Below, piece by piece: positions 1 to 64,000 of a DNA stretch of 64,000 nt. The DNA is from Rhina ancylostomus (taxonomy: Eukaryota): contig JARFYF010000094.1 in the NCBI GenBank assembly GCA_030265395.1, positions 19,706,512 through 19,770,511 of the forward strand, given 5' to 3'. Within the stretch, counting starts at the first letter, position 1. Every line of letters starts with the position of its first letter. Below the pieces are notes generated by a model. It was not told the origin of the DNA. It saw only the letters and a list, made by a program, of their open reading frames with translations, and made no database searches. Made by a program: the position numbers and the translations under genes.

Positions 1-205
1 CCTACCCTGCCACTTTCAATGATTTGTGCACACATATCCCAATGTCTCTCTGCTCCTGCACCCCCTTTAGAATGGCATCCTTTAATCTATATTGCCTCTC
101 CACATTGCTCCTGGCAAAATGGAACACCTCACTTTTCTCCAGATTAAACTTCATCTGCTAAGCATCTGCTCATTCCACCAGCCTGCTTATACCCTGCTGC
201 AATCT
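1..205 (-). mobile_element. CR1 LINE RT C-terminal fragment
   Basis: Reverse complement reads LVE*ADA*QMKFNLEKSEVFHFAR, matching the CR1 'WADxWQMKFNxxKCEVxHFG' motif, with in-frame stops. Confidence 0.8.
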
Positions 206-324
206 GGCAATTGAATTGATTCTAGAATAGACCAGGTGAATTAAACAGTTGAAAATGTAGCACAACTCTTCACAAATGGTGTAAGAGACAGTAAAAAGGC
301 AAATAGATAAAATAATGTGACATC

Positions 325-500
325 AATTGTGGGAAAAAAATGCTGGAATCCAGTAGGAGATGCTACAGGAATCATAGTATCATGAAAGGTATTCATATTT
401 GACAAATCTAATAATATGAGAAACATTTAGATAGGGGAGAACCAGTGGATATATTATATCTAGTTTTGCATAAAGTATTAAACTGGTACAAGATTGTCAC
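325..500 (+). mobile_element. CR1 LINE RT fragment
   Basis: gataggggagaaccagtggatatattatatctagttttgcataaag = DRGEPVDILYLVLHK, compare CR1 'DxGxxVDVxYLDFxKAF'. Confidence 0.65.
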
Positions 501-765
501 ATCAAATATGATCTGATGGGATCCTGTGGTGGAGCAGGAGAAAGGTAGGGAACAGGGAATCTATCATGAGTTTGGGAGACAATTGAAGAAGTGAATGTAA
601 AATACAGAAAATGAAATGCATACAGTCAAAGCACTCGTCATCTGCTGTGGAAGTGATACTTCAGCTGAGTAAAAGGAAGTTGTATCAGGAACACATACGA
701 AAGGTGGCATCATCAGAGCATATGTGAAGGAGATGAGGAAACTGAGAGGATGGAATAGTTTCTAT
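500..765 (-). mobile_element. Degraded Penelope-like element RT/thumb fragment
   Basis: Reverse complement of about 700-760 reads IPSSQFPHLLHICSDDATF, compare PLE 'IPFSQFLRLRRICSxxxxF'. Confidence 0.6.
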
Positions 766-3623
766 TATGGAACTAAATTGTGTTTTCAGCCTTTATATTT
801 AACTGAGCAGTGCCTAAAATGACAAACTCTAGAACTGAAATAAGCTGTGCATAAATGGGCTAAAGCAATCTTCAAGATACCAGTCATAAACACTTATCCA
901 ACTGTCAGGGGCAATTAAATAATGCTCAGATTTCAGCAGTTACCCTACATCTTTTTTCTCCAGTTAGTGATTACAGCGAAGGAGAAATGGCATATTAGAC
1001 CAGGCATCTGATTGGTTGAAACTGATTTTAAAGTGAAGTGTTTCATTGCATTACAAAGGGAGTGTTCAAATTTAACCTAATTGTGTTGTATGTGTGCCAA
1101 GTCAAATCTTCATGTTTCCTCTCCATGCCTGAAATGGTAACAGTACTGAAAAATGAGACAACCTCTTGGCAGACCAGGTAGAGAATTTTTCCAAAATAAC
1201 TTTAAAAAAGCCAATTTATATAAGCTGTGAATGGGGTTGAAATAATTAAAGGTGAAACCAAATGAGATTTGGGTGTGTTGGCGGCTTTGGCACATTAAGG
1301 TTCACCCATTGTGCAGCATCAACCAATAAAGCTAGTGTGCGTAGGAATTCATCCCCTGGCAAAAGTGCTAGCCATTCTGCACAGTGTGTTCCTCTGTCTC
1401 CAAAACTCATCCCATTGAAGCCAATAGACTAAATTTGGAGGCTGTGTGCAATGTGTTGATGCTACTGTGTAGTGCATTTTACCTCTATCACCGAGAGATG
1501 AATTTTAAAATAATAGAACCTTGCACTATCCTGCTAAAGCAATAATGGCCTGAATTTTCAGAGATCTAGTAATGCTGAGTTCCTAGACTTTATGCATGGT
1601 AAAAAGCAGGAGAAACCCTTGAGGTTAGACCTAATGCCTACTTTCATTGCAAAGGATTTCTTGAGCTACTCTGTACCTTCGAGGGTGCGGGTGAAGGATT
1701 GAAAGGGAACATGAACAGGACAGGACAATTTCACTATTTTATATTCTCCCCATTCATCTTCTCTTATATTATTGCTGGACCACATATAAGGAAAGCCCAG
1801 AAAATGTAGAAGCTTAGGCTCTATGCTCTATGCCTGGTGCCTCAGAGAACTAAAGAATGACAAGGAGCATTTAGATGAAGTCCCACCAAAGGTAGGTCAG
1901 GTATGGGTGAGTGGGCAGTATGGGGGTGGCTAAAGGTCTATTGAGGTGTGACTCACAGCTGACTTGAACCTATAAATCATGGTGGCTTCAGATGAAGACA
2001 TATGAAATATAGTCATATGTGCTGACTAGCATCCAGATGAAGTGGCCTGAGGAAACTTGTATGGGGAAAGTCTGTGTCTGGTTACCAAAATAGAAGGGAG
2101 ACCTTGAATCTGAGAGAGATGAAACTGGCAGGAGTTCAAAGAAGCAAGAAGTTATCCTTGTATCAGAGGACTGGATTATGAAGAAAGCTTGGAATAAGTT
2201 CTGCTTTTATCCCTCAAAAAGACTAAAAGGAATCTGAGTACAATCATGTGATGAGTGCAGCAAAGTGGAAGTCTACAACATTAGTTTAAGTCAATGCTGT
2301 GACAGTCAAGAAAGAGCCTCAGACTCTAATGAACAGAAGAGTAATTTACAACAGATGCAGCAAAGTTCTTTCTCTGCAAGCACATACTGTACACTAGTCT
2401 CTCTTTAAGAACTATCCTACCTTAAAAGCCCATGTGGCCTGGTCTTGTGCCTAATGATTTTATTCTGGAGAAGGTAGGAAAAGTAATTTTCCCTTTAGCG
2501 TTTGCAGATTGAGGCTACTCTGTGGAAGCCATGTAAACAATGAAAGAGTGGTTTCTTGTTCTGTGGATTATGAATTTATGCTGTATTGTTTGTTGGTCTC
2601 CATGTGGGTGATTTTCATGTGCGATAACTGTCACGTCTTTTGAGAAATTCAGCTTGGTTTCCGTGCTGCTCCCATCCCTTCTCAAGTTGCTCTTTGGCTA
2701 GGCTGAGATGGGTTTTGGAGCTGGAGTGGAAGATGTATGCAGATTGGCCATTGATCTAGTCTGCTGCTGGAACTTGCTGCTAGTATTCCCTACCCACTTG
2801 CAGTAACCTGCTTCAGAAAGCACTTGCAGGTAACCAAGAGCTGTCTCGCAAAATGGAGCCCTATTTCCAGAATGCTCACTGCTGACCATAGCATTTGAAC
2901 TTGTGACTTTAAATGAGTCATACAAAATCTGGAGCAGCAGATGAAATAGGCCTTCATTCGGCACAAGCAACATGTAGGGGAAACCATGTGGAAGAATCTC
3001 CCAAAATTCAAAATATGTTTAGTTTTAATATCCATAAGTACAAAAGTAGTAACAAGTGATTAATACAATTTCGGTAGTTACAATCTCATGGTTCTCTTCA
3101 ATGTTTTGGATGTGGATGAATGGTTCCAATTACACATTTACAATAGGACAAGGCCATCTCTGAATATCCAAATATCTTTGTTGGAACAAAATAGCTCACA
3201 TTGATATTCTAAAAGCTTCTGGGGACAAAACTCAGACATCCAAACATCCTTCTTTTGTAATTGTGAGGGGTGGCTCTCTCAAGTATTGATTATTGTTACT
3301 GTGTATAAGGTACCAAGTGGCAAAATAGCCAGTTTGGAAACTCCCAAGATATCACTCTGGGGCTGAAGACACTATTGTATGCATTATAATGATGCAAAGA
3401 TCAAGATGCCTCACTTCTAATGTCTGGTTCTAATGAACTTCCAGCTATTGTATTGATGGATGTCATATTATTTAAGAGATTATCTTTATACAAGTATCTA
3501 TTGAGAGATTCTCTTGTTATTGCATTATCTATTAAGTACCCTACCACTGTGAGCTGGTAGCCTGCTCCCTTCACAGACAACAGTGCTTGTATATGCAGAT
3601 ATCTTTGTTATTCCAAAAACAAT

Positions 3624-4356
3624 TTCAGAATCAGTTTATTATCCCTGACTTATAGGTCATGAAATTTGTTGTTTTGCAGCAGTAGTACAGTGCAAAGACA
3701 TAAAATTACTACAGATAACAAACTAAATAAATAGTGCAAAAAAAAGGAATAATGAGGCAGTGTTCATCGACTGTTCAGAAATCTGGTGGTGGAGGGAAAG
3801 AAGCCATTCCTAAATCACTGAGTGTGGGTCTTTAGGCTCCTGTACCTCCGCCCTGATAATAGTAACGTGAAGAGGGCATGTCCCGGGTCGTGAGAGCCCT
3901 TAGTGATGGATGCCACCTTCTTGAGGCACTGCTTCTTGAAGATGTCCTCAATGGTGGGGACCGTTGGGCCTGTGATGGAGCTGGCTGAGTCTACAACCCT
4001 CTACAGCCTCTTGCGATCCTGTGCATTGGAGGCTACATACCAGGCTATGATGCAACCAGTCAGAATGCTCTCNNNNNNNNNNNNNNNNNNNNNNNNNNNN
4101 NNNNNNNNNNNNNNNNNNNNNNNNNNNNNNNNNNNNNNNNNNNNNNNNNNNNNNNNNNNNNNNNNNNNNNNNNNNNNNNNNNNNNNNNNNNNNNNNNNNN
4201 NNNNNNNNNNNNNNNNNNNNNNNNNNNNNNNNNNNNNNNNNNNNNNNNNNNNNNNNNNNNNNNNNNNNNNNNNNNNNNNNNNNNNNNNNNNNNNNNNNNN
4301 NNNNNNNNNNNNNNNNNNNNNNNNNNNNNNNNCATTGAGTGTGAGGTTGTTGTTAT
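3624..4356 (-). mobile_element. Rex1/Babar-type LINE 3' end (spans N gap)
   Basis: Minus frame ESILTGCIIAWYVASNAQDRKRL*RVVDSASSIT...GHALFTLLLSGRRYRSLKTHT (DUF1891-like C-terminus), followed by a 3' UTR ending AATAAA plus short repeat. Confidence 0.85.
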
Positions 4357-7300
4357 TGCTTGTAGGTTACATTTGAAATGAGTTTAAAGGCCAGATCTTG
4401 CTTGTATTAATGGATATTATATCTTACACTTTCATGCACTCTGACTATGGCTGATACTTTCTTATACACTGATAGTCAAAGCCATTTAAAAATGTTTAAA
4501 ACAAGACTATTAAAATCCAAACAAAAAATAGTTAAGCACAACTTAAAGTACAAGAAATTGGTTAACAATGTTAAGATACAATATACTTCCTTGCTTTTAT
4601 TGTTCTATCAGCATTGATGCCCCCCACTCAGACAGCCCTGGACTGGAGCTGAGGAACTGAATGTGAAATAGATTCTATCTCTCTCCCCAATCTGTTTGTG
4701 CTGCACCAATGGACTCAGCTGAGCTTCAGCTCATTTTCAACCTCCATGTTCAAACGTATATGTCTGGAAGTCAGAGATGAACTGAATGGTGGGTGTGAGA
4801 TAGTCACTGGTAGAGAACCACTGACTTACAGGTAGATATGATCTTGGGTGGTACTGAATCCCACTATTGTTTACTCCAATGCTCTTGGATCAGTCTAGAA
4901 TTTTTGGAGAATTAGCATGATGTACCAATATTTTGTTAATGCTGGCTAGGATTTTATTGAATGTGATACATTGCCTACACTCAATACTTGCATTCCCCAT
5001 TGCCCTGATCTCGATCAGAATTTCTGAGCTCACTGGTTGAGATTAGCTGAATGCAGAGGTGCATGGCTCTGGGGGATATCAGAGGGATAGAACAAATTTT
5101 GCACATTGAGATTCTCTGGCAACCTTCGATAGAGTGCAAGCTACATCCCCCTCCTTTGCAATCTGTCAAAGTTGTCAGATTTTCACAATGCTTCTGAATG
5201 CCCCAAAAATATAATAATTATTACATTTTTAAATGAAAAGTGTACTGTTAGCAAAAAGTGTCATGCTTTTAAATAATTAAAAATGTTAAACCAAATAAAT
5301 AGGTTTTAGATCCCTTTATCCCTCATGGATGTACAAGGGACCATTCAATCTAAATTAGCACAGGATCCAATGGCAGGTTCCAGCAATCTCTTGCTCCACA
5401 GTTGGACTTTATGTAAGCGCCACTGGTGGAGTACAACTGGGAAATCACCAGTGGAGTTTGGCCAGCAAAATGGAATCTTAAGAGCTTGCATGGGACTCCT
5501 GATATTTGCAGGCAGTTATTTGGGTGAAGGCTGGCAGTTCCCAGCTAACTCCATACTGTTAAAATCTTACATATTTGAGCACAGAGTGATTTTCCTTCTG
5601 GCTCCAACTGTCAGGGTAACTTCACTCATTAAATTCAGTTCAAACTAGCAAATTTAAATTAAAAGTCTACATTCTTTCCACAATGACTTAATGAAAACCT
5701 GTCATTCTACAATTTGCCTTAATTGTTATCTAGAAGTCTGGCAAACGACTTCTGATCTGTGAGTTGGATTATTTGTGTTATTATGTCAGTTTTTGATTAT
5801 CTCCAGTTTTCACCCCTTGGTGCTACATAATGTCTCTGTTTACTTTTGAAGAAATCAAAATATATTGTTTCAATAAAGAAAATGCCAATGGTTAAAATAT
5901 GCAACCACTAAATGAGGAGATTTTTTCCAAAGAATCTGGATTATTGTGTTTAGGAAATGGTTGATAAGTGTAAATCAGACCTAGTGTAAACTTTCCCAGT
6001 GCCTTTCACTAAAATCCATTCACTGTATCAGAATGGCTGAAGTTATCCAACCTTTTTTCCTGTTGGAAAAAAAGCACCTTTTGTATTCTGTTCCAGAAAA
6101 CACAATAAAGGATAGGTCTCATAACAGGAAAAATAGGCAAACCTAAAAAATATTGACAGCTTTTAGAGTATTTGTCTGTTAGATCAGTTCAAAAAAACTT
6201 TAATTTCAGTTCCCTTAAACTCTTGAGTTTTCTTGGTCAAGAAGTAGATTGAAGATTAATTTAAGCTGTGCTTTCTCTTGCCCATGTTCATTATTAACAG
6301 ACCATGTACAGGGATGAGGTTGTTAGGCTACAGTTTGCAGTTCATGTTTTTTGGTGCTGTAAATAATTTACTTCACGAGTTATTGTCAATTTCATTTGAC
6401 CAACGCAAAAGCTTTAACATTTTATACCCAATTTAATAACATAGAACCATCAAAAGTTGACATTTCCCCCCACAAATAGTCTAACAAATATATTGATCTA
6501 GAGGGTCAGCAAGAGGCTTTTGTCTCACTTTGATGGAAAGCCTGAAAATTGTGAATTCACTGTTTGAAGCTCATTCATTTAACAGCAATTGCTTCATGCC
6601 TAAGGCATTGTGTAACTTTTACCAATAATTATTTTTACTGGTGGCCTTGCACTTTTCCATGGCTAAAAGTGTTAATATAATGTATGTTGTAATGAATGTT
6701 GAGATTTTGCCTTGGGTTATTACAATGAAACTGTGGTGAGCCACTATTGTAATGGGTGACCAATACACTGTTGCCTCTGCTGTTTGTATGAGAAATGACA
6801 ATAGCCATTGAATTGATTTGATGGCATTCTGAAACAGGAAATAAAATTTCATAGGTGTTCTATCAGTTCCAGCAATCCATTAATTAAACTAAGAGAAATC
6901 ATCTTTTTTCATGAAATGAGTTGCCAATGGAATATGCAACCAGCTGATGGACCTTAACTGGTGTGCACAGTTGTACCTGATTATGAGGCCCCATGTGCGT
7001 GAGCTGTGTATTGTCATCCAAAGAACATGTCAATTTTTCATCAAGTAAATCCATTGTTAGCTGCAAGTCTCTAAATAATACTCCGGCAAATGTCAAGTTG
7101 GAAGATTATTTCCAGTCTTTGCAGCTGGTATTGCCAATCTTTGGGGAATACCAAAATAATTACAAATGCTGTTGCACATTTGAAATCATATTGGATTGTT
7201 AGTCAGGGAAAGGATACTGTATAATCCAAATCATATTTAATATTATTTATAATACAGCATTGCCCCACATCAATACTATTCCCATAAGCTCAAAGCCTGG

Positions 7301-9021
7301 TTCTAATAAAACATGTCACATGTAGAGAATCATTTCATTTCATTGTACTATAAAATGTTATCAAGATTGGCTGTTCTGTACAACAAAATCTAACTCAGGC
7401 ATGCAGCTTGGTAAATGATATGCATGGAACAGTGTGTTGGAGCACTGTGTGTGTGGCTGGGTTATACGGCTGCACACAAGGGATGTTTCTGATTTCCTTT
7501 GATATAAATGATGTATTATGTGCTTGTGGCTTGAATATGTTTGTGCATGAGCACTGAAGCTCTGTTTCAAAAGGAAATTAAACATCCCTATGTAGTCTGT
7601 GTTAACTGACCACAAAGGCACATCAATGAGTGCAAGTCATGAGCAAGGACATATCTCTACAATATCAGAAAGTGTATGTGGTTATTGATGGACATCCGGC
7701 AGAAGGTCAGAGTGCAAGCTACCAATGGGACAATGAAAATTTACAGAAAAAGAGAACACAGTGCCAAGATCATTTGGAAAGAGGACATAGGATAGTAAAG
7801 CTGCCTGCCTAAATGACAGGCATTTATTCTTAGTAACTGGCAATGGATAACTACTATTTACAGTAGAAAAAATTGTGCCAAATTGCAAAACATTTTGATA
7901 ACTGTTCGAAGATGATAAATCGAGATTGTGTAGGAGTGCTCCCACTTCTGCATTCAAGAAAATCTGTATAAACAAAATGCCCTGCTGTTTAAATGTGGTA
8001 TCTTCAGCTATTCTAGCTTGTCTGAAAAACAGTACTTCAACAGCAGTGCCTGCAAGGAACAATGATTCTGCAGTACCACAATATTTCATTCTACTCTCCC
8101 AAGAATGCATTTTCAATTTTGAATCTTAGCTATTTGAATGGTTGTGCCATGTACTTGTTAAGGTTCCACTTTTACAATTCAACCCTATGCTTCATTCACC
8201 TGATGACAGAAGAATAGTACATGTTATCTGTGGAGGAGGATTATAGTAAATGATCTATGAACAGTAACATTCAAGCACAGTGGATTTAAACTGTATTGTG
8301 CATTTTCTGAAACCCACATCATTTTAATGGCTTGGATCTGTGGCTATTAAGTTGTCATTTCTGTGCAGAACTGACAACTTTTAGCTAGGTAAATGTGTGG
8401 AGGTTTGAGATTCAAGTACAAATGCTTAAGCGTCAAATATCAGCACAGCAGATCACCACCGACTCTGCCACAGGGCCTGTGGTTTATCCTATGTCTTTGG
8501 ATTCCTCATACAGTGCAAAGATGAAGTGCAAACTTCTACGCATTTCCCAACAGCTAAATTGGGTAATTTGTCAGCTGACTATGCACATGTACTATTAAAC
8601 CCTTTCTTTTAATGAATAGAAATGGTTGTCAAGGGAGAAAGTTAGGTACAATTTATATTTGCATTTTATTCAATTGTGTTAGTTAAAGTATATTTAATTA
8701 TTTCATTATTTTAATATGTTCCTGGTGTTTTAACTATTTTAATTTTGTAATTATTTGGTTGTTTTTGAATGTCAGAGATAGTCTTCACTCAGAAGGTACT
8801 GAACTTTTGGAATTTTCTACTCAAGAGGGCTGTGAAGGTTTGATTCCAAGATAGAGATCAAACTGTGACTGTGAACTGAATCACTAGAGACACTGAAGCT
8901 GGTAGATATGGAGGTCTTTACTCATCACAACAAGCAGTCATTCTCTTGGAGACCCTCTCAGTAAAGTCTCCTGAATGCAACATACATCAAGTTTTTATAT
9001 TCTTAAGAACAAAGATAACAG

Positions 9022-9506
9022 CAAGTTCAAGTTATTGTCATGGGCAAACATACTCAGGATATAAATGCCATTAGTTTTTGCAGCTGCATCAAGGTACCTT
9101 ACAACATGACAAACATAAATCATGTAAACTTAAATTAATGTAAATTATTCATAACTTACACAACACAACAAAAAGAAACATAATGACATTAGTACAAGTT
9201 GAGGGAAATATAGTCTGAGGTAGAATTTTTCAGGTGGCAGTGGGGGTGGTAGTGGGGAAGGAGCTGTTGTTGAACCTTGAGGTGTGGATTCAGGTTTCTC
9301 TACCTCCTGCCTAATGGTAGCAATGAGAAGAGGGCATGGCCTGGATGGTGGGGGTTCTTAATGATGGATGTCACCTCCCTCAGACATCGCCCCTTGTAGA
9401 TATCCTTGATGGTGGGACAACTGTATCTGTGATGGAAATGGCCAAGTCCACCTCTCTCTGTAGCCTCTTGTGTTCCTGTGCATTGGAGTTTCCTTACCAG
9501 GCGGTG
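9022..9506 (-). mobile_element. Rex1/Babar-type LINE 3' end
   Basis: Same C-terminal region as the 3624 copy (AW*GNSNAQEHKRLQREVD...PGHALFSLLPLGRR); (ttgaac)n tail shared with the 20439 copy. Confidence 0.8.
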
Positions 9507-9509
9507 AAT

Positions 9510-9735
9510 TTATTCAAATTTAAAAGAATGAAAGATGATCTTCTTTAGAAAATTATAAGATTCTGGAGGGATTGATAGGGTGGACACTGAGCGAATGTTT
9601 CTCCCAATGGGTCTATCTGAAATTAGGAGGCATAGTTTCAGAATAAGGGGACAAGAGTGGATCAGCCATGATCTTATTCAATGAGGAGCACATTTGATGG
9701 GCCGAATGGCCATGTCTGCTTCAGATTCTATTGCT
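9510..9735 (+). mobile_element. CR1 LINE 3' fragment and UTR
   Basis: YKILEGIDRVDTERMF-like segment, then gatcagccatgatcttattcaatg...gatgggccgaatggcc, a typical chondrichthyan CR1 3' UTR. Confidence 0.75.
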
Positions 9736-10519
9736 TTAAGCTTGAAGATAGTTTTACCAGCTAACAAGTTAATTCAGGTGCCATTGCACTATCACAAATT
9801 AGAAATTGGCTATCTCGTCAGGAGTAATTGTTCTGGCTGTGAATTAAAAGGATTGTAATTGAATATTGGTTATGGAGAGAAAACAAATGTCATGCAGATT
9901 GATGCTGAAACAGAATTTTATACTTTCCACCACTTATCAGGTAGCACCTAACTTAAAGATTTATGCTAGGGTTAATGTAAGGAACTTCATAACATATTAG
10001 TTCCAAAAGAAATGTGGGGAATGGTATCATCCACAATACATGACCTTTTTTGACCCCACAAACTGCTTTGACTCCAACGATCAAGAGAAGCTATGCAGCA
10101 CCCTACTCAAATTTGGATGCCTGCTGAAAATTGTCTTCATTTTATGTTTGCAATATGACAAAATGGAAGCAGTGATCTTACCCAACAAATCCTTGACAGG
10201 CCTAATCTCAGATTATTGACAAAATAATGCTGCATCATTGCCCCAACACTTTACTTAAAAAGTGCTGCAGGACAGATGGGAAATTGTTCAATCTACAACA
10301 CCTCCACTCCAGAAGTAAGGTCAACCTAACTTCAGGGAGTATGCAGACTATGTATGGGCATGCACACATTCTGTAGCAGAGTTCGAAGTTATTTCAAGTG
10401 TTCCCTTAAACATACATGTGGATGGGCCTTGTATTTAACATCCTCTACCAACCCACCCCACCCCACCCCACCAACCTGTTCAATGCCCTCCTCTAACAAT
10501 AAAGATACTTGATACAACA

Positions 10520-11000
10520 TTGGGAAACGTGGATTGCTACACATCTCTCAGAAGCATCCCCCCAACAAACACAAACAATGAAGATGATTTTTACATTACC
10601 CTTGGTTCATCAGCACAGCCCTTGGCCGTCTGAGGAAAAAATTATACAATGAATTAGTGCTCATAACTTGCACAAAGTTCTTTGTCTACGAGACAGCAGT
10701 GATCCCTGTGCTCTGGTAAGTACTTCAAGCAAACAACATAAAGCATTGGAGAGGATCCTTCAGATTCACTGTCAGAATAAGCAAACCAACCTCAGAATCC
10801 TCCTCCAGCCCAAAATCCCCAGCATTATGACCTTAATTACACACAATCAGGCCACCTTGTTTGGACACCAAGACACCAGGCTCCTGGAGCAGAGATACTA
10901 TTCTGAGGTCCATCTTGGCAAGAAATTACAAGGTGGAAAGAAGAAAAGGATGTTCTCAGAGGTTCCTTGAAAAAAATACATCATCACCATAAACTGGTGA
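10520..11000 (+). mobile_element. RTE-clade LINE C-terminal fragment
   Basis: ORF 10668-10970 contains KALERILQIHCQNKQTN...IPSIMTLITHNQ...GHQDTRLLEQRYYSEVHLGKKLQGGKKKR, the RTE post-RT motifs. Confidence 0.75.
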
Positions 11001-11007
11001 GAAATGG

Positions 11008-11221
11008 AGATAAGATATAAGATATCTTTATTAATCACATGTCCATCGAAACACACAGTGAAATACATTTTTTGCGTAGAGAGCTCTGGGGCAGCCCGCA
11101 AGTGTCACCACACTTCTGGCACCAACATAGCATGCCCACAACTTCCTAATCCTTACGTCCTTGGAATGTGGGAAGAAACCGGAGCACCTGTAGGAAACCC
11201 ACGCAGACCCGGGGAGAACAC
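11008..11221 (-). mobile_element. V-SINE, 5'-truncated
   Basis: Highly similar to 13944-14243 and 43981-44273; V domain present (tgcgtgggtttcctacaggtgctccggtttcttccca); tRNA head missing. Confidence 0.85.
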
Positions 11222-13943
11222 CTAGGATGGCATTGTGAACCAGTGATCAGAAGCACAGAAAAGTCTGGCATGAATATTGAAAGGAGTAAACCACCTCTAA
11301 ACCATTCAGCCCCCTGCTCTGTCAAAAAACCCCTCCCTCAATTTTGACAGAATTTGCAGATCTCACGTTTGCCTCCATCTGCATAGAACGGCACTGGATG
11401 CAAGTCATACTCAATCCTGAAGGAGTACCTAAGATTTTAACTGCTACTGACAACATCGTTTACCTCAATCAAGAATGAGATAATAGACATTTTTACACTA
11501 TGGGAATCGGGTGATTTATTACAGGAAAGTGGTGCACAATGCAGCGTGCTTGAGGGACCATGCAATTTTCCCCTGGATCTATTACCTAAGTGCTTATAAT
11601 TAATTTTAAAAAAATGAACGAGAATGCAATATGGATAGAAATTTGCTTTGCCACCAGTATATAGCAAGGTTCTATTTTTAATGTTGACGTGGAAATGGCA
11701 TTTGGTGCAAAATTTGAGCAGCAAGGTAGACAAGCAAACAGGCCTGTTGGGAGTGCGCCGATGATGTCTTGTTGAAATCAAGTCTTGAAGCATATGAAAC
11801 TTTTTGGTGCAGTTAAAAATGCTTTGCATCTAGAACCTTGGTTCAAAGCTTGCTGACTAACTGTACTCCAAACATTGCTCCTCCACCCATTCCACTGCAT
11901 CACCACTCCCCTCCTCAATCTCCTTCAGTTGTACAGGTTTTCCAAAAAACATTGCTTAACTAGTGATCAACCATGAATATTGTTCCTTTACTTAGGGGAA
12001 ATCTTTGAGCGATTGAGCAGTTTTATATATGTTAATTATTATGAACTCAGGAAAAATAATGTCTAATGCCATTTGAAACTGTCTTATCATAAATGAAGTT
12101 GGTATCTTTTCTAAAGTGAGGATTAATTTTGAAGAGTTATGATAATTAGACAAATTATGTTTAATAAACAATGACAGTGCGAATGCTTCAAAATTTTGCT
12201 TTAGCTGTTTCTATGTGGATTTGTAATGAGCCGTTAGTAAATTATATTAAATATTAAAGTTTATTTGTCTAAAAGAACCAACATCACTATAGATTTTAAT
12301 GGGAGTAAAGCAGTATTGATAACTTTTCACTGCTTCAACAAGAGGTGCAAACGTCCCAGGAAGTGAAAGCATGGTTCAGTAATGATGTAAGTCACTTATG
12401 TCATTTTCTCTTTTCCTGTCACTATACAACATGGATTGATGATTACAATCACAGATCTCTGGGAAATCCTGAGACATATGTTAGAGGTTCTATATAAATA
12501 CAAGCTGAGTGTGTCAGGTCCAAAGGAGCAATAATTGATAGGTCTGGTGGAGCCAAATGCTGTTGACCCATTCCTATTTTACATAGATCACAGAAAGGAG
12601 AGATGGGGATGGATGTGTTTTGCTGCAGGCTCTTATTAAATATTGAGGCTGAGATTAAAACCATATGCTTGAGCTGCAAAACCAAATTTAAACTGAATGC
12701 TTTCTCTGGGTTTCTATCAATCCCTGCAGGCCTCATTTTAGACATGTCTTTCACAGTTTATGGCACTGATTTACATGGGTATAAAGCTTAGAGACTTCCA
12801 AATTTCCAAACTGTTCTGCATCACTGAGGTAAATTCATTCAATAATAACTAAAAAGATGAAACTGTTCATAAATAGCATTTTAATAAAGGGTCTCAGATT
12901 GGTTGCATTGATACTGCTTACCATATGAATAGGCAATTCTGTATAATTCTGTTTAAAAAGGAAGTACTGAATTAAGAACAATTTTAAACAGGCTTCATTC
13001 CAAACCAGGGAACAGTCTACTTTTGACAACTTCAGCAATTATATCCCTGTTGGCTGCTGAGGACAGTTCTTTTACATCAGATGCAAAATTTATTCTGATG
13101 GCTGCATGAACTTTGCAAATTTTAACCATGAACTAATTTACTAGATTATTTGGACCAGGTAAGTGCAACAATATGTCAACTATTCTGATCATCTGTGGGC
13201 AGTCATTTAGTTTCTATTTTATACATTTATTTTAGAAGTCACTTTATAATAGTGACACGTCACTTTATGGTGGAGATACATTTGTTCAATTACAGTTAAG
13301 ACAACAAATAATATTCATTGTGAAGTTGATATCAGGAATAATAGCTGGATTAGAATGTGTGGCAAAACTGTACATAATTGGATTTGGAAACATGACAGTT
13401 GAAAAGACCTCATAGAAGGCATAGATTAAGGAATGAAGAGCAATATTGCAAATGTAGTTTATTGTCTGTAACTATGAAATAGTACATTTAATAAATTATC
13501 ATACAATGGAATGCAACAAACAATGTTCATAGTGTAAACATATTTATGGGTTACCCATACATATGCAGATGTTTAAAAGCAGGTTTGAAAGGGGATGAAG
13601 TCATAAATGGTAAATGTGCATTTAGGATTTATCTGCAGCAAGTTGGCAATGATGAATCAATATGAAATCTTTGGGCTGGTATGGTCAGAAGCAGATGGCT
13701 GCCTTTCGAATAGATACAATTAAGATCATTTGGAGTTTTAACTGGATGGGACAGAAGCCTGCCTAGAGGCAAACTAGCTGAATGAAACCTCGCAGGATTA
13801 GCATCAGGATAGAGGCACTGTTTAGAAAGGCACATAGATCCATGATTTATTGAAGTGAGAATATTTCCAAGACATTGTTAGAGAGTGCTCTGCTCTGTTT
13901 TTTGCTGTACTCATCTGATTAAGATCTCAATGCTTGTCAAAGG

Positions 13944-14243
13944 TAGATAGATAGATAGATATCTTTATTAGTCACATGTACATCGAAACACACAGTGAAG
14001 TACACCGTTTGCGTAGAGTGCTCTGGGGGCAGCCCGCAAGTGTTGCCATGCTTCCAGCGCCAATGTAGCATGCCCACAACTTCCTAACCTGTATGTCTTT
14101 TGGAACGTGGGAGGAAACTGGAGCACCCAGAGGAAACCCCTGCAGACATGGGGAGAATATACAAACTCCCTACAGACAGTGGCCGGAATTGAACCCGGTC
14201 GCTGGTGCTGTAAAGTGTTATGCTAACCGCTACACTACCGTTC
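13944..14243 (-). mobile_element. V-SINE, full length (tRNA head, V domain, (TATC)n tail)
   Basis: Minus strand has A box ggtagtgtagcgg, B box gggttcaattcc, a V core, and ends gtacatgtgactaataaagatatctatctatc. Confidence 0.9.
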
Positions 14244-14486
14244 CTGAGGTATTTTTCCCTCAGAAGCTGTTGCTCCAGATTCCAGCATCTGCAGTCTCCT
14301 GTGTCGCTATTTTTGCCTTATTGTTTTAAATGGAGGAACAGATGGAGGTAGAGGAGCAACAGCAGTCTCAGCAATGAGGATGAGTACAAGTGGATGGTCA
14401 GAATTAAAGAGGGGAGGGCTGCCTGGACAAAGGCTCACCCATCCCTACTTTCTCAATGTGGCTAAAGGTTGCTGCAGGATTCACTG

Positions 14487-14798
14487 CAACAGCTCACCAA
14501 GACTCATTGGACAGCACCTTCCAAACCCACGAGCTCTACCAGCTAGAAGGACAAGGGCAGCAAAAACATGGGAACACCAGCACCTGGAAGTTGACCTCTG
14601 AGCCACACACCATCCTGACTTGGAAAGATATCGCTGTTCCTTCACCATCATTGGATCTCTCTCCCTAACAGCATTGTGGGTACACCCTCATCTCAAGGAC
14701 TGCAGCAGTTCAAGGCGGCAACTCACCACCACCTTCTCAAGGGCAATTAAATGCTGGCTCAGCCTGCAAAGCCCTCATCCCTTGAATGAATAAAGAAA
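14487..14798 (+). mobile_element. CR1/L2-group LINE 3' end with LF-SINE-type tail
   Basis: cacaccatcctgacttggaa...ggactgcagcagttcaaggcggcaactcaccaccaccttctcaagggcaattaaatgctggc...catcccttgaatgaataaag. Confidence 0.75.
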
Positions 14799-14990
14799 AT
14801 ACGGCAGCATGGGGTTAGTCTGTCACCGGAGTGGCTGCCATGTTCCTGCCACTTACTGGCCTTCATGGACATACTCTGCTACCGACTGTTTAGGGCACCA
14901 CAGACCTCACTTCATTGTCTAAGACACCTTCCAGGTTAATACAAGAGAAATCACTGACGTCCACCAGTCAACCCACTGCTGTATCAAGCA

Positions 14991-15965
14991 GGTGTTCCAC
15001 AGGGATTGGTGCTGGGACCTTTGCTGTTTGTAAAGTATGTGAATGACTTGGATGTGGGAGGCATGATCAGTAACACTAAATTTGGTGGCGTTGTTGACAC
15101 TGTGGAGTGTAGTCTCAGGTTACAGAGTAATACTGATGTGTTGGTAAAATGGTTTGAGAAATAGCAGGTGGATTTAATCCTGATAAGTGGGAGGCAATGC
15201 ATCTTGAGAGTACTAATGAGACTTAGCCTAGACTTAAACTTAATGAGACATAGACAAGGTCCAAGGGAGTACTAAGGAACAGAGGGATTTTGGCGTGAAA
15301 GTACGGAGATCCATAAAGGTGGCAGCGCAGGTATATAATGTGGTTCAGAAGGCTTTCATGTACCGAATACAAAAACAAGGATATTATGCTCCAACTTTAT
15401 AAAACATTGGTCAGGCTTCAGCTGGAGTACTACATGTAGTTCTGGTCACCACACTAGAGGAGAGCTGTGACAGCAATAGAGAGGGTGCAGAAGAGATTCA
15501 CCAGGATGTTGCCTGGGATGGAGCATTATAGGAACGAGGAGAGACCAGGTCTGTTTTCCATGGAGAGGAGGAGTTTAAGAGGGGGACATGATTCAGGTAT
15601 ATAAAGTCATGAAGGGTATAGGTAGGCTAGACTGTAGTAAGCCTTTCTCCTTATCCAANNNNNNNNNNTCCAAGGTGAATAGAATGAAGGACATCGATTC
15701 AGGGCAAGGGCTAAGAGATTTAGAGGAGATCTGAGGGAGACATTTATCACCCAAGTGGTGAATATCTGGAGTGCATTGCTGGAGAGAGTGGTGAAAGCAC
15801 AGTTGCCAACAGCATTTGAGGTGTTTAGATGAGTACTTGAATTGCCTATATGTAGGCTGAGTTACAGATATAGACTAGACATTGCCAAGCGCTAGAAGAT
15901 AGTATATATGTGGATGGGTGCCCTCTGGTTAGCATGGATGTGATGGGCTGAATGGCCTATTTATA
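14991..15965 (+). mobile_element. CR1 LINE, 5'-truncated (RT core to 3' UTR)
   Basis: GVPQGLVLGPLLFVKYVNDLD, LQLYKTLVRLQLEYYM*FWSP, ERVQKRFTRMLPG; 3' UTR gatgggctgaatggcct. Confidence 0.9.
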
Positions 15966-16404
15966 AAGTCATCTCTGATTGCTGCTGCCATCTGATGTGA
16001 CTCCTTGCCCATCAGATCCAACTATCAAAATGGGAAAGCATTTGGATTTGCAGTAGTAGGTGGTTTCCATCTTATGCACTCATGCAGCTAGGAAGACACC
16101 AGACCAATGTATCAGAAGGGTTAGTTAATGAGAAGCTTAATCACTAGAGGAAGCTCATGCAGGTGGCTGCCAGTTTTGTTGGCAACTGTCCTGTTGCCTT
16201 CATCCGGCAAAGCACATTCTCATTTCTCACGATCCATTCTTCCAGCGATATTTGTGGTAACAGCTTGAGGACAAGAGTGAAACCCTCTATTTTTGGCTGG
16301 ATGTCGTCTTGCAAGCCGACCCATTCCTAAGCACTTTGAGAATAATAAGATTGTGGGTCAACCAAGAGCATCACTAAGAAAAAAAAGTGAAAATGGAAAA
16401 ACAA

Positions 16405-17250
16405 TTGGAAATCTAAAACAAAAGTAGAAAATGCTGGAAATACTCGGCAGGTCAGGCAGCATCTGTGGGAAGAGAAACAAGAGTTAACATTTCAGGTTGG
16501 AGACTCCTCATCAGAACTGAAAAGGAGACAGGAAGCTTGTAAAGCTGCAGGGAGGGAGGAGGAGGGTAAAACGGTGGTGAGCATGATCTGGTCAATGAGT
16601 GAACGGGACCCGTCAGAACAGAGACAAAAGAACGTGAATTCCAGAGCAGGAGGACAGGCCCAGCAGGTCAGGTTGGTCATGTTCTCCACTCCCAGCGAGA
16701 AAAAAAAAGGAGGGAAAAAAAGAAGCGGAAATAAAACAAGCTGAGTTTATATCACAGATGGATGACTGATACAGACCGAGAAATCAAGTTACCTGAAGTT
16801 GTAGAATTCAATACTGAGTCCAGCAGCCTGCAACGTGTCCAGTCAGAAGATGAGGTGCGTTACTCATGCTTGCACCGGACCTCACTGTGACTGTACCGGA
16901 GGCCACGGACTGATAGGTCAGAGTAGGAGTGGAATGAGGAATGAAAGTGTCGGGCAACGGGAAGCTCAGACTGAATGCAGGTATTCTGCGAAGCCCTCAC
17001 CCAGCCTGTGTTTGGTTTCTCCAGTGTAGAGGACACCACATTGTGAACACCGAATGCAGTTCACCAGATTGGAAGAAGTGCAAGTGAATCGCTGTTTCAC
17101 CTGGAAAGATTGTTTGGGCCCCTGAATGGTGGGAAGGGAAGAGGTGAAAGAACAAGCCAGCAGTTGTAAGAGAAAGTGCTATAGGAAGAGGGGTGGTTGG
17201 TGGGAATGGAAGAGTGGTCATGTGGAAGGTGTCGGAATCCCATGGAACAA
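16405..17250 (-). mobile_element. Penelope-like element 3' part: GIY-YIG endonuclease remnant plus pLTR
   Basis: Minus frame FTSSLPTIQGPKQSFQVKQRFTCTSSNLVNCIRCSQCGVLYTGETKHRLGEGFAEYLHSV (about 17147-16970); pLTR at 16405-16520. Confidence 0.9.
16481..16519 (-). ncRNA. Minimal type I hammerhead ribozyme motif in pLTR
   Basis: Minus strand CAGUU-CUGAUGA-GGAGUCUCCAACCU-GAAA-UG-UU-AACUC. Core intact, stem I AGUU/AACU, stem II weak. Confidence 0.55.
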
Positions 17251-17589
17251 GACCATTATTGGAAAGTGACACTATGTGGCAAGCTACAGAGAAAGCCTAG
17301 ACGTGAGAAGGATGCCGGACAGCTGAGCTTGCAGCTGCTGTCTTTGACTGCTTAAGCAAACACTGAGAAAGGCTTGAAAATTTTGAGGAGGCAGCTGCAG
17401 ATAATTGAACACTTTTCCAAGAGCAGTGAACCTGCATCCAGTGTAGGAATGCTTTGAAACAGCTCAGTGCTCACTAAAGGCCTTGATCTCGAGATTCAAT
17501 GCTTGGTGGAGGGGCTGGATTTTGGTGGTTTTGAAGCTGGATTGACTACAAAGTCCTCAATTGCTGATGTTAATCATGTTATGGAAACA

Positions 17590-17795
17590 AGCAAAAGGGT
17601 GGTGGGTATATGCCAAAGGAAGCTGAGGTGGTAGGTACAATTACAATGTTTAATAGATATTTGGACTGGTTCATGGATAGGAAAAGTTTAGAGGGATATG
17701 AGCCAACTGCAGGCAAATAGGATCTCAGGAAGGCACTTTGGTTGGCATGGGGGAGTTGGGTCAAAGGGCCTACTTCTGTACTGTATGATCCTATG
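17590..17795 (+). mobile_element. CR1 3' terminal fragment
   Basis: ggtaggtacaattacaatgtttaatagatatttggac...gttgggtcaaagggcctacttctgtactgtatgatcctat. Confidence 0.8.
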
Positions 17796-17975
17796 GACAA
17801 GGGAGTTGTGAATAGAATGGTCCCCGTGAAATGCTAGATTGGGAGGAGAGGGGCAGATGTGTCTGTTGGCTGAATCTTTTGAAAGCTGGTAGAAATAAAG
17901 AATGATTTGTTGAATGCAGAGGCTGGTGGGAGGGAAGGCGAGGACCAAGGGAACTTTATCCTTCTGTGTTTGAGA
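17796..17975 (-). mobile_element. Penelope-like element RT-to-endonuclease linker fragment
   Basis: ORF 17688-18017 has KDKVPLVLAFPPTSLCIQQIIL...HICPSPPNLAFHGDHSIHNSLVH, compare PLE 'xPLVLTYHP...IFPxPPxxAFRRxxSLRxxLV'. Confidence 0.8.
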
Positions 17976-18090
17976 ATGAGAAGTGTTTAAATTTATCCTT
18001 GTGATGGATTGAAGCATTTGCTGCTGGGGAGGGAATTGGGCGGGGTGGGGAGAAGGTATTATTCAGGTACATGAAGAAATTGAAAGCTGT

Positions 18091-18330
18091 ACTCACCCTT
18101 GCTACCCTTGTTGATTCATTCAAACATTTTCTGCAATGAATTCAGGACCAGTGGCCTGACATTCCCAGAACTACTGAACTTGGCCATCTCTCTTCGGGGC
18201 AGATGTATATCAGTCTTTGTAATTTTCCTGCCACTCATCTGAAAGAGTACATCTCGGCTCAACCTTACCTATTCCACCAACGACAATAACATCCTTTTCT
18301 TACATGAAAACAAAGTGGAAGCAGCAGGAA
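18091..18330 (-). pseudogene. Harbinger Myb/SANT-like DNA-binding gene remnant
   Basis: Minus strand LVE*VRLSRDVLFQMSGRK...REMAKFSS, frameshift, WS*IHCRKCLNESTRVAR, then donor gtgagt. Compare 'LVxxVxxRRDVLF...WxEVA...RTWxQCRKRFNDL'. Confidence 0.6.
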
Positions 18331-18399
18331 GAGGTGAATGACTAAGTGAAGTGTCCTGGGATCAGTTGATGGACAGCACTTCCATTGACTTTCTAATGT

Positions 18400-18730
18400 T
18401 GTAAAGAAGCACAAACAAAATATGACACCGCATCACAGAAGTAGATATTAGTACAGAAGACAAAAGGTTTTGTAAGAAGGGTTGGTTTAATGAATGTTTT
18501 AAGAAGAGGAAGTGTGATGGAAAAACCAAGAAGTTTAAAGATAAGATTCCAAACCTTAGGGCCATACCTATGAAAGACATGGATACCAATGTATTAATTC
18601 AGGAATGGTCTAGAGGCTGCAATTAGAGGAAAGCAGATGATTCGGAAGATTGTGAGGCTGAAGAAAATTGAAAATAGGGAGGGTGGAGAGTGATTTGAAA
18701 GGATAAGAAGGTGAATAAGTGGGAAGGTGT
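18400..18730 (-). mobile_element. Old L2-type LINE 3' fragment
   Basis: Similar to 37510-38050 (gattccaaaccttagggcc vs gattccagagtggag); consistent with an L2 'PxLWNxLP...FKxxLK' region. Confidence 0.55.
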
Positions 18731-18786
18731 GTTGTATGTTGTCAACCACAGGGCAGTCAAAGGGTCAAAGATTGTGCTTTTCACGT

Positions 18787-19414
18787 GGTATTGGTATTGA
18801 TTTATTATCATCACATGTACTGAGATACAGTGAAAAGCTTTTGTTTTGCGTGCCATCCAGACAGATCATGCCATACATAATTACACTGAGGTAGTAAAAA
18901 GAAATCAAAATGCAGAATACACTGTTACNNNNNNNNNNGTAGACAAATAAAGTGCAAGGGGCCACAACGAGGTAGATTGGAAGATCAAGAGTTCATCCTT
19001 TAGCATATAAGAGGTCCATTCAAGAGTCTGATAACAGCAGGATAGAAGCTGTCCTTGAGCCTGGTGGTATGTGCTCTCATGCTTTTGTATCTTCTGACCA
19101 ACAGGAGAAGGGAGAAGAGAGAATGACTAGGGTGGGTGAGGTCTTGATTATGTTTACTGATTTCCCAGGGTAGCGGGAAGTGTAGACAGAGTTGGTTTGC
19201 TTGATGGACTGGGCTGCATTCATAATTCTCTGCAATTTATTATAGTCCTGGGGAAGAGCAGTTGCCGTACCAAGCTGTGAGACATCTGGATAGGATGCTT
19301 TCTGTGGTGCATCTATAAAAACTGGTAAGAGTCATCAGGAACACACCGAATTTCCTTAGCTTTTGGAGGAAGTAGAGACGTTGGTGTGCTTTTTTGGCTG
19401 TAGCGTCCATGTGG
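18787..19414 (-). mobile_element. Rex1/Babar-type LINE 3' end (second subfamily)
   Basis: ORF 19240-19464: HMDATAKKAHQRLYFLQKLRKFGVFLMTLTSFYRCTTESILSRCLTAWYGNCS; (caatac)n tail. Confidence 0.9.
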
Positions 19415-20438
19415 AAGTCTCTTGGAACTCGCAAGATTGTTAAATGCTGTAAGTGATTTGGCATTTTGAAAGTGCAAATGGAAGTGATTTAGGACAGAGT
19501 TTCTTCCGGGGGAAATCACACAGAGATGTAGGGTTGTAGGGGAAGATAAGTCATGTGCATGCAGAGCAATANNNNNNNNNNNNNNNNNNNNNNNCTATTT
19601 GTGAGAATGACATAGTGCTTGTAGCAGGGTCACATGGGTTGGCAAGTTCAAGGGAGAGACTATGAGAGGGATTAGGGTGCATGTATAATGGAACAGGCAG
19701 GCAGTGATGAACTAGGGATGAAGGCTGAAACTATGGTGATTGTGAATAGAGAGACTGAGGAATGAAAACAATAAAGATATTACAGTAAATTTTTTTGAAT
19801 GGGTGGTAATGTGGAGGTATTGGGGGAAGAGTGTGGAACAAAACAAAATGATCAAAGGAGAAAGAGATAGAGATGTATGGGGCCATCTTAAAGATGTGAT
19901 GTAATGACGAGAGCAACTGAAGAGGTGTGGGGGCAAGTAGTGGAAAGTATAACCCAAATGAAGAGCCTTCAGTTAGGAGGAATGTATCATTATTCCCCAG
20001 CTGATCCTAAACCTCCAGGGTGGCTTTAGAAAACCAGTTCATTACCGTAGAAAGTCTTACTGCAGCAATCTTACAGAACAATCTGTCAGATGGGATTGTA
20101 ACCTTGATTTAAACAGTGTATTTTTGTTTTCAATAGGCCTCGGGGGTGGGGGGGAGGGGGGAGGTTTTCTGTAAATTATAGTCAGAAAGTGGCTGGGTTT
20201 CCTGTTGCCCATGTGGTAGCTTCGAGCCCTTTGGTCAAATGCTAATGAATCCCAGTGGTTAAAATGTCATTTATTCACGTCTGTTCTTAAGTTGAACATT
20301 GTTTAGAGTCAGGTTTTTTAGAGAATTGTTTGTTGTTCCTCAGCATTTCTGACTTTGATAAAACATGCAGATCTCTCATTTTGAAACTTGGTAAGACATC
20401 CATATTAATTTAGGCTGACACCCCAGTATGGTACTAAG

Positions 20439-21000
20439 CCACCATCCACTCAGCCATGTCCATCATAGGTTCAGATCTCCCCACCACTGAGGACATCTTC
20501 AAGAGGTGATGTCTCGGGAAGGTGACCTCTGTCATGAGGAAGGGTCCTGACTCGAAATGTTGACTGCCTCCTTTTCTCTACGGATGATGCCTGGCCTGCT
20601 GAGCATCTGCAGTCCTTTGCTTCTCATCTATCATTAAGGACCCCCACCATCTAAGCCATGCTCTCTTCTCATCTTGCCCTCAGACAAGAGGTACAGGAGC
20701 CTGAAGACCCACATCTTAAGGTTCAAAAACAGCTTCTTCCCTACTGCCATCAGGTTCTTGAACCGGCCCGAAAAACCCTAATTCTACCTCAGACTATATT
20801 TCCCTCATCTTGCACTGATGTTGTTAGGTTTATTTTTGTTTACTAGGTCATGTAAGTTATGTTTAATTTATGTTAATTTAAGTTCATGTAATTTATGTCT
20901 GTCATGTTTGTAAAGCATTGTGCTGCTGCTGCAAAAAGCTAATTTTCATGGCATTTATACCTTGGGTAGATATGCCCATGAGCAATATACTTGAACTTGA
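20439..21000 (+). mobile_element. Rex1/Babar-type LINE 3' end
   Basis: Coding remnant IIGSDLPTTEDIFKR*CL...IIKDPHHLSHALFSSCPQ / RYRSLKTHILRFKNSFFPTAIRFLN; ends acttgaacttga. Confidence 0.85.
20536..20626 (+). mobile_element. Penelope pLTR fragment with partial hammerhead motif
   Basis: (t)gaggaagggtcctgactcgaaatgttgactg...gatgcctggcctgctgagcatctgcagtc, flanked by tctgtcat (20528-20535) and tctatcat (20627-20634). Confidence 0.75.
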
Positions 21001-23376
21001 GGGAGTGCTGCATTGTCAGGTGCTAGCTTTCAGAGGCTTTGCCTCGCTTCACAGGTGGACACATAGCACAATTTTGAAGAAGGGCTAGGACGTTATTCCT
21101 GGTATGCTGAACAATATGCATTCTTCAATTAACAGCACTGAAACAGATTATCCATTCATAATGATATTGTTGTTTGTTGCAATGTTTCTTTATTTGTGAA
21201 TAAAGGGTGTGATGCCCTTTGGGATGTTCTGAAGGAGACATGAAAGGCACTTTGCAAATGCAAGTCTTCATTCATACTATGCATATGTAAAAGTCCTTTA
21301 CAGTGAACATTAAACATTTCAAGTAGTCATTAACTGCTCTCGTGGATTTAACATCACCTTGATAGTTGGCATTTCACTGCCTTGAAATTTATTTCAACTG
21401 AAACATTATCCAACACGTTCTGTATTTGAGAGATAAATTTAGTTATTAGGTAATTTCCGTGAACATTAGTAGTGAAGACTAAGGTATCAAATTCCTGTGT
21501 GCGTCAATACATATATATTGCTTTCCCTCTTTCTGAACAGTACAAAGTTTAATTGCTGTAATTTGTATTTTCCAGCACCACAAGCAATTTTGTGTACTAA
21601 CAGTTACCAGTGATGCCATCAAGCTTTGTGGCTTTGAGCAGGAAGAGCAAATTTTAAATACTGTTTACAACAGAATCTCACTTGGAAGCAAAACAGTGTG
21701 TGTCTTCTCCCATGATCAGTGAAATATTTTAATAAAAATTGGGGTAACAATCTAGTTTGGTGTACTGATAGTATGAGGGACATTCAAAAGAATTGTTTTG
21801 GACAATCTTTTCAGCTCAAAATGCGCCACAGGATATAGGGTGGACTCAGAAGTACCACAGAACATTGTCCAAATGTGCTAAATATCAGTAGCTGTGCAGA
21901 AGATGGGGAAAGGGTCCAAGCCCATACAGGTAAATTGCCCAGAATTCTGGCAGCTCTCAGAATTCTATTATTATAGACAATGCTGCACCAGATAAATTGA
22001 TGACCCTGAGAAAAAGGAGTGAATGATAGTGTGGATAAAAATAGAATGGGTTAGGCTGAGGCAGAGGCATTTCTCTCTTTAAGTTTCCTCATCCTTCGCC
22101 CCATCAGCTATGCCTTACTGTGTGTGATTCCTCTAAGCAGGTGAGAAAAGACATTGTACCATTACAGGCAAGTTATTAGATTGCTTTCCAGCTGCTTCTG
22201 AAGGGAAACGTTTTAGTTACATTCCTGGATATCAGGATCCCAATGCATGAATCTGACTGGTAACTGATAGTCTTGTTTAACCTATACATTCTGCAAGTTC
22301 TCCATCTGTGAAGGTATGTCTAGCTCCCTCAGATATGGTGCACTTCCTCTTCTAGTGTTGTGAGTGATCCTGTCCCTTCAATTGCATAAAAGCGTTGATT
22401 TATCATCATCGTTTTCCTGCGAGGGAGCATAAAACTGAAAGGGACAGGATTCAATAGTTACAGTAGTCCAAGTGTCTCTTACTTAGGCATTGCCACTTAT
22501 GATTTGCTATGACTTTGGCAACAGAAGTGTGTAAGCCTCCTCATGCATGTCTTTCTAGGATTGTGATAAAGATCAATGTAATCCAAGTAAGAGGTTTCCA
22601 TGCTTTTAAATAGGAAGCAAGGAAAGTTCGTGGAGAATTGACTTAGGTTTTCCAGTGACTTCCTTTCATTTTCCTTCATGCACTATAGAGGAACCCCAAG
22701 GGTAAGCAATGTGGCACAAGCCATCATAATTCACAACCTGCACATTTGTTTGCTTTATAAATTATCTTCCCGACTCAAAACATTTGTTTCCACTTGGTTG
22801 AGTTGCAGCCAAGAGAATGCATGGTTCCAACACTCAATAACTCAACAGCATTTCCTGTTGGTCTCTTTGTTCAGTTGAGTACTTTCCTGCTGCCATTTCC
22901 TGTGTGTTCAGCTACAATAACAGTATCAGTACCTTTTTGGAATAGAGTGACCATGCATCCCCAATTATGATAATGTTTCTTAGATAAAGTTCTGTAAGGC
23001 TCTGTTTCCCCAGGCAAAGGGTGGCCCAGGTTATCCTCAGTGGCATCTACTATCTGTACTTGATGGGCTTGTTACACATACCCGCCAAACATAACTTTGT
23101 TGAAGCCAATCTCACCGATGCATGAGGTCCCAGGGCCAAACTTTGAGGCCATGGGCAGGGGCAGGGGCAGGGCCTTGAATTACATGATGGAGTGATATGG
23201 ATGGGTTGGGACATGCTCAACCCAGGAAACTCATCTGGAAGCCTTCAACAATTGTCAAAGCTTTTTGTGATGTTTCTAAAATGAAATAAATAATTAATTC
23301 TTTTCAGGAAAGTTAACCTTTTTCAAAATAACTAGAAGACTTAAAAAAACAAGTTTAAGAAAATGAAAACATTTTT

Positions 23377-24053
23377 GACACAAGAAACCTGCAGATGCTG
23401 GAAATCTGGAACAAGAACAGAAAATGTTACTTGCACTCAGCAGGTTCAACAATGGTGGGGGAGAAACAGAGTTGGAAAGGTGAGAAAGCAAGAGTATTTT
23501 AAGTTGTAAAGAGGGGGTGGGGTGGTGAAGACCACAGAGGGAATGTCTATGATAGGGTGCAGATCAAAGATATTATGCAACTAGGAAACAGAATGGAACG
23601 GAAAAGTACATCATATCTGTGGAGATAAAGAAAAGAGGGTAATTACCTGAAACTGTTAATTTCAAACTTAGGTCCCGTGGGCTGCAAGGTACCCAGACGG
23701 GAAGCTCATGGTGTCCTTGCACACTGAATAGAGATGTTGAGCAAAGTGGTCTCTCCATCTGTATCATTTTCTCCAAAGTGCAAGTTACCATATTGTGAGC
23801 ATTAACTTTGAAATCTTACAATGGAGGAAGTGCAAGTAAATTGCTGCTTCATTTGGAAGGACTTTTTGCCAAGGCATAGAAGGTTACTGACCAAGTGGTG
23901 GTAAATGGGATCAGTGCAGATGGGTAATTTATGGTCAGTGTTAGACATGGTGGGTCAAAGGGTCTGTTTCTGTGCTGCATGACTTGATGGATATATGACA
24001 ATTTGGATCCATGGCTAGTGGGAAGGGAAGAGGTAAAAGGTTAGGTATTGCAC
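23377..24053 (-). mobile_element. Degraded Penelope-like element 3' part
   Basis: pLTR end gacacaagaaacctgcagatgctggaaatc; ggaggaagtgcaagtaaattgctgcttcatttggaagg and gtgggaagggaagaggtaaaagg align to the GIY-YIG region at 17070-17150. Confidence 0.8.
23868..23995 (+). mobile_element. CR1 3' UTR nested in Penelope GIY-YIG region
   Basis: ggtaaatgggatcagtgcagatggg...gacatggtgggtcaaagggtctgtttctgtgctgcatgac. Confidence 0.75.
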
Positions 24054-24401
24054 AGGAAAGTTTTAATTTGCTTTATGCCTTTTTTCTGCAGTCCAACAAT
24101 CCCCATTCAAATGATAGGCTTGTGATCCTGCACCATGTCTAACCAGGCCCAGGGGAATTTCAGTGACACTGTGGCTGGACACCATGGGGAATCCACCAAT
24201 GTAGCACAGATGGGAATTGACCAGCAGAGTTTGGTCAGTCAGCTCAGCACTTCTGCATTTCCATACAGAGCAACTGGCAAAATCCTGGTCAACACCCCCA
24301 GAAAGTTTTCATCAAACACAGCCCAAGATTCAGACTTTTGCTGATCCATCTAGAGTTTGCTATTCTGCAGACTGCATGGAGATTTTACACAGAACACTAT
24401 T

Positions 24402-24813
24402 AGTATTGGTTGGTATTGGTTTATTATTGTCACTTGTACCAAGGTACAGTGAAAGCTTGTCTTGCATACTGTTCATACAGATCAATTCATTACACCGTGC
24501 AAGGTAAAACAATACAGAATGCAGAGTAAAGTGTCACAGCTGTAGAGAAAGTGCAAGGCAGATAGACAATAAGGTGCAAGGTCATAATGAGGTAGATTGT
24601 GAGGTTAAGACTCCATCTTATCATACCAGGGAACTGTTCAATAGTCTTATAACGGTGGGATACAACTTGAGCCCAGTGGTACATGCTTTCAGGCTTTTGT
24701 ATCTTCTGCCTGATGGGAGGGGGAGAAGAGAGAATCTCCGGGGTAGATAGTGTCTTTGATTATATTGGCTGCTTTACCAAGGCAGTGAGAAGTTCGGACA
24801 GAGTCCATGGAGG
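24402..24813 (-). mobile_element. Rex1/Babar-type LINE 3' end
   Basis: ORF 24689-24895 has SMDSVRTSHCLGKAANIIKD; UTR nearly identical to 59930-60025. Confidence 0.85.
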
Positions 24814-25358
24814 TACTGGGATTGAGGTCAATAGGGAAGGTTAATGGATTGCCCTGGGAGCTGGAATAGACTCGATGGGCTGAATGACATCCCACCTTGA
24901 GGAAATAAGGACATTTTTTTTAAGGGGTGGGATGGGGAATAGTGTTCCATAGCTCTTTTGCCTTCTGTGTAAGCACTTGCTTCCAAGTTTCACTCCTGAA
25001 TCACCTGTCTCCCTTCTTTTGACATTGTGTCTCTGTGATCCAGATGTAGCACAGTAGAATAACACTTTGCTTTGATTAACAGATAATTAATTAGTCACAG
25101 TGGACCTGTTGCTCAAATTGGCCATGTCATTGACATACCTTCCGTACATAAACATTTGCAGAGCACTTCAGCACATCTAATGAGACTTAGAGGGTCATTG
25201 GTTGTTGAATAGGGGCTTGAAAGCAGAATCATCAGACCCACCTCCACCTGCCCTGTTGCTCCACCATCTTCTGACAAAGTAAGTTGCAGCTCTTCAGCAA
25301 GATGAAAAATTCTGGCATTCCAGGAAGTATTGGGAAGTGTGTGTTCTCCAGCTTTCCA

Positions 25359-25708
25359 CAGTAAAACTCAGATAACCTGATTATTTGGGAAGTCCAGTGG
25401 TTCAGTACCGAATGCTGATTCCCACACTTCCCACTCACTGGGGCCGCATTTCCTGCACTCCATTTCAGTCACCGGACTCCTGGATCCTGTGCTGCCCTGA
25501 TTCTGTTTCCCTTGCTCCTTTGAAAATTATCAGGTTCACTGGAAAAAGGTATGGTTCCGTACTGAAGTGAATTTGTGAATTCTTCCAGCTCCTTTGTGTG
25601 AATTAAAAGGGTGTTGGAATATTATTTAAAAAAATCCGATCGTCTCAAAAACCTGCCAGTCAGGCACCACCAACATTTAATGCTTGCCGGATTAACAGAG
25701 TTTTGCTG
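25359..25708. mobile_element. pogo/Tigger-like MITE (about 350 bp)
   Basis: Left TIR cagtaaaactcagataacctga vs reverse complement of right end cagcaaaactctgttaatccgg (16/22 match); flanks ca and tg could be decayed TA. Confidence 0.6.
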
Positions 25709-26769
25709 TGTTTGTTTATTCATTTTGAGCATCCTTGAGAAATGTCATTTGGGTCAGGAAAACAATCCATAGCCTTGTAATTTTTCGAAGGTGAAATCTA
25801 TGTTGGGGAAGGCAAGCAAGAGGCCAATCAGTGTTACACACCAAATATGTAGATATTTGTGGAAGCAAAGACAATCTAGAAAGAAGCATTGAAGTGTTGA
25901 TAAGAGAGAAAGCTGCAGAAATTGAGACAAACTGATCACCAGCAGAGTGGGTGGAGGAAGTCAGATCTGCAAGAGTGATGGGGCAGGAAGCTTACAGTCA
26001 CTTTTCGCATTCCTTCAGATTTTCTGGCTGTGGCTCATGGTCCCCTCCCTTTCTTTCTCCCTGGCTGAGCTGAACAATTTGGCAATGGGAAAAAGGAAAA
26101 AAGGTTTCTACTCATGTCAAGGAGTAAGCTGGGGTTACTTCAGAGTGAACCCAACACTGCAGTACTCACGGTCCTTGTTCTTCATGTTTGTATTGACTGA
26201 TGAATTTGATACATGCTGAGACTAAAGTACTTCATACAGAACAATATATCACATTATGTAACACTCTGAAGTCAAAGCATTTGGATCCACTGGGAGCTTT
26301 GAGTTTACAGTGGTCCTGCCAATATTAGTATGGGATCAGTCCAAAAATACTGATTTCTCAGAATTAAGTTGAGTGGTTTAAACAGAGTGACTTTCACATG
26401 TTAGTTTTACTAATTATGGAGAGCAACTTTCACAAGGAAAAAGAGAATTCTTGGCGTAGAAATGGCAGCGTAATGTTGATATGATGCAAGTTCTTGAGAA
26501 AACTGTTCTGTGAAAATTGGAAGTGTACAAAACCCCCCGTTTCTCTNNNNNNNNNNNNNNNNNNNNNNNNNNNNNNNNNNNNNNNNNNNNNNNNNNNNNN
26601 NNNNNNNNNNNNNNNNNNNNNNNNNNNNNNNNNNNNNNNNNNNNNNTCTTCTGATCTCCAAGGCAAGATTCCTTCCAGTTATTGCCTGTGTTTGTCCTGA
26701 GGAAGTATCCTGACTCCAGTCGTATATTGGTGTGCCGCATTTGGGTTCTCTGTGAGTTTGATCTGGATC

Positions 26770-27021
26770 AACATTGTGACACTAAGCTCTCTATCTCCTT
26801 CTTGTACTCCGACTCATCATTATTTGAGATATGGCCCACTATGGTGGTATCATCTGCAAACTTGTAGATGGAGCTAGAGCAGAATCTGACCACACAGTCA
26901 TGAGTTTATAGGGAGTACAGTAGGGGGCTAAGGACGCAGCCTTGTGGGGCACCAGTGTTGAGAATAATCGTGTCGGAGGTATGGCTGCCTATCCTCACTG
27001 ATTGTGGTCTGTTGGTCAGGA
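26770..27021 (-). mobile_element. Rex1/Babar-type LINE RT catalytic core fragment
   Basis: Minus frame [78 protein letters not shown]. Confidence 0.92.
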
Positions 27022-27362
27022 CGTCACTTTGATACTACTGTTCCATTCTAATTACATTTCAGCAAATCCCATCCATTGGTGGAATCATTCTCTTCCATTG
27101 TAGTGTACATTTATAAGGCACTGAACTGTCTTATACTGACATTCCTGACCGTTTTTCTGTCTCATTGTGTGAGATTACAAAAAACACTTTATGTGGCTTT
27201 AAATTCACAAAACTCATCTCTGGTAGAACATCTACTGATGATCCTTGGTGTGTGTCCTCTGTGCTGAAATGTTAGCCACTCACATAAAGTGACAGAATCA
27301 CAATGAAGTGGAACACAGGCAGAATAGCAATTTGAAAGAAGTCAGGCAGGTTTCCAAAAAGA

Positions 27363-27605
27363 GACACAAGAGACCAGAAGTGGTGGAATCTGGAGCAACA
27401 AAGAATCTGCTGGAGGAACTCAATGGGTCGAGCAGCATTTGTGGGAGGAAAGAAATTGTCAACATTTCCAGTTTAAACCTTGCATCAGAACATAGAACAT
27501 AGAACAGTACAGTACAGAACAGGACTGAGTTTACTATTTCTTTCCTCCCACAGAGTCTGCTCCACCCACCAAGTTCCTCCAGCAGATTCTTTTTTGCTTT
27601 AGGTT
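27363..27605. repeat. Palindromic Penelope-pLTR-derived element
   Basis: Inverted arms aagaatctgctggaggaact / agttcctccagcagattctt and tgtgggaggaaagaaat / atttctttcctcccaca. Confidence 0.85.
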
Positions 27606-27959
27606 TCCAAAAAGAATCCATGAGATACATGTTTGGACACTCTCCTCAGACTGTACACCCAGTGTCCATATTGGGTGTGCACCTGGCACAACTCATTAAT
27701 GTGTAGCACCTCACAACACGCTAACAAGTCTGAAATATGGTAATGCTTATTAGTGATTCCTTGAGTGTAATGCAATACTCTAATAATTATATGCATATTC
27801 ATCTTGAAGTTATAATGTACAGACATAGGCAACTGTTAAAACTGCAGCTCCAACCTGTATTTTCCATCCTGGCTCCTCCTCTGTCCTCATATTTGACATA
27901 TTCCTAAATTCAGTTTAGAATATATGGTCACCTAATGTGAGGATGTGGTGGTTGGATGC

Positions 27960-28230
27960 TTCAAAAATCATATGATTCGTACAGAGTAAAAAATGAGTTT
28001 TTGTTGGGGTGACTGTGTTTGACAGATCTAATAATTTTTTTCCAAGATGTAATTTGCAAAATAAATACAGGGAAACTGGCTGGTGTGGCAGATTTAGATT
28101 TTCAGCAAAACATTAGAAAACGTGCCACACTGAAGTTTGTGCCTTAAAATAAGGCTGATGGGGTTGCAGGTGGTATATTCGCATGGATAGGTGGGAAAGC
28201 AGTTCCCAGGGAATTGCCACAGGATCAGTC
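27960..28230 (+). mobile_element. Old CR1 RT fragment
   Basis: CLTDLIIFFQDVICKINTGKLAGVADLDFQQ...VPH, compare 'CLTNLxxFFxxV...DVxYLDFQKAFDKVPH'. Confidence 0.75.
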
Positions 28231-28454
28231 TGAAACCTTCCTTAGAGTCCTAAATGTCCTAGCTCTTCCCTTAAGTTTCTATTGAACTTCTTCACAAAAT
28301 CATTCATCATCTCCACCTCTACCACCATGGTTGGCAAGGAGTTCTGGGGTACCACTTGCTGTGCTGAATACTTGGATGAAAGAAAAAAGTGTGAAGTTTA
28401 TCATGATATGAAACAAGATGGGAGAGCATGCTGAGAGGAAGGTTTAGAAGCACA

Positions 28455-28612
28455 GCAGTTAAGTTACTGGATTGGTACCAAAAGGTCTGGAATATTGATC
28501 CAGGGACATGAGTTCAAATCTCAATTAGGTAACTCAGAATTTAAAATCAGTTACTTAAATAAGTCTTAAAGTTACCTCAATGTTGTAAGATCTTATCTGG
28601 TTCACTAAGCCC
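28455..28612 (+). mobile_element. LF-SINE-like tRNA SINE 5' part
   Basis: ttactggattggtacc...gatccagggacatgagttcaaatc (B-box-like)...tctggttcactaagccc; similar to 45395-45715. Confidence 0.5.
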
Positions 28613-29019
28613 TGCTCTGCTGCTGAACTTATGGCTGGTGTATGTACTGTGATCCTGTTCAGTTGAATGGGATTGCTGGCCTTAAATGAAAAGGTAAATG
28701 CACCTAAGTGTTTCTTATTTTACTTAATCTTGACATCTAGAATTCATATTTGCCACTTAAAGGTGTTTTTAAATAAATGTTTTTGGAACATATTTTAATT
28801 TTTACTAGTTGATTATTGCTTTTAGAAATGTTTTTAAATAGCTCTGATCATCAGAGACATTTAAAAATGATTCAAAGGCTATTGGTAGCAGCAAACAAAT
28901 CTCCAGGAGGGTTGGATCTATGAGGAAAAGATAAAGGGGTGTACATGGCACAAGCCAGATTGAGGAAAATCTTGCCTATTGCTGCCTAGGAGGTGAACCT
29001 GTATGGATTCCTTGTACGA

Positions 29020-29400
29020 ATGGATTGTATTCATTGCAATTTCAAAGAATGAGAGGAAATCTCATTGAATCTTCAAGGTGGATGGTAAAAGTCTATTTCC
29101 TTAGGTCAAGAACTTAGGTGCATTATCCCATTTAAGGGATGGGCCATTTACGAAGGAGAAGAGGAAATAATTCTGTACTGAAGAGTTTTTGAACCTTTGG
29201 AGTTCTGTATTGTAGCGGGCTCTGGATGTTCAGTCATTGAAGATAGTCAAAGTAGAGAATGATAGATTTCTTGACACTAAAAAAATCAAAGAACTTGTGG
29301 TGTGAGTGGGAAACTTCATGAGATTAAGGACCAGCCATGATTGAGGAGGCTGAGTGGAAAAATATACAATGCCCAAATAGACCGAATCCTCTGCTATTAT
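29020..29400 (+). mobile_element. Old CR1 3' fragment
   Basis: GLYSLQFQRMRGNLIE-like segment, then gatagatttcttgacactaa...ccagccatgattga UTR. Confidence 0.7.
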
Positions 29401-29614
29401 CTTATATCACTCCAACACTTAATTAACTCAGGCACAATGGAAATAAACTAAACCTATTTCCTTTACCCTAATATTTTTAAGTGTATATTTATTCAGTTTG
29501 TTTAAACCTGTGCTTCCGTTTAAGAAACTAAATGTTGTGGACTTGTTAATACATGATTTAGAGTTATGTCAATTTGATTGCGAAGAAATGGAACAAATGA
29601 AAATAATCGTTCTC

Positions 29615-30350
29615 TTGGGTGGTCCTTCTGAATTGAGGGTAACTTGTTTCCACTCTGGTTCTTTTCATTATGAGGTCACTAATAAGGCCACTGTGGAAAC
29701 TGAGACACTTTGACACACGGGGCAGAGATAGGTGGGTAGTTTGTGAGACAGTGTGCTCCTTCTGCCATTTATGCAGGGCTTCAGTATGTTCCCCGATGCA
29801 TGGCCTTGAGGTTCTCAATACTGTCTCAAATGCTCCTTCACTTAGAGTGAGGGACAGAGGTTCCTAAGAGTCAGTAGTGATGTTTCATTTTTCAAAAGGG
29901 CTTTGCACGTATCTTTGAATCTCGTCGTCTATCCTCCTAGTAACGTCTTCCTGTGATGGAGCTCAGGCTTGATTCTCATGTCTGGTGTCAGGCATGAGAA
30001 TGATGTGGTCTGCCCAACATTGCTGACTGAATGTAATTAGGGTCTCAGTGCTGGGGATGTTGGCTTGGGAGAGGACAGTAACATTGGTTAGATGGAAAAG
30101 GCACAGGGGGATATGAGCCTAATGCAAGCAAATTGGATTAGCATAGATAGTCCTCATGATTGGCTTGGACAATGTGGGCCAAGAGGGTTGTTTTGATGCT
30201 GTATGATTCTATGATTCTACTTGCAGTGGATTTGGAGGCTTTTGCAGAGACAGCATTGGTGGTATCTGGTATCATTCCAGAGCCTTGAGATGTGTGCTGC
30301 AGGTAGTGCATGTCTCAGGAGCATACTAGAGTGCATGAATACCAGCACTG
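29615..30350 (-). mobile_element. RTE-clade LINE 3' end
   Basis: Minus strand YHQCCLCKSLQIHCK, CR1 insert, TNVTVLSQANIPSTETLITFSQQCWADHIILMPDTR, then RFKDTCKALLK. Confidence 0.85.
30090..30218 (+). mobile_element. CR1 3' UTR nested in RTE
   Basis: gggatatgagcctaatgcaagcaaattggattag...gtgggccaagagggttgttttgatgctgtatgattctatgattcta. Confidence 0.8.
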
Positions 30351-30804
30351 AATGCTCCCTGTCCACATGAGAAGGAAACTCTGTAAATTATAGGGAGATA
30401 AAATGAGGGCTGTTGGAATGGAGGTATTTCATCAAGAGAAGGCGGTTAAAATTGTTTCAAGGGTTCATTTTGAATGTAGTGTAATGTTTAACTGCTGTTT
30501 CCTCAAGTCATTGTGTGAATAGCTAAGCATGTTCTTCTGTCTTTACTATTAAAGGGACTGCCTTGGAGAAAGAGGCCAACCATTCCAGTGACCACTTGGT
30601 TACTTCCAGATTCACAACTGCTGCCTTTCCAGGATCAACAACAACTCCTACAACCTCCCCAACTCTATCATGGCATCTCACCTCCTCCAGTCCTGCCTTA
30701 AAGGAACCTACTTATGAAAAAATAGATGGTGAGTTACCTAAGTTTCTTCTTGGTAAAGTAAAGCACAACAAAATAGAACAGTGGCATTGATTTAGCAACT
30801 TACA

Positions 30805-31160
30805 CAACTTTAGGCTGCCAATGAAATTCTTTAGAAGTGTAGTCATGATTGTAATGTATGAAATGTGGTTGGCAATTTGTGTACAACAAGCTCCCACAAA
30901 CAGCATTTTGATGATTGCCAGCTAATACTGCTTTTAATATTGGCCTGGCCATTGGGATTAGCTCTATTGCCCATTCCCAAAATAGTGCCATGAGACCTTT
31001 TGTGTCTGTTTGACAGACCAGAAAGCCTTACTTTAATATTTCATCTGCAACAGTACAGGGCTTCTTTGGTATTGCATTGGATTACAAAGTAAATCCTTAT
31101 GTTCAGATTTCTGGATTGGGATGAAACCATAACATGCTGACCAAAGGAAGAAAGTGCTGC
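30805..31160 (-). mobile_element. Deu-domain SINE
   Basis: gaagtgtagtcatgattgtaatgta...caagctcccacaaacagca...aaatagtgccatgagacctttt is the reverse complement of the Deu core. Confidence 0.75.
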
Positions 31161-31269
31161 CGAATCAGCTGTAGGTGATTCCATGAGTATGAAGATCTAG
31201 TGTAAAAGAAAGACGTGACAGATGGGAGAAATATTTTCTCTTGTCAAGGGACCCAATGTTGAAAGTACT

Positions 31270-32310
31270 TGAATCATGTAATAAGAGAGCACAGAAGGAG
31301 ATCATTCAGTCTGTTGTGCTGGTCATGGCTTTTTGAAAGGGCTATTTAATCACCCTCAGTCCAACGTTCTTCCCATTTAAAAAGGATGCTTTTCATTTTC
31401 TGGTGTTAATCCAATTTTGTTTTGAAAGTTATAATTGAAACTTGCACCATCACCTTTTTGGGTGGGGTGCATTTTGCTTCACAATCACTTACTGCATAAA
31501 ATTATTGTCACGTGGTACCACCAGTTCTTATATCAATTATCTTAAATTTGTGTCTTCTTGTTGACCCTTTGGACACTCTATTTTCCTACTCAAAAACTTT
31601 CAATATTCTAAATAAGTCCATCAAATTTCTCTGCTCTGAGAACAGCCGCATTTTCTCCAAGCACTCAACAAAACTGAAGTCTTTTATTCCTGGTGCTATT
31701 TCAGTAAATCTCCTCTGTACACTTTCTAACCTTGATGTATTTCCTACTGTGGTGAGCAGAATTGCTTACAATTCTCCAGGGCCTAACAAGTTTTTCATGA
31801 AAGGTTGGTATTCTATGCAAGTAATTATAAGGATCCGTCATGCCTTTATAACAGCCTTCTCAACTTAGTCAGTAATTTACATACGTTTGCCCTCACTGCT
31901 TCTATGCCTGCATTTCCGTTAAAATTCTACCATTTAGAATACATTGCCCATTCACAATTTTCGAACCAAAATGAATCAATTCACACTTATCGGTCTTGAA
32001 TTTCATGTGCTTTCATGCAAGTCTCCACTGTTTCTGAACTTTCTCTTATTAGTAACCTTTGAAATTATGTGCTGTATATCTAAGTCCAGGACACTCACAT
32101 CTATTAAAGAGAGCAGTGGTACCATCCTTGAACCCTTGGGGGATATGACTGCACAATCCTCATTAATTTTTAACAAAACTGTTCATCACTATTCTCTACT
32201 TTCTGTCCCTTAACCAATTTTGTAGGCAAACGCTGTACCATTAATTCCATGCACTTTAAAGAAAGATCTATAATCGCGATATTTGCAAGCAACAGAAATG
32301 ATTTCCAAGT
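31270..32310 (-). mobile_element. Old CR1 LINE (3' UTR to RT)
   Basis: agcacagaaggagatcattcagtc tail; tcagtaaatctcctctgtacactttc (= KVYRGDLL / RRFT region); gaacccttgggg (= PQGFK/PQGS region). Confidence 0.65.
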
Positions 32311-34194
32311 ATGTTGAAAAGATAGAGAACTCAGAGGAGGAGTCCATACGTTGTATCCGTTGTATTGTAGAGTACTTGACATGATGGGCAAGACATTCTC
32401 GCAGCACAAGAGATGCAGTGCTGTATTCATAAAGTGGTTGGAGAAGAAGGTAAAGACAGTAGTGACATAAGGAGAAGCAGCTGTCACTGTCTGAGGGTCC
32501 GCCTGAGTGATCTCCAAGACCTGGTTTGGGACTGCATTGTCTGTTAGGACATTGACCAGTAGTGTCTCAGAAAATTTGCCCTTCTGCATTGGGCTGCAAG
32601 GATGCTTCTGGATGATGCCATTTTCCCAAACAGGTGCATGGACATCTTTCATTATCCCCACCTAAACTCAACAATGGATTGGCAGACTTGATAATAGGGA
32701 AGCTGCTAGAAACCGATCACTCTGAGACAACTGCCTCTCTGACATGATGTCACCTCAGGCCTCTAAGGCTATGGGGAATTACTGCAAGCATTCATCACCT
32801 TAACTTGGGAGCTTCTTGCAGAGATAACAGTCCACAGAGCTGAGCTGGTAACATCATTAGCACAGAGTTAGTTAGTACAACACAGAGGAATGTTGTGAAT
32901 TTTGTGATTGGATGTTTCACATGAATGATCACAAAGAATTTCAAATTCCAAATTCTTTTCTGATATCCTTGAAGTGTTTGAGTTGGGTGCCAGCAAGGGA
33001 AGTATTGGCATCTGTGAAGGCAATAGAAGAATCTTTCTGATTTCTGGAGAACAATTCTGTGCCAGGGTTTTGGTAGCAGACCTGAGGCAATTTGCTAGCT
33101 GATGAAAGAAAACTTCAAACACAAATTTCATTGTCAGCAAGAAAGTCAACCCACAGCAAAGTGGCCAAATGTCTGCATTTGTGAAAGGTAACATCCTGCC
33201 TCAGTGAAGCTGCGCGAGGTTGGGGGTAGTCTGTAGCTTATATATGACCATGTATTTAGAGTGGACAAATTTTAGGTGTTATAGCCTTGGCTGTTTACTG
33301 TGTCTTGAAAATCCATTTTGTTTTACATCAGGAGATTAAATTCACTCTCTTCATGACTTTTAGGTAGGTATTTTGAGCAGTTTTTAATAGGAGGGTTTCT
33401 TCTCCTCTGAGGGAAGAAACCTTCATTGTTATCCATGTTGGATAAATACCTTAAATAGGATATTCCTACTTCTGTGTCCATTGTACTGTAAAGTTAGGAA
33501 AAATTATCTGGGCCTGTTTTATAGCTTCCATTCAATGCTTCCTGCACTGTTGCTCTTTCTCCATTATCAACCATTATGGTGTGCTTCTAAGCAACTTGTC
33601 AACATTTGTATTGTTCATGTGGCTCATTAGCTGTTAAATGTTAAAGGACTGCAGGTGTATCATGATTGGCCACTCTTCTTTCTCATGACTGTGAACAATT
33701 TTGTTCTCTTAGGACTCATAATCTTCAAAAAGTGCAATTTTTGATTGCAATTTATTCATTATGACAAAAATGACAGCTTTCCATTTTTAATAAAAGTGAC
33801 ACACAGGCTCCCTATACCCAAAATGACTCTTGATTTTCAAGTTAATTTCTGACAGACCTGGGCCCACAATGCAGGGTTTATTTAGCCTTCAGTGGCCTAA
33901 CAGTTGTTTTCAAGCTGGATATTTGGATGGCTGATTAGGAAAGTGAGAACATATGCTTAAACTAGAGAGGACAGAACTTTGTGCTTCTTCAAACAATCCT
34001 GACGCTGACCAAACAGCTGGTGATGTAGATGACGAGGTTTTGCAATATCTTTCTTTATTGCCAGTAGTGCACGGGACAGGACTTCTTTCTGTCAGTTTGC
34101 CCTGCCTCAGACACATTCCTTAATCACAATGGTATTTCTATTGCAGGAATTGGGTGGTTGCCTCACTTCCCATTTTACCTGGACTTCAGCTCCA

Positions 34195-34620
34195 GGAGAG
34201 GAGAAGATGAAATGATGGAAAGAAGAGAGGAGAGGAAAACAAAAGGCAAAGTTGGGGAAAGGAGAAAGAAGAAGGGAGGGAGAAGAGAAATGAGGGGAAA
34301 GGGGAAAGTAAAGGGGCAAGCTGGGCAGGGAGGTAGGAGAGGAGGATGAGGGGAAGGAGGAAGGGAGAGCAGAGCAGAGAGAATAAGGAGAGGAGAGCAG
34401 AGACTAGAGGGAGGGAAGGGGAGAAGGGTTTAAGTGGGGAAGCAGGAAAAGGAGAAGGGGGAATGGTGCTGGGATGGAGGGAGAAGGAGAGAATATAGAA
34501 GGGAGAGGTGTAGGCAGGGCAAGAAAAGGGATGATGGAAATGAGAAAGGGGAATTGGATCAGTAAAAAGAGAGGGGACGAGGAAGGAGGGGGGATGGGGA
34601 GGGAAGGGGAAAGAGGGAGG
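34195..34620. repeat. Purine-rich (GA) low-complexity tract
   Basis: About 425 bp of mostly G and A with no fixed period. Confidence 0.9.
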
Positions 34621-35109
34621 AATTTTCATGATCTTGTGATCATGAAATATCACTGTTTCTTATTTGCAAGTTCAGCCAATCCATACAAAGCTAACTTATT
34701 TCCCTAAAAAATTGGAGTAGAGACTTTCTCGTTATTACATTTTAATATTTCTTAACTTTGAAATCATTCATTGCTCAGTGGCTCATTTTGGGCCCCCTCT
34801 GCCACCCGATTTACTTATACTGGGGCAAGGAAAGTACATTGGACAGAATTTTAGTTGGGTATTTTTAACCACATGAGTGAACTTCCCCACATCTGGAGGA
34901 ACTTGCTCTCCAATGACAAAAGGGTTCCACTCCACATTCCAGTCATCAGACCTTATCTCCATTAAAATAATCTGAAAATATGAAATTGGGACAGCATTCC
35001 GTCTCTGAGCATGACCTTTGCTGAACACAAAATGAATCTTTAATAAGAAACATTTTCACAACATCCTTTAGAATTTTATAATTCTTCAGAACAACCATTT
35101 GTTTTAAGA

Positions 35110-35380
35110 CATTTTTTGGAATCTGGGAGTTACTGGCAAGGACAGCAGTTATTATCCAAAACATTACTTGCTCTCAAAGTGAGTAGCTTGCTGTGTTACT
35201 TCTGAGGGTACTTGACGTATTGATGGGTTTGGAGTCACAAGCAGGCTAACCAGGTAAGAATGGCAAATGTCCTTCCCTTATGGACTAGATGGACTTTTAA
35301 TGACAATCTAGTAGTTTAATTACTTTAAGACTATATAGTTTAGAGATATGCAAATTTCAATTCATGGTTAGTGAAACAAA
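35110..35380 (-). mobile_element. LF-SINE-like SINE
   Basis: gggagttactggcaaggacagcagttatt...gggtttggagtcaca...ccaggtaagaatggcaaatgtccttcccttatggac...tgacaatc. Confidence 0.6.
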
Positions 35381-37509
35381 ATGAAAACTGCAAAAATACA
35401 AAATGAAAAGCTATTGCCCACAGGCAAATCCATAGTAACTGGCTGAAGTACACTTATTTAGATGGCTTAATACATGGAAATTTGTATTATTTATGCATTC
35501 CAAATAATTTATTCAACGCAACAACTTCTGACACTTAATTACTTCATGGCATTGATTAATGTCTTCTAATCTTCAAATAAATTAATGGCATATAATTTTT
35601 TTTAGTTCTGTCACCTAGTTAGTAATTAACAGGCACATAATAGCACACTGCCAAGTGTTATTAACTAGGTTGAACCATTTATCCTCAGTTGTGGCTGATG
35701 AAAACGATAATCTCTGGTTGTCAGCAGCCTAAATCTTTCCCAAAAGTCTATGAACAGTGTAGAAGAGAAGGGTCAATAGAAGTAGTGCTTTGGGGTGACC
35801 TTCATCAGTCCCTAATCTGTCATTTTGTCTCTTGGGCAATGGTCTTCTTTCTCTTTCTTTTAAATGAATAACCTTGTTTAAAGTCCCATCTGTGCCTCCT
35901 GCTCTATCGTTGGTGGTAGTAACACCATTCTGAATCATGTATCTATAATAAGGCTCATTATTATAAATCACATTGAACTGACTGATGCAAAATTGTTGTT
36001 GCACATTACTGGACATTGTCCTGGCCACAGCACTGATTTTTATTCACAGGTAAGTTGACCTCCACAGTTGCACCATTGCATTGAAACAAAATGTCAACTC
36101 TACATGACAGTATGGATAGATGCATACATGACGGTAGGCTGTATTCAGCCCTTACTGATTTCTGATGTTTCGAAGTAAATTGAGATATTGAACGTCAGTG
36201 GGTTGATTCATTCTAAATGCTGCATTTTGTCTCATTTTCCACTGGGAGCATGTGCATGTATATATCAAGGTGGTTTTACAGAAAGTGGCCTCTGGGAGGT
36301 GGTTATGAGATGACTGTCCCCGTCTCCACAGATGAGCATTTGTCCTTTAGCACCTTCCACAGAGGCACAAATGGGATCACAAATTCAATAACTTCCTGTT
36401 GGAACCAATGTGTAACAAGGTCTAGTTTTTGGTTACAGTTCTCTTTTGACAAAACATCCGATTGTGTTGATTGATAAAATCTGTAAGGGGAAGGATAAAT
36501 ACAAAGTTTTCAAGATGCATACTTACATCTATATGTATGTGGAATAAACTCTACCTACGTAGTTAGATCTGCTAATAGGGTAACTCATCTCCCTTTGCTG
36601 TAAAGACAATTGAATAAATTTTTAAAACATGCAATTTGAAAGTTCGATATTAATAAAGCAGTTCAGATTTAAGGACAACAAATCCAAACCCAATCAAAAT
36701 GATTAAGTCTGCCATTGTCAGCAGTTGTTCTTAAAGATGAATCCTGAAACACAACACTGAACTTAAGCAAAAACTGTTGAGTGGATCCAACAATCTTTTG
36801 TTTCCTAGCTTTTTCTTTGACACAATGATGAATAGATTTCATTGTTGGTACAAATAAGGTTCAGCTTGAAAGTACGAGGTGTGTGGGTTTCTGACATTTT
36901 CCATTCCAAGATATATTAACTCCTGCATGGCAGAAGTACTGCAGTGATATATGTGCAATGCAATAAAGCCATCCCAATTTACAATAGTCAAAAAAACTTC
37001 TGGGGTCTCAATTACATTTTATGGAAGTTTTTCCCTCCTCTTTTGGAGACATCAATTTTATGTGGCCTCTTGAAATAAAAGAATAATGTTCTGGAGATAT
37101 CCAGCAGCTCAGGTAGCATTTGCAGAGACAGCAAAACACATATCACTATTCAGAGAGATGATATTTTTTGGGCCCCTTATTGCCACATTGGGTCAAATGC
37201 TGCCCTTTATCAAAGGCCAGAATTGAGCTCTTTTGTAATCTGCTACCCTGCAGTTGAAGTGGACCTCACTGTTACAGAGAATGTACTAAGCTTTCATGTT
37301 TAAATGCATCCAATCTATCATCTTCAACTCTTCTGCATGTTTATCACTTCACATTTTTTTCTGATCCTTTTATTGGAATTATGAGGAGAAGGAATAAGTT
37401 GTTTTGTTTAAACTGGTGGGACGCAATAAGAGTGTTTCAGAAGGGAGTTAAGTGTATACTTGAAAGGGGAAAACCTAAAGAGCTGAGGGGAAATTGCACC
37501 AACATCAGC

Positions 37510-38050
37510 AGCAACATGTATTTATAAAACACTTATAACATAGCAAACAAAATTTGGCACCAAAATACATATTAGGGCAAATGATCAAAAGTTTGATGAA
37601 AGATTTTTTTAAGGAGTGACTTAAAGGATGAATGAAGAAGTTTAGGAAGGGGATTCCAGAGTGGAGTACTTGCAGCTGAAGACACAGCCACCAATGGCGT
37701 AATGGTTAAATTCAGGGATGACTAAGATGCTAGAATTGAAAAAGTGCAGATATACCAGTATGTTACAGCACTAGAAGAATGTCTATGGGTAGGGAAGGAT
37801 TTGGTCATAGAGGGAGCTGGAAACAAGAATGGGAATTTTACCTTTGAGGATGCTTAACCAGGATGCAATGTGCCCATGCCAGCATTGGGATGATGGCTAA
37901 AATGTATTTGGTATGGATTATGAAGCATTGGCTATAATTCGGCTGGCCAAATTTGCGCATCATAGAATGAGAGCTGGTGACTAGTAGGAATCAAAAAGCT
38001 ACAGATGAGGGTTTCAGCAGCAGAAGATCTGAGGTGACATAGAGTTAAGA
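37510..38050 (-). mobile_element. Old L2-type LINE 3' end
   Basis: catgtatttataaaacac tail; ttttaaggagtgacttaaagga...ggattccagag...gcagctgaagacacagccaccaatgg (= GGCVFSCK...LWNPLP...FKSLLK). Confidence 0.7.
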
Positions 38051-38639
38051 GAGATAATGGGATTTAATGAGACAGCATGACTTTGATGGCAGAACACTTT
38101 CCTTGTGTGGGGTATCATTCAGAAGTACCTAAGGTAGAATCATATGTGACTACTTCATGGGGATCTTGGAGGTATTATGTACCCAAGGCATTGTGTTTGC
38201 ATGCATCTCCATGGCAAAGCTCACAAGGAGGGTTTCTGTCAAAAAAACCTAGATGAGTTCTTGATAAAGATAACGTTACTTGTAAAAACTGCATGAATGG
38301 TACAAAGTGTTTGCAAAAATGCTGATGGGGTCCATTGGCAGTGTGGTCATCCAACCAATTTAGTTGTTCTGAATGGTTTTGAGCATCTCGTATGTTGATG
38401 AAGTTGTTTCCATCATAATCTGACTGTCTTGTAAAGGGTGGAAATGTTTTGAACAGTGTTAGAAAAGAGGGCTTTGCATCACAAAATGCTTACCTTTGGC
38501 CAGCTCTTATAGCCACATTCTCCAATAAAGTTTCTGTTCAATGAAGATCTCTCGTACCGATATTGTATGATGAGGTTTATTACTACTGGCAGTATTGATG
38601 GACAGTAGAACATGACTGAACCCAGAATTTATGTTATGT

Positions 38640-39075
38640 AGACACAAGAAATTCTGCAGATGCTGGAATGTGGAGCAATGCACAAAAAGTGCTGAAGGAA
38701 CCCATCAGGTCAGGCAGCATCCATGGAGGGAAATAAACAGTCCATGTTTTGGGCCAAGACCCTTCATCAGGACTGGAAAGGAAGAGGGCGGAAGCCAGAA
38801 TAAGAAGATGGGGGGAGAGGGAGGAATACATGCAGGCAGNNNGGTAGTGGGTGGGGGAGGGGGAGAAGATGTAATCAGCTGAGAGGTGATAGGTTGAAGA
38901 GGCTGAGGGTTGAAGAAGAAGGAATCCAGTAGGAGAGGGCAGTGGACCATGGAATAAAGGATGAGGGAGGAGAGGAGATGGGCAGGTCATCAAGGCAGGA
39001 GAAGGGATATATGGAATAAGGGAAGACAAAGGAGTGATGAGGGAAAGAAAAATAAGGAGTGGGGTTACTGGAAGT
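38640..39075 (-). mobile_element. Penelope-like element 3' UTR plus pLTR (young subfamily)
   Basis: gacacaagaaattctgcagatgctggaat...gggaaataaacagtccatgttttgggccaagacccttcatcaggactggaaaggaagaggg, a purine-rich UTR, ending ggggttactggaag. Confidence 0.85.
38738..38775 (-). ncRNA. Hammerhead ribozyme motif, predicted inactive
   Basis: CAGUC-CUGAUGA-AGGGUCUUGGCCC-AAAA-CA-UG-GACUG. Perfect 5-bp stem I and good stem II, but G12 is A and position 17 is G. Confidence 0.6.
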
Positions 39076-41337
39076 ATTATGTGTATGTTAACCCCATTTT
39101 GACATCCCAATCTGGTGTTGTCCAGCCTTTTATTTAAGCAAGTAGTCTAATACATTATCAAATGTGCTTGGTAATTGCTTCCTTTAAATGAAAGAATAAA
39201 TCCCTATTCATACACTGAACCATATGTTCAAAATCTTTCCTTCTCGTGTGAACACACCTGAAGTCCTAGAGGAACTTTCATGTTTGTCATGCTTTGCCTC
39301 AATGAACCAGAACTCCAGATATAGGTTTGTCACCTGGTTCAGAGCATGCTTGGTTTCATGATCATTGAGGTCTTCACAGTGAAGCCAAGGTTTACAAATT
39401 TGAGTTCCTGGTTATTTTACAAACTTGCTGCCAAGCATCTGTTTATTGAAATGACAGTTCAACAAATTAGATTTGGAAATAAGTCAATGTGGTCCTATCC
39501 TACGCGACAAAATACAATAATTACCCTAAATTTGGACAATACATTTGTGGATTGTTCCAAGTGTTGCTTCATGTATTGACCACACATTGTTTTGCAAGAA
39601 TGGACCAGAAAAATTTGCAACATTAGTCCATAGTTTTCTGGAAAATTTTGGTATTACGCCATCCTAAGAACAAAGGAGTGCATGTTTTACAAGAATATTT
39701 GCATGTAACTAAATTACTTTGGTTTTATCTCAGTATATTGCTAACAAATTAATGCCAGTGGGGTTCTTTGCAAGTTTCAGAATTTGATGCCATTGTCAAG
39801 CTTAGCATGGAAAACAGAGTAACTAAATCAGATTGAGGAAACTCCAGCCAATTATTGTAGCTACCTAACATTTCTTGCTTTCTTTAAGAGATAGTTTCTC
39901 ACCAATTGGAAGTAAAGTGACTAAACTTGGAGAAAATACAATGAATCACAGCAACAAAAATCTTAATAAAGCTCTCAATAAAATACTTTTAACATTTTCA
40001 TATCTTTAAAGTTCAGGAGGTTTCCATGAATCTGTATTAGTTCCATTTTAGCGGAGCTGGAGGACTGCATGAGTATAGTAAGCAGAATTATGGGCTGCCA
40101 CTCAGCAGGAAGGGAATTGAACATAATGATAATTACATATTATGTGAAATGAGGTTTCTCTTTGGCTCTTGTGTAGGGTTTAGGTTAAGATGGTGAAGTA
40201 ATGAAATCAGCACAGCTAAGTTATGGTTTTTAAAGGTACGCATTCCAAAACTGAAAGGGCACCAGAAGGGTGACAAGCTCTTCCAGCTCATCTGAAATAT
40301 TAACGTGAGATCTAAGTGCCAAATTTGGGTGAACTGCTTGCCTTTGTCTTCCCATGTAATTAGTGTACATACATTATGTCATGTCTTGGATTTGTTTATT
40401 GGGAAGGGCAATCACTCACTTTGGTTTAAAATGCAATGTGCATGTCACTCTTGAAGAAAGCTTCCACTTCTTTACAAGAAGATAGCAATTACAAAAGATA
40501 GCAATTTGTGACAACTCCACTGATTAAACACTAATGTTGACAGGCACATAACATTCTCAGAGAACTCAAACCTATAGTATTCACATGAAAGATGCTAATA
40601 AGGTACTCTTGAAGAGTTCTTAAATTTCATCATTGTAGTGCCATGACAGCTTAACAGCTGATAAAAGAAAATTAAATTTAATGTCTGGGCCAGGGTCAAA
40701 TAATAATTTTGAATCTGTTAATCTTTGTTGAAAGGCAATATTTTCCATTACATAGATTCTGAACTAATGGCAATAACCACACCCGTCCGGGGGTTTTAAA
40801 GCCCCCATAGGTGGGAATACCAATCCTGCCAGATACTGGAATTTTATTAAAGGTTAAATTCCTTAATGCTTGTTAGCAAGACAGGAGGAAAAGGATAGGG
40901 GTATTTACAATATTGTTTGCTATTATTTTATTGAACTATTTTTATTATTAGTTTCAACAATGTTAGATCTCCATATGAAAAGCTTAGTTTTCCTTTGTCC
41001 AAGGCCCTTCCTTCCCACCTCTCCCACCAATGACAGCAGGAACAAGCAAGAGAGATCTGATGGACACTTCTTAGAAAACAGAGGTCTTTCTCCATCCTTC
41101 CCCACATCCCTGCCACCAACCATTACACGGACTATCCCTTCATTCCTAGTGACTTCATTTGGACTGCAAATGTGAAAATGAGTACAACTTTCAGCCAATA
41201 CTCTAGCACTTGGATAATGCCAGAGATCAGAGACAATATACCATTAAAAACTCCCAGGTTTAACCTAGTGGAAGTCAGGATAGTTTGCTGTTTATCACCT
41301 CACCTGTGATAACAAGCTTAACTTCCAAATTGGATGT

Positions 41338-41745
41338 AAGAACAGAAAATGATGGAAACACTAATAGTTCAGACAGCAAGTGTGGAAAGAGAAACAGAGC
41401 TAATNNNNNNNNNNNNNNNNNNNNNNNNNNNNNNNNNNNNNNNNNNNNNNNNNNNNNNNNNNNNNNNNNNNNNNNNNNNNNNNNNNNNNNNNNNNNNNNN
41501 NNNNCTAATGTTTCAGGTTAAAGACTCTTTCTCAGAACTGGCGAAAAGACGAAACAATTTGGTTTAATTTTAAGTTGCTGAGAAGGTTGGGGAGGGATGG
41601 ATAAGGACAAAGGGAAGATCTCATTTCTAATGAGGAGTCTTCAACCTGAAATGTTAAAACAATTTTTCTTTCCACTGACGCTACCTGATTTACTGAGCAT
41701 TTCCAGTATTTTCTGTCTTTATTTCATACTTCCCAACATTTGCAG
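41338..41745. repeat. Inverted pair of Penelope pLTRs (older subfamily)
   Basis: acagaaaatgatggaaacact...atgtttcaggttaaagactc vs gagtcttcaacctgaaatg...agcatttccagtattttctgt; internal N gap. Confidence 0.75.
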
Positions 41746-42039
41746 AAAATTGGTTTTAATTTACTTCAAATTGGATGTACTGATACAGAAGTGAAAGCTC
41801 ACTTTCAAACTTCTGCAATAAAGGGCATCAATGTACATATGTCAAAGGAAACTTTTCATGTCAATTTAGAGCTTAATGCTTAATTTTCAAGTTGTTGCAT
41901 TATTTATGTCACAATGACCCATGACAGGTTTTAGAGAAAATGGGAAATTCCAAGGTCAGCTCTTTTGTACCATTGAGCATCAAAATGGGAGATAATTTTC
42001 TGATATAGGCTGTCAGAATACAAATCAAAAAGTGGGAAT

Positions 42040-42410
42040 ATTCAGTGGAAATGTTAAGAGGTTTGACAGCATAGATGTGGAGCTAATGTTTCTGCTGGCT
42101 ATGGGGTCTGGAATCAAGGATCACAGTCTCAAAATAAGGAGTCTGCCACTTAGGACAGAGGTGAGAACTTTCCTCTCCCGGGGAGTAGTAGATCAGTGGA
42201 AGTCTCTATGCAAGATGACAATGGAAGTGCAGTCAGTGAATGTATTCAAGAATAAGATCAATAGATTTTGAGACATCAAGGGGTCAAGAAAAAGGATGAG
42301 TGCAGGAGAAAAGCACTGGTATAAAAGATCAGCAGTGATCTGATTGAACGTAGGAGCAGGCAGGAGGGGCCAAATGGCTAACTCCTGCTTTTGTTTCTTA
42401 TATTTTCTCA
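42040..42410 (+). mobile_element. CR1 3' fragment
   Basis: FDSIDVELMF...HSLKIRSLPLRTEVRTFLSRGVVDQWKSL...FKNKINRF, plus UTR gatcagcagtgatctgattgaacg. Confidence 0.85.
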
Positions 42411-43659
42411 TGTAAAATCTGGAATTGTTAGTTTTAAAAATAATTCCAGTATTAATTAATACAACTCTCGGTCAACAATCATGTATNNNNNNNNNNNNNN
42501 NNNNNNNNNNNNNNNNNNNNNNNNNNNNNNNNNNNNNNNNNNNNNNNNNNNNNNNNNNNNNNNNNNNNNNNNNNNNNNNNNNNNNNCAACAATCATGTAT
42601 AGAGAAACAGTTCAAAAAGAAAAAAGCTGCATATGTACAATACAACAGAAATGGCACTTCACCACAATACGTTTCCTGCTTTGCCTCAAATTCCTTTACC
42701 AGTTATTCTAATATCTTAACATTGCCGACCAAGGCATTTGATACACATGCTCTATGTATGCAATGCTGTGCAGAGGAACTTCCGGGCTTTAAAGGAGAAA
42801 TCAATTGTTTCTTGCTGAAATTAATATCGGTCACAAATTTCCTTCCATTCTTCTGAGACAAAATGGGCAAATAAGTTATAAGTTCAAACACTTATAGTTC
42901 ATGTGGAAGAATAAAAATCAATGTAAGGTCACTTATACGCAGTGCATTCCATCTGTTCTCCTACATCACATGATACTCTGGATTAGGAAGGTCATCCCAT
43001 CCACATTAATTCTCCCATCAAGAAAGATTCTTAGTGCCTAGTGCCACCTCAAAATGCTTCTGCAGTGATTCAGTTTCTTGCATCAGTGACTTAATCTGAA
43101 AATCTATTCCATTTTGTTAATCACTTTTAGGTAAAAGGGAATTTGTTTATGATCAACTGGCACCAATTTCTGAATCCAAGTTACTAATATAAATAAAAAG
43201 AAACAGTGAATCCAACACTCACCCTTGAGTCAGATCTTTTTTCATCCTGAAGTGTTGGTTCTAAAAAGAACCTACTGTTCTCTACCCTTTGGCAATTTCC
43301 TTTCCTTTCACAACATTAAGCCTGAATCCTGGATTTTTTGTTGAAATTCTTTTGGTATGATAGTGGTAGCAACTTGTATATTGATGCCCAGATTTTAGAA
43401 CCAATTACTGGCATCTGATATAGATGGATAACACTGCAACCTGTTGATATTTAATAGCCTTACAGAAAATAAGGTGTGCAGCAATATAACAATTTCTTAT
43501 TTATATTGGAACTACACAATATAAATCATTGGTGTATAAGTTTCACATATATATACCCTTTATTAAAATCTTGTAGAACTGGATATATTGAACATGGTGA
43601 TGTTCCAAGAGATGTGAAAAAAGATGTGTCAGCAGAAGTAGATAAGAAGGTGATAAATG

Positions 43660-44545
43660 GTCTTTCTAGGCTTCATTAGCTGGGGCATTGAATAAAAGAA
43701 TCAGGAAGTTATGGTACCGTTTTATGAAACATTCATTGGGCCACAGTTGGAATATTGTGTGCAGTTTGGTTGTCATACTGTAGGAAGGATGTGATTGCAC
43801 TGGAGAGGATGCAGAGGAGATTCACCAGAATGTTGCCCAGGGTTTGGAGATTTGATAGGCTGGGTTAATTTTCCTTGGGGTGGACCAGCCTGGAGTGGGG
43901 NNNNNNNNNNATACCTGAATGAGGCATCAAAAATTATGAGGGACATTGGGAGGATAAATAGTCGAAACTTTCCCCCACATAAGATTAGATTTCTTTATTA
44001 GTCACATGTACATCAAAACATACAGTGAAATGCATCTTTGCGGAGAGTATTCTGGGGGCAGCCCACAAGTGCCGTCAACTCTTCCGCCGCCAACATAGCA
44101 CGTCCTCAACTTCCTAACCCGTACGCCTTTGGAATGTGGGAGGAAACTGGGGCACCCAGAGGAAACCCACGCAGACATGGGGAGAATCTACAAACTCCTC
44201 TCAGACAGTGGCGGGAATTGAACCTGGGTTGCTGGCGCTGTAATAGTGTTTTGCTAGCTGCTACACTACCGTGTAAAAAAAAACTAGGTTTTAAGGTAAG
44301 GGGCAAGAGGCTTAGAGGACATCGGAGGAAGATAACCTTTTCACCTAAAGAGTGATTGGACTCTGCATGACCAGGTGGCTCTTGCAACATTTAAGAACTA
44401 TATGGATGGGCACTTGAATTGCTGAGGCATAAAAGACGATGGGTCAATATATAGTAAATGGGATTACTGCAGAGGGGTAATTGATGGTTGCATAGACATG
44501 ATGGCCAACGGGTATTTTTCTGTGCTGTATGACCCTATGACTCTT
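43660..44545 (+). mobile_element. CR1 3' part interrupted by a V-SINE
   Basis: PQLEYCVQF...RKDVIALERMQRRFTRMLP; tail tctgtgctgtatgaccctatgactct. Confidence 0.88.
43981..44273 (-). mobile_element. V-SINE, full length
   Basis: Same head, V core and tail as 13944-14243; B box caggttcaattccc. Confidence 0.9.
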
Positions 44546-45394
44546 ATAAAACAAATGCATAGAGAATTTTTAGTTATTATGGAAGGATGGACTTGGAATT
44601 GTGGATCTCAGTTGTATATGGGGTAACAGGACTGAATCAGCTTGCTTGAAGGTGAGGTGCACTGACTGATTTTGTCTGGACCATGGGACTTAAGTAAGTC
44701 TTGTTGCTGTACCGTGCTGAACTAAACAATATAACTGTTTCAATAGGAAATAACATTAAAACGTTGAAGCCCTATAAAAGATGCAAGGTGCTTTTGTTTA
44801 ATGCATCTTACTTCAGTCGAGTATTATCAACCCTGCTGTGTTCCCTTCCACATTGGTTTTACTTGCTTAGGGAGTCGAAAACACAGGTAATATATATCTT
44901 CCTCTGTTAAAATTTGTACATGGAGGCGGGTGTGACCTTCCAATTCTGCACTCATACTGTTTTTTGAAACTTTTTTTTGTGTTGTGACAAAACTTTCAGG
45001 AGTGAAATAAAATCTGGCCTAGAAATTTTATGGATCTATTTGCACTGTGACATCATTGTCGTCTAATTAAAGAGTAAGATGAAACTGATTTGGTCTGACA
45101 TTGTAGTGTTCTTCAGTAATGACACCACATCATAGAGCATGGTCATCATTACTGGACTGGAGGATCAAATACCCATAATGAAGTTGATCTGATTTTCTGT
45201 CTATTAATTTTAGAGGTTATGCAATAAGAGCCCCATAAGTCAGAGATATATAATGGCAGGAGGGGGAAATGTTGAATATATATTAGTGCAGTGGAACACA
45301 GTTCAGGGAACAAGTAAGTACTCATGAGAAGAACATAAATTCCAAGAATGAGTTTACTAATTGATAATACTAGTATCTGATTGTTGGGACAAAT

Positions 45395-45715
45395 ATTTAA
45401 GATACTGGACTTGTAATCCAGCAGCCAGTTTGAAACTTGAGTTCCAGTCCTAACGCAGCAGCTGTGGACTTGAATCCAATAAATTAAGTAAACTGTGGAA
45501 TCTGGAGGGATGAGGGGAAGAAAGACAACTATTTAGTTTCTGCAATGTGAAGCCATGGTTGTTTGAGATTGCTGTAAAAATAATCCTTTCCTGCTGTCCT
45601 GTCTATAAGTGCTTGAGCCTGAATTGACTCTGACCTGGTTTCCCTTCTCAGGAGTGATCAGGGATGGAATTAAATGCTGACCATGTCACGATGCCCTCAT
45701 TTCATGAGTAAAAAA
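45395..45715 (+). mobile_element. LF-SINE-like SINE, near full length
   Basis: tactggacttgtaatccag...gagttccagtcc...gagattgctgtaaaaa...agggatggaattaaatgctgaccatgtcacgatgccctcatttcatgagtaaaaaaa; tail shared with 14740-14798. Confidence 0.6.
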
Positions 45716-46769
45716 AATCAGAATCCAACTAAGGCTAAATTAGCAAAATCGGCAACATGGTGGTTGCAAAATTGAAATTGCATGGGAGATGACAGAAGAA
45801 TGATAAAAAGCAGTTAGAAGTGTCATCTTTCATCACCGTGAAGTATTTAAATCATTTACACAATTATTTCCCATCTCTGCTAAAAGTATATGAACTGTGC
45901 TAATATTCTCCATGGGAACTTTAGGTTTCAATAACATTTTACTTTCAACGCCAAGGAGTGAGTCATTGCCTGGTTGAATATTATTCTGAGCTTTGTTGTT
46001 TATTTCCAAGCTCATCCACAAACCGTATATTTCAAGTCAACTGCCATTTGGCTACCAGCTCTTATATTCTCCATCCAAATGTGCATTTGCTTCCTCCTAT
46101 TTTGGTTTTGCTTGTCATAATTAAATACTAGCTCAAAATGATCTATAATTCATTTTTCACTTTTTATGGTTTATGCATATGTTAACCCATTCTCCCTTTA
46201 ATCCCCTACCATGTGCACAGAACATGCAGACTCCTGTCCTCTTTAAACATATGATAGCACTTTCAAACAATAATGAGCTTATTGCTCAATTAATTTCAAT
46301 GCTGGGAAACTTCCATCTGTTATTTAGTGCCTGAATTTTAGAAAAATAATATTGCCCTCTGAGTGTATCTGCAAAAACATATTACTCATACATCTTCCAC
46401 CCTTGCTGGGTTTTGTGTGCACATTTCCAAGATATAAATTGTAAATGCAAGGTTTGATTTTTAAGATATAAAATAGCTTACTTTATTGCCTTTGAAGACA
46501 ATAACTACTGAGGATATAAAAACATTGAGCTAGACTCACATTAAACAGTTTGTAGTTGCTCTACAGGCAATTAAAACCCTCTCCCAAGAAGAAATCTGGC
46601 CTGGAGGGTATTATGAGGAAATGGAATGTAAATAATGGTAGGCTATATTATTCTGAATGAATCATATCAAGGCAGATACCATTCTCTTCCAAAGTTCAGT
46701 TATTTACTCTTCCAGGAGGGGCTGGGGTTACTGCATATTGATTTGATCTTATTGCTAGTGGCCTCATTT

Positions 46770-46880
46770 TATAAGCCCTCACTGCCCCTCTGGCTGTGAT
46801 CAGCTAACTCATCACAGACTGGTAATTGAACCCAGGACCTCTGGCCTGAATTGTTTAGTCACACTCAACTGAACCATGAA
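46770..46880 (-). mobile_element. Ancient tRNA-derived SINE fragment (AmnSINE2-like)
   Basis: Minus strand ctgggttcaattaccagtctgtgatgagttagctgatcacagccagaggggcagt (B box plus gagttagctgatc core). Confidence 0.5.
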
Positions 46881-47374
46881 ACTTGCTGTTTTTACTTTCA
46901 AAACTGTATCAGGATGTGGAATTCAATGGAAACAATGAACCAAATTGTATAATGTAACTGTTGTACATCTGAATGTACAAATTACATTTGCGTGCAACCT
47001 GCATGGAGCCTCACTCACCAGGAGAACACATTGAGAAACTGCATATGTGCAACCTACAATTTTCCGGCTATTAAAAGTTAATTTTATTGGATGAGAAATT
47101 AGGAGCCACGTATGCGCAATTATCCATGAGCATGAGGCACTGCAGTAGGAATGGACACCGGACATAAATGGACAATTAATACTCTCGTATGAAGCTGAAC
47201 CTCTGTTTTAGACCAGTTACCTTGAACATAAACATAAGTCTCTTCAACACAAGTAATTAATCCATTGTATGACTTTAGTTAGTGAGAGCAATCCCACTTG
47301 AATGGATATGTAACAGACCACTCTTTGGGAAATATTTACATCATTTCTCAAGAAACAGAATAAAACAGAGAGAT

Positions 47375-47845
47375 TGTGTTAAGCCATGGTTAGATCTCTC
47401 CTGGAGGAATGTGCACATAATGCACAAAGAATATAGAGATGTTAGAAAAATTCAAGCTTATGAGGGGATTTGAAAGAGTATAGAGAAGATGTTTCTAATT
47501 CAGGAGGAGACTGACACTCTTCCTCCTGAATTAGAAATATCTTCACTATATCCAGAGAGATCTTCCTCCGATGCCCTCTAAGCCTCTTGCTATATGAAGG
47601 TGAAAGTGTCACAAATAAACTCAATAGCTTCTTTTCACAGAAGGTGGTTACAATGTGGAACCTACAATAATATGGATTGATTAAGGTGAGTTTCATAAAT
47701 GCATTTAAAGAAAAGCTAGATAAAAACAAACAAAAAATGGGAATAGAAGAGTTTTCTGATAGCTTAAATGAAATAGCTTTGGAGCAGGCTTGTATGCAGC
47801 ATAAACAGGAATATATACCAGTTGTATCTGCACTGCAAAATCTTT
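47375..47845 (+). mobile_element. Old CR1 3' fragment containing a fold-back hairpin
   Basis: FKLMRGFERV, cttcttttcacagaaggtggttacaatgtggaac, gcatttaaagaaaagctagataaa. Confidence 0.75.
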
Positions 47846-49039
47846 GTAATGTGTAATTGCACATTTCATTCTTATGCTTTTCAGCCTAAAGTCAACAGTA
47901 AAGTTGAGAAGGATTTGAATAATGAAAGGTGTGCTGTTTAGAAACAATTGAGACAGATTATTTGCCAACAGAACTTCTAATGACGTATCCCTCTGAAATA
48001 ATTGAATGATACCTTGAATGGGTGATACCTCTAAGTTACAGGAAAGAGTTTTGTATCTTGCTGGATGGTGCCTTCATTTTGGAAGTCTCTNNNNNNNNNN
48101 NNNNNNNNNNNNNNNNNNNNNNNNNNNNNNNNNNNNNNNNNNNNNNNNNNNNNNNNNNNTTCCCCTTTCAACAGTAGTTAATAACTAGAGCTACTTCATT
48201 CCAAAATCCCACTGTTTCTGTTCATTCCACATTGTTACCACCAATGCCTGCAGGAGTCTCTTTGCCCATTGAGTCTACAGCTTTTATACAATCACTGCTG
48301 CCAAAAAAATTCAACAGTTTTGATTGGTTTAATTGCAAAAAACATAATTAGTTCCAAAAGTTAGCATACATTAAAACCAAAATTATCATTAATAAACTTC
48401 AAAGTGGCAGAAGAAAAAGTAGGGTTGATTGATGTGAGGATGGGGGATGGTGCTGGTGTTCACTAGATCTATTGAAGGATAGGTATGGTGTCTGCTCTGC
48501 CAGTGACATCCGTGTCCCCGGTGATTCCAGTCGAAGAGCTGGACCATGTTGACCAGGTGACGCTGCCCAACTTTTAAGGAAAATCATTGTTCAGGAAGAA
48601 CAAGAAGTCTGGCAGAGCAGGGAGGGAACATTTTATGCTGAACAGAGCAACAAAGTACAGTATCAGGAAAATTTTATGAACATAGACATCAAAGAGAAGA
48701 AACNNNNNNNNNNNNNNNNNNNNNNNNNNNNNNNNNNNNNNNNNNNNNNNNNNNNNNNNNNNNNNNNNNNNNNNNNNNNNNNNNNNNNNNNNNNNNNNNN
48801 NNNNNNNNNNNNNNNNNNNNNNNNNNNNNNNNNNNNNNNNNNNNNNNNNNNNNNNNNNNNNNNNNNNNNNNNNNNNNNNNNNNNNNNNNNNNNNNNNNNN
48901 NNNNNNNNNNNNNNNNNNNNGTGGGGTGAGAGGACAGCTGTTTGTCCCTGGTTATAATGCTAAATTAGCAATATCATAGTATCTGTGCTTTGAACTCAGC
49001 TTTCAAAATTCATCCTCATTATCTTCAGCACAGTTGAAG

Positions 49040-49360
49040 ACAAGTTTCTCCTCATGACCAGAACTGTTTGCAGTATTCCAAATGTAGCCTGACCAGGGAC
49101 CTGCACAAGTTTAAAATAACTGCTTTTGAATTCTCTACTGATGGATGTTACCATGTTTATTGTTTTATTGACTTGTTATGTTTTGTTCACATCTATTCTT
49201 CATTATCTACCTTAGCCAATTTCTTATTTCCTACATCATTAGTGATGTTCCTCCTTTTGCTATGAATGTGAATCACCTCATATTGCTGTCTTCACATTTT
49301 CCAGTGTGTTCATCTGTTATGTTGCCAGCTTCTTCAAGGCTGTTATACATTCCCCAAACA
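49040..49360 (-). mobile_element. Old CR1 fragment
   Basis: accagaactgtttgcagtattccaaatgtagcctgaccagggacctgcacaag is the reverse complement of LCRSLVRLHLEYCKQFW. Confidence 0.7.
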
Positions 49361-50436
49361 AGTCAACTTTAATACAAAATATTATTGAACCACTAATGAA
49401 AAAAGAAACCCATAGTTTGCTAAATTTATTGATGTAAGTTTATTGATCTAAATAATTACACCTGCTTGTCATCTACTAACTGTATATGTACTCGAATGCA
49501 AGCAAAAGTTCTCTTGAACCTTAAATTGTAACTGTGCTTTTTAATGAGGCATTAAGTGCTGTGATGCATTTACCTGTTTCTATTACAGCAAATCTACAGT
49601 AATATGAAATAGTGAGGAGAACTGGCGAATGGTAAATTATGCCTATTTTCCAGAACAGTCCAAAATGAATTTCATCTCCATGATCTTTTGTTTGGTTAAA
49701 GTGCTTTAGATATTTCTGAAGGTCTATTATATTTTGCCCGCCTTTCATTACCATCATTATCTTCCAGTTGAGCAAATATAAGCATCCTACCCAGATGCAG
49801 GGGGATGGAGTCTGATTATCCCCTTTCTTTTCATTGCAGTAATAATTAAGTTAGTGCATCAGCTCCAGTCAGGTTTAAACTGCTTCAGGTTAATGTGTTG
49901 GCAGTTATAAACAAGCATACTACCCAAAATCAGCTTTGAAATATTATAAATGACAGGCTCCATAACTGACAGGCTGACATGTGGCCTAACTCAAACCTTA
50001 GACAGGATATGCATATGAAGTGAAAGCTCTTCAAAAGGACGTGCACTTGCATAATGATGAGTATGATTTTGTGTTGGGTTCATTAACTGAGTCAAATGGC
50101 CTTTATCAGCCTATGAAGGAAATATGAAAGTATAATTATTCAAAATGTCGCATTAGTCGATGATCGACTACCATGACGATGGAAGTTTTCAGGTACATTC
50201 AATTCTTGGCAATCAATTCTAGGCATAATTAAGATCAGCCTATTGACCTGGCTCCTATTTTTAATAGCAGAGAGTTATGTACATCCGGATCGACAGTGAG
50301 CTAAGAAATTGTATCTGGAGAAACAGTGAAAGAAAGCATTGGCCCCTGAGCACATAGCTGGAAATCACTTGCATGTTCCATCTTGAGCAGCAATGTTTCA
50401 GGGTCCCTCAGGAATACAAAAGTAAAACACTATAAC

Positions 50437-50543
50437 TTCTGCAATAAAAAGAGAAAATGCTGGAATTACTCATCAAGCCAAGCAGCATTTGTGGAGAGAG
50501 AAACAGACAAAGTTTCAGCCTGCTGATCTTTCATCAGAATCTG
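50437..50543 (-). mobile_element. Solo Penelope pLTR fragment with hammerhead-like core
   Basis: gaaaatgctggaattactcatcaagccaagcagcatttgtggagagagaaacaga; minus strand CUGAUGA-AAGAUCAGCAGGCU-GAAA. Confidence 0.7.
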
Positions 50544-51682
50544 TCAGGAATCCCTCTGTATACACTAGTCATGGACTCTATTATCTATATCAGATGTAGA
50601 TGCAGTTGAAGGTCACGTGGGCAGATAATAATTCTAGGCCTGCTAGTATGAAGCTTCTACTCTGGCAAAGGGCATGGGACAGATGTGCATAAAGATTACC
50701 ATATTACTGATCCAGTGGGATTTCTGCTGGGTCAAAAAGCTAGGCCAAATATGGAAAAGATTTCATGGTATTAAAAACTAATGGTATACATCTGCATTAA
50801 CAAAATAACTTTTGTAGTACCTTTCATGACCTTGCAACATCCCATATGTTTTTAAAATTGGATGTTTCACTTAACAATTTTACATATGGGGCTGTGTTTA
50901 CTTGCTTTCTTTGAGATCCTGTTGTTCTCTGAATCTTGTCAGGAAGATATATTTGGGTTGTTGCTTGTAATGATATTATGAACATTCAGTGAAAGCAAAA
51001 TCTTGTTGCAAATTGAAAATCTGTCTCATAAATCATTGATGTTTGCCTGACATGCTGGACATATCTGTTTTGTTTTTGGGCCGCAACTCTTTTGCTGCTT
51101 TCTGAAAGTTAGGACTACCTACAATATTTTTTTTCCAATCTGGAAAACAATTGCAATTATATTTGTGGTTCTGTCCATGAAGCATTTGAAACCCTCTCAA
51201 AATTTATCACTAAAGTTTCCAATAAATATTTATCAAAAAATCTAACAGATTGAGGATGAAATCAGTTAAATAATATAAGTTATGCAAAAGAATTTCAACG
51301 GAAAATGACTCACAAGCCAAAATTGTGGGCCTACCATTGAATCTGAAGTTCTCAATCTTCAAAGTGGTCCTGGCCCTCCACATATCTCATATCTGGATGC
51401 AACATCTGTGGTGTTCAGTTGTGCATGTATAGCCTGTAGAGAGTGTAGGTAATTCATGTGGAAGCAGGATTTCATGGTACCTCACTCATAAAAGCAGGGA
51501 TGCGATAATGCCCATATCTGTTTAGAATAAATCAGGTTACGCCCCAGCATACCATGAGCAAACTTGAACACCATGTCTTGGGAAGGATATATTGTCTGTG
51601 CAGTGAATGCTGTGCCGATGTACCAAAAATAAAATGACTCCAAAGATAAAATAACATGGAAAGATGATACAAACAAGGGTAT

Positions 51683-52114
51683 GGTTTACCAGGATGTTGC
51701 CTGGACTAGAGGGCACGTGTTATGAGGAGAAGCTGGACAAACTTGGTATGTTTTCTTTGGAGTGGCGGAGGCTGAGGGGAGATAGAAGTTTGTAAGATTA
51801 TGAGAGACGTAGATAGGGTAGACAGCTGGTTTCTTTTTCCCATGGTTGAAATGTCTAATACTAGAGGGCACACATTTAAGGTGAGAGGGGGGATGTTCAA
51901 AAGAGAGTGGTGGGTGCCTGGAATGCGCTGCCAGTGGTGGTAGTGGAGGCAAATATGATAGAGGCATTTAAGAGGCACATGAATGCGCAGAGAATGGAGA
52001 GAGATGGACATTGTGTGGGCAGAAGGGATTGGTTTAGTTAGGCATTTAATTAGTTTGGCACAACATCATGGGCTGAAGGGCCTGTTCTTGTGCTCTACTG
52101 TGCTATGTTCTATG
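51683..52114 (+). mobile_element. Younger CR1 3' end inserted within an older CR1
   Basis: FTRMLPGLEGTCYEEKLDKLGMFSLEWRRLRG; tail gggctgaagggcctgttcttgtgctctactgtgctatgttctatg; older CR1-like sequence continues to about 52460. Confidence 0.9.
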
Positions 52115-52767
52115 AGACGGTTAAAAGATGAGTTTTCAAGACATTAAGGGGAACTGACAATGTAGATAGAACCTATTTCCACTGGTTGGGGTGTAAAAGT
52201 TATAGAATCATTATTTAAAATTTGATCCAGCCTTTACAGGAATGAAGTTGCCAAACATTTCTGTATGAAAGAAGAGGTTCTTTGTTGCAAATCACTGTTA
52301 GTTGTTTGTTTGAATTTTAGCCTTTTTTTTAGATAGGGAGGTATTAAGGATGATCAAACAAAGATGATTTTGGTCACAGTTAATAATGATTTCATTATTC
52401 ATTATCTGGCACAACAGACTTGAGGGGTGAAATGTTCCCAGGTTGCTAATTCCTAACCCATGAATCTTAAGGTAAATACTGGCGCTTAGTTATAGAGTCA
52501 CAGAGCACAGAAACAGGCCCTTCGACCTATCCTGTCCATGCAGCCCTTGTACTATCTACATTAATCCTATTTAGCTGCATCGTTTCTGCTTCAACCTGCT
52601 GGATCTGCTCCCTCTTCACATTTCGTGGATCACTTCTAATCTTTCTGTTCTCCATGTTCACCCTGTGGCCAATCACTGCTGCATATTCCTGGGTTCGCTG
52701 CCCCTTCACTCTGAGACCCCTGCTCATGGTTCACCCTTCATGGTCCACTAGGCCGTCACCCTCTCAG

Positions 52768-52875
52768 GTCCACAGAAGCCCCATCCTGCTGTGTCCCTCT
52801 TGGGTTCACAGGTGCCCTGTCCCGCTGTGTCCATTTTGGGTCCACAGGAGCCCCATCCCACTGTGTCTGTTTTGG
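52768..52875. repeat. 36-bp minisatellite, 3 copies, in a pyrimidine-rich degenerate tract
   Basis: Units start at 52768, 52804 and 52840 (gtccacaggagccccatcccactgtgtctgttttgg type). Confidence 0.85.
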
Positions 52876-53580
52876 GTACGCTTGAGCTCTGCCCTGCCGA
52901 GACCGCACTGGGTTTGTCAGATCCACCCTGGACATAGTAGGATGGGGCTCCTGCTTCTCCCTGCTGCCTACTACCCCTGTGCCCCATGTGGTTCATTCTC
53001 GCCTTGCTTTCCCTTCTCTGCATATTCATGCTTCCACCCAATGTGCTGGCTCGACAACCTGCCCCTCTTTCACATTCTGTGGACCACTTCCATCACCCTG
53101 TTCTCCATGCTTCATTCTGAGGTCCATCACTTGTATATTCCTGCATTGGCTGCCCCTTTGCTCTGTCCATCCCTGCTCTGGGTTCACCCGACGTGTTCTG
53201 CTGGGCTGTCACCCTTTCACATCTGCTTGAGCTCCACCCTCCCATCCATTTAACATAAAAATGAAGCCCATATATGGTTTTGCACCTGAAACTGACACAA
53301 ATTGAGTAGCATGTGCAAAAAAGATTAACACTGGTGAGGTAAAGCTGGGGAATGGAGGAATGGAGAAATCCATCTGGGGAATGGCAAGGGAGGAAGAGAG
53401 TGAATGGGAGAAGAGTGAGCTGAGTTGTGGATCCATATGAAGATAAATGTAAAAAGACACCTTGGAGGCAACCATTCACATTGCACTGAACCTGGCCAAG
53501 CTATGTGGATGGGGTTCACTTCTGCCTCTGCTCATTTTCTGCTGAAGTAGGGAGCAGGGTCATGGAGCAGGCATTAAGCA

Positions 53581-53799
53581 TTCCGCAGATGCTGGAATCT
53601 GGAGCAATACACAAAAAGTGCTNNNNNNNNNNNNNNNNNNNNNNNNNNNNNNNNNNNNNNNNNNNNNNNNNNNNNNNNNNNNNNNNNNNNNNNNNNNNNN
53701 NNNNNNNNNNNNNNNNNNNNNNCAAAAAGTGCTGGAGGAACTCAGCAGGTCAGGCAGCATCCATGGAGGGAAATAAACAGTCGACGTTTCGGGCCAAGA
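53581..53799 (-). mobile_element. Young Penelope pLTR, truncated inside the ribozyme motif
   Basis: gctggaggaactcagcaggtcaggcagcatccatggagggaaataaacagtcgacgtttcgggccaaga; minus strand keeps GCCC-GAAA-CG-UC-GACUG but lacks CUGAUGA. Confidence 0.85.
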
Positions 53800-55469
53800 G
53801 CATGTGATTAATTTACTCAAGAAGACTAGGCCACAGAATTTTACTGTGTTGTGAGAGTATAATAGACCCTGGTTTCAGAATCAATGCCTGTTTTCTGGGG
53901 CTGCTTAATTTAAACCCTTGATGCACCTTTCATGTGGAACTTGCAAGTAGTGAGCATTTACTGGAAGGATTCAAGCACAGGAGACCACCGACTGAAATCC
54001 ATCCTTTCTCAAAGACTTGATCAGCACTTGGGAATCATGTACAAAGCAAGCCACATTAACAATGAACAGGTTGGAAAAAAGTCACTTCAGGGTCATTAAT
54101 GAAGGGTGTATGTACATTTATGTGAGCAACTGTGAAATGCATTAATGACTTGTGCTAACAGCTTAGTGTTCGAGCTCAAAAGACCTTAAAATAACCTCAA
54201 TGGCTGCAAGAGTGTGGATATAATCTGAGCAATTCATAAAAATTCATTGCTTTGTAGGGAACAGTGGATAAACATGATGTTAGATTTCATTTCAGGACGC
54301 AATGTTATTTGTTCTGCAAGGGGCATAAAGATCAAACTTCTGCCTGCATTGCAATGAATGCAAGATACTAAATGGAATAAGGAAACATCTGCAAGAAATC
54401 TAATGACTAGATATGGTCAGAAAGTTTATTACCTACGTGGGGGAAGCGGTGTCATGGAGTATAAACAGCACCAGGGGACTTGTTATACCACTGATCAAAG
54501 CTGTGTGAAATTTTATGGTTATGTGGTCACTGTACATAAATTTGTCCAGTAATTTGCTTGCATAACAGTCAAGGAAATGGCCATTTTCTGAGGTGATTTA
54601 CTCCCCTCTAGAATTCATCTGTATTTTGTTGTGACTCACCCTGAAATATCTCACCCAAAGGCCTGGCATGGAAACAATGAACTGAGCAGCTTCTATCTGC
54701 ACTGTGAATCGATGTGATTCTATGCGGAAACATCCTTCAATGTTTTTCCATCAGCTATACTCCTGTGCAATCTGCTCCTCTCAACGTCATATATAAAAAA
54801 TGAAACACTTCTTTCTTGACTCTCATGGGAAATATACAGAGCTCTGTACAAATGAACCTGAAAATGTTAATAGTGATTCTAGTCTCATTATAGAGTCATT
54901 TGTGCAATTGTTAAGAGAGCTGAATGGTCTCAGGCATTGGGCTCAAATGCTGTTAATCCTCACCATTGCTTGTGGTTAGTGGACTCTGGACCTTCTGAGT
55001 GTGAGTGTGAGTTTAAATTCTACTTCTCCATTAACGTTTGATGTTTGTTTTGGATTATGTGGGTGTTAAGACCAATGATCATATCAGTCATGATCTAATT
55101 GCATGGTGGAGAATAAACAAGGGGCAGTATGGTCTACTTAGCTCCTATCTCTTGTGTTCTCAGTGGGTCGGCTACCTGTCTCTACCTGGTGTTCTCGCTG
55201 CCCTCCCAGTTTATCACCCTTCCACCCATCTATATGGATATACTGCTTTCAAATTTTGGTGAGGCCATAGTGTCACTGCGTTTCCTCTGATGGCTAAATA
55301 GGCCAAAACTGGGCAGCCAGTGTTTACCGTCCAGCTGAAGGTGTCATTGGTTACTGTTGTAGGGGGTCCTATATTTCCATGACTTGACAGCACAGGCATT
55401 TGCCGTGGAGCTACTGAAATCATTGTTCTTCATGGTGGCATTTCCCTAATAATAGCCAACGTCATCATT

Positions 55470-56470
55470 TGCTTCTGTCAGTAGGTGAAGTTTCTCATGT
55501 TGTTATCAATATTGAAGCCTTTCACACCACTTTTATTAACATACTTACAAGGGTACTTTGAGCACTTGGCTGTGCTTTTGGCTCAGACCGCTTTCTATAC
55601 GGAATGTCCTTGGGGATGTGGTCATCTGTGTACAAGTCTGAGCCAGCAAAGTCTTAGCTTGATGTCTGCTGGGATACTTGGCAGCTTTGCTTCTGAGAGG
55701 GCTCACTGCACTTTTGTCAATGTGTTCAGTCTAAACAGATTGAGAACGCTTTTTCTCTGATTGTGTGAAGTACACTCTGTTTCCGTCCTCTGGGAAAGTG
55801 TAAGTCAGGAGCACAGAGAAACAGATGTCAGCCAGAGTCAGGGCCTAAACACTCTCTCTGCTTCATTCCATTCTTCATCTCAAAAACTATCAGAAGTAAA
55901 GCTGTCAAGCTCTGTGTTGCCATGCATGCCCTCGTGAAAGGATTAAATGAGGCCAAGAAATCATGGGGTCAATTCTTTGGTGAAGTCCACCAAGGAAAGA
56001 GAGTGTGAGGTTTGCTGCTCTTGAACTTCTCTTGAAATTGATGTAGGCAGAAGGGAATGTCTATTGTAGACCTTTTCACTCCAAAACCACATTATGCTTC
56101 CAGATATTTTCCGACTGTTTCACAGTGGAGGCTTTTCAGATGATCCTGGCAAAGGTTTTCTCAGTGACACTAAGTTGGGAGATGGCCTGGTGGTTGCTGC
56201 CATCTCCCCAGTCATCCTTGCCATTGTACAATGTGATGATGTTTGTATATCCTGTGGGAAAAGCCCACCCCTTCAGCAGAGGAGCAGTCATACAGGGAAG
56301 GCAACAGATGAAATTCTCTACATTTGGGAAATTCAGCTGAAATTCTATCCTTATCGGGAACTTTCCCAGCTGAAAGGGAATCAAACCTGCAGCTGGCTCT
56401 GGGGAATGTGGCACCAGCCAATCCATCAGCAGGAATGGAGCATTTAGTCAGAGCGCAGCATTTTTGTACC
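55470..56470 (-). mobile_element. RTE-clade LINE fragments (RT N-terminus and C-terminus)
   Basis: ORF 56136-56426 NIITLYNGKDDWGDGSNHQAISQLSVTEKTFARII (compare IITLYKxKGDRxDCxNYRGISLLSxxGKxFARI); LSEAKLPSIPADIKLRLCWLRLVH / DDHIPKDIPY. Confidence 0.8.
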
Positions 56471-56999
56471 ACCATGAGTGAGGAGTTCTGAAAAACTTAC
56501 TTCACATTTCACGGCATTACAACAGGAGACTCTTCTGTTTCATGTTGCCTTGGGTCAAATTGAAACACCTACCCTCTCTTCCTCTGTGGATCAAACTCAG
56601 TTCATAACAAACCTAGATATTTATGAATGATAAGCTTAATTAAGAAAGGACATTTAAAATGAATATTGTTGCTTTCTGGTAGGAAGTAGTTTATGTTTGC
56701 ATCTTATTGCAGGCAAACTGTAGCATTTATCTTCAGGTTGCCTCCTTCTTTCTACTGAGAGACAATATGCCATGGGATCTGAAATAAATACAGCCATTGC
56801 AGTACCTTGCTAATCTAGGGGTTGACAGACTTAACAAGTACTCGATTTTCAATTATGACTTTAAGTGAAATTTAAGTGTCGGGAGCTGTCAGCTCTCAGC
56901 CATGCTGACCATAGCATCTTAGACTTGTGCATGTGTAGACAAATGCAGAGGTTCCAGACAAGTTGGAGGTCAGACGCCAGTACCTCCTGATCAAAAGGG

Positions 57000-57232
57000 A
57001 AGGAGAGAAAGATGGAAATTCTCAGCAGGCTTGGAAACATCTGAAGGAGGAACAGAGTGAATGACACTGGGTGATGATCTTAATGAGTTTTCACTATAAA
57101 TATTCTGATGAAAGATCATCAGTCTGAAATGTCATCTCTGTTTCTCTGTCTATATTGCATCATGACCTGCTGAGTGTTTCCAATATTTTTTGACCTTATG
57201 TTGGATTTCTAGCATCCGCAGCATAATGCTTT
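57000..57232. repeat. Old palindromic pLTR-derived element
   Basis: ggaaattctcagcagg / cctgctgagtgtttcc arms; gatgatct / agatcatc near centre; plus-strand CTGATGA at 57105-57111 and GAAA at 57126-57129. Confidence 0.7.
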
Positions 57233-57239
57233 TGTGATC

Positions 57240-57830
57240 AATAGGCAGAATTGCACTGACTGATAGCTGCTGGTTCCACAGGGAGCTGTTGGCTATCAGC
57301 CATGTTGGTCGCAGCATGTCTCAGACTTCTGTGTGGCCAAATACAGAAGCTCAAGATGAGCTAGAGGTCAGGTGGCAAGCTCATCTGAATGAAGTCGCTA
57401 ATTGTNNNNNNNNNNNNNNNNNNNNNNNNNNNNNNNNNNNNNNNNNNNNNNNNNNNNNNNNNNNNNNNNNNNNNNNNNNNNNNNNNNNNNNNNNNNNNNN
57501 NNNACTCAGCAGGTCAGGCAGCATCTGTGGAAGGAGAAACAGTAAATGTTTTGGGTCTGGGACTCTTCATCAGAACCAGTTCTGATAAAGCTTCTGGACC
57601 CAAAGCCATACTGTTTCTCTTTCCACAGACACTGCCAGACCTGCTGAGTGTTTCCAGCATCTTCTGATTGTGTTTCAGCTTCAAAGGCTGCTAGGGCTTC
57701 ATGGTCAGAGCCTCAGGCTATGATTCCTAAGACTTCATCTTTCTGACCATCTCAGGCGTGGAGAGTTAGTTCTTCTGGCCTTCTGCATCTTATGAATGAC
57801 ACCGCAGACAGGCACCGTGGGCTGCCCAAC
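57240..57830 (+). pseudogene. Possible second HARBI1-like Harbinger transposase remnant
   Basis: IAAGS/GAVGY/HV (about 57263-57306; compare IAGFPxVxGAIDxxHV) and RLLGLHGQSLRL*FLR (about 57685-57732; compare WLLGDKGYPLxxWLMTPLR). Confidence 0.4.
57504..57678. repeat. Palindromic pLTR-derived element
   Basis: actcagcaggtcaggcagcatctgtggaaggagaaacagta ... tactgtttctctttccacagacactgccagacctgctgagt; centre tcatcagaaccagttctgataa. Confidence 0.85.
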
Positions 57831-58369
57831 CCATGGGCTGAATTCAGGAAAATCTCCATTTTGTAAGTTTTCTTTCTATATTTAATCTCAAACAGAACAA
57901 AAATAGCACAGTTCAGGAATACTGTTTTCATAATGAATAATTTTCTCTGGATGCCACCAACAGTACAAAACTTTGATCTATTAACATGAGGCAACATGTG
58001 CGGCTGGTGGGATTCTTGGCTTTCAATTTATTGGAAAAATTGTAATGCGAATTTTACTTTGATTCCCACTGTGTCTGTCTCAGTTTCATGCCAGCTTTCC
58101 TTAATGTTTTAAGTGTTCAAGGGTTATATCACTAATCTCTTGAAGTTTGAGAAAGGGTGAAGTTTGGGGCAGATGAAATCATGGATGTTGGAAGGGTCAA
58201 GGGAAACTAAGGCCACTGTCTATGTGGGTTTTAAATCTGAGGTGAGTGACCAAAAATGAACGTTGTCGTTTGTTAACTGGGGGAAGAGAAAGAACTGGCT
58301 TGAGAAGCTGAGAGACATGGATCATTTTCCATCCCCACCCATCCAGCAGCTGAAAAGGAAACTCCACAC

Positions 58370-58500
58370 TCTTCTGTGTGGGGTTTGCACATTTTTCTCA
58401 TAACTGTGTGGGTTTCCCTTGGGTGCTCTGGTTTCATCTCAGATTCCCAAGCAGGGAGCTTGATTGGTGAATGTAAGTTACACCTATTCTAGGCAAGTGG
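58370..58500 (+). mobile_element. Older V-SINE fragment
   Basis: tctgtgtggggtttgcacatttttctcataactgtgtgggtttcccttgggtgctctggtttcatctca (V domain). Confidence 0.7.
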
Positions 58501-58679
58501 TAGGAGTGTGTTGTGAATGTATCTGGATCAGTTGTCATTGATGACTAGCTGGCAGTGTGTGCGGGCTGGGTTTGAGGTATGCATCAATGCAAGTGAGTGA
58601 GTATGTGTGGAAACATATGAGTGGTTTAGGTCCTGAGTGAGGGAGATGAGTGACAGGGGTGCAGTGAATGGAGCAGTAT

Positions 58680-58915
58680 TTGAAATTGGTGAATCATTTG
58701 TGGACTAGAGTAATTGAACTGACCATGACAATATATGTGAGCTTATTGAAGGCCTTACATCATTACCTTGAGGTCTATGTCTTGAGACCATTCCACAGTT
58801 TTCACACACCTCTGAAACACCTGCTGGTGCTTGACATCTCTCCTACTTTGCACTTCCTTCACCAAGCTGTCCAGTGCAGTGTCAGAGAACTGTGGAGCCT
58901 GCTTTCTACTTGCTG
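58680..58915 (-). pseudogene. Harbinger Myb/SANT-like gene remnant
   Basis: ORF 58755-58961 RKQAPQFSDTALDSLVKEVQSRRDV, compare 'RAPRFSDxxLExLVxEVxxRRDVL'; downstream HK*FTNF, compare RKRFNDL. Confidence 0.55.
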
Positions 58916-59929
58916 TGTCTTGAATACTTCCTAGGTAATCCTTGGTGTCCAGTCCACTCATCCAAATCTCAGTGCCCCAGTCTTCAAAACAACCCTGGTT
59001 AACGAATGGAGGTAATTGCTTCTTTGGATATATTTGTGATGATGCACAAGATGGAAATCAACACGTTGCAGGATGTTTCTTGTGACATGCATCAAACCAT
59101 GAAGAGAGTTGGAGAGGCTGTGAGTTTTCTGGAACCTACCAGATTCGAGGAAGAACTTCAAAGGATGTTGGTAGCCCACGTGTGGAAATTGAATTTGCCA
59201 CGATATAAGGTGCCAGGGCAGAATACCAGGGTCTGTGATGGGTTCCAGCACAGCAGTTTCCATAGTGTGAAAAGATGCTTTGAAAGGGCAATTGGACAGC
59301 GTATTCAAAACTCGACTGGGTTCATGACATTGATGAGAAGGTGTCTCCCCATAGAGTTCTAGTGCCAGCATTTGAGCAGGTTTTGGACACATGGTGGCAT
59401 TGGAACCATGACAAAGGCTGCCGTTAGGTGGTCCCTCTGGCTCAGGAGTTTCTGAGTCACATCATCTTTTTAGTCTTCTAAGGAATCTCTCCAACCATAC
59501 CCCACTCATTTGCATCTCTACTAAGCAGCACCTTGCAGGAATAAAAGTTTAGAAGCAGGAGCATCAAGGAGAGACATAGCATTAAGGTGCAAATATTAGC
59601 CATTTTTTTGTCACTGCCTTGTCATAAATATATCTGAACAAAGTTTGATCACATGGAGTTAACAGAATATGCTTATTTGGGACCAGAAAATGGTGAACTA
59701 GCCATCTATTGTATACCAGAAATAGTCTGAAATCTTTGACAGTGAAGGATTTTGCAATGATACATAATTTTGGGATGCAGCTGTTGCTGATAAGACCATC
59801 ATTTTTTGCCCATTCCTGGCATAATGAGAAGATGGCAATGGTCCTGTTCTTTCAACTAATGCAATACCAGTAGGTAAACAGTTTCAGGGTGTTGACCCAG
59901 AAAATGAAGCAAGATATGCACCACATAAG

Positions 59930-60448
59930 GGTTGGAATTGGAATTGGCTTATTATTTTCACTTGTACCAAGGTACAGTGAAGTACTTGTCTTGCATACCA
60001 TTCATACAGATCAATTCATTACACTGTGCATTGAGGTAGTGCATTGAGTAATCAAAGGGACTTTTATTATGCTGGCTGCTTTACTGAGGCAGCGAGAAGT
60101 ATAGACAGAGTCCATGGAGGGGAGTCTGGTTTCTGTGATGCGCTGGGATGTGTCCACAACTCTCTGCAGTTTCTTGTGGTCACGGGCAGAGCAGTTGCCA
60201 AACCAAGCCGTGATGCATCCAGATAGGATGCTTCTTATGGTGCATTGATAAAAGTTGGTGAGTGTCAAGGGGCACATGCCAAATTCCTTTAGCCTCCTGC
60301 AGAAGTAGAGGCACTGGTGAGCTTTTTTGGCCATGGCGTCTACGTGCTTGGACCAGAACAGGCTATTGGTGATGTTCACTCCTAAGAACTTTGAAGTTCT
60401 CAACCCTCTCAACCTCAGCACCGTTGATGTAGACAGGTGTATGTGCAG
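59930..60448 (-). mobile_element. Rex1/Babar-type LINE 3' end with internal deletion
   Basis: ORF 60011-60499 KFLGVNITNSLFWSKHVDAMAKKAHQCLYFCRRLKEFGMCPLTLTNFYQCTIRSILSGCITAWFGNCSARDHKKLQRVV; lacks the segment seen at about 24500-24755. Confidence 0.92.
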
Positions 60449-61896
60449 TTTCTGTATAACTTGAAGATGATGCTGTTCCCCTGCAGTTTCTACACGCATC
60501 CTTCGAGATATAAGAGGTTTGCTGCAGCACTCTTGACAATTGGATGAGTTTTGTCAAGCTCTGATATGATGTATAGGTTGCAGCTGAATGATCCCTTCGT
60601 GTTTATTTTCTGTAGGGGGTTGATACAATTGAATGGCTTGTTTGACCACTTCAGGAAGTAATTTAAAATCAACCATGTTGATGTGGGACTATAGGACTTG
60701 CATAAGTACTTGAAGGGAAAAAATTGCAGGGCTTGGAAAAGAGCCAGGAAATTGCATTAACTGGATTGGTCTCCTTGTACTGTTACAGCTCTATGATTCT
60801 ATAATTATATACAATGAGTCTAAATCAGACAAGGGTGCCATTCTTATAGCACCGTGAAGCTCACTAGCCACCTTTGGGTACTCAAAAGCATATAGGAAGA
60901 TGCCGAAAGTCAGCGGCTGCTGTCATGATTTCCTCTTTCTTCCACAGTTTTGCAGCCTCGTCCAGTGCAATGTTCATAAATGAGTGAATTGACAAGAACT
61001 GATATTTATGAACAATGTTCTCTGTGGAAAAAAAACCTGAAGTCGTTATGCTTTTTTGCATGAGGTGAAAGCAAGTTTTTGATGGTGCATTAATCCATAA
61101 TTACTGCTTATTGACTTCTCTGCCTCTAAAGAACTCATTTACATTTTAACATTTCAGCTAATTATTTAAAAATTCTGTACATTTTGACATAACAAATTGT
61201 TTTCATTTTATTTTATAAGTAGTTTGATATTTCAAGTTCTTTTTCCATATCATAATATGTACGGTCTATTTCATTTGTGCACTTGGAATGTTTAGAATGC
61301 TTGTTTAGAACTTCCTGCTTGCTGTTTGTAATAATTTTTGTTTGATTAGCTGCACAACCAGCTTGATAATATCACTGTTGCCAAATGGCAGAGATTCCTT
61401 AAATAGCACCTATGCCCAATGTTAAGTAAAGTTGGGAAAGGTAACATCTGTGCCATCGAGATCTTTGCTGGAAGTTTTCATCAAGGTCAGTACCGACTGC
61501 AGGATCAGGGTCCAAGAGATGTTCGGAAGGTCTTTAGTTTCAGTTATTTTCTTTACTGTTTTAGTTAAGTCACCACAAGACAAATGTGACCTTGGTGTTG
61601 CTGGACTTCAGAATGGAAATTGAGCAGGGACTCTCACTAATGATTGCTAATCATAAGCTCTTCCTGGAACATGCACGTGCTTGGATATTAGATAATGCAT
61701 AGCTGGGATGAATCAAGGTGCCTCCCTGCCCAAGGTTACACATGAAACATGTCACTTGAGAATAGGAAACAGAAAGGTTCTGGCACTTGGAAATCTGCAT
61801 TCAAGACAATGCAACAGCAACAGGAGATAATAAGAGAAGGGGAATGAAAATGTTGGCCAAAATAACTTCTAAATTACACTTTGGGGTCCATTTTGC

Positions 61897-62095
61897 ATGT
61901 CCCTGGGCCAATATTTAAACACAATCAACATCATCAAAACAGTTTTTCTAGTCATTATCAGATTCCTGTTGGTTGGAGCTTGCTGTGCAGATTAGCTACA
62001 TTATCCTTGATTGCATTGACTACACTTCAAAAACTTCTTGGCTTTGGCTTATTTTGACATCATGAAAGGCATTGTATCCATGCAAGTCTTCTTTT
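61897..62095 (+). mobile_element. Deu-domain SINE 3' half
   Basis: ggccaatattta...aaaacagtttttctagtcattatcagattcctgttggttggagcttgctgtgca...tgactacacttcaaaa...catgaaaggcattgtatccatgcaagtc. Confidence 0.75.
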
Positions 62096-62728
62096 CAATT
62101 CCAATTTTCCTGTTTATTGTGCATCATTAAAAGTGTATTCAGATGTAAATAAATGAATTAATAAATGGCACTGCATCAGTGAACAGTTGTTGATGAAGAT
62201 CTTTGATGAATGTTAAAATTTCATACTTGATTTTTTTTCTAGTTGAAAATACAGAGATTTTTGAAATGATAAAATATAGCATCAAAGGATAGCCATTCAT
62301 GTTTTAAATATTTAGTTATATATTCCTAAAACTGCCAAAAGTCATAAGGATACAATAATAGATGCATTTATTCTGCATCTTCATTGAGGAACTGTGCTTC
62401 AAGGCTGACTGGATGAGAGACATGGTTGCAACCCCCAGAGACGTCCTCAGAGCATGGTCTCATTTGGTGAGCATACCTTATGCTTCAAATGTGTACTAAC
62501 ACCAAGCCACTAAAGGCAGTAAAAAAAACCCCACAAGTTTAATTAAAAATTGTTTGATAATCTGTTCCTGAGCAGGTAAGCTACAGAATGCTGCAAAAAT
62601 TCAGGCCTCAGGTAACAGATTTAATTGGCGCTAACCATGCTTTTGGGAGACTGACAATGTCAGTAATTTTAATTATCTTTCTTTTTAAAACAAATTCAAC
62701 CTGGGGACACAGATGGTTCAAGAATTCA

Positions 62729-62959
62729 GACAGACACACAAGAAATTCTGCAGATGTTGGAATCTGGAGCAATACACAAATAAAAAGTGTTGGAGGAACT
62801 CAGCAGGTCAGGTAGTATCTATGGAGGGAAATAAACAGTCGATGTTTCAGGCCGAGATCCTTCATCAGGACTCTCAGCCCGAAACATCGACTGTTTATGC
62901 CCCTCCATAGATGCTGCCTGACCTGCTGAGTTCCTCCAGCACTGTTTTTTGTGTATTGC
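62729..62959. mobile_element. Young palindromic pLTR-derived element with 11-bp TSD
   Basis: About 90-bp inverted arms (62767-62857 / 62872-62961) around a 14-nt spacer; direct repeat tcaagaattca at 62718-62728 and 62960-62970. Confidence 0.92.
62836..62872 (-). ncRNA. Minimal type I hammerhead ribozyme motif
   Basis: Minus strand AGUC-CUGAUGA-AGGAUCUCGGCCU-GAAA-CA-UC-GACUG. Stem I AGUC/GACU, stem II AGG/CCU, cleavage triplet AUC. Confidence 0.65.
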
Positions 62960-64000
62960 TCAAGAATTCAAAACATTGCCCTTCACCCTTTGACAACAAG
63001 TTCTGATCTTAACTAATGGAATGGGGATCATCCTTGTTCAGGAACTCGGAGATATTTTGGATCAAATACAGATCTGATGGGTGCTCTTTCCAGCACTGAT
63101 AGGCTATTTACCTATAGTGGAGAGAAACTGGTACTCATTTGCTTTGGTCGGTAGTACTGCTATGCATTTCCCTGCATTTTGTTCTGGAATGTTCCAAGTA
63201 TTAGCTTTGCTTTGTGATTGCTTGCCAAAATTAATCAGCAATTGATTGCCTTTTGGAAGTCATGCTTTTAAATTATTGCTATTAAGTACAGTATTTAACC
63301 AACAACTATCAGAATATAACCAGCAAAATGTAGCCTGTTCCGATAATAGTTGGTACAATTGGCTGTCAGATCTATCCTCTGGAATGGCATACACAGTTGA
63401 AATTTGAGTCCTGTGTCTTCAGCCAACAATAAAATGAGGCCAATTTCTTCCCAAACCTGTGTCATTACAGCAGAATAGCAAGCTCCCGGTCACTGGAAAG
63501 CTTACTAAAACAAATAATGTAAATACCATCTCTGAGAATTTTATCATTTTCTGAGATGATTTCTGGTTGCTTGCAACTAGCAACCAGAAGTGGTTGCATT
63601 TATTCCACTACTAATCGGTGACTTTTCTTTGGGAAGAATTCAGAACGAGGTGATGTGTCTCATGTAACCAGTAAGACTCTTTTGAACTCCTGTTCCCCTT
63701 TTGTGGGCCCTAATTAGTAGTCACAAGTGGTATAGTTGCAAACACTGTTTTCAGTTCCATAAGTGCATTGTGACTTTTCCACGGAAGGATGAAGGTACAG
63801 TGGATGGAAGTGGTGCATGGTCAGTGACAGAAAATGCAGCTTTTGCCAAAAAAGTAGCAAAAGGGAGGAGTGCTGCAACTGACTTTAAAAACGATTGTCA
63901 TTATTTCCTTTGCACAGTACTAGGATTTTAAGTGCAAAAATTACAGGAGAAATGGATTATTCCAATGCTGTAAAATTTACTTGGGCTTTGTGTTTCCTTT

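Follow-up and report, generated by a model that had tools for sequence, protein, structure and literature searches.

Decayed pLTRs of an abundant Penelope-like element with a minimal type I hammerhead motif in the genome of Rhina ancylostomus

Minimal hammerhead ribozymes (min-HHRs) have been described in the pLTRs of metazoan Penelope-like elements (PLEs; Cervera and De la Pena 2014, PMC4209133). According to the accessible part of that report, their consensus reads U-rich NNN CUGANGAH G..C GAAAN palindrome NUH, a single min-HHR is inactive and dimers are weakly active. We analysed a stretch of 64,000 nt from Rhina ancylostomus (the window), and the pLTR motif that recurs in it equals this consensus; the ribozyme is of the already published kind. 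As in the published PLEs, it has type I topology with a CUGANGA core and a short helix I, one extra nucleotide before G10.1, a loop-less palindromic helix III (A-CG-U), a U-rich flank and a NUH triplet that is GUC or GUU, and the consensus families comprise thousands of mostly solo copies together with opposite-strand pairs. It differs from the Schistosoma min-HHR, with a helix II of 4-5 bp instead of 7-8 bp, while two subfamilies fall outside the consensus as given there (U4A in one, C at position 9 in the other) and A10.1-U11.1 replaces the published G10.1-C11.1 in part of the old subfamily. The accessible part of supplementary file 2 of the same report yielded no shark, skate or Callorhinchus entry, and among the titles listed by a literature search with most subscription journals outside its reach none dealt with PLE hammerheads of sharks or rays. 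The ribozyme find adds one more family, from cartilaginous fish, to a published class and changes little.

A sequence-only reading had marked 11 coordinates in the window as pLTRs of a Penelope-like element. Our profile search found all 11 to be copies of one pLTR family and gave 19 matches in the window, the seven beyond the named sites being tail-only or truncated; as a control, the same profile gave none in 864 kb of reversed sequence (sample plus window). An evenly spaced genome sample of 800 kb contained 149 copies, including 23 head-to-head pairs, and extrapolates to about 400,000 fragments genome-wide. It is very probable that these motifs are pLTRs, 3' ends now decayed, of a Penelope-like retroelement that bears an endonuclease and is abundant in the genome. 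A minimal type I hammerhead in its source elements is likely to cut only when dimeric or when assisted by protein, and most genomic copies likely derive from uncut RNA.

The Penelope-like assignment was borne out at locus L089, where the pLTR is joined to an RT and GIY-YIG ORF. The 396-aa stretch, read directly, contains the RT and a CX4CxxC motif plus a C-terminal GIY-YIG with CCHH cysteines, and on the same strand the pLTR lies some 200 nt downstream. Homologues of this ORF carry PF00078, PF26215 and PF01541, the nearest being from sharks and rays; L089 by itself, searched against Pfam, matched RVT_1 only, and weakly (E 0.049). The order of RT and C-terminal GIY-YIG, the CX2-5CxxC linker between them (CX4CxxC in L089, with a similar motif in a second locus, L090), the two cysteines between the GIY and YIG boxes, the 5' truncation and the inverted truncated copy at the 5' end are all features of Neptune clade EN+ PLEs in the accessible part of Craig et al. 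2021 (PMC8557442). Only an incomplete ORF was recovered, and we call the element Neptune-like by motif, not by phylogeny or RT tree. None of the 10 loci retrieved held a full-length intact element, most being interrupted by N gaps. Genome-wide we counted 21,817 GIY-YIG endonuclease candidates; the four longest "open frames" among them were rejected as runs of N. In the window, a broken GIY-YIG remnant of the same element (16790..17180, minus strand; 72% identity over 54 aa to the L089 RT-EN ORF) lies upstream of the pLTR copy at 16406 on the same strand, and a remnant of the RT thumb and RT-EN linker is found at 17781..17975 (minus strand; 48% identity over 61 aa), neither being detected by the Pfam scan. 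Both L089 and the interval 16406-17975 of the window support the location of the hammerhead in the pLTR of an RT-EN element. A search with a 119-aa ORF at 59003-59362 gave no longer homologue.

The copies of the window are decayed to different degrees. The 3' pLTR end at 16406..16517 (minus strand; hammerhead 16481-16519) belongs to the old subfamily A and has ACGU changed to AUGU. Also assigned to subfamily A is a short old copy on the minus strand (50437..50542, hammerhead 50504-50542), and a short plus-strand copy of subfamily E (20529..20619, hammerhead 20529-20566) has C3 and the CG palindrome mutated. A young subfamily B copy with an upstream pyrimidine tract (38651..38838, minus strand, hammerhead 38738-38775) carries the lesions G12>A, ACGU>ACAU and H17>G. 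Another young copy (53582..53799, minus strand), its tail split by an N gap, is truncated in stem II and retains GAAACGUC-GACUG, only the 3' half of the hammerhead (53774-53799). Two further minus-strand fragments are tail-only (23387..23473, beginning near position 1.1) or an old tail (37064..37153).

The remaining copies are paired on opposite strands, three of the units being flanked by direct repeats. The head-to-head pair at 27348..27615 (15-bp repeat at 27348 and 27601) joins a minus copy of subfamily D with core CUGAUGC (27379-27493, hammerhead 27456-27493) to a truncated plus copy (27526-27612). A fold-back unit across an N gap at 41326..41779 (13-bp repeat at 41326 and 41767) consists of 41327-41404 and 41502-41540 on the minus strand and a subfamily A copy, 41622-41746, on the plus strand, with hammerheads at 41502-41540 (minus, entering the N gap) and 41622-41660 (plus). 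Two head-to-head pairs are old: 57004..57222 combines a minus tail (57004-57062) with a plus copy of subfamily A (57100-57222, hammerhead 57100-57138), and in 57503..57682 both hammerheads are decayed (minus 57503-57578, hammerhead 57540-57578; plus partner 57577-57682). The young pair at 62718..62971 (11-bp repeat at 62718 and 62960) includes a minus copy (62745-62873, hammerhead 62836-62873) with ACGU>ACAU and a G directly before the AGUC at its start, and a plus copy that begins in stem II. The miRNA-like Rfam matches in the window coincide with fold-back pairs.

The young motif, which had been reconstructed by combining copies, exists naturally: with the loop left free, 175 exact copies were found genome-wide and none with the reversed pattern. 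For the older type, with AGUU/AACU, the core and ACGU both being intact, there were 418 matches (control 4), and motif patterns for two stem II lengths gave 1,590 and 54 (controls 0 and 0). Among the sampled copies we distinguished five subfamilies (A-E), four of which (A, B, D and E) occur at the named sites, where only a young and an old one had been proposed. The loop-less palindromic stem III held up, with ACGU present in exact copies of all five subfamilies, as did the extra A before stem II; the fourth pair of the proposed 4-bp stem II is a U-G wobble in the young family. In the proposed 5-bp stem I, the inner three pairs are the majority state in all five subfamilies, but the outer pairs are broken in D, E and part of A, and the GUC triplet holds for the young family, while the old family and family E carry GUU. 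The first pair of stem II (10.1-11.1) is G-C in B-E and G-U or A-U in A. The Rfam hammerhead scan that had been proposed as a check gave no match up to E 10 in the window or on the intact copy L040, which is what a motif lacking a monomeric helix III should give.

The core CUGANGA ... GAAA ... NUH is the majority state in A, B and E and occurs in exact natural copies, whereas subfamilies C and D (55 of the 155 sampled copies) were amplified with a non-canonical core, C with A at position 4 in 19 of 25 copies and D with C at position 9 in 28 of 30. The spread of two subfamilies with altered core bases would fit a motif retained mainly for a non-catalytic task at the 5' end (as a promoter or start site, as a splice acceptor or as a hairpin that binds protein), cleavage being vestigial in most subfamilies. 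We consider this doubtful, as in each of the five subfamilies most copies have GAAA, ACGU and the inner three stem I pairs, and the full canonical core is kept in three of them. Moreover, a natural U4C variant stays functional in vivo (accessible part of PMC3088659), so the U4A of subfamily C is not necessarily dead. These natural variants (U4A, C at 9, A10.1-U11.1, GUC or GUU) form a panel with which to ask whether PLE hammerhead cleavage is needed for spread.

In predicted folds of intact monomers the core is paired or open and helix III is missing, and the ACGU self-duplex is predicted at only -1.7 kcal/mol. The predicted minimum for two copies is an extended duplex and not the active dimer, so that folding energies alone do not favour the latter; monomer folding z-scores were weak (-1.85 to +0.97 for all eight sequences) and were dropped as evidence. 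Judging from the monomer folds and from published PLE hammerheads, among them that of the anole, which needs protein (accessible part of PMC11167929), the ribozyme is likely to cut only when dimeric or assisted by protein.

The compensatory change from AGUC/GACU to AGUU/AACU is real as a C-G to U-A replacement at pair 2.1-1.1, but it had been overstated, being a single subfamily-level event: position 2.1 is associated with its partner at p 3e-13 and with the non-partner markers loop II length and first tail base at p 2e-20 and 9e-17. Covariation across subfamilies is present but thin, being confined to this stem I event and, for stem II, a single path through G-C, G-U and A-U, and none was seen in stem III, where the ACGU palindrome is invariant across subfamilies. 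Structure pairs scored 0.338 against 0.236 in shuffles (0 of 500 as high), to which we give little weight since the 23 rows were hand-picked and related. Non-CpG core positions depart from the subfamily majority at 0.090, compared with 0.149 in the tail, a figure biased by the requirement that copies align in the core. The proposed selection in active elements is likely for the hammerhead fold of the source elements, as far as sequence comparison can tell. Selection for efficient cleavage does not follow from these data: C and D spread with altered cores, covariation amounts to one or two events and the outer stem I pairs are broken in D, E and part of A.

CpG sites were confirmed as the main route of decay, accounting for 159 of 379 core lesions, with at least one CpG lesion in 125 of 155 copies; ACGU had decayed to CA, TG or TA in 118 of the 155. 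Hundreds of exact copies in the genome, and related sequence on both strands in RNA reads of a related species (no RNA data being listed for this sequence itself), could indicate that individual copies are active host ribozymes selected after insertion. We regard this as extremely unlikely, since core and palindrome are intact in only three of the 155 sampled copies and in not one of the 10 copies anchored in the window. Paired copies also lie on opposite strands, which precludes dimerising within one transcript, and in a related species read depth was continuous through the cut site with no pile-up of molecule ends, a weak test with a fragmented library.

The 5' ends of the copies do not pile up at the cut site: only 8 of 149 alignments start within three columns of it and 76 include the whole motif, while many copies begin at the first bases of helix I. 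This resembles PAc, a Poseidon element from the green anole (Frangieh et al. 2024, PMC11167929), for which the accessible part of the report describes a pLTR hammerhead that is dispensable for insertion in vitro, insertion from uncut RNA, an internal reverse-transcription start about 110 nt into the RNA, near the 5' part, and no RNA ends at the cut site. PAc differs in belonging to a clade (Penelope/Poseidon) without the linker zinc finger, and a fixed 5' end with an extra G is not among the features reported in that part. Short young-subfamily copies are frequently preceded by such a G (genome-wide, G 443 and A 234). The excess is absent in the old subfamily A (G 27, A 32, T 41 in a hand tally of the first 100 of 168; G 4, A 6, T 5 in the 15 short copies of 25 loci), and a BLAST-based 5'-end count in the unbiased sample retained only 16 young-like copies, too few. 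A single 5'-junction G is also found at full-length LINE-1 and SVA insertions, where it is read as a reverse-transcribed 7mG cap (accessible part of PMC4859970); those are non-LTR elements, whereas here the G stands on short PLE pLTR copies and is deduced from counts only. By the same counts, the extra G at the motif's first bases is likely a copied cap, marking the capped transcription start of uncut RNA. Our literature search, with the limit on journals given above, returned no study of cap-derived G in PLEs.

In the main reading, which we hold very probable, source elements would have kept a weak, conditional ribozyme; reverse transcription would have started about 100 nt 3' of it and often reached the first bases of helix I, and most genomic copies likely stem from uncut RNA. 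Inserted copies would then have decayed, chiefly at methylated CpG, and would be inactive in this window. More tentatively, at somewhat less than even confidence, we propose that the helix I 5' strand doubles as a Pol II start site, transcripts beginning at the A four bases before C3. Short solo and fold-back pLTRs would then have arisen by run-off copying of an uncut, capped RNA, whose cap would appear as the extra G. The genome would in that case be a fossil map of the element's start site, and the ribozyme would occupy the extreme 5' end of the RNA, a position in which cleavage would remove the cap. If the G is a copied cap, the fixed 5' boundary locates the start site and gives in vivo support to the internal-priming, uncut-template model, which so far rests on one in vitro system; we grade this boundary and the variant panel as of some use to specialists.

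The same boundary bears on the non-catalytic role weighed above. Behind a pyrimidine tract, the helix I 5' strand has the sequence YYAGTY, consistent with an initiator and equally with a splice acceptor, and copy 5' ends pile up there. In D. virilis an intron ends at the helix I 5' end (accessible part of PMC4209133), and ribozyme mutants of the anole element still insert in vitro (accessible part of PMC11167929).

Common 5' boundaries without upstream element sequence, seen among the readable copies in 12 of 55 from B and 10 of 29 from E, would also be expected if the short copies made up a non-autonomous family of their own, SINE-like or retrozyme, descended from a separate master sequence, and vertebrate non-LTR retrozymes derive from pLTRs (bioRxiv 10.64898/2026.07.22.740005). 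We find such a family improbable compared with by-products of the full element, as in several subfamilies the diagnostic bases are the same whether a copy is short or long. Non-LTR retrozymes are recognised by their tandem repeats, two or more successive units of which contain a hammerhead, whereas the window copies are dispersed or head-to-head, with no tandem arrays of the pLTR unit. In addition, variation at the position preceding the extra G is like that of host flank (T in 218 of 443 cases and A, G or C in the others). An untemplated T at this position, suggested by 11 of 14 loci, was dropped because host T together with CpG-decayed C can explain the genome-wide count.

The pLTR hammerheads are real, of the published kind, and were correctly identified by the sequence-only reading. 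A search profile made from the window's own pLTR copies matched a family member at all 11 sites proposed there and gave 19 matches in total in the 64-kb window, and none in the reversed window and genome sample (control). On the ribozyme strand, each copy is made up of the hammerhead and, 3' of it, a ~90-100 nt tail. The young hammerhead reconstructed from several copies is not a mixing artefact: the 34-base motif, with its loop left free, has 175 exact matches in the 2.2-Gb assembly (control 0). Core and palindrome are kept together in none of the 10 anchorable window copies, and the 53778 copy retains only the 3' half of the hammerhead.

Eighty evenly spaced 10-kb stretches of the genome contained 149 pLTR copies (186 per Mb), which extrapolates to ~400,000 genome-wide; a density of similar magnitude was seen in the window (18-19 per 64 kb). 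Head-to-head pairs numbered 23 among the 149 sampled copies. Three fold-back pairs in the window are flanked by direct repeats of 15 bp (27348/27601), 13 bp (41326/41767) and 11 bp (62718/62960), the same structure as in available excerpts on PLE insertions. Since the direct repeats flank the pair, each was likely inserted as a single unit. Elsewhere, two exact hammerheads lie on the same strand 170 bases apart with an N gap between them (L050/L051, G000:C7:74622928-74623131); they may be either a natural tandem or a duplication made in assembly.

Upstream of the 16406 copy, and sharing its strand, are the broken remains of a GIY-YIG domain and a linker. With a 52-aa piece as query, 21,817 first-look candidates were found in the genome, and among 10 loci fetched for long frames one (L089) contains an uninterrupted 396-aa RT-thumb-CX4CxxC-GIY-YIG stretch with a pLTR ~200 nt downstream; the best homologues, which come from sharks and rays, carry PF00078, PF26215 and PF01541. 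Placed by motifs alone, the element would be Neptune-like, the L089 element having the motifs listed for that clade in the accessible part of PMC8557442.

Fetched loci yielded 513 profile matches (6 loci dropped as duplicates), of which 351 were not pattern-picked; 167 of these had an anchored hammerhead and 155 a tail sufficient for clustering. These 155 were clustered by their tail columns alone, and the resulting six clusters were merged into five subfamilies. Subfamily A (n=67) is the oldest; its pair 2.1-1.1 is U-A, its stem II is longer and its cut-site triplet is GUU. B (n=14), the least diverged, is the young type of the earlier reading, with a canonical core and GUC. In subfamily C (n=25), 19 copies carry A at position 4 (for example the intact L203:1501-1534). 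In D (n=30), 28 copies carry C at position 9, just ahead of the extra A (for example the intact L211:1501-1534, and window 27456-27493), and E (n=19) has A7 and GUU. C and D thus amplified with non-canonical cores (U4A and C9), which fall outside the min-HHR consensus in the available text of PMC4209133, where GUU is common. The study in bioRxiv 10.64898/2026.07.22.740005 sampled one chondrichthyan.

The compensatory change proposed for stem I was recovered as a C-G/U-A swap at pair 2.1-1.1 (C-G 57, U-A 51, C-A 17, U-G 9; p 3e-13), but it represents only one event, because position 2.1 is equally tightly tied to loop II length (p 2e-20) and the first tail base (p 9e-17). Pair 10.1-11.1 (p 7e-4) occurs as G-C (53), G-U (57), A-U (23) and rarely A-C (3), pair 10.4-11.4 changed on one side only, and pairing in the outer part of stem I has been lost in D, E and some of A. 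ACGU is identical in all five subfamilies and therefore gives no covariation. Non-CpG core positions changed less than the tail (0.090 vs 0.149, a figure biased because copies had to anchor in the core), which would fit the suggested selection on the fold in source elements. Core and palindrome are kept in only 3 of the 155 copies. As had been proposed, many inactivating changes fall on CpG sites: of the 379 lesions that hit conserved positions, 159 are CpG-type, 125 of the 155 copies carry at least one, and the change rate is 0.43 in CpG columns (a set derived in part from these very copies) vs 0.16 in others.

In folding predictions for intact monomers, stems I and II form but helix III does not, and in four of five the core is paired into a long hairpin. 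Single min-HHRs are described as inactive and multimers as weakly active in the part of PMC4209133 available, and the anole PLE ribozyme as protein-assisted and dispensable for insertion in that of PMC11167929. The templates of the genomic copies were probably for the most part uncut RNA: of 149 sampled alignments, 76 cover the motif in full and only 8 start 3 columns or fewer from the cut site, a frequency close to background. In a related species, RNA reads run uninterrupted across the cut site on both strands; this reflects passive transcription of many copies and is a weak test.

Many young copies share a 5' boundary: the element does not extend beyond helix I on its 5' side in 12 of 55 readable B and 10 of 29 readable E copies (sets that include pattern-picked copies); few readable young copies end in the next 30 bases, and related-species read depth falls there from ~1,460 to 520 (run X21). 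The base five before C3 is C in 63 of 67 long copies and never G, and G in 14 of 39 short ones. Genome-wide, 989 young-type matches with a non-C base there have G in 443, A in 234 and T in 312 (G:A 1.9; host ~0.67), and among 30 loci inspected the readable G copies were short (14/14) and the T copies mostly long (6/8). The extra G sits immediately 5' of helix I's first A in short young copies, such as the 62836 window copy (62869-62873) and copies among loci L260-L288. Junction bias could also produce such an excess; one base further upstream, the only position used as a control, there is none (G:A 44:56, hand tally of the first 100 of 308). The 5' site of helix I resembles an initiator, and we infer that a capped transcript may start at the A before GUC-CUGA, the extra G possibly being a copied cap. 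For LINE-1 and SVA, PMC4859970 likewise interprets one G at the 5' junction as a copied cap; here such a G marks short young pLTR copies. The absence of the G excess from old subfamily A counts against a capped start, and a splice acceptor, as in D. virilis (PMC4209133), fits the same bases.

Elsewhere in the window, a 119-codon open frame of gene-like composition (59003-59362, + strand) had no Pfam match of note and no longer homologue was found. Fragments of a different LINE-type repeat lie at 60011-60553 (- strand), 3824-4050, 9282-9507 and 19137-19413; the frame at 60014-60553 matches ALKBH8_N (E 1e-7), a model that presumably matches LINE ends. A weak histone stem-loop match at 43232-43277 (- strand; 23.7 bits) is below the 34-bit cut-off. 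A further dispersed family, likely of SINE type, carries a tRNA-like end and has three copies (11020-11218, 13957-14198 and 43987-44227), and a tandem repeat of about four 36-bp units lies at 52752-52895.

Follow-up and report, generated by a model that had tools for sequence, protein, structure and literature searches.

Within the 64,000-nucleotide stretch of DNA analysed here (the window), a 231-bp fold-back at 62729-62959, which we refer to as A, is very probably a single, now inert insertion of an EN+ Penelope-like element (PLE). It appears to have been truncated to the terminal repeat (pLTR), is probably of Neptune type, and consists of pLTR copies joined head-to-head at integration. This layout is the already published architecture of PLE insertions, with nothing architecturally new, and our results support the view that A is a recurrent product of PLE integration.

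The two inverted arms of A match in 80 of 89 columns, a divergence of about 10%, and both strands fold far better as RNA than shuffled sequence (z = -18 for the minus strand and -22 for the plus strand; 0/200 shuffles as stable), with a longest perfect duplex of 22 bp. The fold-back described in an earlier note on this DNA is therefore real. That note gave it as 231 bp made only of two arms of about 90 bp; the length is correct, and the arms are unequal. The long arm, a sense pLTR of 144 nt on the minus strand (62729-62872), has the first base of hammerhead helix I as its 5' end and is 86% identical over 137 columns to another copy of the same subfamily, D, with homology ending 4 nt upstream of CUGAUGA. 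It alone carries the 40-nt pLTR 3' tail (62729-62768, minus strand), which is also carried by copies D, B and K, adjoins the left duplication and ends with a short AGAC/AC stutter relative to D. The short arm (62872-62959, plus strand) is an inverted, 5'-truncated pLTR of 88 nt, which stops at position 104 of the 144-nt long arm and has no tail. It begins in loop II and, as had been reported, has lost CUGAUGA at the junction. The arms meet head-to-head in a near-perfect hairpin that is visible both in the sequence and in the folds, GAGA-TCCT-(TCATC)-AGGA-C-TCTC (62854-62875, plus strand), with a 4-bp stem, a 5-nt loop and one bulge; T62872 is common to both arms. Because one substitution and a T tract longer by 3-4 nt are shared by the two arms and absent from D and E, both arms come from one source. 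At the eight arm mismatches a G-U pair is kept in 3/8 on each strand and none is compensated. This equal retention of G-U pairs on both strands, together with the lack of compensation, gives no sign of selection on the hairpin.

An exact duplication, TCAAGAATTCA, flanks the element at 62718-62728 and 62960-62970, encloses the 231 bp and has no further occurrence on either strand of the window. Exact repeats of at least 11 nt were found in 3/2761 random pairs of equally spaced boxes, and in 1/400 in a second test, which places the perfect 11-bp target-site duplication claimed earlier beyond chance. The right copy matches the element's own continuation at 8/11 nt, and because its first two nucleotides equal that continuation exactly, the right boundary of A is ambiguous by about 2 nt. 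We also considered an old pLTR as the insertion target and set this aside: the reconstructed empty site gave no pLTR match at the insertion point (best E 0.11, elsewhere).

A is one of several such structures. A profile of the other copies gave 21 matches in the window, 20 of them at E<0.001, at 13 loci, five of which are fold-backs: A, B (27.4 kb; 27348-27615), C (57.5 kb; 57504-57690), J (57.0 kb; 56988-57245; old and weak) and L (41.3 kb; 41324-41779). Fold-back B has a tail on one arm, a duplication of 13-15 bp (15 exact, 0/400) and its own junction. L likewise combines a tail on one arm with a 13-15-bp duplication (13 exact, 0/400); its spacer derives from the element's upstream region, and an assembly gap lies inside it. 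The 11-nt duplication of J has one mismatch and is marginal (20/400). In C, helix I is where both arms begin, and the junction (57563-57592) is a near-perfect palindrome, one mismatch from a spacer-free hairpin; the left end is lost in an N gap and the duplication is unreadable. Tails of 40, 29, 36 and 46 nt sit on one arm only in A, B, J and L, respectively. The junction of A was found in none of the other four fold-backs in these 64 kb, all of which belong to other subfamilies, and no two of the five share a junction; neither of the two copies of A's own subfamily, D and E, is a fold-back. This recurrence favours formation of the fold-back at integration, which is the second of two alternatives that the earlier note had left side by side: five fold-backs with five different junctions, and a tail of 29-46 nt on one side in the four readable ones, are what a recurrent product of PLE integration looks like. 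Possible duplications were also noted at D and H; being weak (exact in 41/400 and 13/400), they were set aside. Of the 13 N gaps in the window, four lie within PLE copies or border on them; in copy E (53576-53802, minus strand) a 100-N gap splits the copy, and the gap ends overlap. A pLTR repeat of this kind is typical of shark and ray genomes.

The family is tied to PLE reading frames by copy F (16416-18062, minus strand), in which a pLTR with hammerhead (16416-16520) accompanies a GIY-YIG domain (about 16792-17217) and a linker remnant (17703-18005). The pLTR of F, 71% identical to A over 105 columns, follows a broken PLE reading frame at a distance of about 270 nt. Copy F as a whole is a broken PLE 3' end (linker, GIY-YIG, 3' region and pLTR) interrupted by other inserts; its hammerhead has an intact core and a 4-bp helix I, but reads AUGU. 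For a 70-residue piece of the F frame we found 765 protein relatives at E<=0.001, with tblastn also used. Of ten relatives that we scanned, nine matched RVT_1 and/or GIY-YIG at E<=0.01, in most cases with scores slightly below the curated cut-offs, and the long relatives carry these domains. Pfam gave no direct match on the window's own F fragment, and no RT-core match was found in the window. Copy K (23378-24052, minus strand) is a tail-bearing pLTR at a second PLE 3' end, more decayed than that of F, with a GIY-YIG remnant (23766-23870) weaker than that of F. The link from pLTR to endonuclease thus holds for the family, F and K being downstream of GIY-YIG remnants, and not for the A copy itself. 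The upstream region of D, a copy of the same subfamily as A, does not align to that of F (score 29 against a shuffle mean of 32). This speaks against a tight link and does not support the idea that D reaches the reading-frame end shared with F. A CX2-5CxxC linker is present in the close relatives P0001, P0002 and P0004; the window's remnant is interrupted and its linker is not readable. Such a linker is described as marking both Neptune and Nematis (PMC8557442); on the strength of the linker in relatives, a Neptune assignment of the A family is likely. Together, the family link, the five fold-backs with five junctions, the one-sided tails and the match to the published layout support the PLE origin proposed for A.

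No host gene was identified among 228 stop-free frames of at least 62 aa in the window (91 + 137 of 233; the other five were scanned separately), a scan that short exons would escape. Pfam matches to ALKBH8_N at 19243-19488 and 60011-60553, both on the minus strand, are presumably the C-terminal part of LINE reading frames. GC skew is persistently positive across the window (1-64000), with a cumulative value of 2.7, and 0.07 outside PLE copies; this mild excess of G over C hints at, in that it is compatible with, plus-strand transcription, antisense to the ribozyme. An unrelated 30-bp inverted repeat, 93% complementary with a 12-nt spacer, lies at 47479-47550.

The minus strand of A holds a decayed minimal type I hammerhead (62837-62872), which reads AGUC-CUGAUGA-13 nt-GAAA-CA-UC-GACU from 62872 to 62837. 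Helix I pairs 62872-62869 with 62840-62837, CUGAUGA occupies 62868-62862 and GAAA 62848-62845, and the nominal cut falls between 62841 and 62840. The conserved core (CUGANGA, GAAA, NUH) and helix I are therefore present, in keeping with part of the earlier description of a complete core with stems I and II; the motif is not complete, since it has ACAU for ACGU and its helix II is damaged. Positions 15.1-16.1 read ACAU in both arms, not the self-complementary ACGU, and the palindrome of a dimeric helix III is absent. Of the other arms, only copy E (53724-53802) keeps ACGU and with it the palindrome; almost all the rest have ACAU or AUGU, as CpG decay would leave them. Helix II of A, read in the register of the family, consists of G-U, G-C, A-C and U-G, forms with a probability of <=0.025 in the isolated motif and lacks the G10.1-C11.1 pair. 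An alternative helix II of 3 bp has a probability of ~0.2 when the motif is folded by itself; this drops to 0.013 within the long arm and to 0.0000 within the fold-back. Forcing the hammerhead fold in A costs about 42 kcal/mol, and the pairing probability of helices I and II within the fold-back is 0.0000. Computationally, this agrees with the suggestion that the hairpin would sequester its own ribozyme, a point that is moot because the A copy probably cannot cleave. On the strength of these models, the hammerhead of A is probably an inherited passenger that does not cleave and has lost its competence as a dimer.

Across the family, the fit to a minimal hammerhead gives weak support: 77.5% of cells are paired over 10 related arms, a value that 18/500 shuffles reach and slid controls do not (<=51%). 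Rfam gave no match at the gathering score in the 64-kb window. At E<=10, nine matches fell in 62600-63100, all to generic hairpin or short weak models, all below the gathering score and none to a hammerhead; those to miRNA models scored far below the gathering scores (40 versus 100). Minimal PLE hammerheads are defined in PMC4209133, which describes opposite-strand pairs 100-700 bp apart, no cleavage as monomers and low cleavage as dimers. Like these, A is type I with a 4-bp helix I and no real helix III, and its family has the extra nucleotide after position 9. A differs in that it is without the 15.2-16.2 palindrome, has G-U in place of G10.1-C11.1, and has an A-C mismatch two pairs on.

The published accounts of PLE insertions resemble A closely. 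In PMC8557442, the 5' end of the insertion is an inverted and 5'-truncated copy, and one end bears a tail of 30-40 bp. PMC3846280 describes inverted pLTRs, duplications of 8-10 bp, a tail on one pLTR and mostly head-to-head junctions with palindromes, which were read as self-priming; PLE inverted repeats also appear in PMC2377424 and PMC8969392. The origin of these repeats and of the one-sided tails is stated as unresolved in PMC8557442 and PMC11167929. The closest likeness is to the EN+ PLEs Neptune and Poseidon (PMC8557442; PMC3846280, e.g. Pen2a_Av; PMC2377424), which share with A the inverted 5'-truncated pLTR in head-to-head arrangement, the one-end tail of 30-40 nt, a short duplication (8-10 bp published, 11 in A), a junction palindrome, a hammerhead in the pLTR and GIY-YIG upstream of related pLTRs. 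Unlike them, A has no reading frame between its repeats and consists of terminal repeats only. Solo pLTRs are noted in PMC3846280, where the passages concerned do not spell out a solo fold-back flanked by a duplication. Animal non-LTR retrozymes (PMC7229834; bioRxiv 2026.07.22.740005) are also non-coding and pLTR-related, with a type I hammerhead and a duplication of >4 bp. As described there, however, their tandem units follow one another head-to-tail, each with its own hammerhead, and give circular RNA, whereas A is head-to-head with one damaged hammerhead. Membership of A among retrozymes was ruled out by the absent tandem repeats and the single ribozyme core. The 5' inversions of L1 are like A in their inverted 5' part, in microhomology at the junction and target overhang, and in a single duplication around the whole, and differ in that the arms of L1 copy adjacent stretches of RNA while those of A copy the same stretch.

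We propose that A was formed in one integration event. A GIY-YIG endonuclease would have made two nicks 11 nt apart, the first of which would have primed reverse transcription at the tail (left end), with cDNA synthesis extending over 144 nt as far as the 5' edge of helix I. There, the short palindrome that the hammerhead contains (CCT-TCATC-AGG) would have served to join a second pLTR copy head-to-head in inverted orientation; the simplest route is that the cDNA end snapped back and primed itself. The inverted arm would have been attached at the second nick through microhomology of at least 2 nt, and filling of the gaps would have produced the 11-bp duplication, after which the arms would have decayed independently to stand ~10% apart. 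The snap-back stem of A is weak, at -2 to -3 kcal/mol as DNA, and its fourth pair rests on a substitution private to A; both points count against snap-back at A.

A variant of this explanation, which is not exclusive of the main claim and predicts the same junction, has two primings: a separate cDNA would be primed on pLTR RNA at either nick, starting at the tail in one case and 40 nt inside in the other, and the cDNA ends would anneal at the palindrome. We regard it as possible, if tentative. Two primings of this kind resemble L1 twin priming. For a purified PLE protein, PMC11167929 describes cleavage and extension of both strands, a predicted dimer, two internal start sites that bound the tail, and no requirement for ribozyme cleavage in vitro; all but the last of these features speak for two primings. 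So does the duplication of A, which matches the RNA at the short-arm end at 8/11 (p 0.002 in register, 0.018 with 3 nt of slack). However, no such match was seen in B, J or L (p 0.19, 0.76 and 0.64; combined 0.57), and A carries non-CpG G-to-A changes on one arm only (see below), which also argues against two primings. A general rule that duplications resemble the element's tail boundary was rejected, the match being significant in A alone of the four fold-backs (combined p 0.57 without A).

The further alternatives depart from our main reading. The first of the two alternatives in the earlier note, a non-autonomous ribozyme hairpin family akin to retrozymes, would have A transcribed and then reinserted as one unit by PLE proteins. 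A clean duplication around the whole unit and the states shared by both arms fit this, as do reports that pLTRs alone suffice for trans mobilisation in a rotifer (PMC3846280) and that non-autonomous PLE derivatives exist (PMC8557442; bioRxiv 2026.07.22.740005). We nevertheless consider it improbable: the junction has no second copy among the other fold-backs, tandem repeats are lacking, the ribozyme is decayed, D and E lack a fold-back, a 150-kcal/mol hairpin would be a poor template, and the one-sided tail is described as a signature of ordinary integration (PMC8557442). Amplification of A as one unit is thus unsupported, in what is a weak test over 64 kb only. Two scans of a prokaryotic genome collection gave no copies outside the window, which is what animal DNA would lead one to expect. 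It is very unlikely that the arms came together through two separate pLTR insertions or a rearrangement at a later time, with the 11-mers matching by chance helped by decayed element sequence. PLEs do tend to insert beside existing copies (PMC6765202), and the right 11-mer plus nine further bases resemble the element's continuation, with a gapped score reached by 0.02% of 15000 random 20-mers. Yet the right 11-mer is identical to the left flank but departs from the element at 3/11, the junction of A has no internal duplication, the reconstructed empty site shows no pLTR match at the insertion point, and B and L repeat the pattern. Least probable of all is a hairpin or ribozyme retained by the host, whether as a source of small RNA, an ADAR substrate or a conditional ribozyme. 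Its appeal lies in the very stable hairpin on either strand, with its long perfect duplex, and in the small RNAs that PLE copies yield in rotifer and fly (PMC3846280); it is opposed by the lack of compensatory changes or strand preference between the arms, by the low Rfam miRNA scores and by the absence of a host gene among the frames scanned.

Two small-sample leads bear on how fold-backs such as A arise. Among 11 arms with a recognisable core, seven (A, B, both C arms, H, J and the long arm of L) lose homology <=6 nt upstream of CUGAUGA, three (D, F and the short arm of L) run on into a pyrimidine tract that ends with CAG, and one (I) is ambiguous. The breaks in A, C and L are fixed by the switch to the other arm, those in H and J rest on divergent references, and the centre of fold-back B holds what we take to be a LINE-like tail. 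The pyrimidine tract and CAG stand immediately before helix I in three untruncated copies (38776-38790, 16521-16535 and 41541-41555). By its letters, the helix I site resembles both a splice acceptor and an initiator, for which the consensus is YYANWYY. In fly Penelope, an intron ends at helix I (PMC4209133). The short arm of A and the 5'-truncated copy E start at the same alignment column. Finding this junction in further copies, the check suggested in the earlier note, would therefore not be decisive for an element that spreads as one piece: breaks concentrate here, and the site brings its own palindrome.

The second lead is a one-sided substitution pattern. The long arm of A has five non-CpG G-to-A changes (62858, 62816, 62813, 62790 and 62757; C-to-T on the plus strand) and no other non-CpG substitution. 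G-to-A accounts for 5/5 changes there versus 0/9 in the short arm, D and E (Fisher p 0.0005, post hoc), a count that leaves out CpG-site, shared and junction columns and for which the nine were read by eye. The GC context of the five changes is modest (p 0.017), and an AID-like purine-C context was not significant (p 0.11).

Both leads could be accommodated in one proposal, which we put forward as a speculation with low confidence. Solo fold-backs would be a standard output of PLE reverse transcription, with internal initiation in the 5' pLTR, run-off at an RNA end where helix I begins (a CAG site like a splice acceptor, or like a YYANWYY initiator) and snap-back of the cDNA on the hammerhead palindrome; the displaced first-strand cDNA would be deaminated by a host cytidine deaminase. 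A deaminase acting on first-strand cDNA while it is displaced in second-strand synthesis would explain five G-to-A changes in the long arm versus zero in the short arm. Our literature search, which took in few subscription papers and no supplements, where helix I clustering may already be described, returned no paper with twin priming in PLEs, or their editing by deaminases, as its main subject.

A itself is one decayed copy of a described structure and is useful mainly for annotation, since stubs of this sort may be taken in error for hairpin elements or miRNA precursors. If the clustering at helix I and the one-arm G-to-A pattern hold genome-wide, snap-back and twin priming would become distinguishable from sequence alone. 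If the proposal is true, the thousands of such stubs expected in this genome would record how the second strand is made when PLEs integrate and how deaminases act in defence against them.
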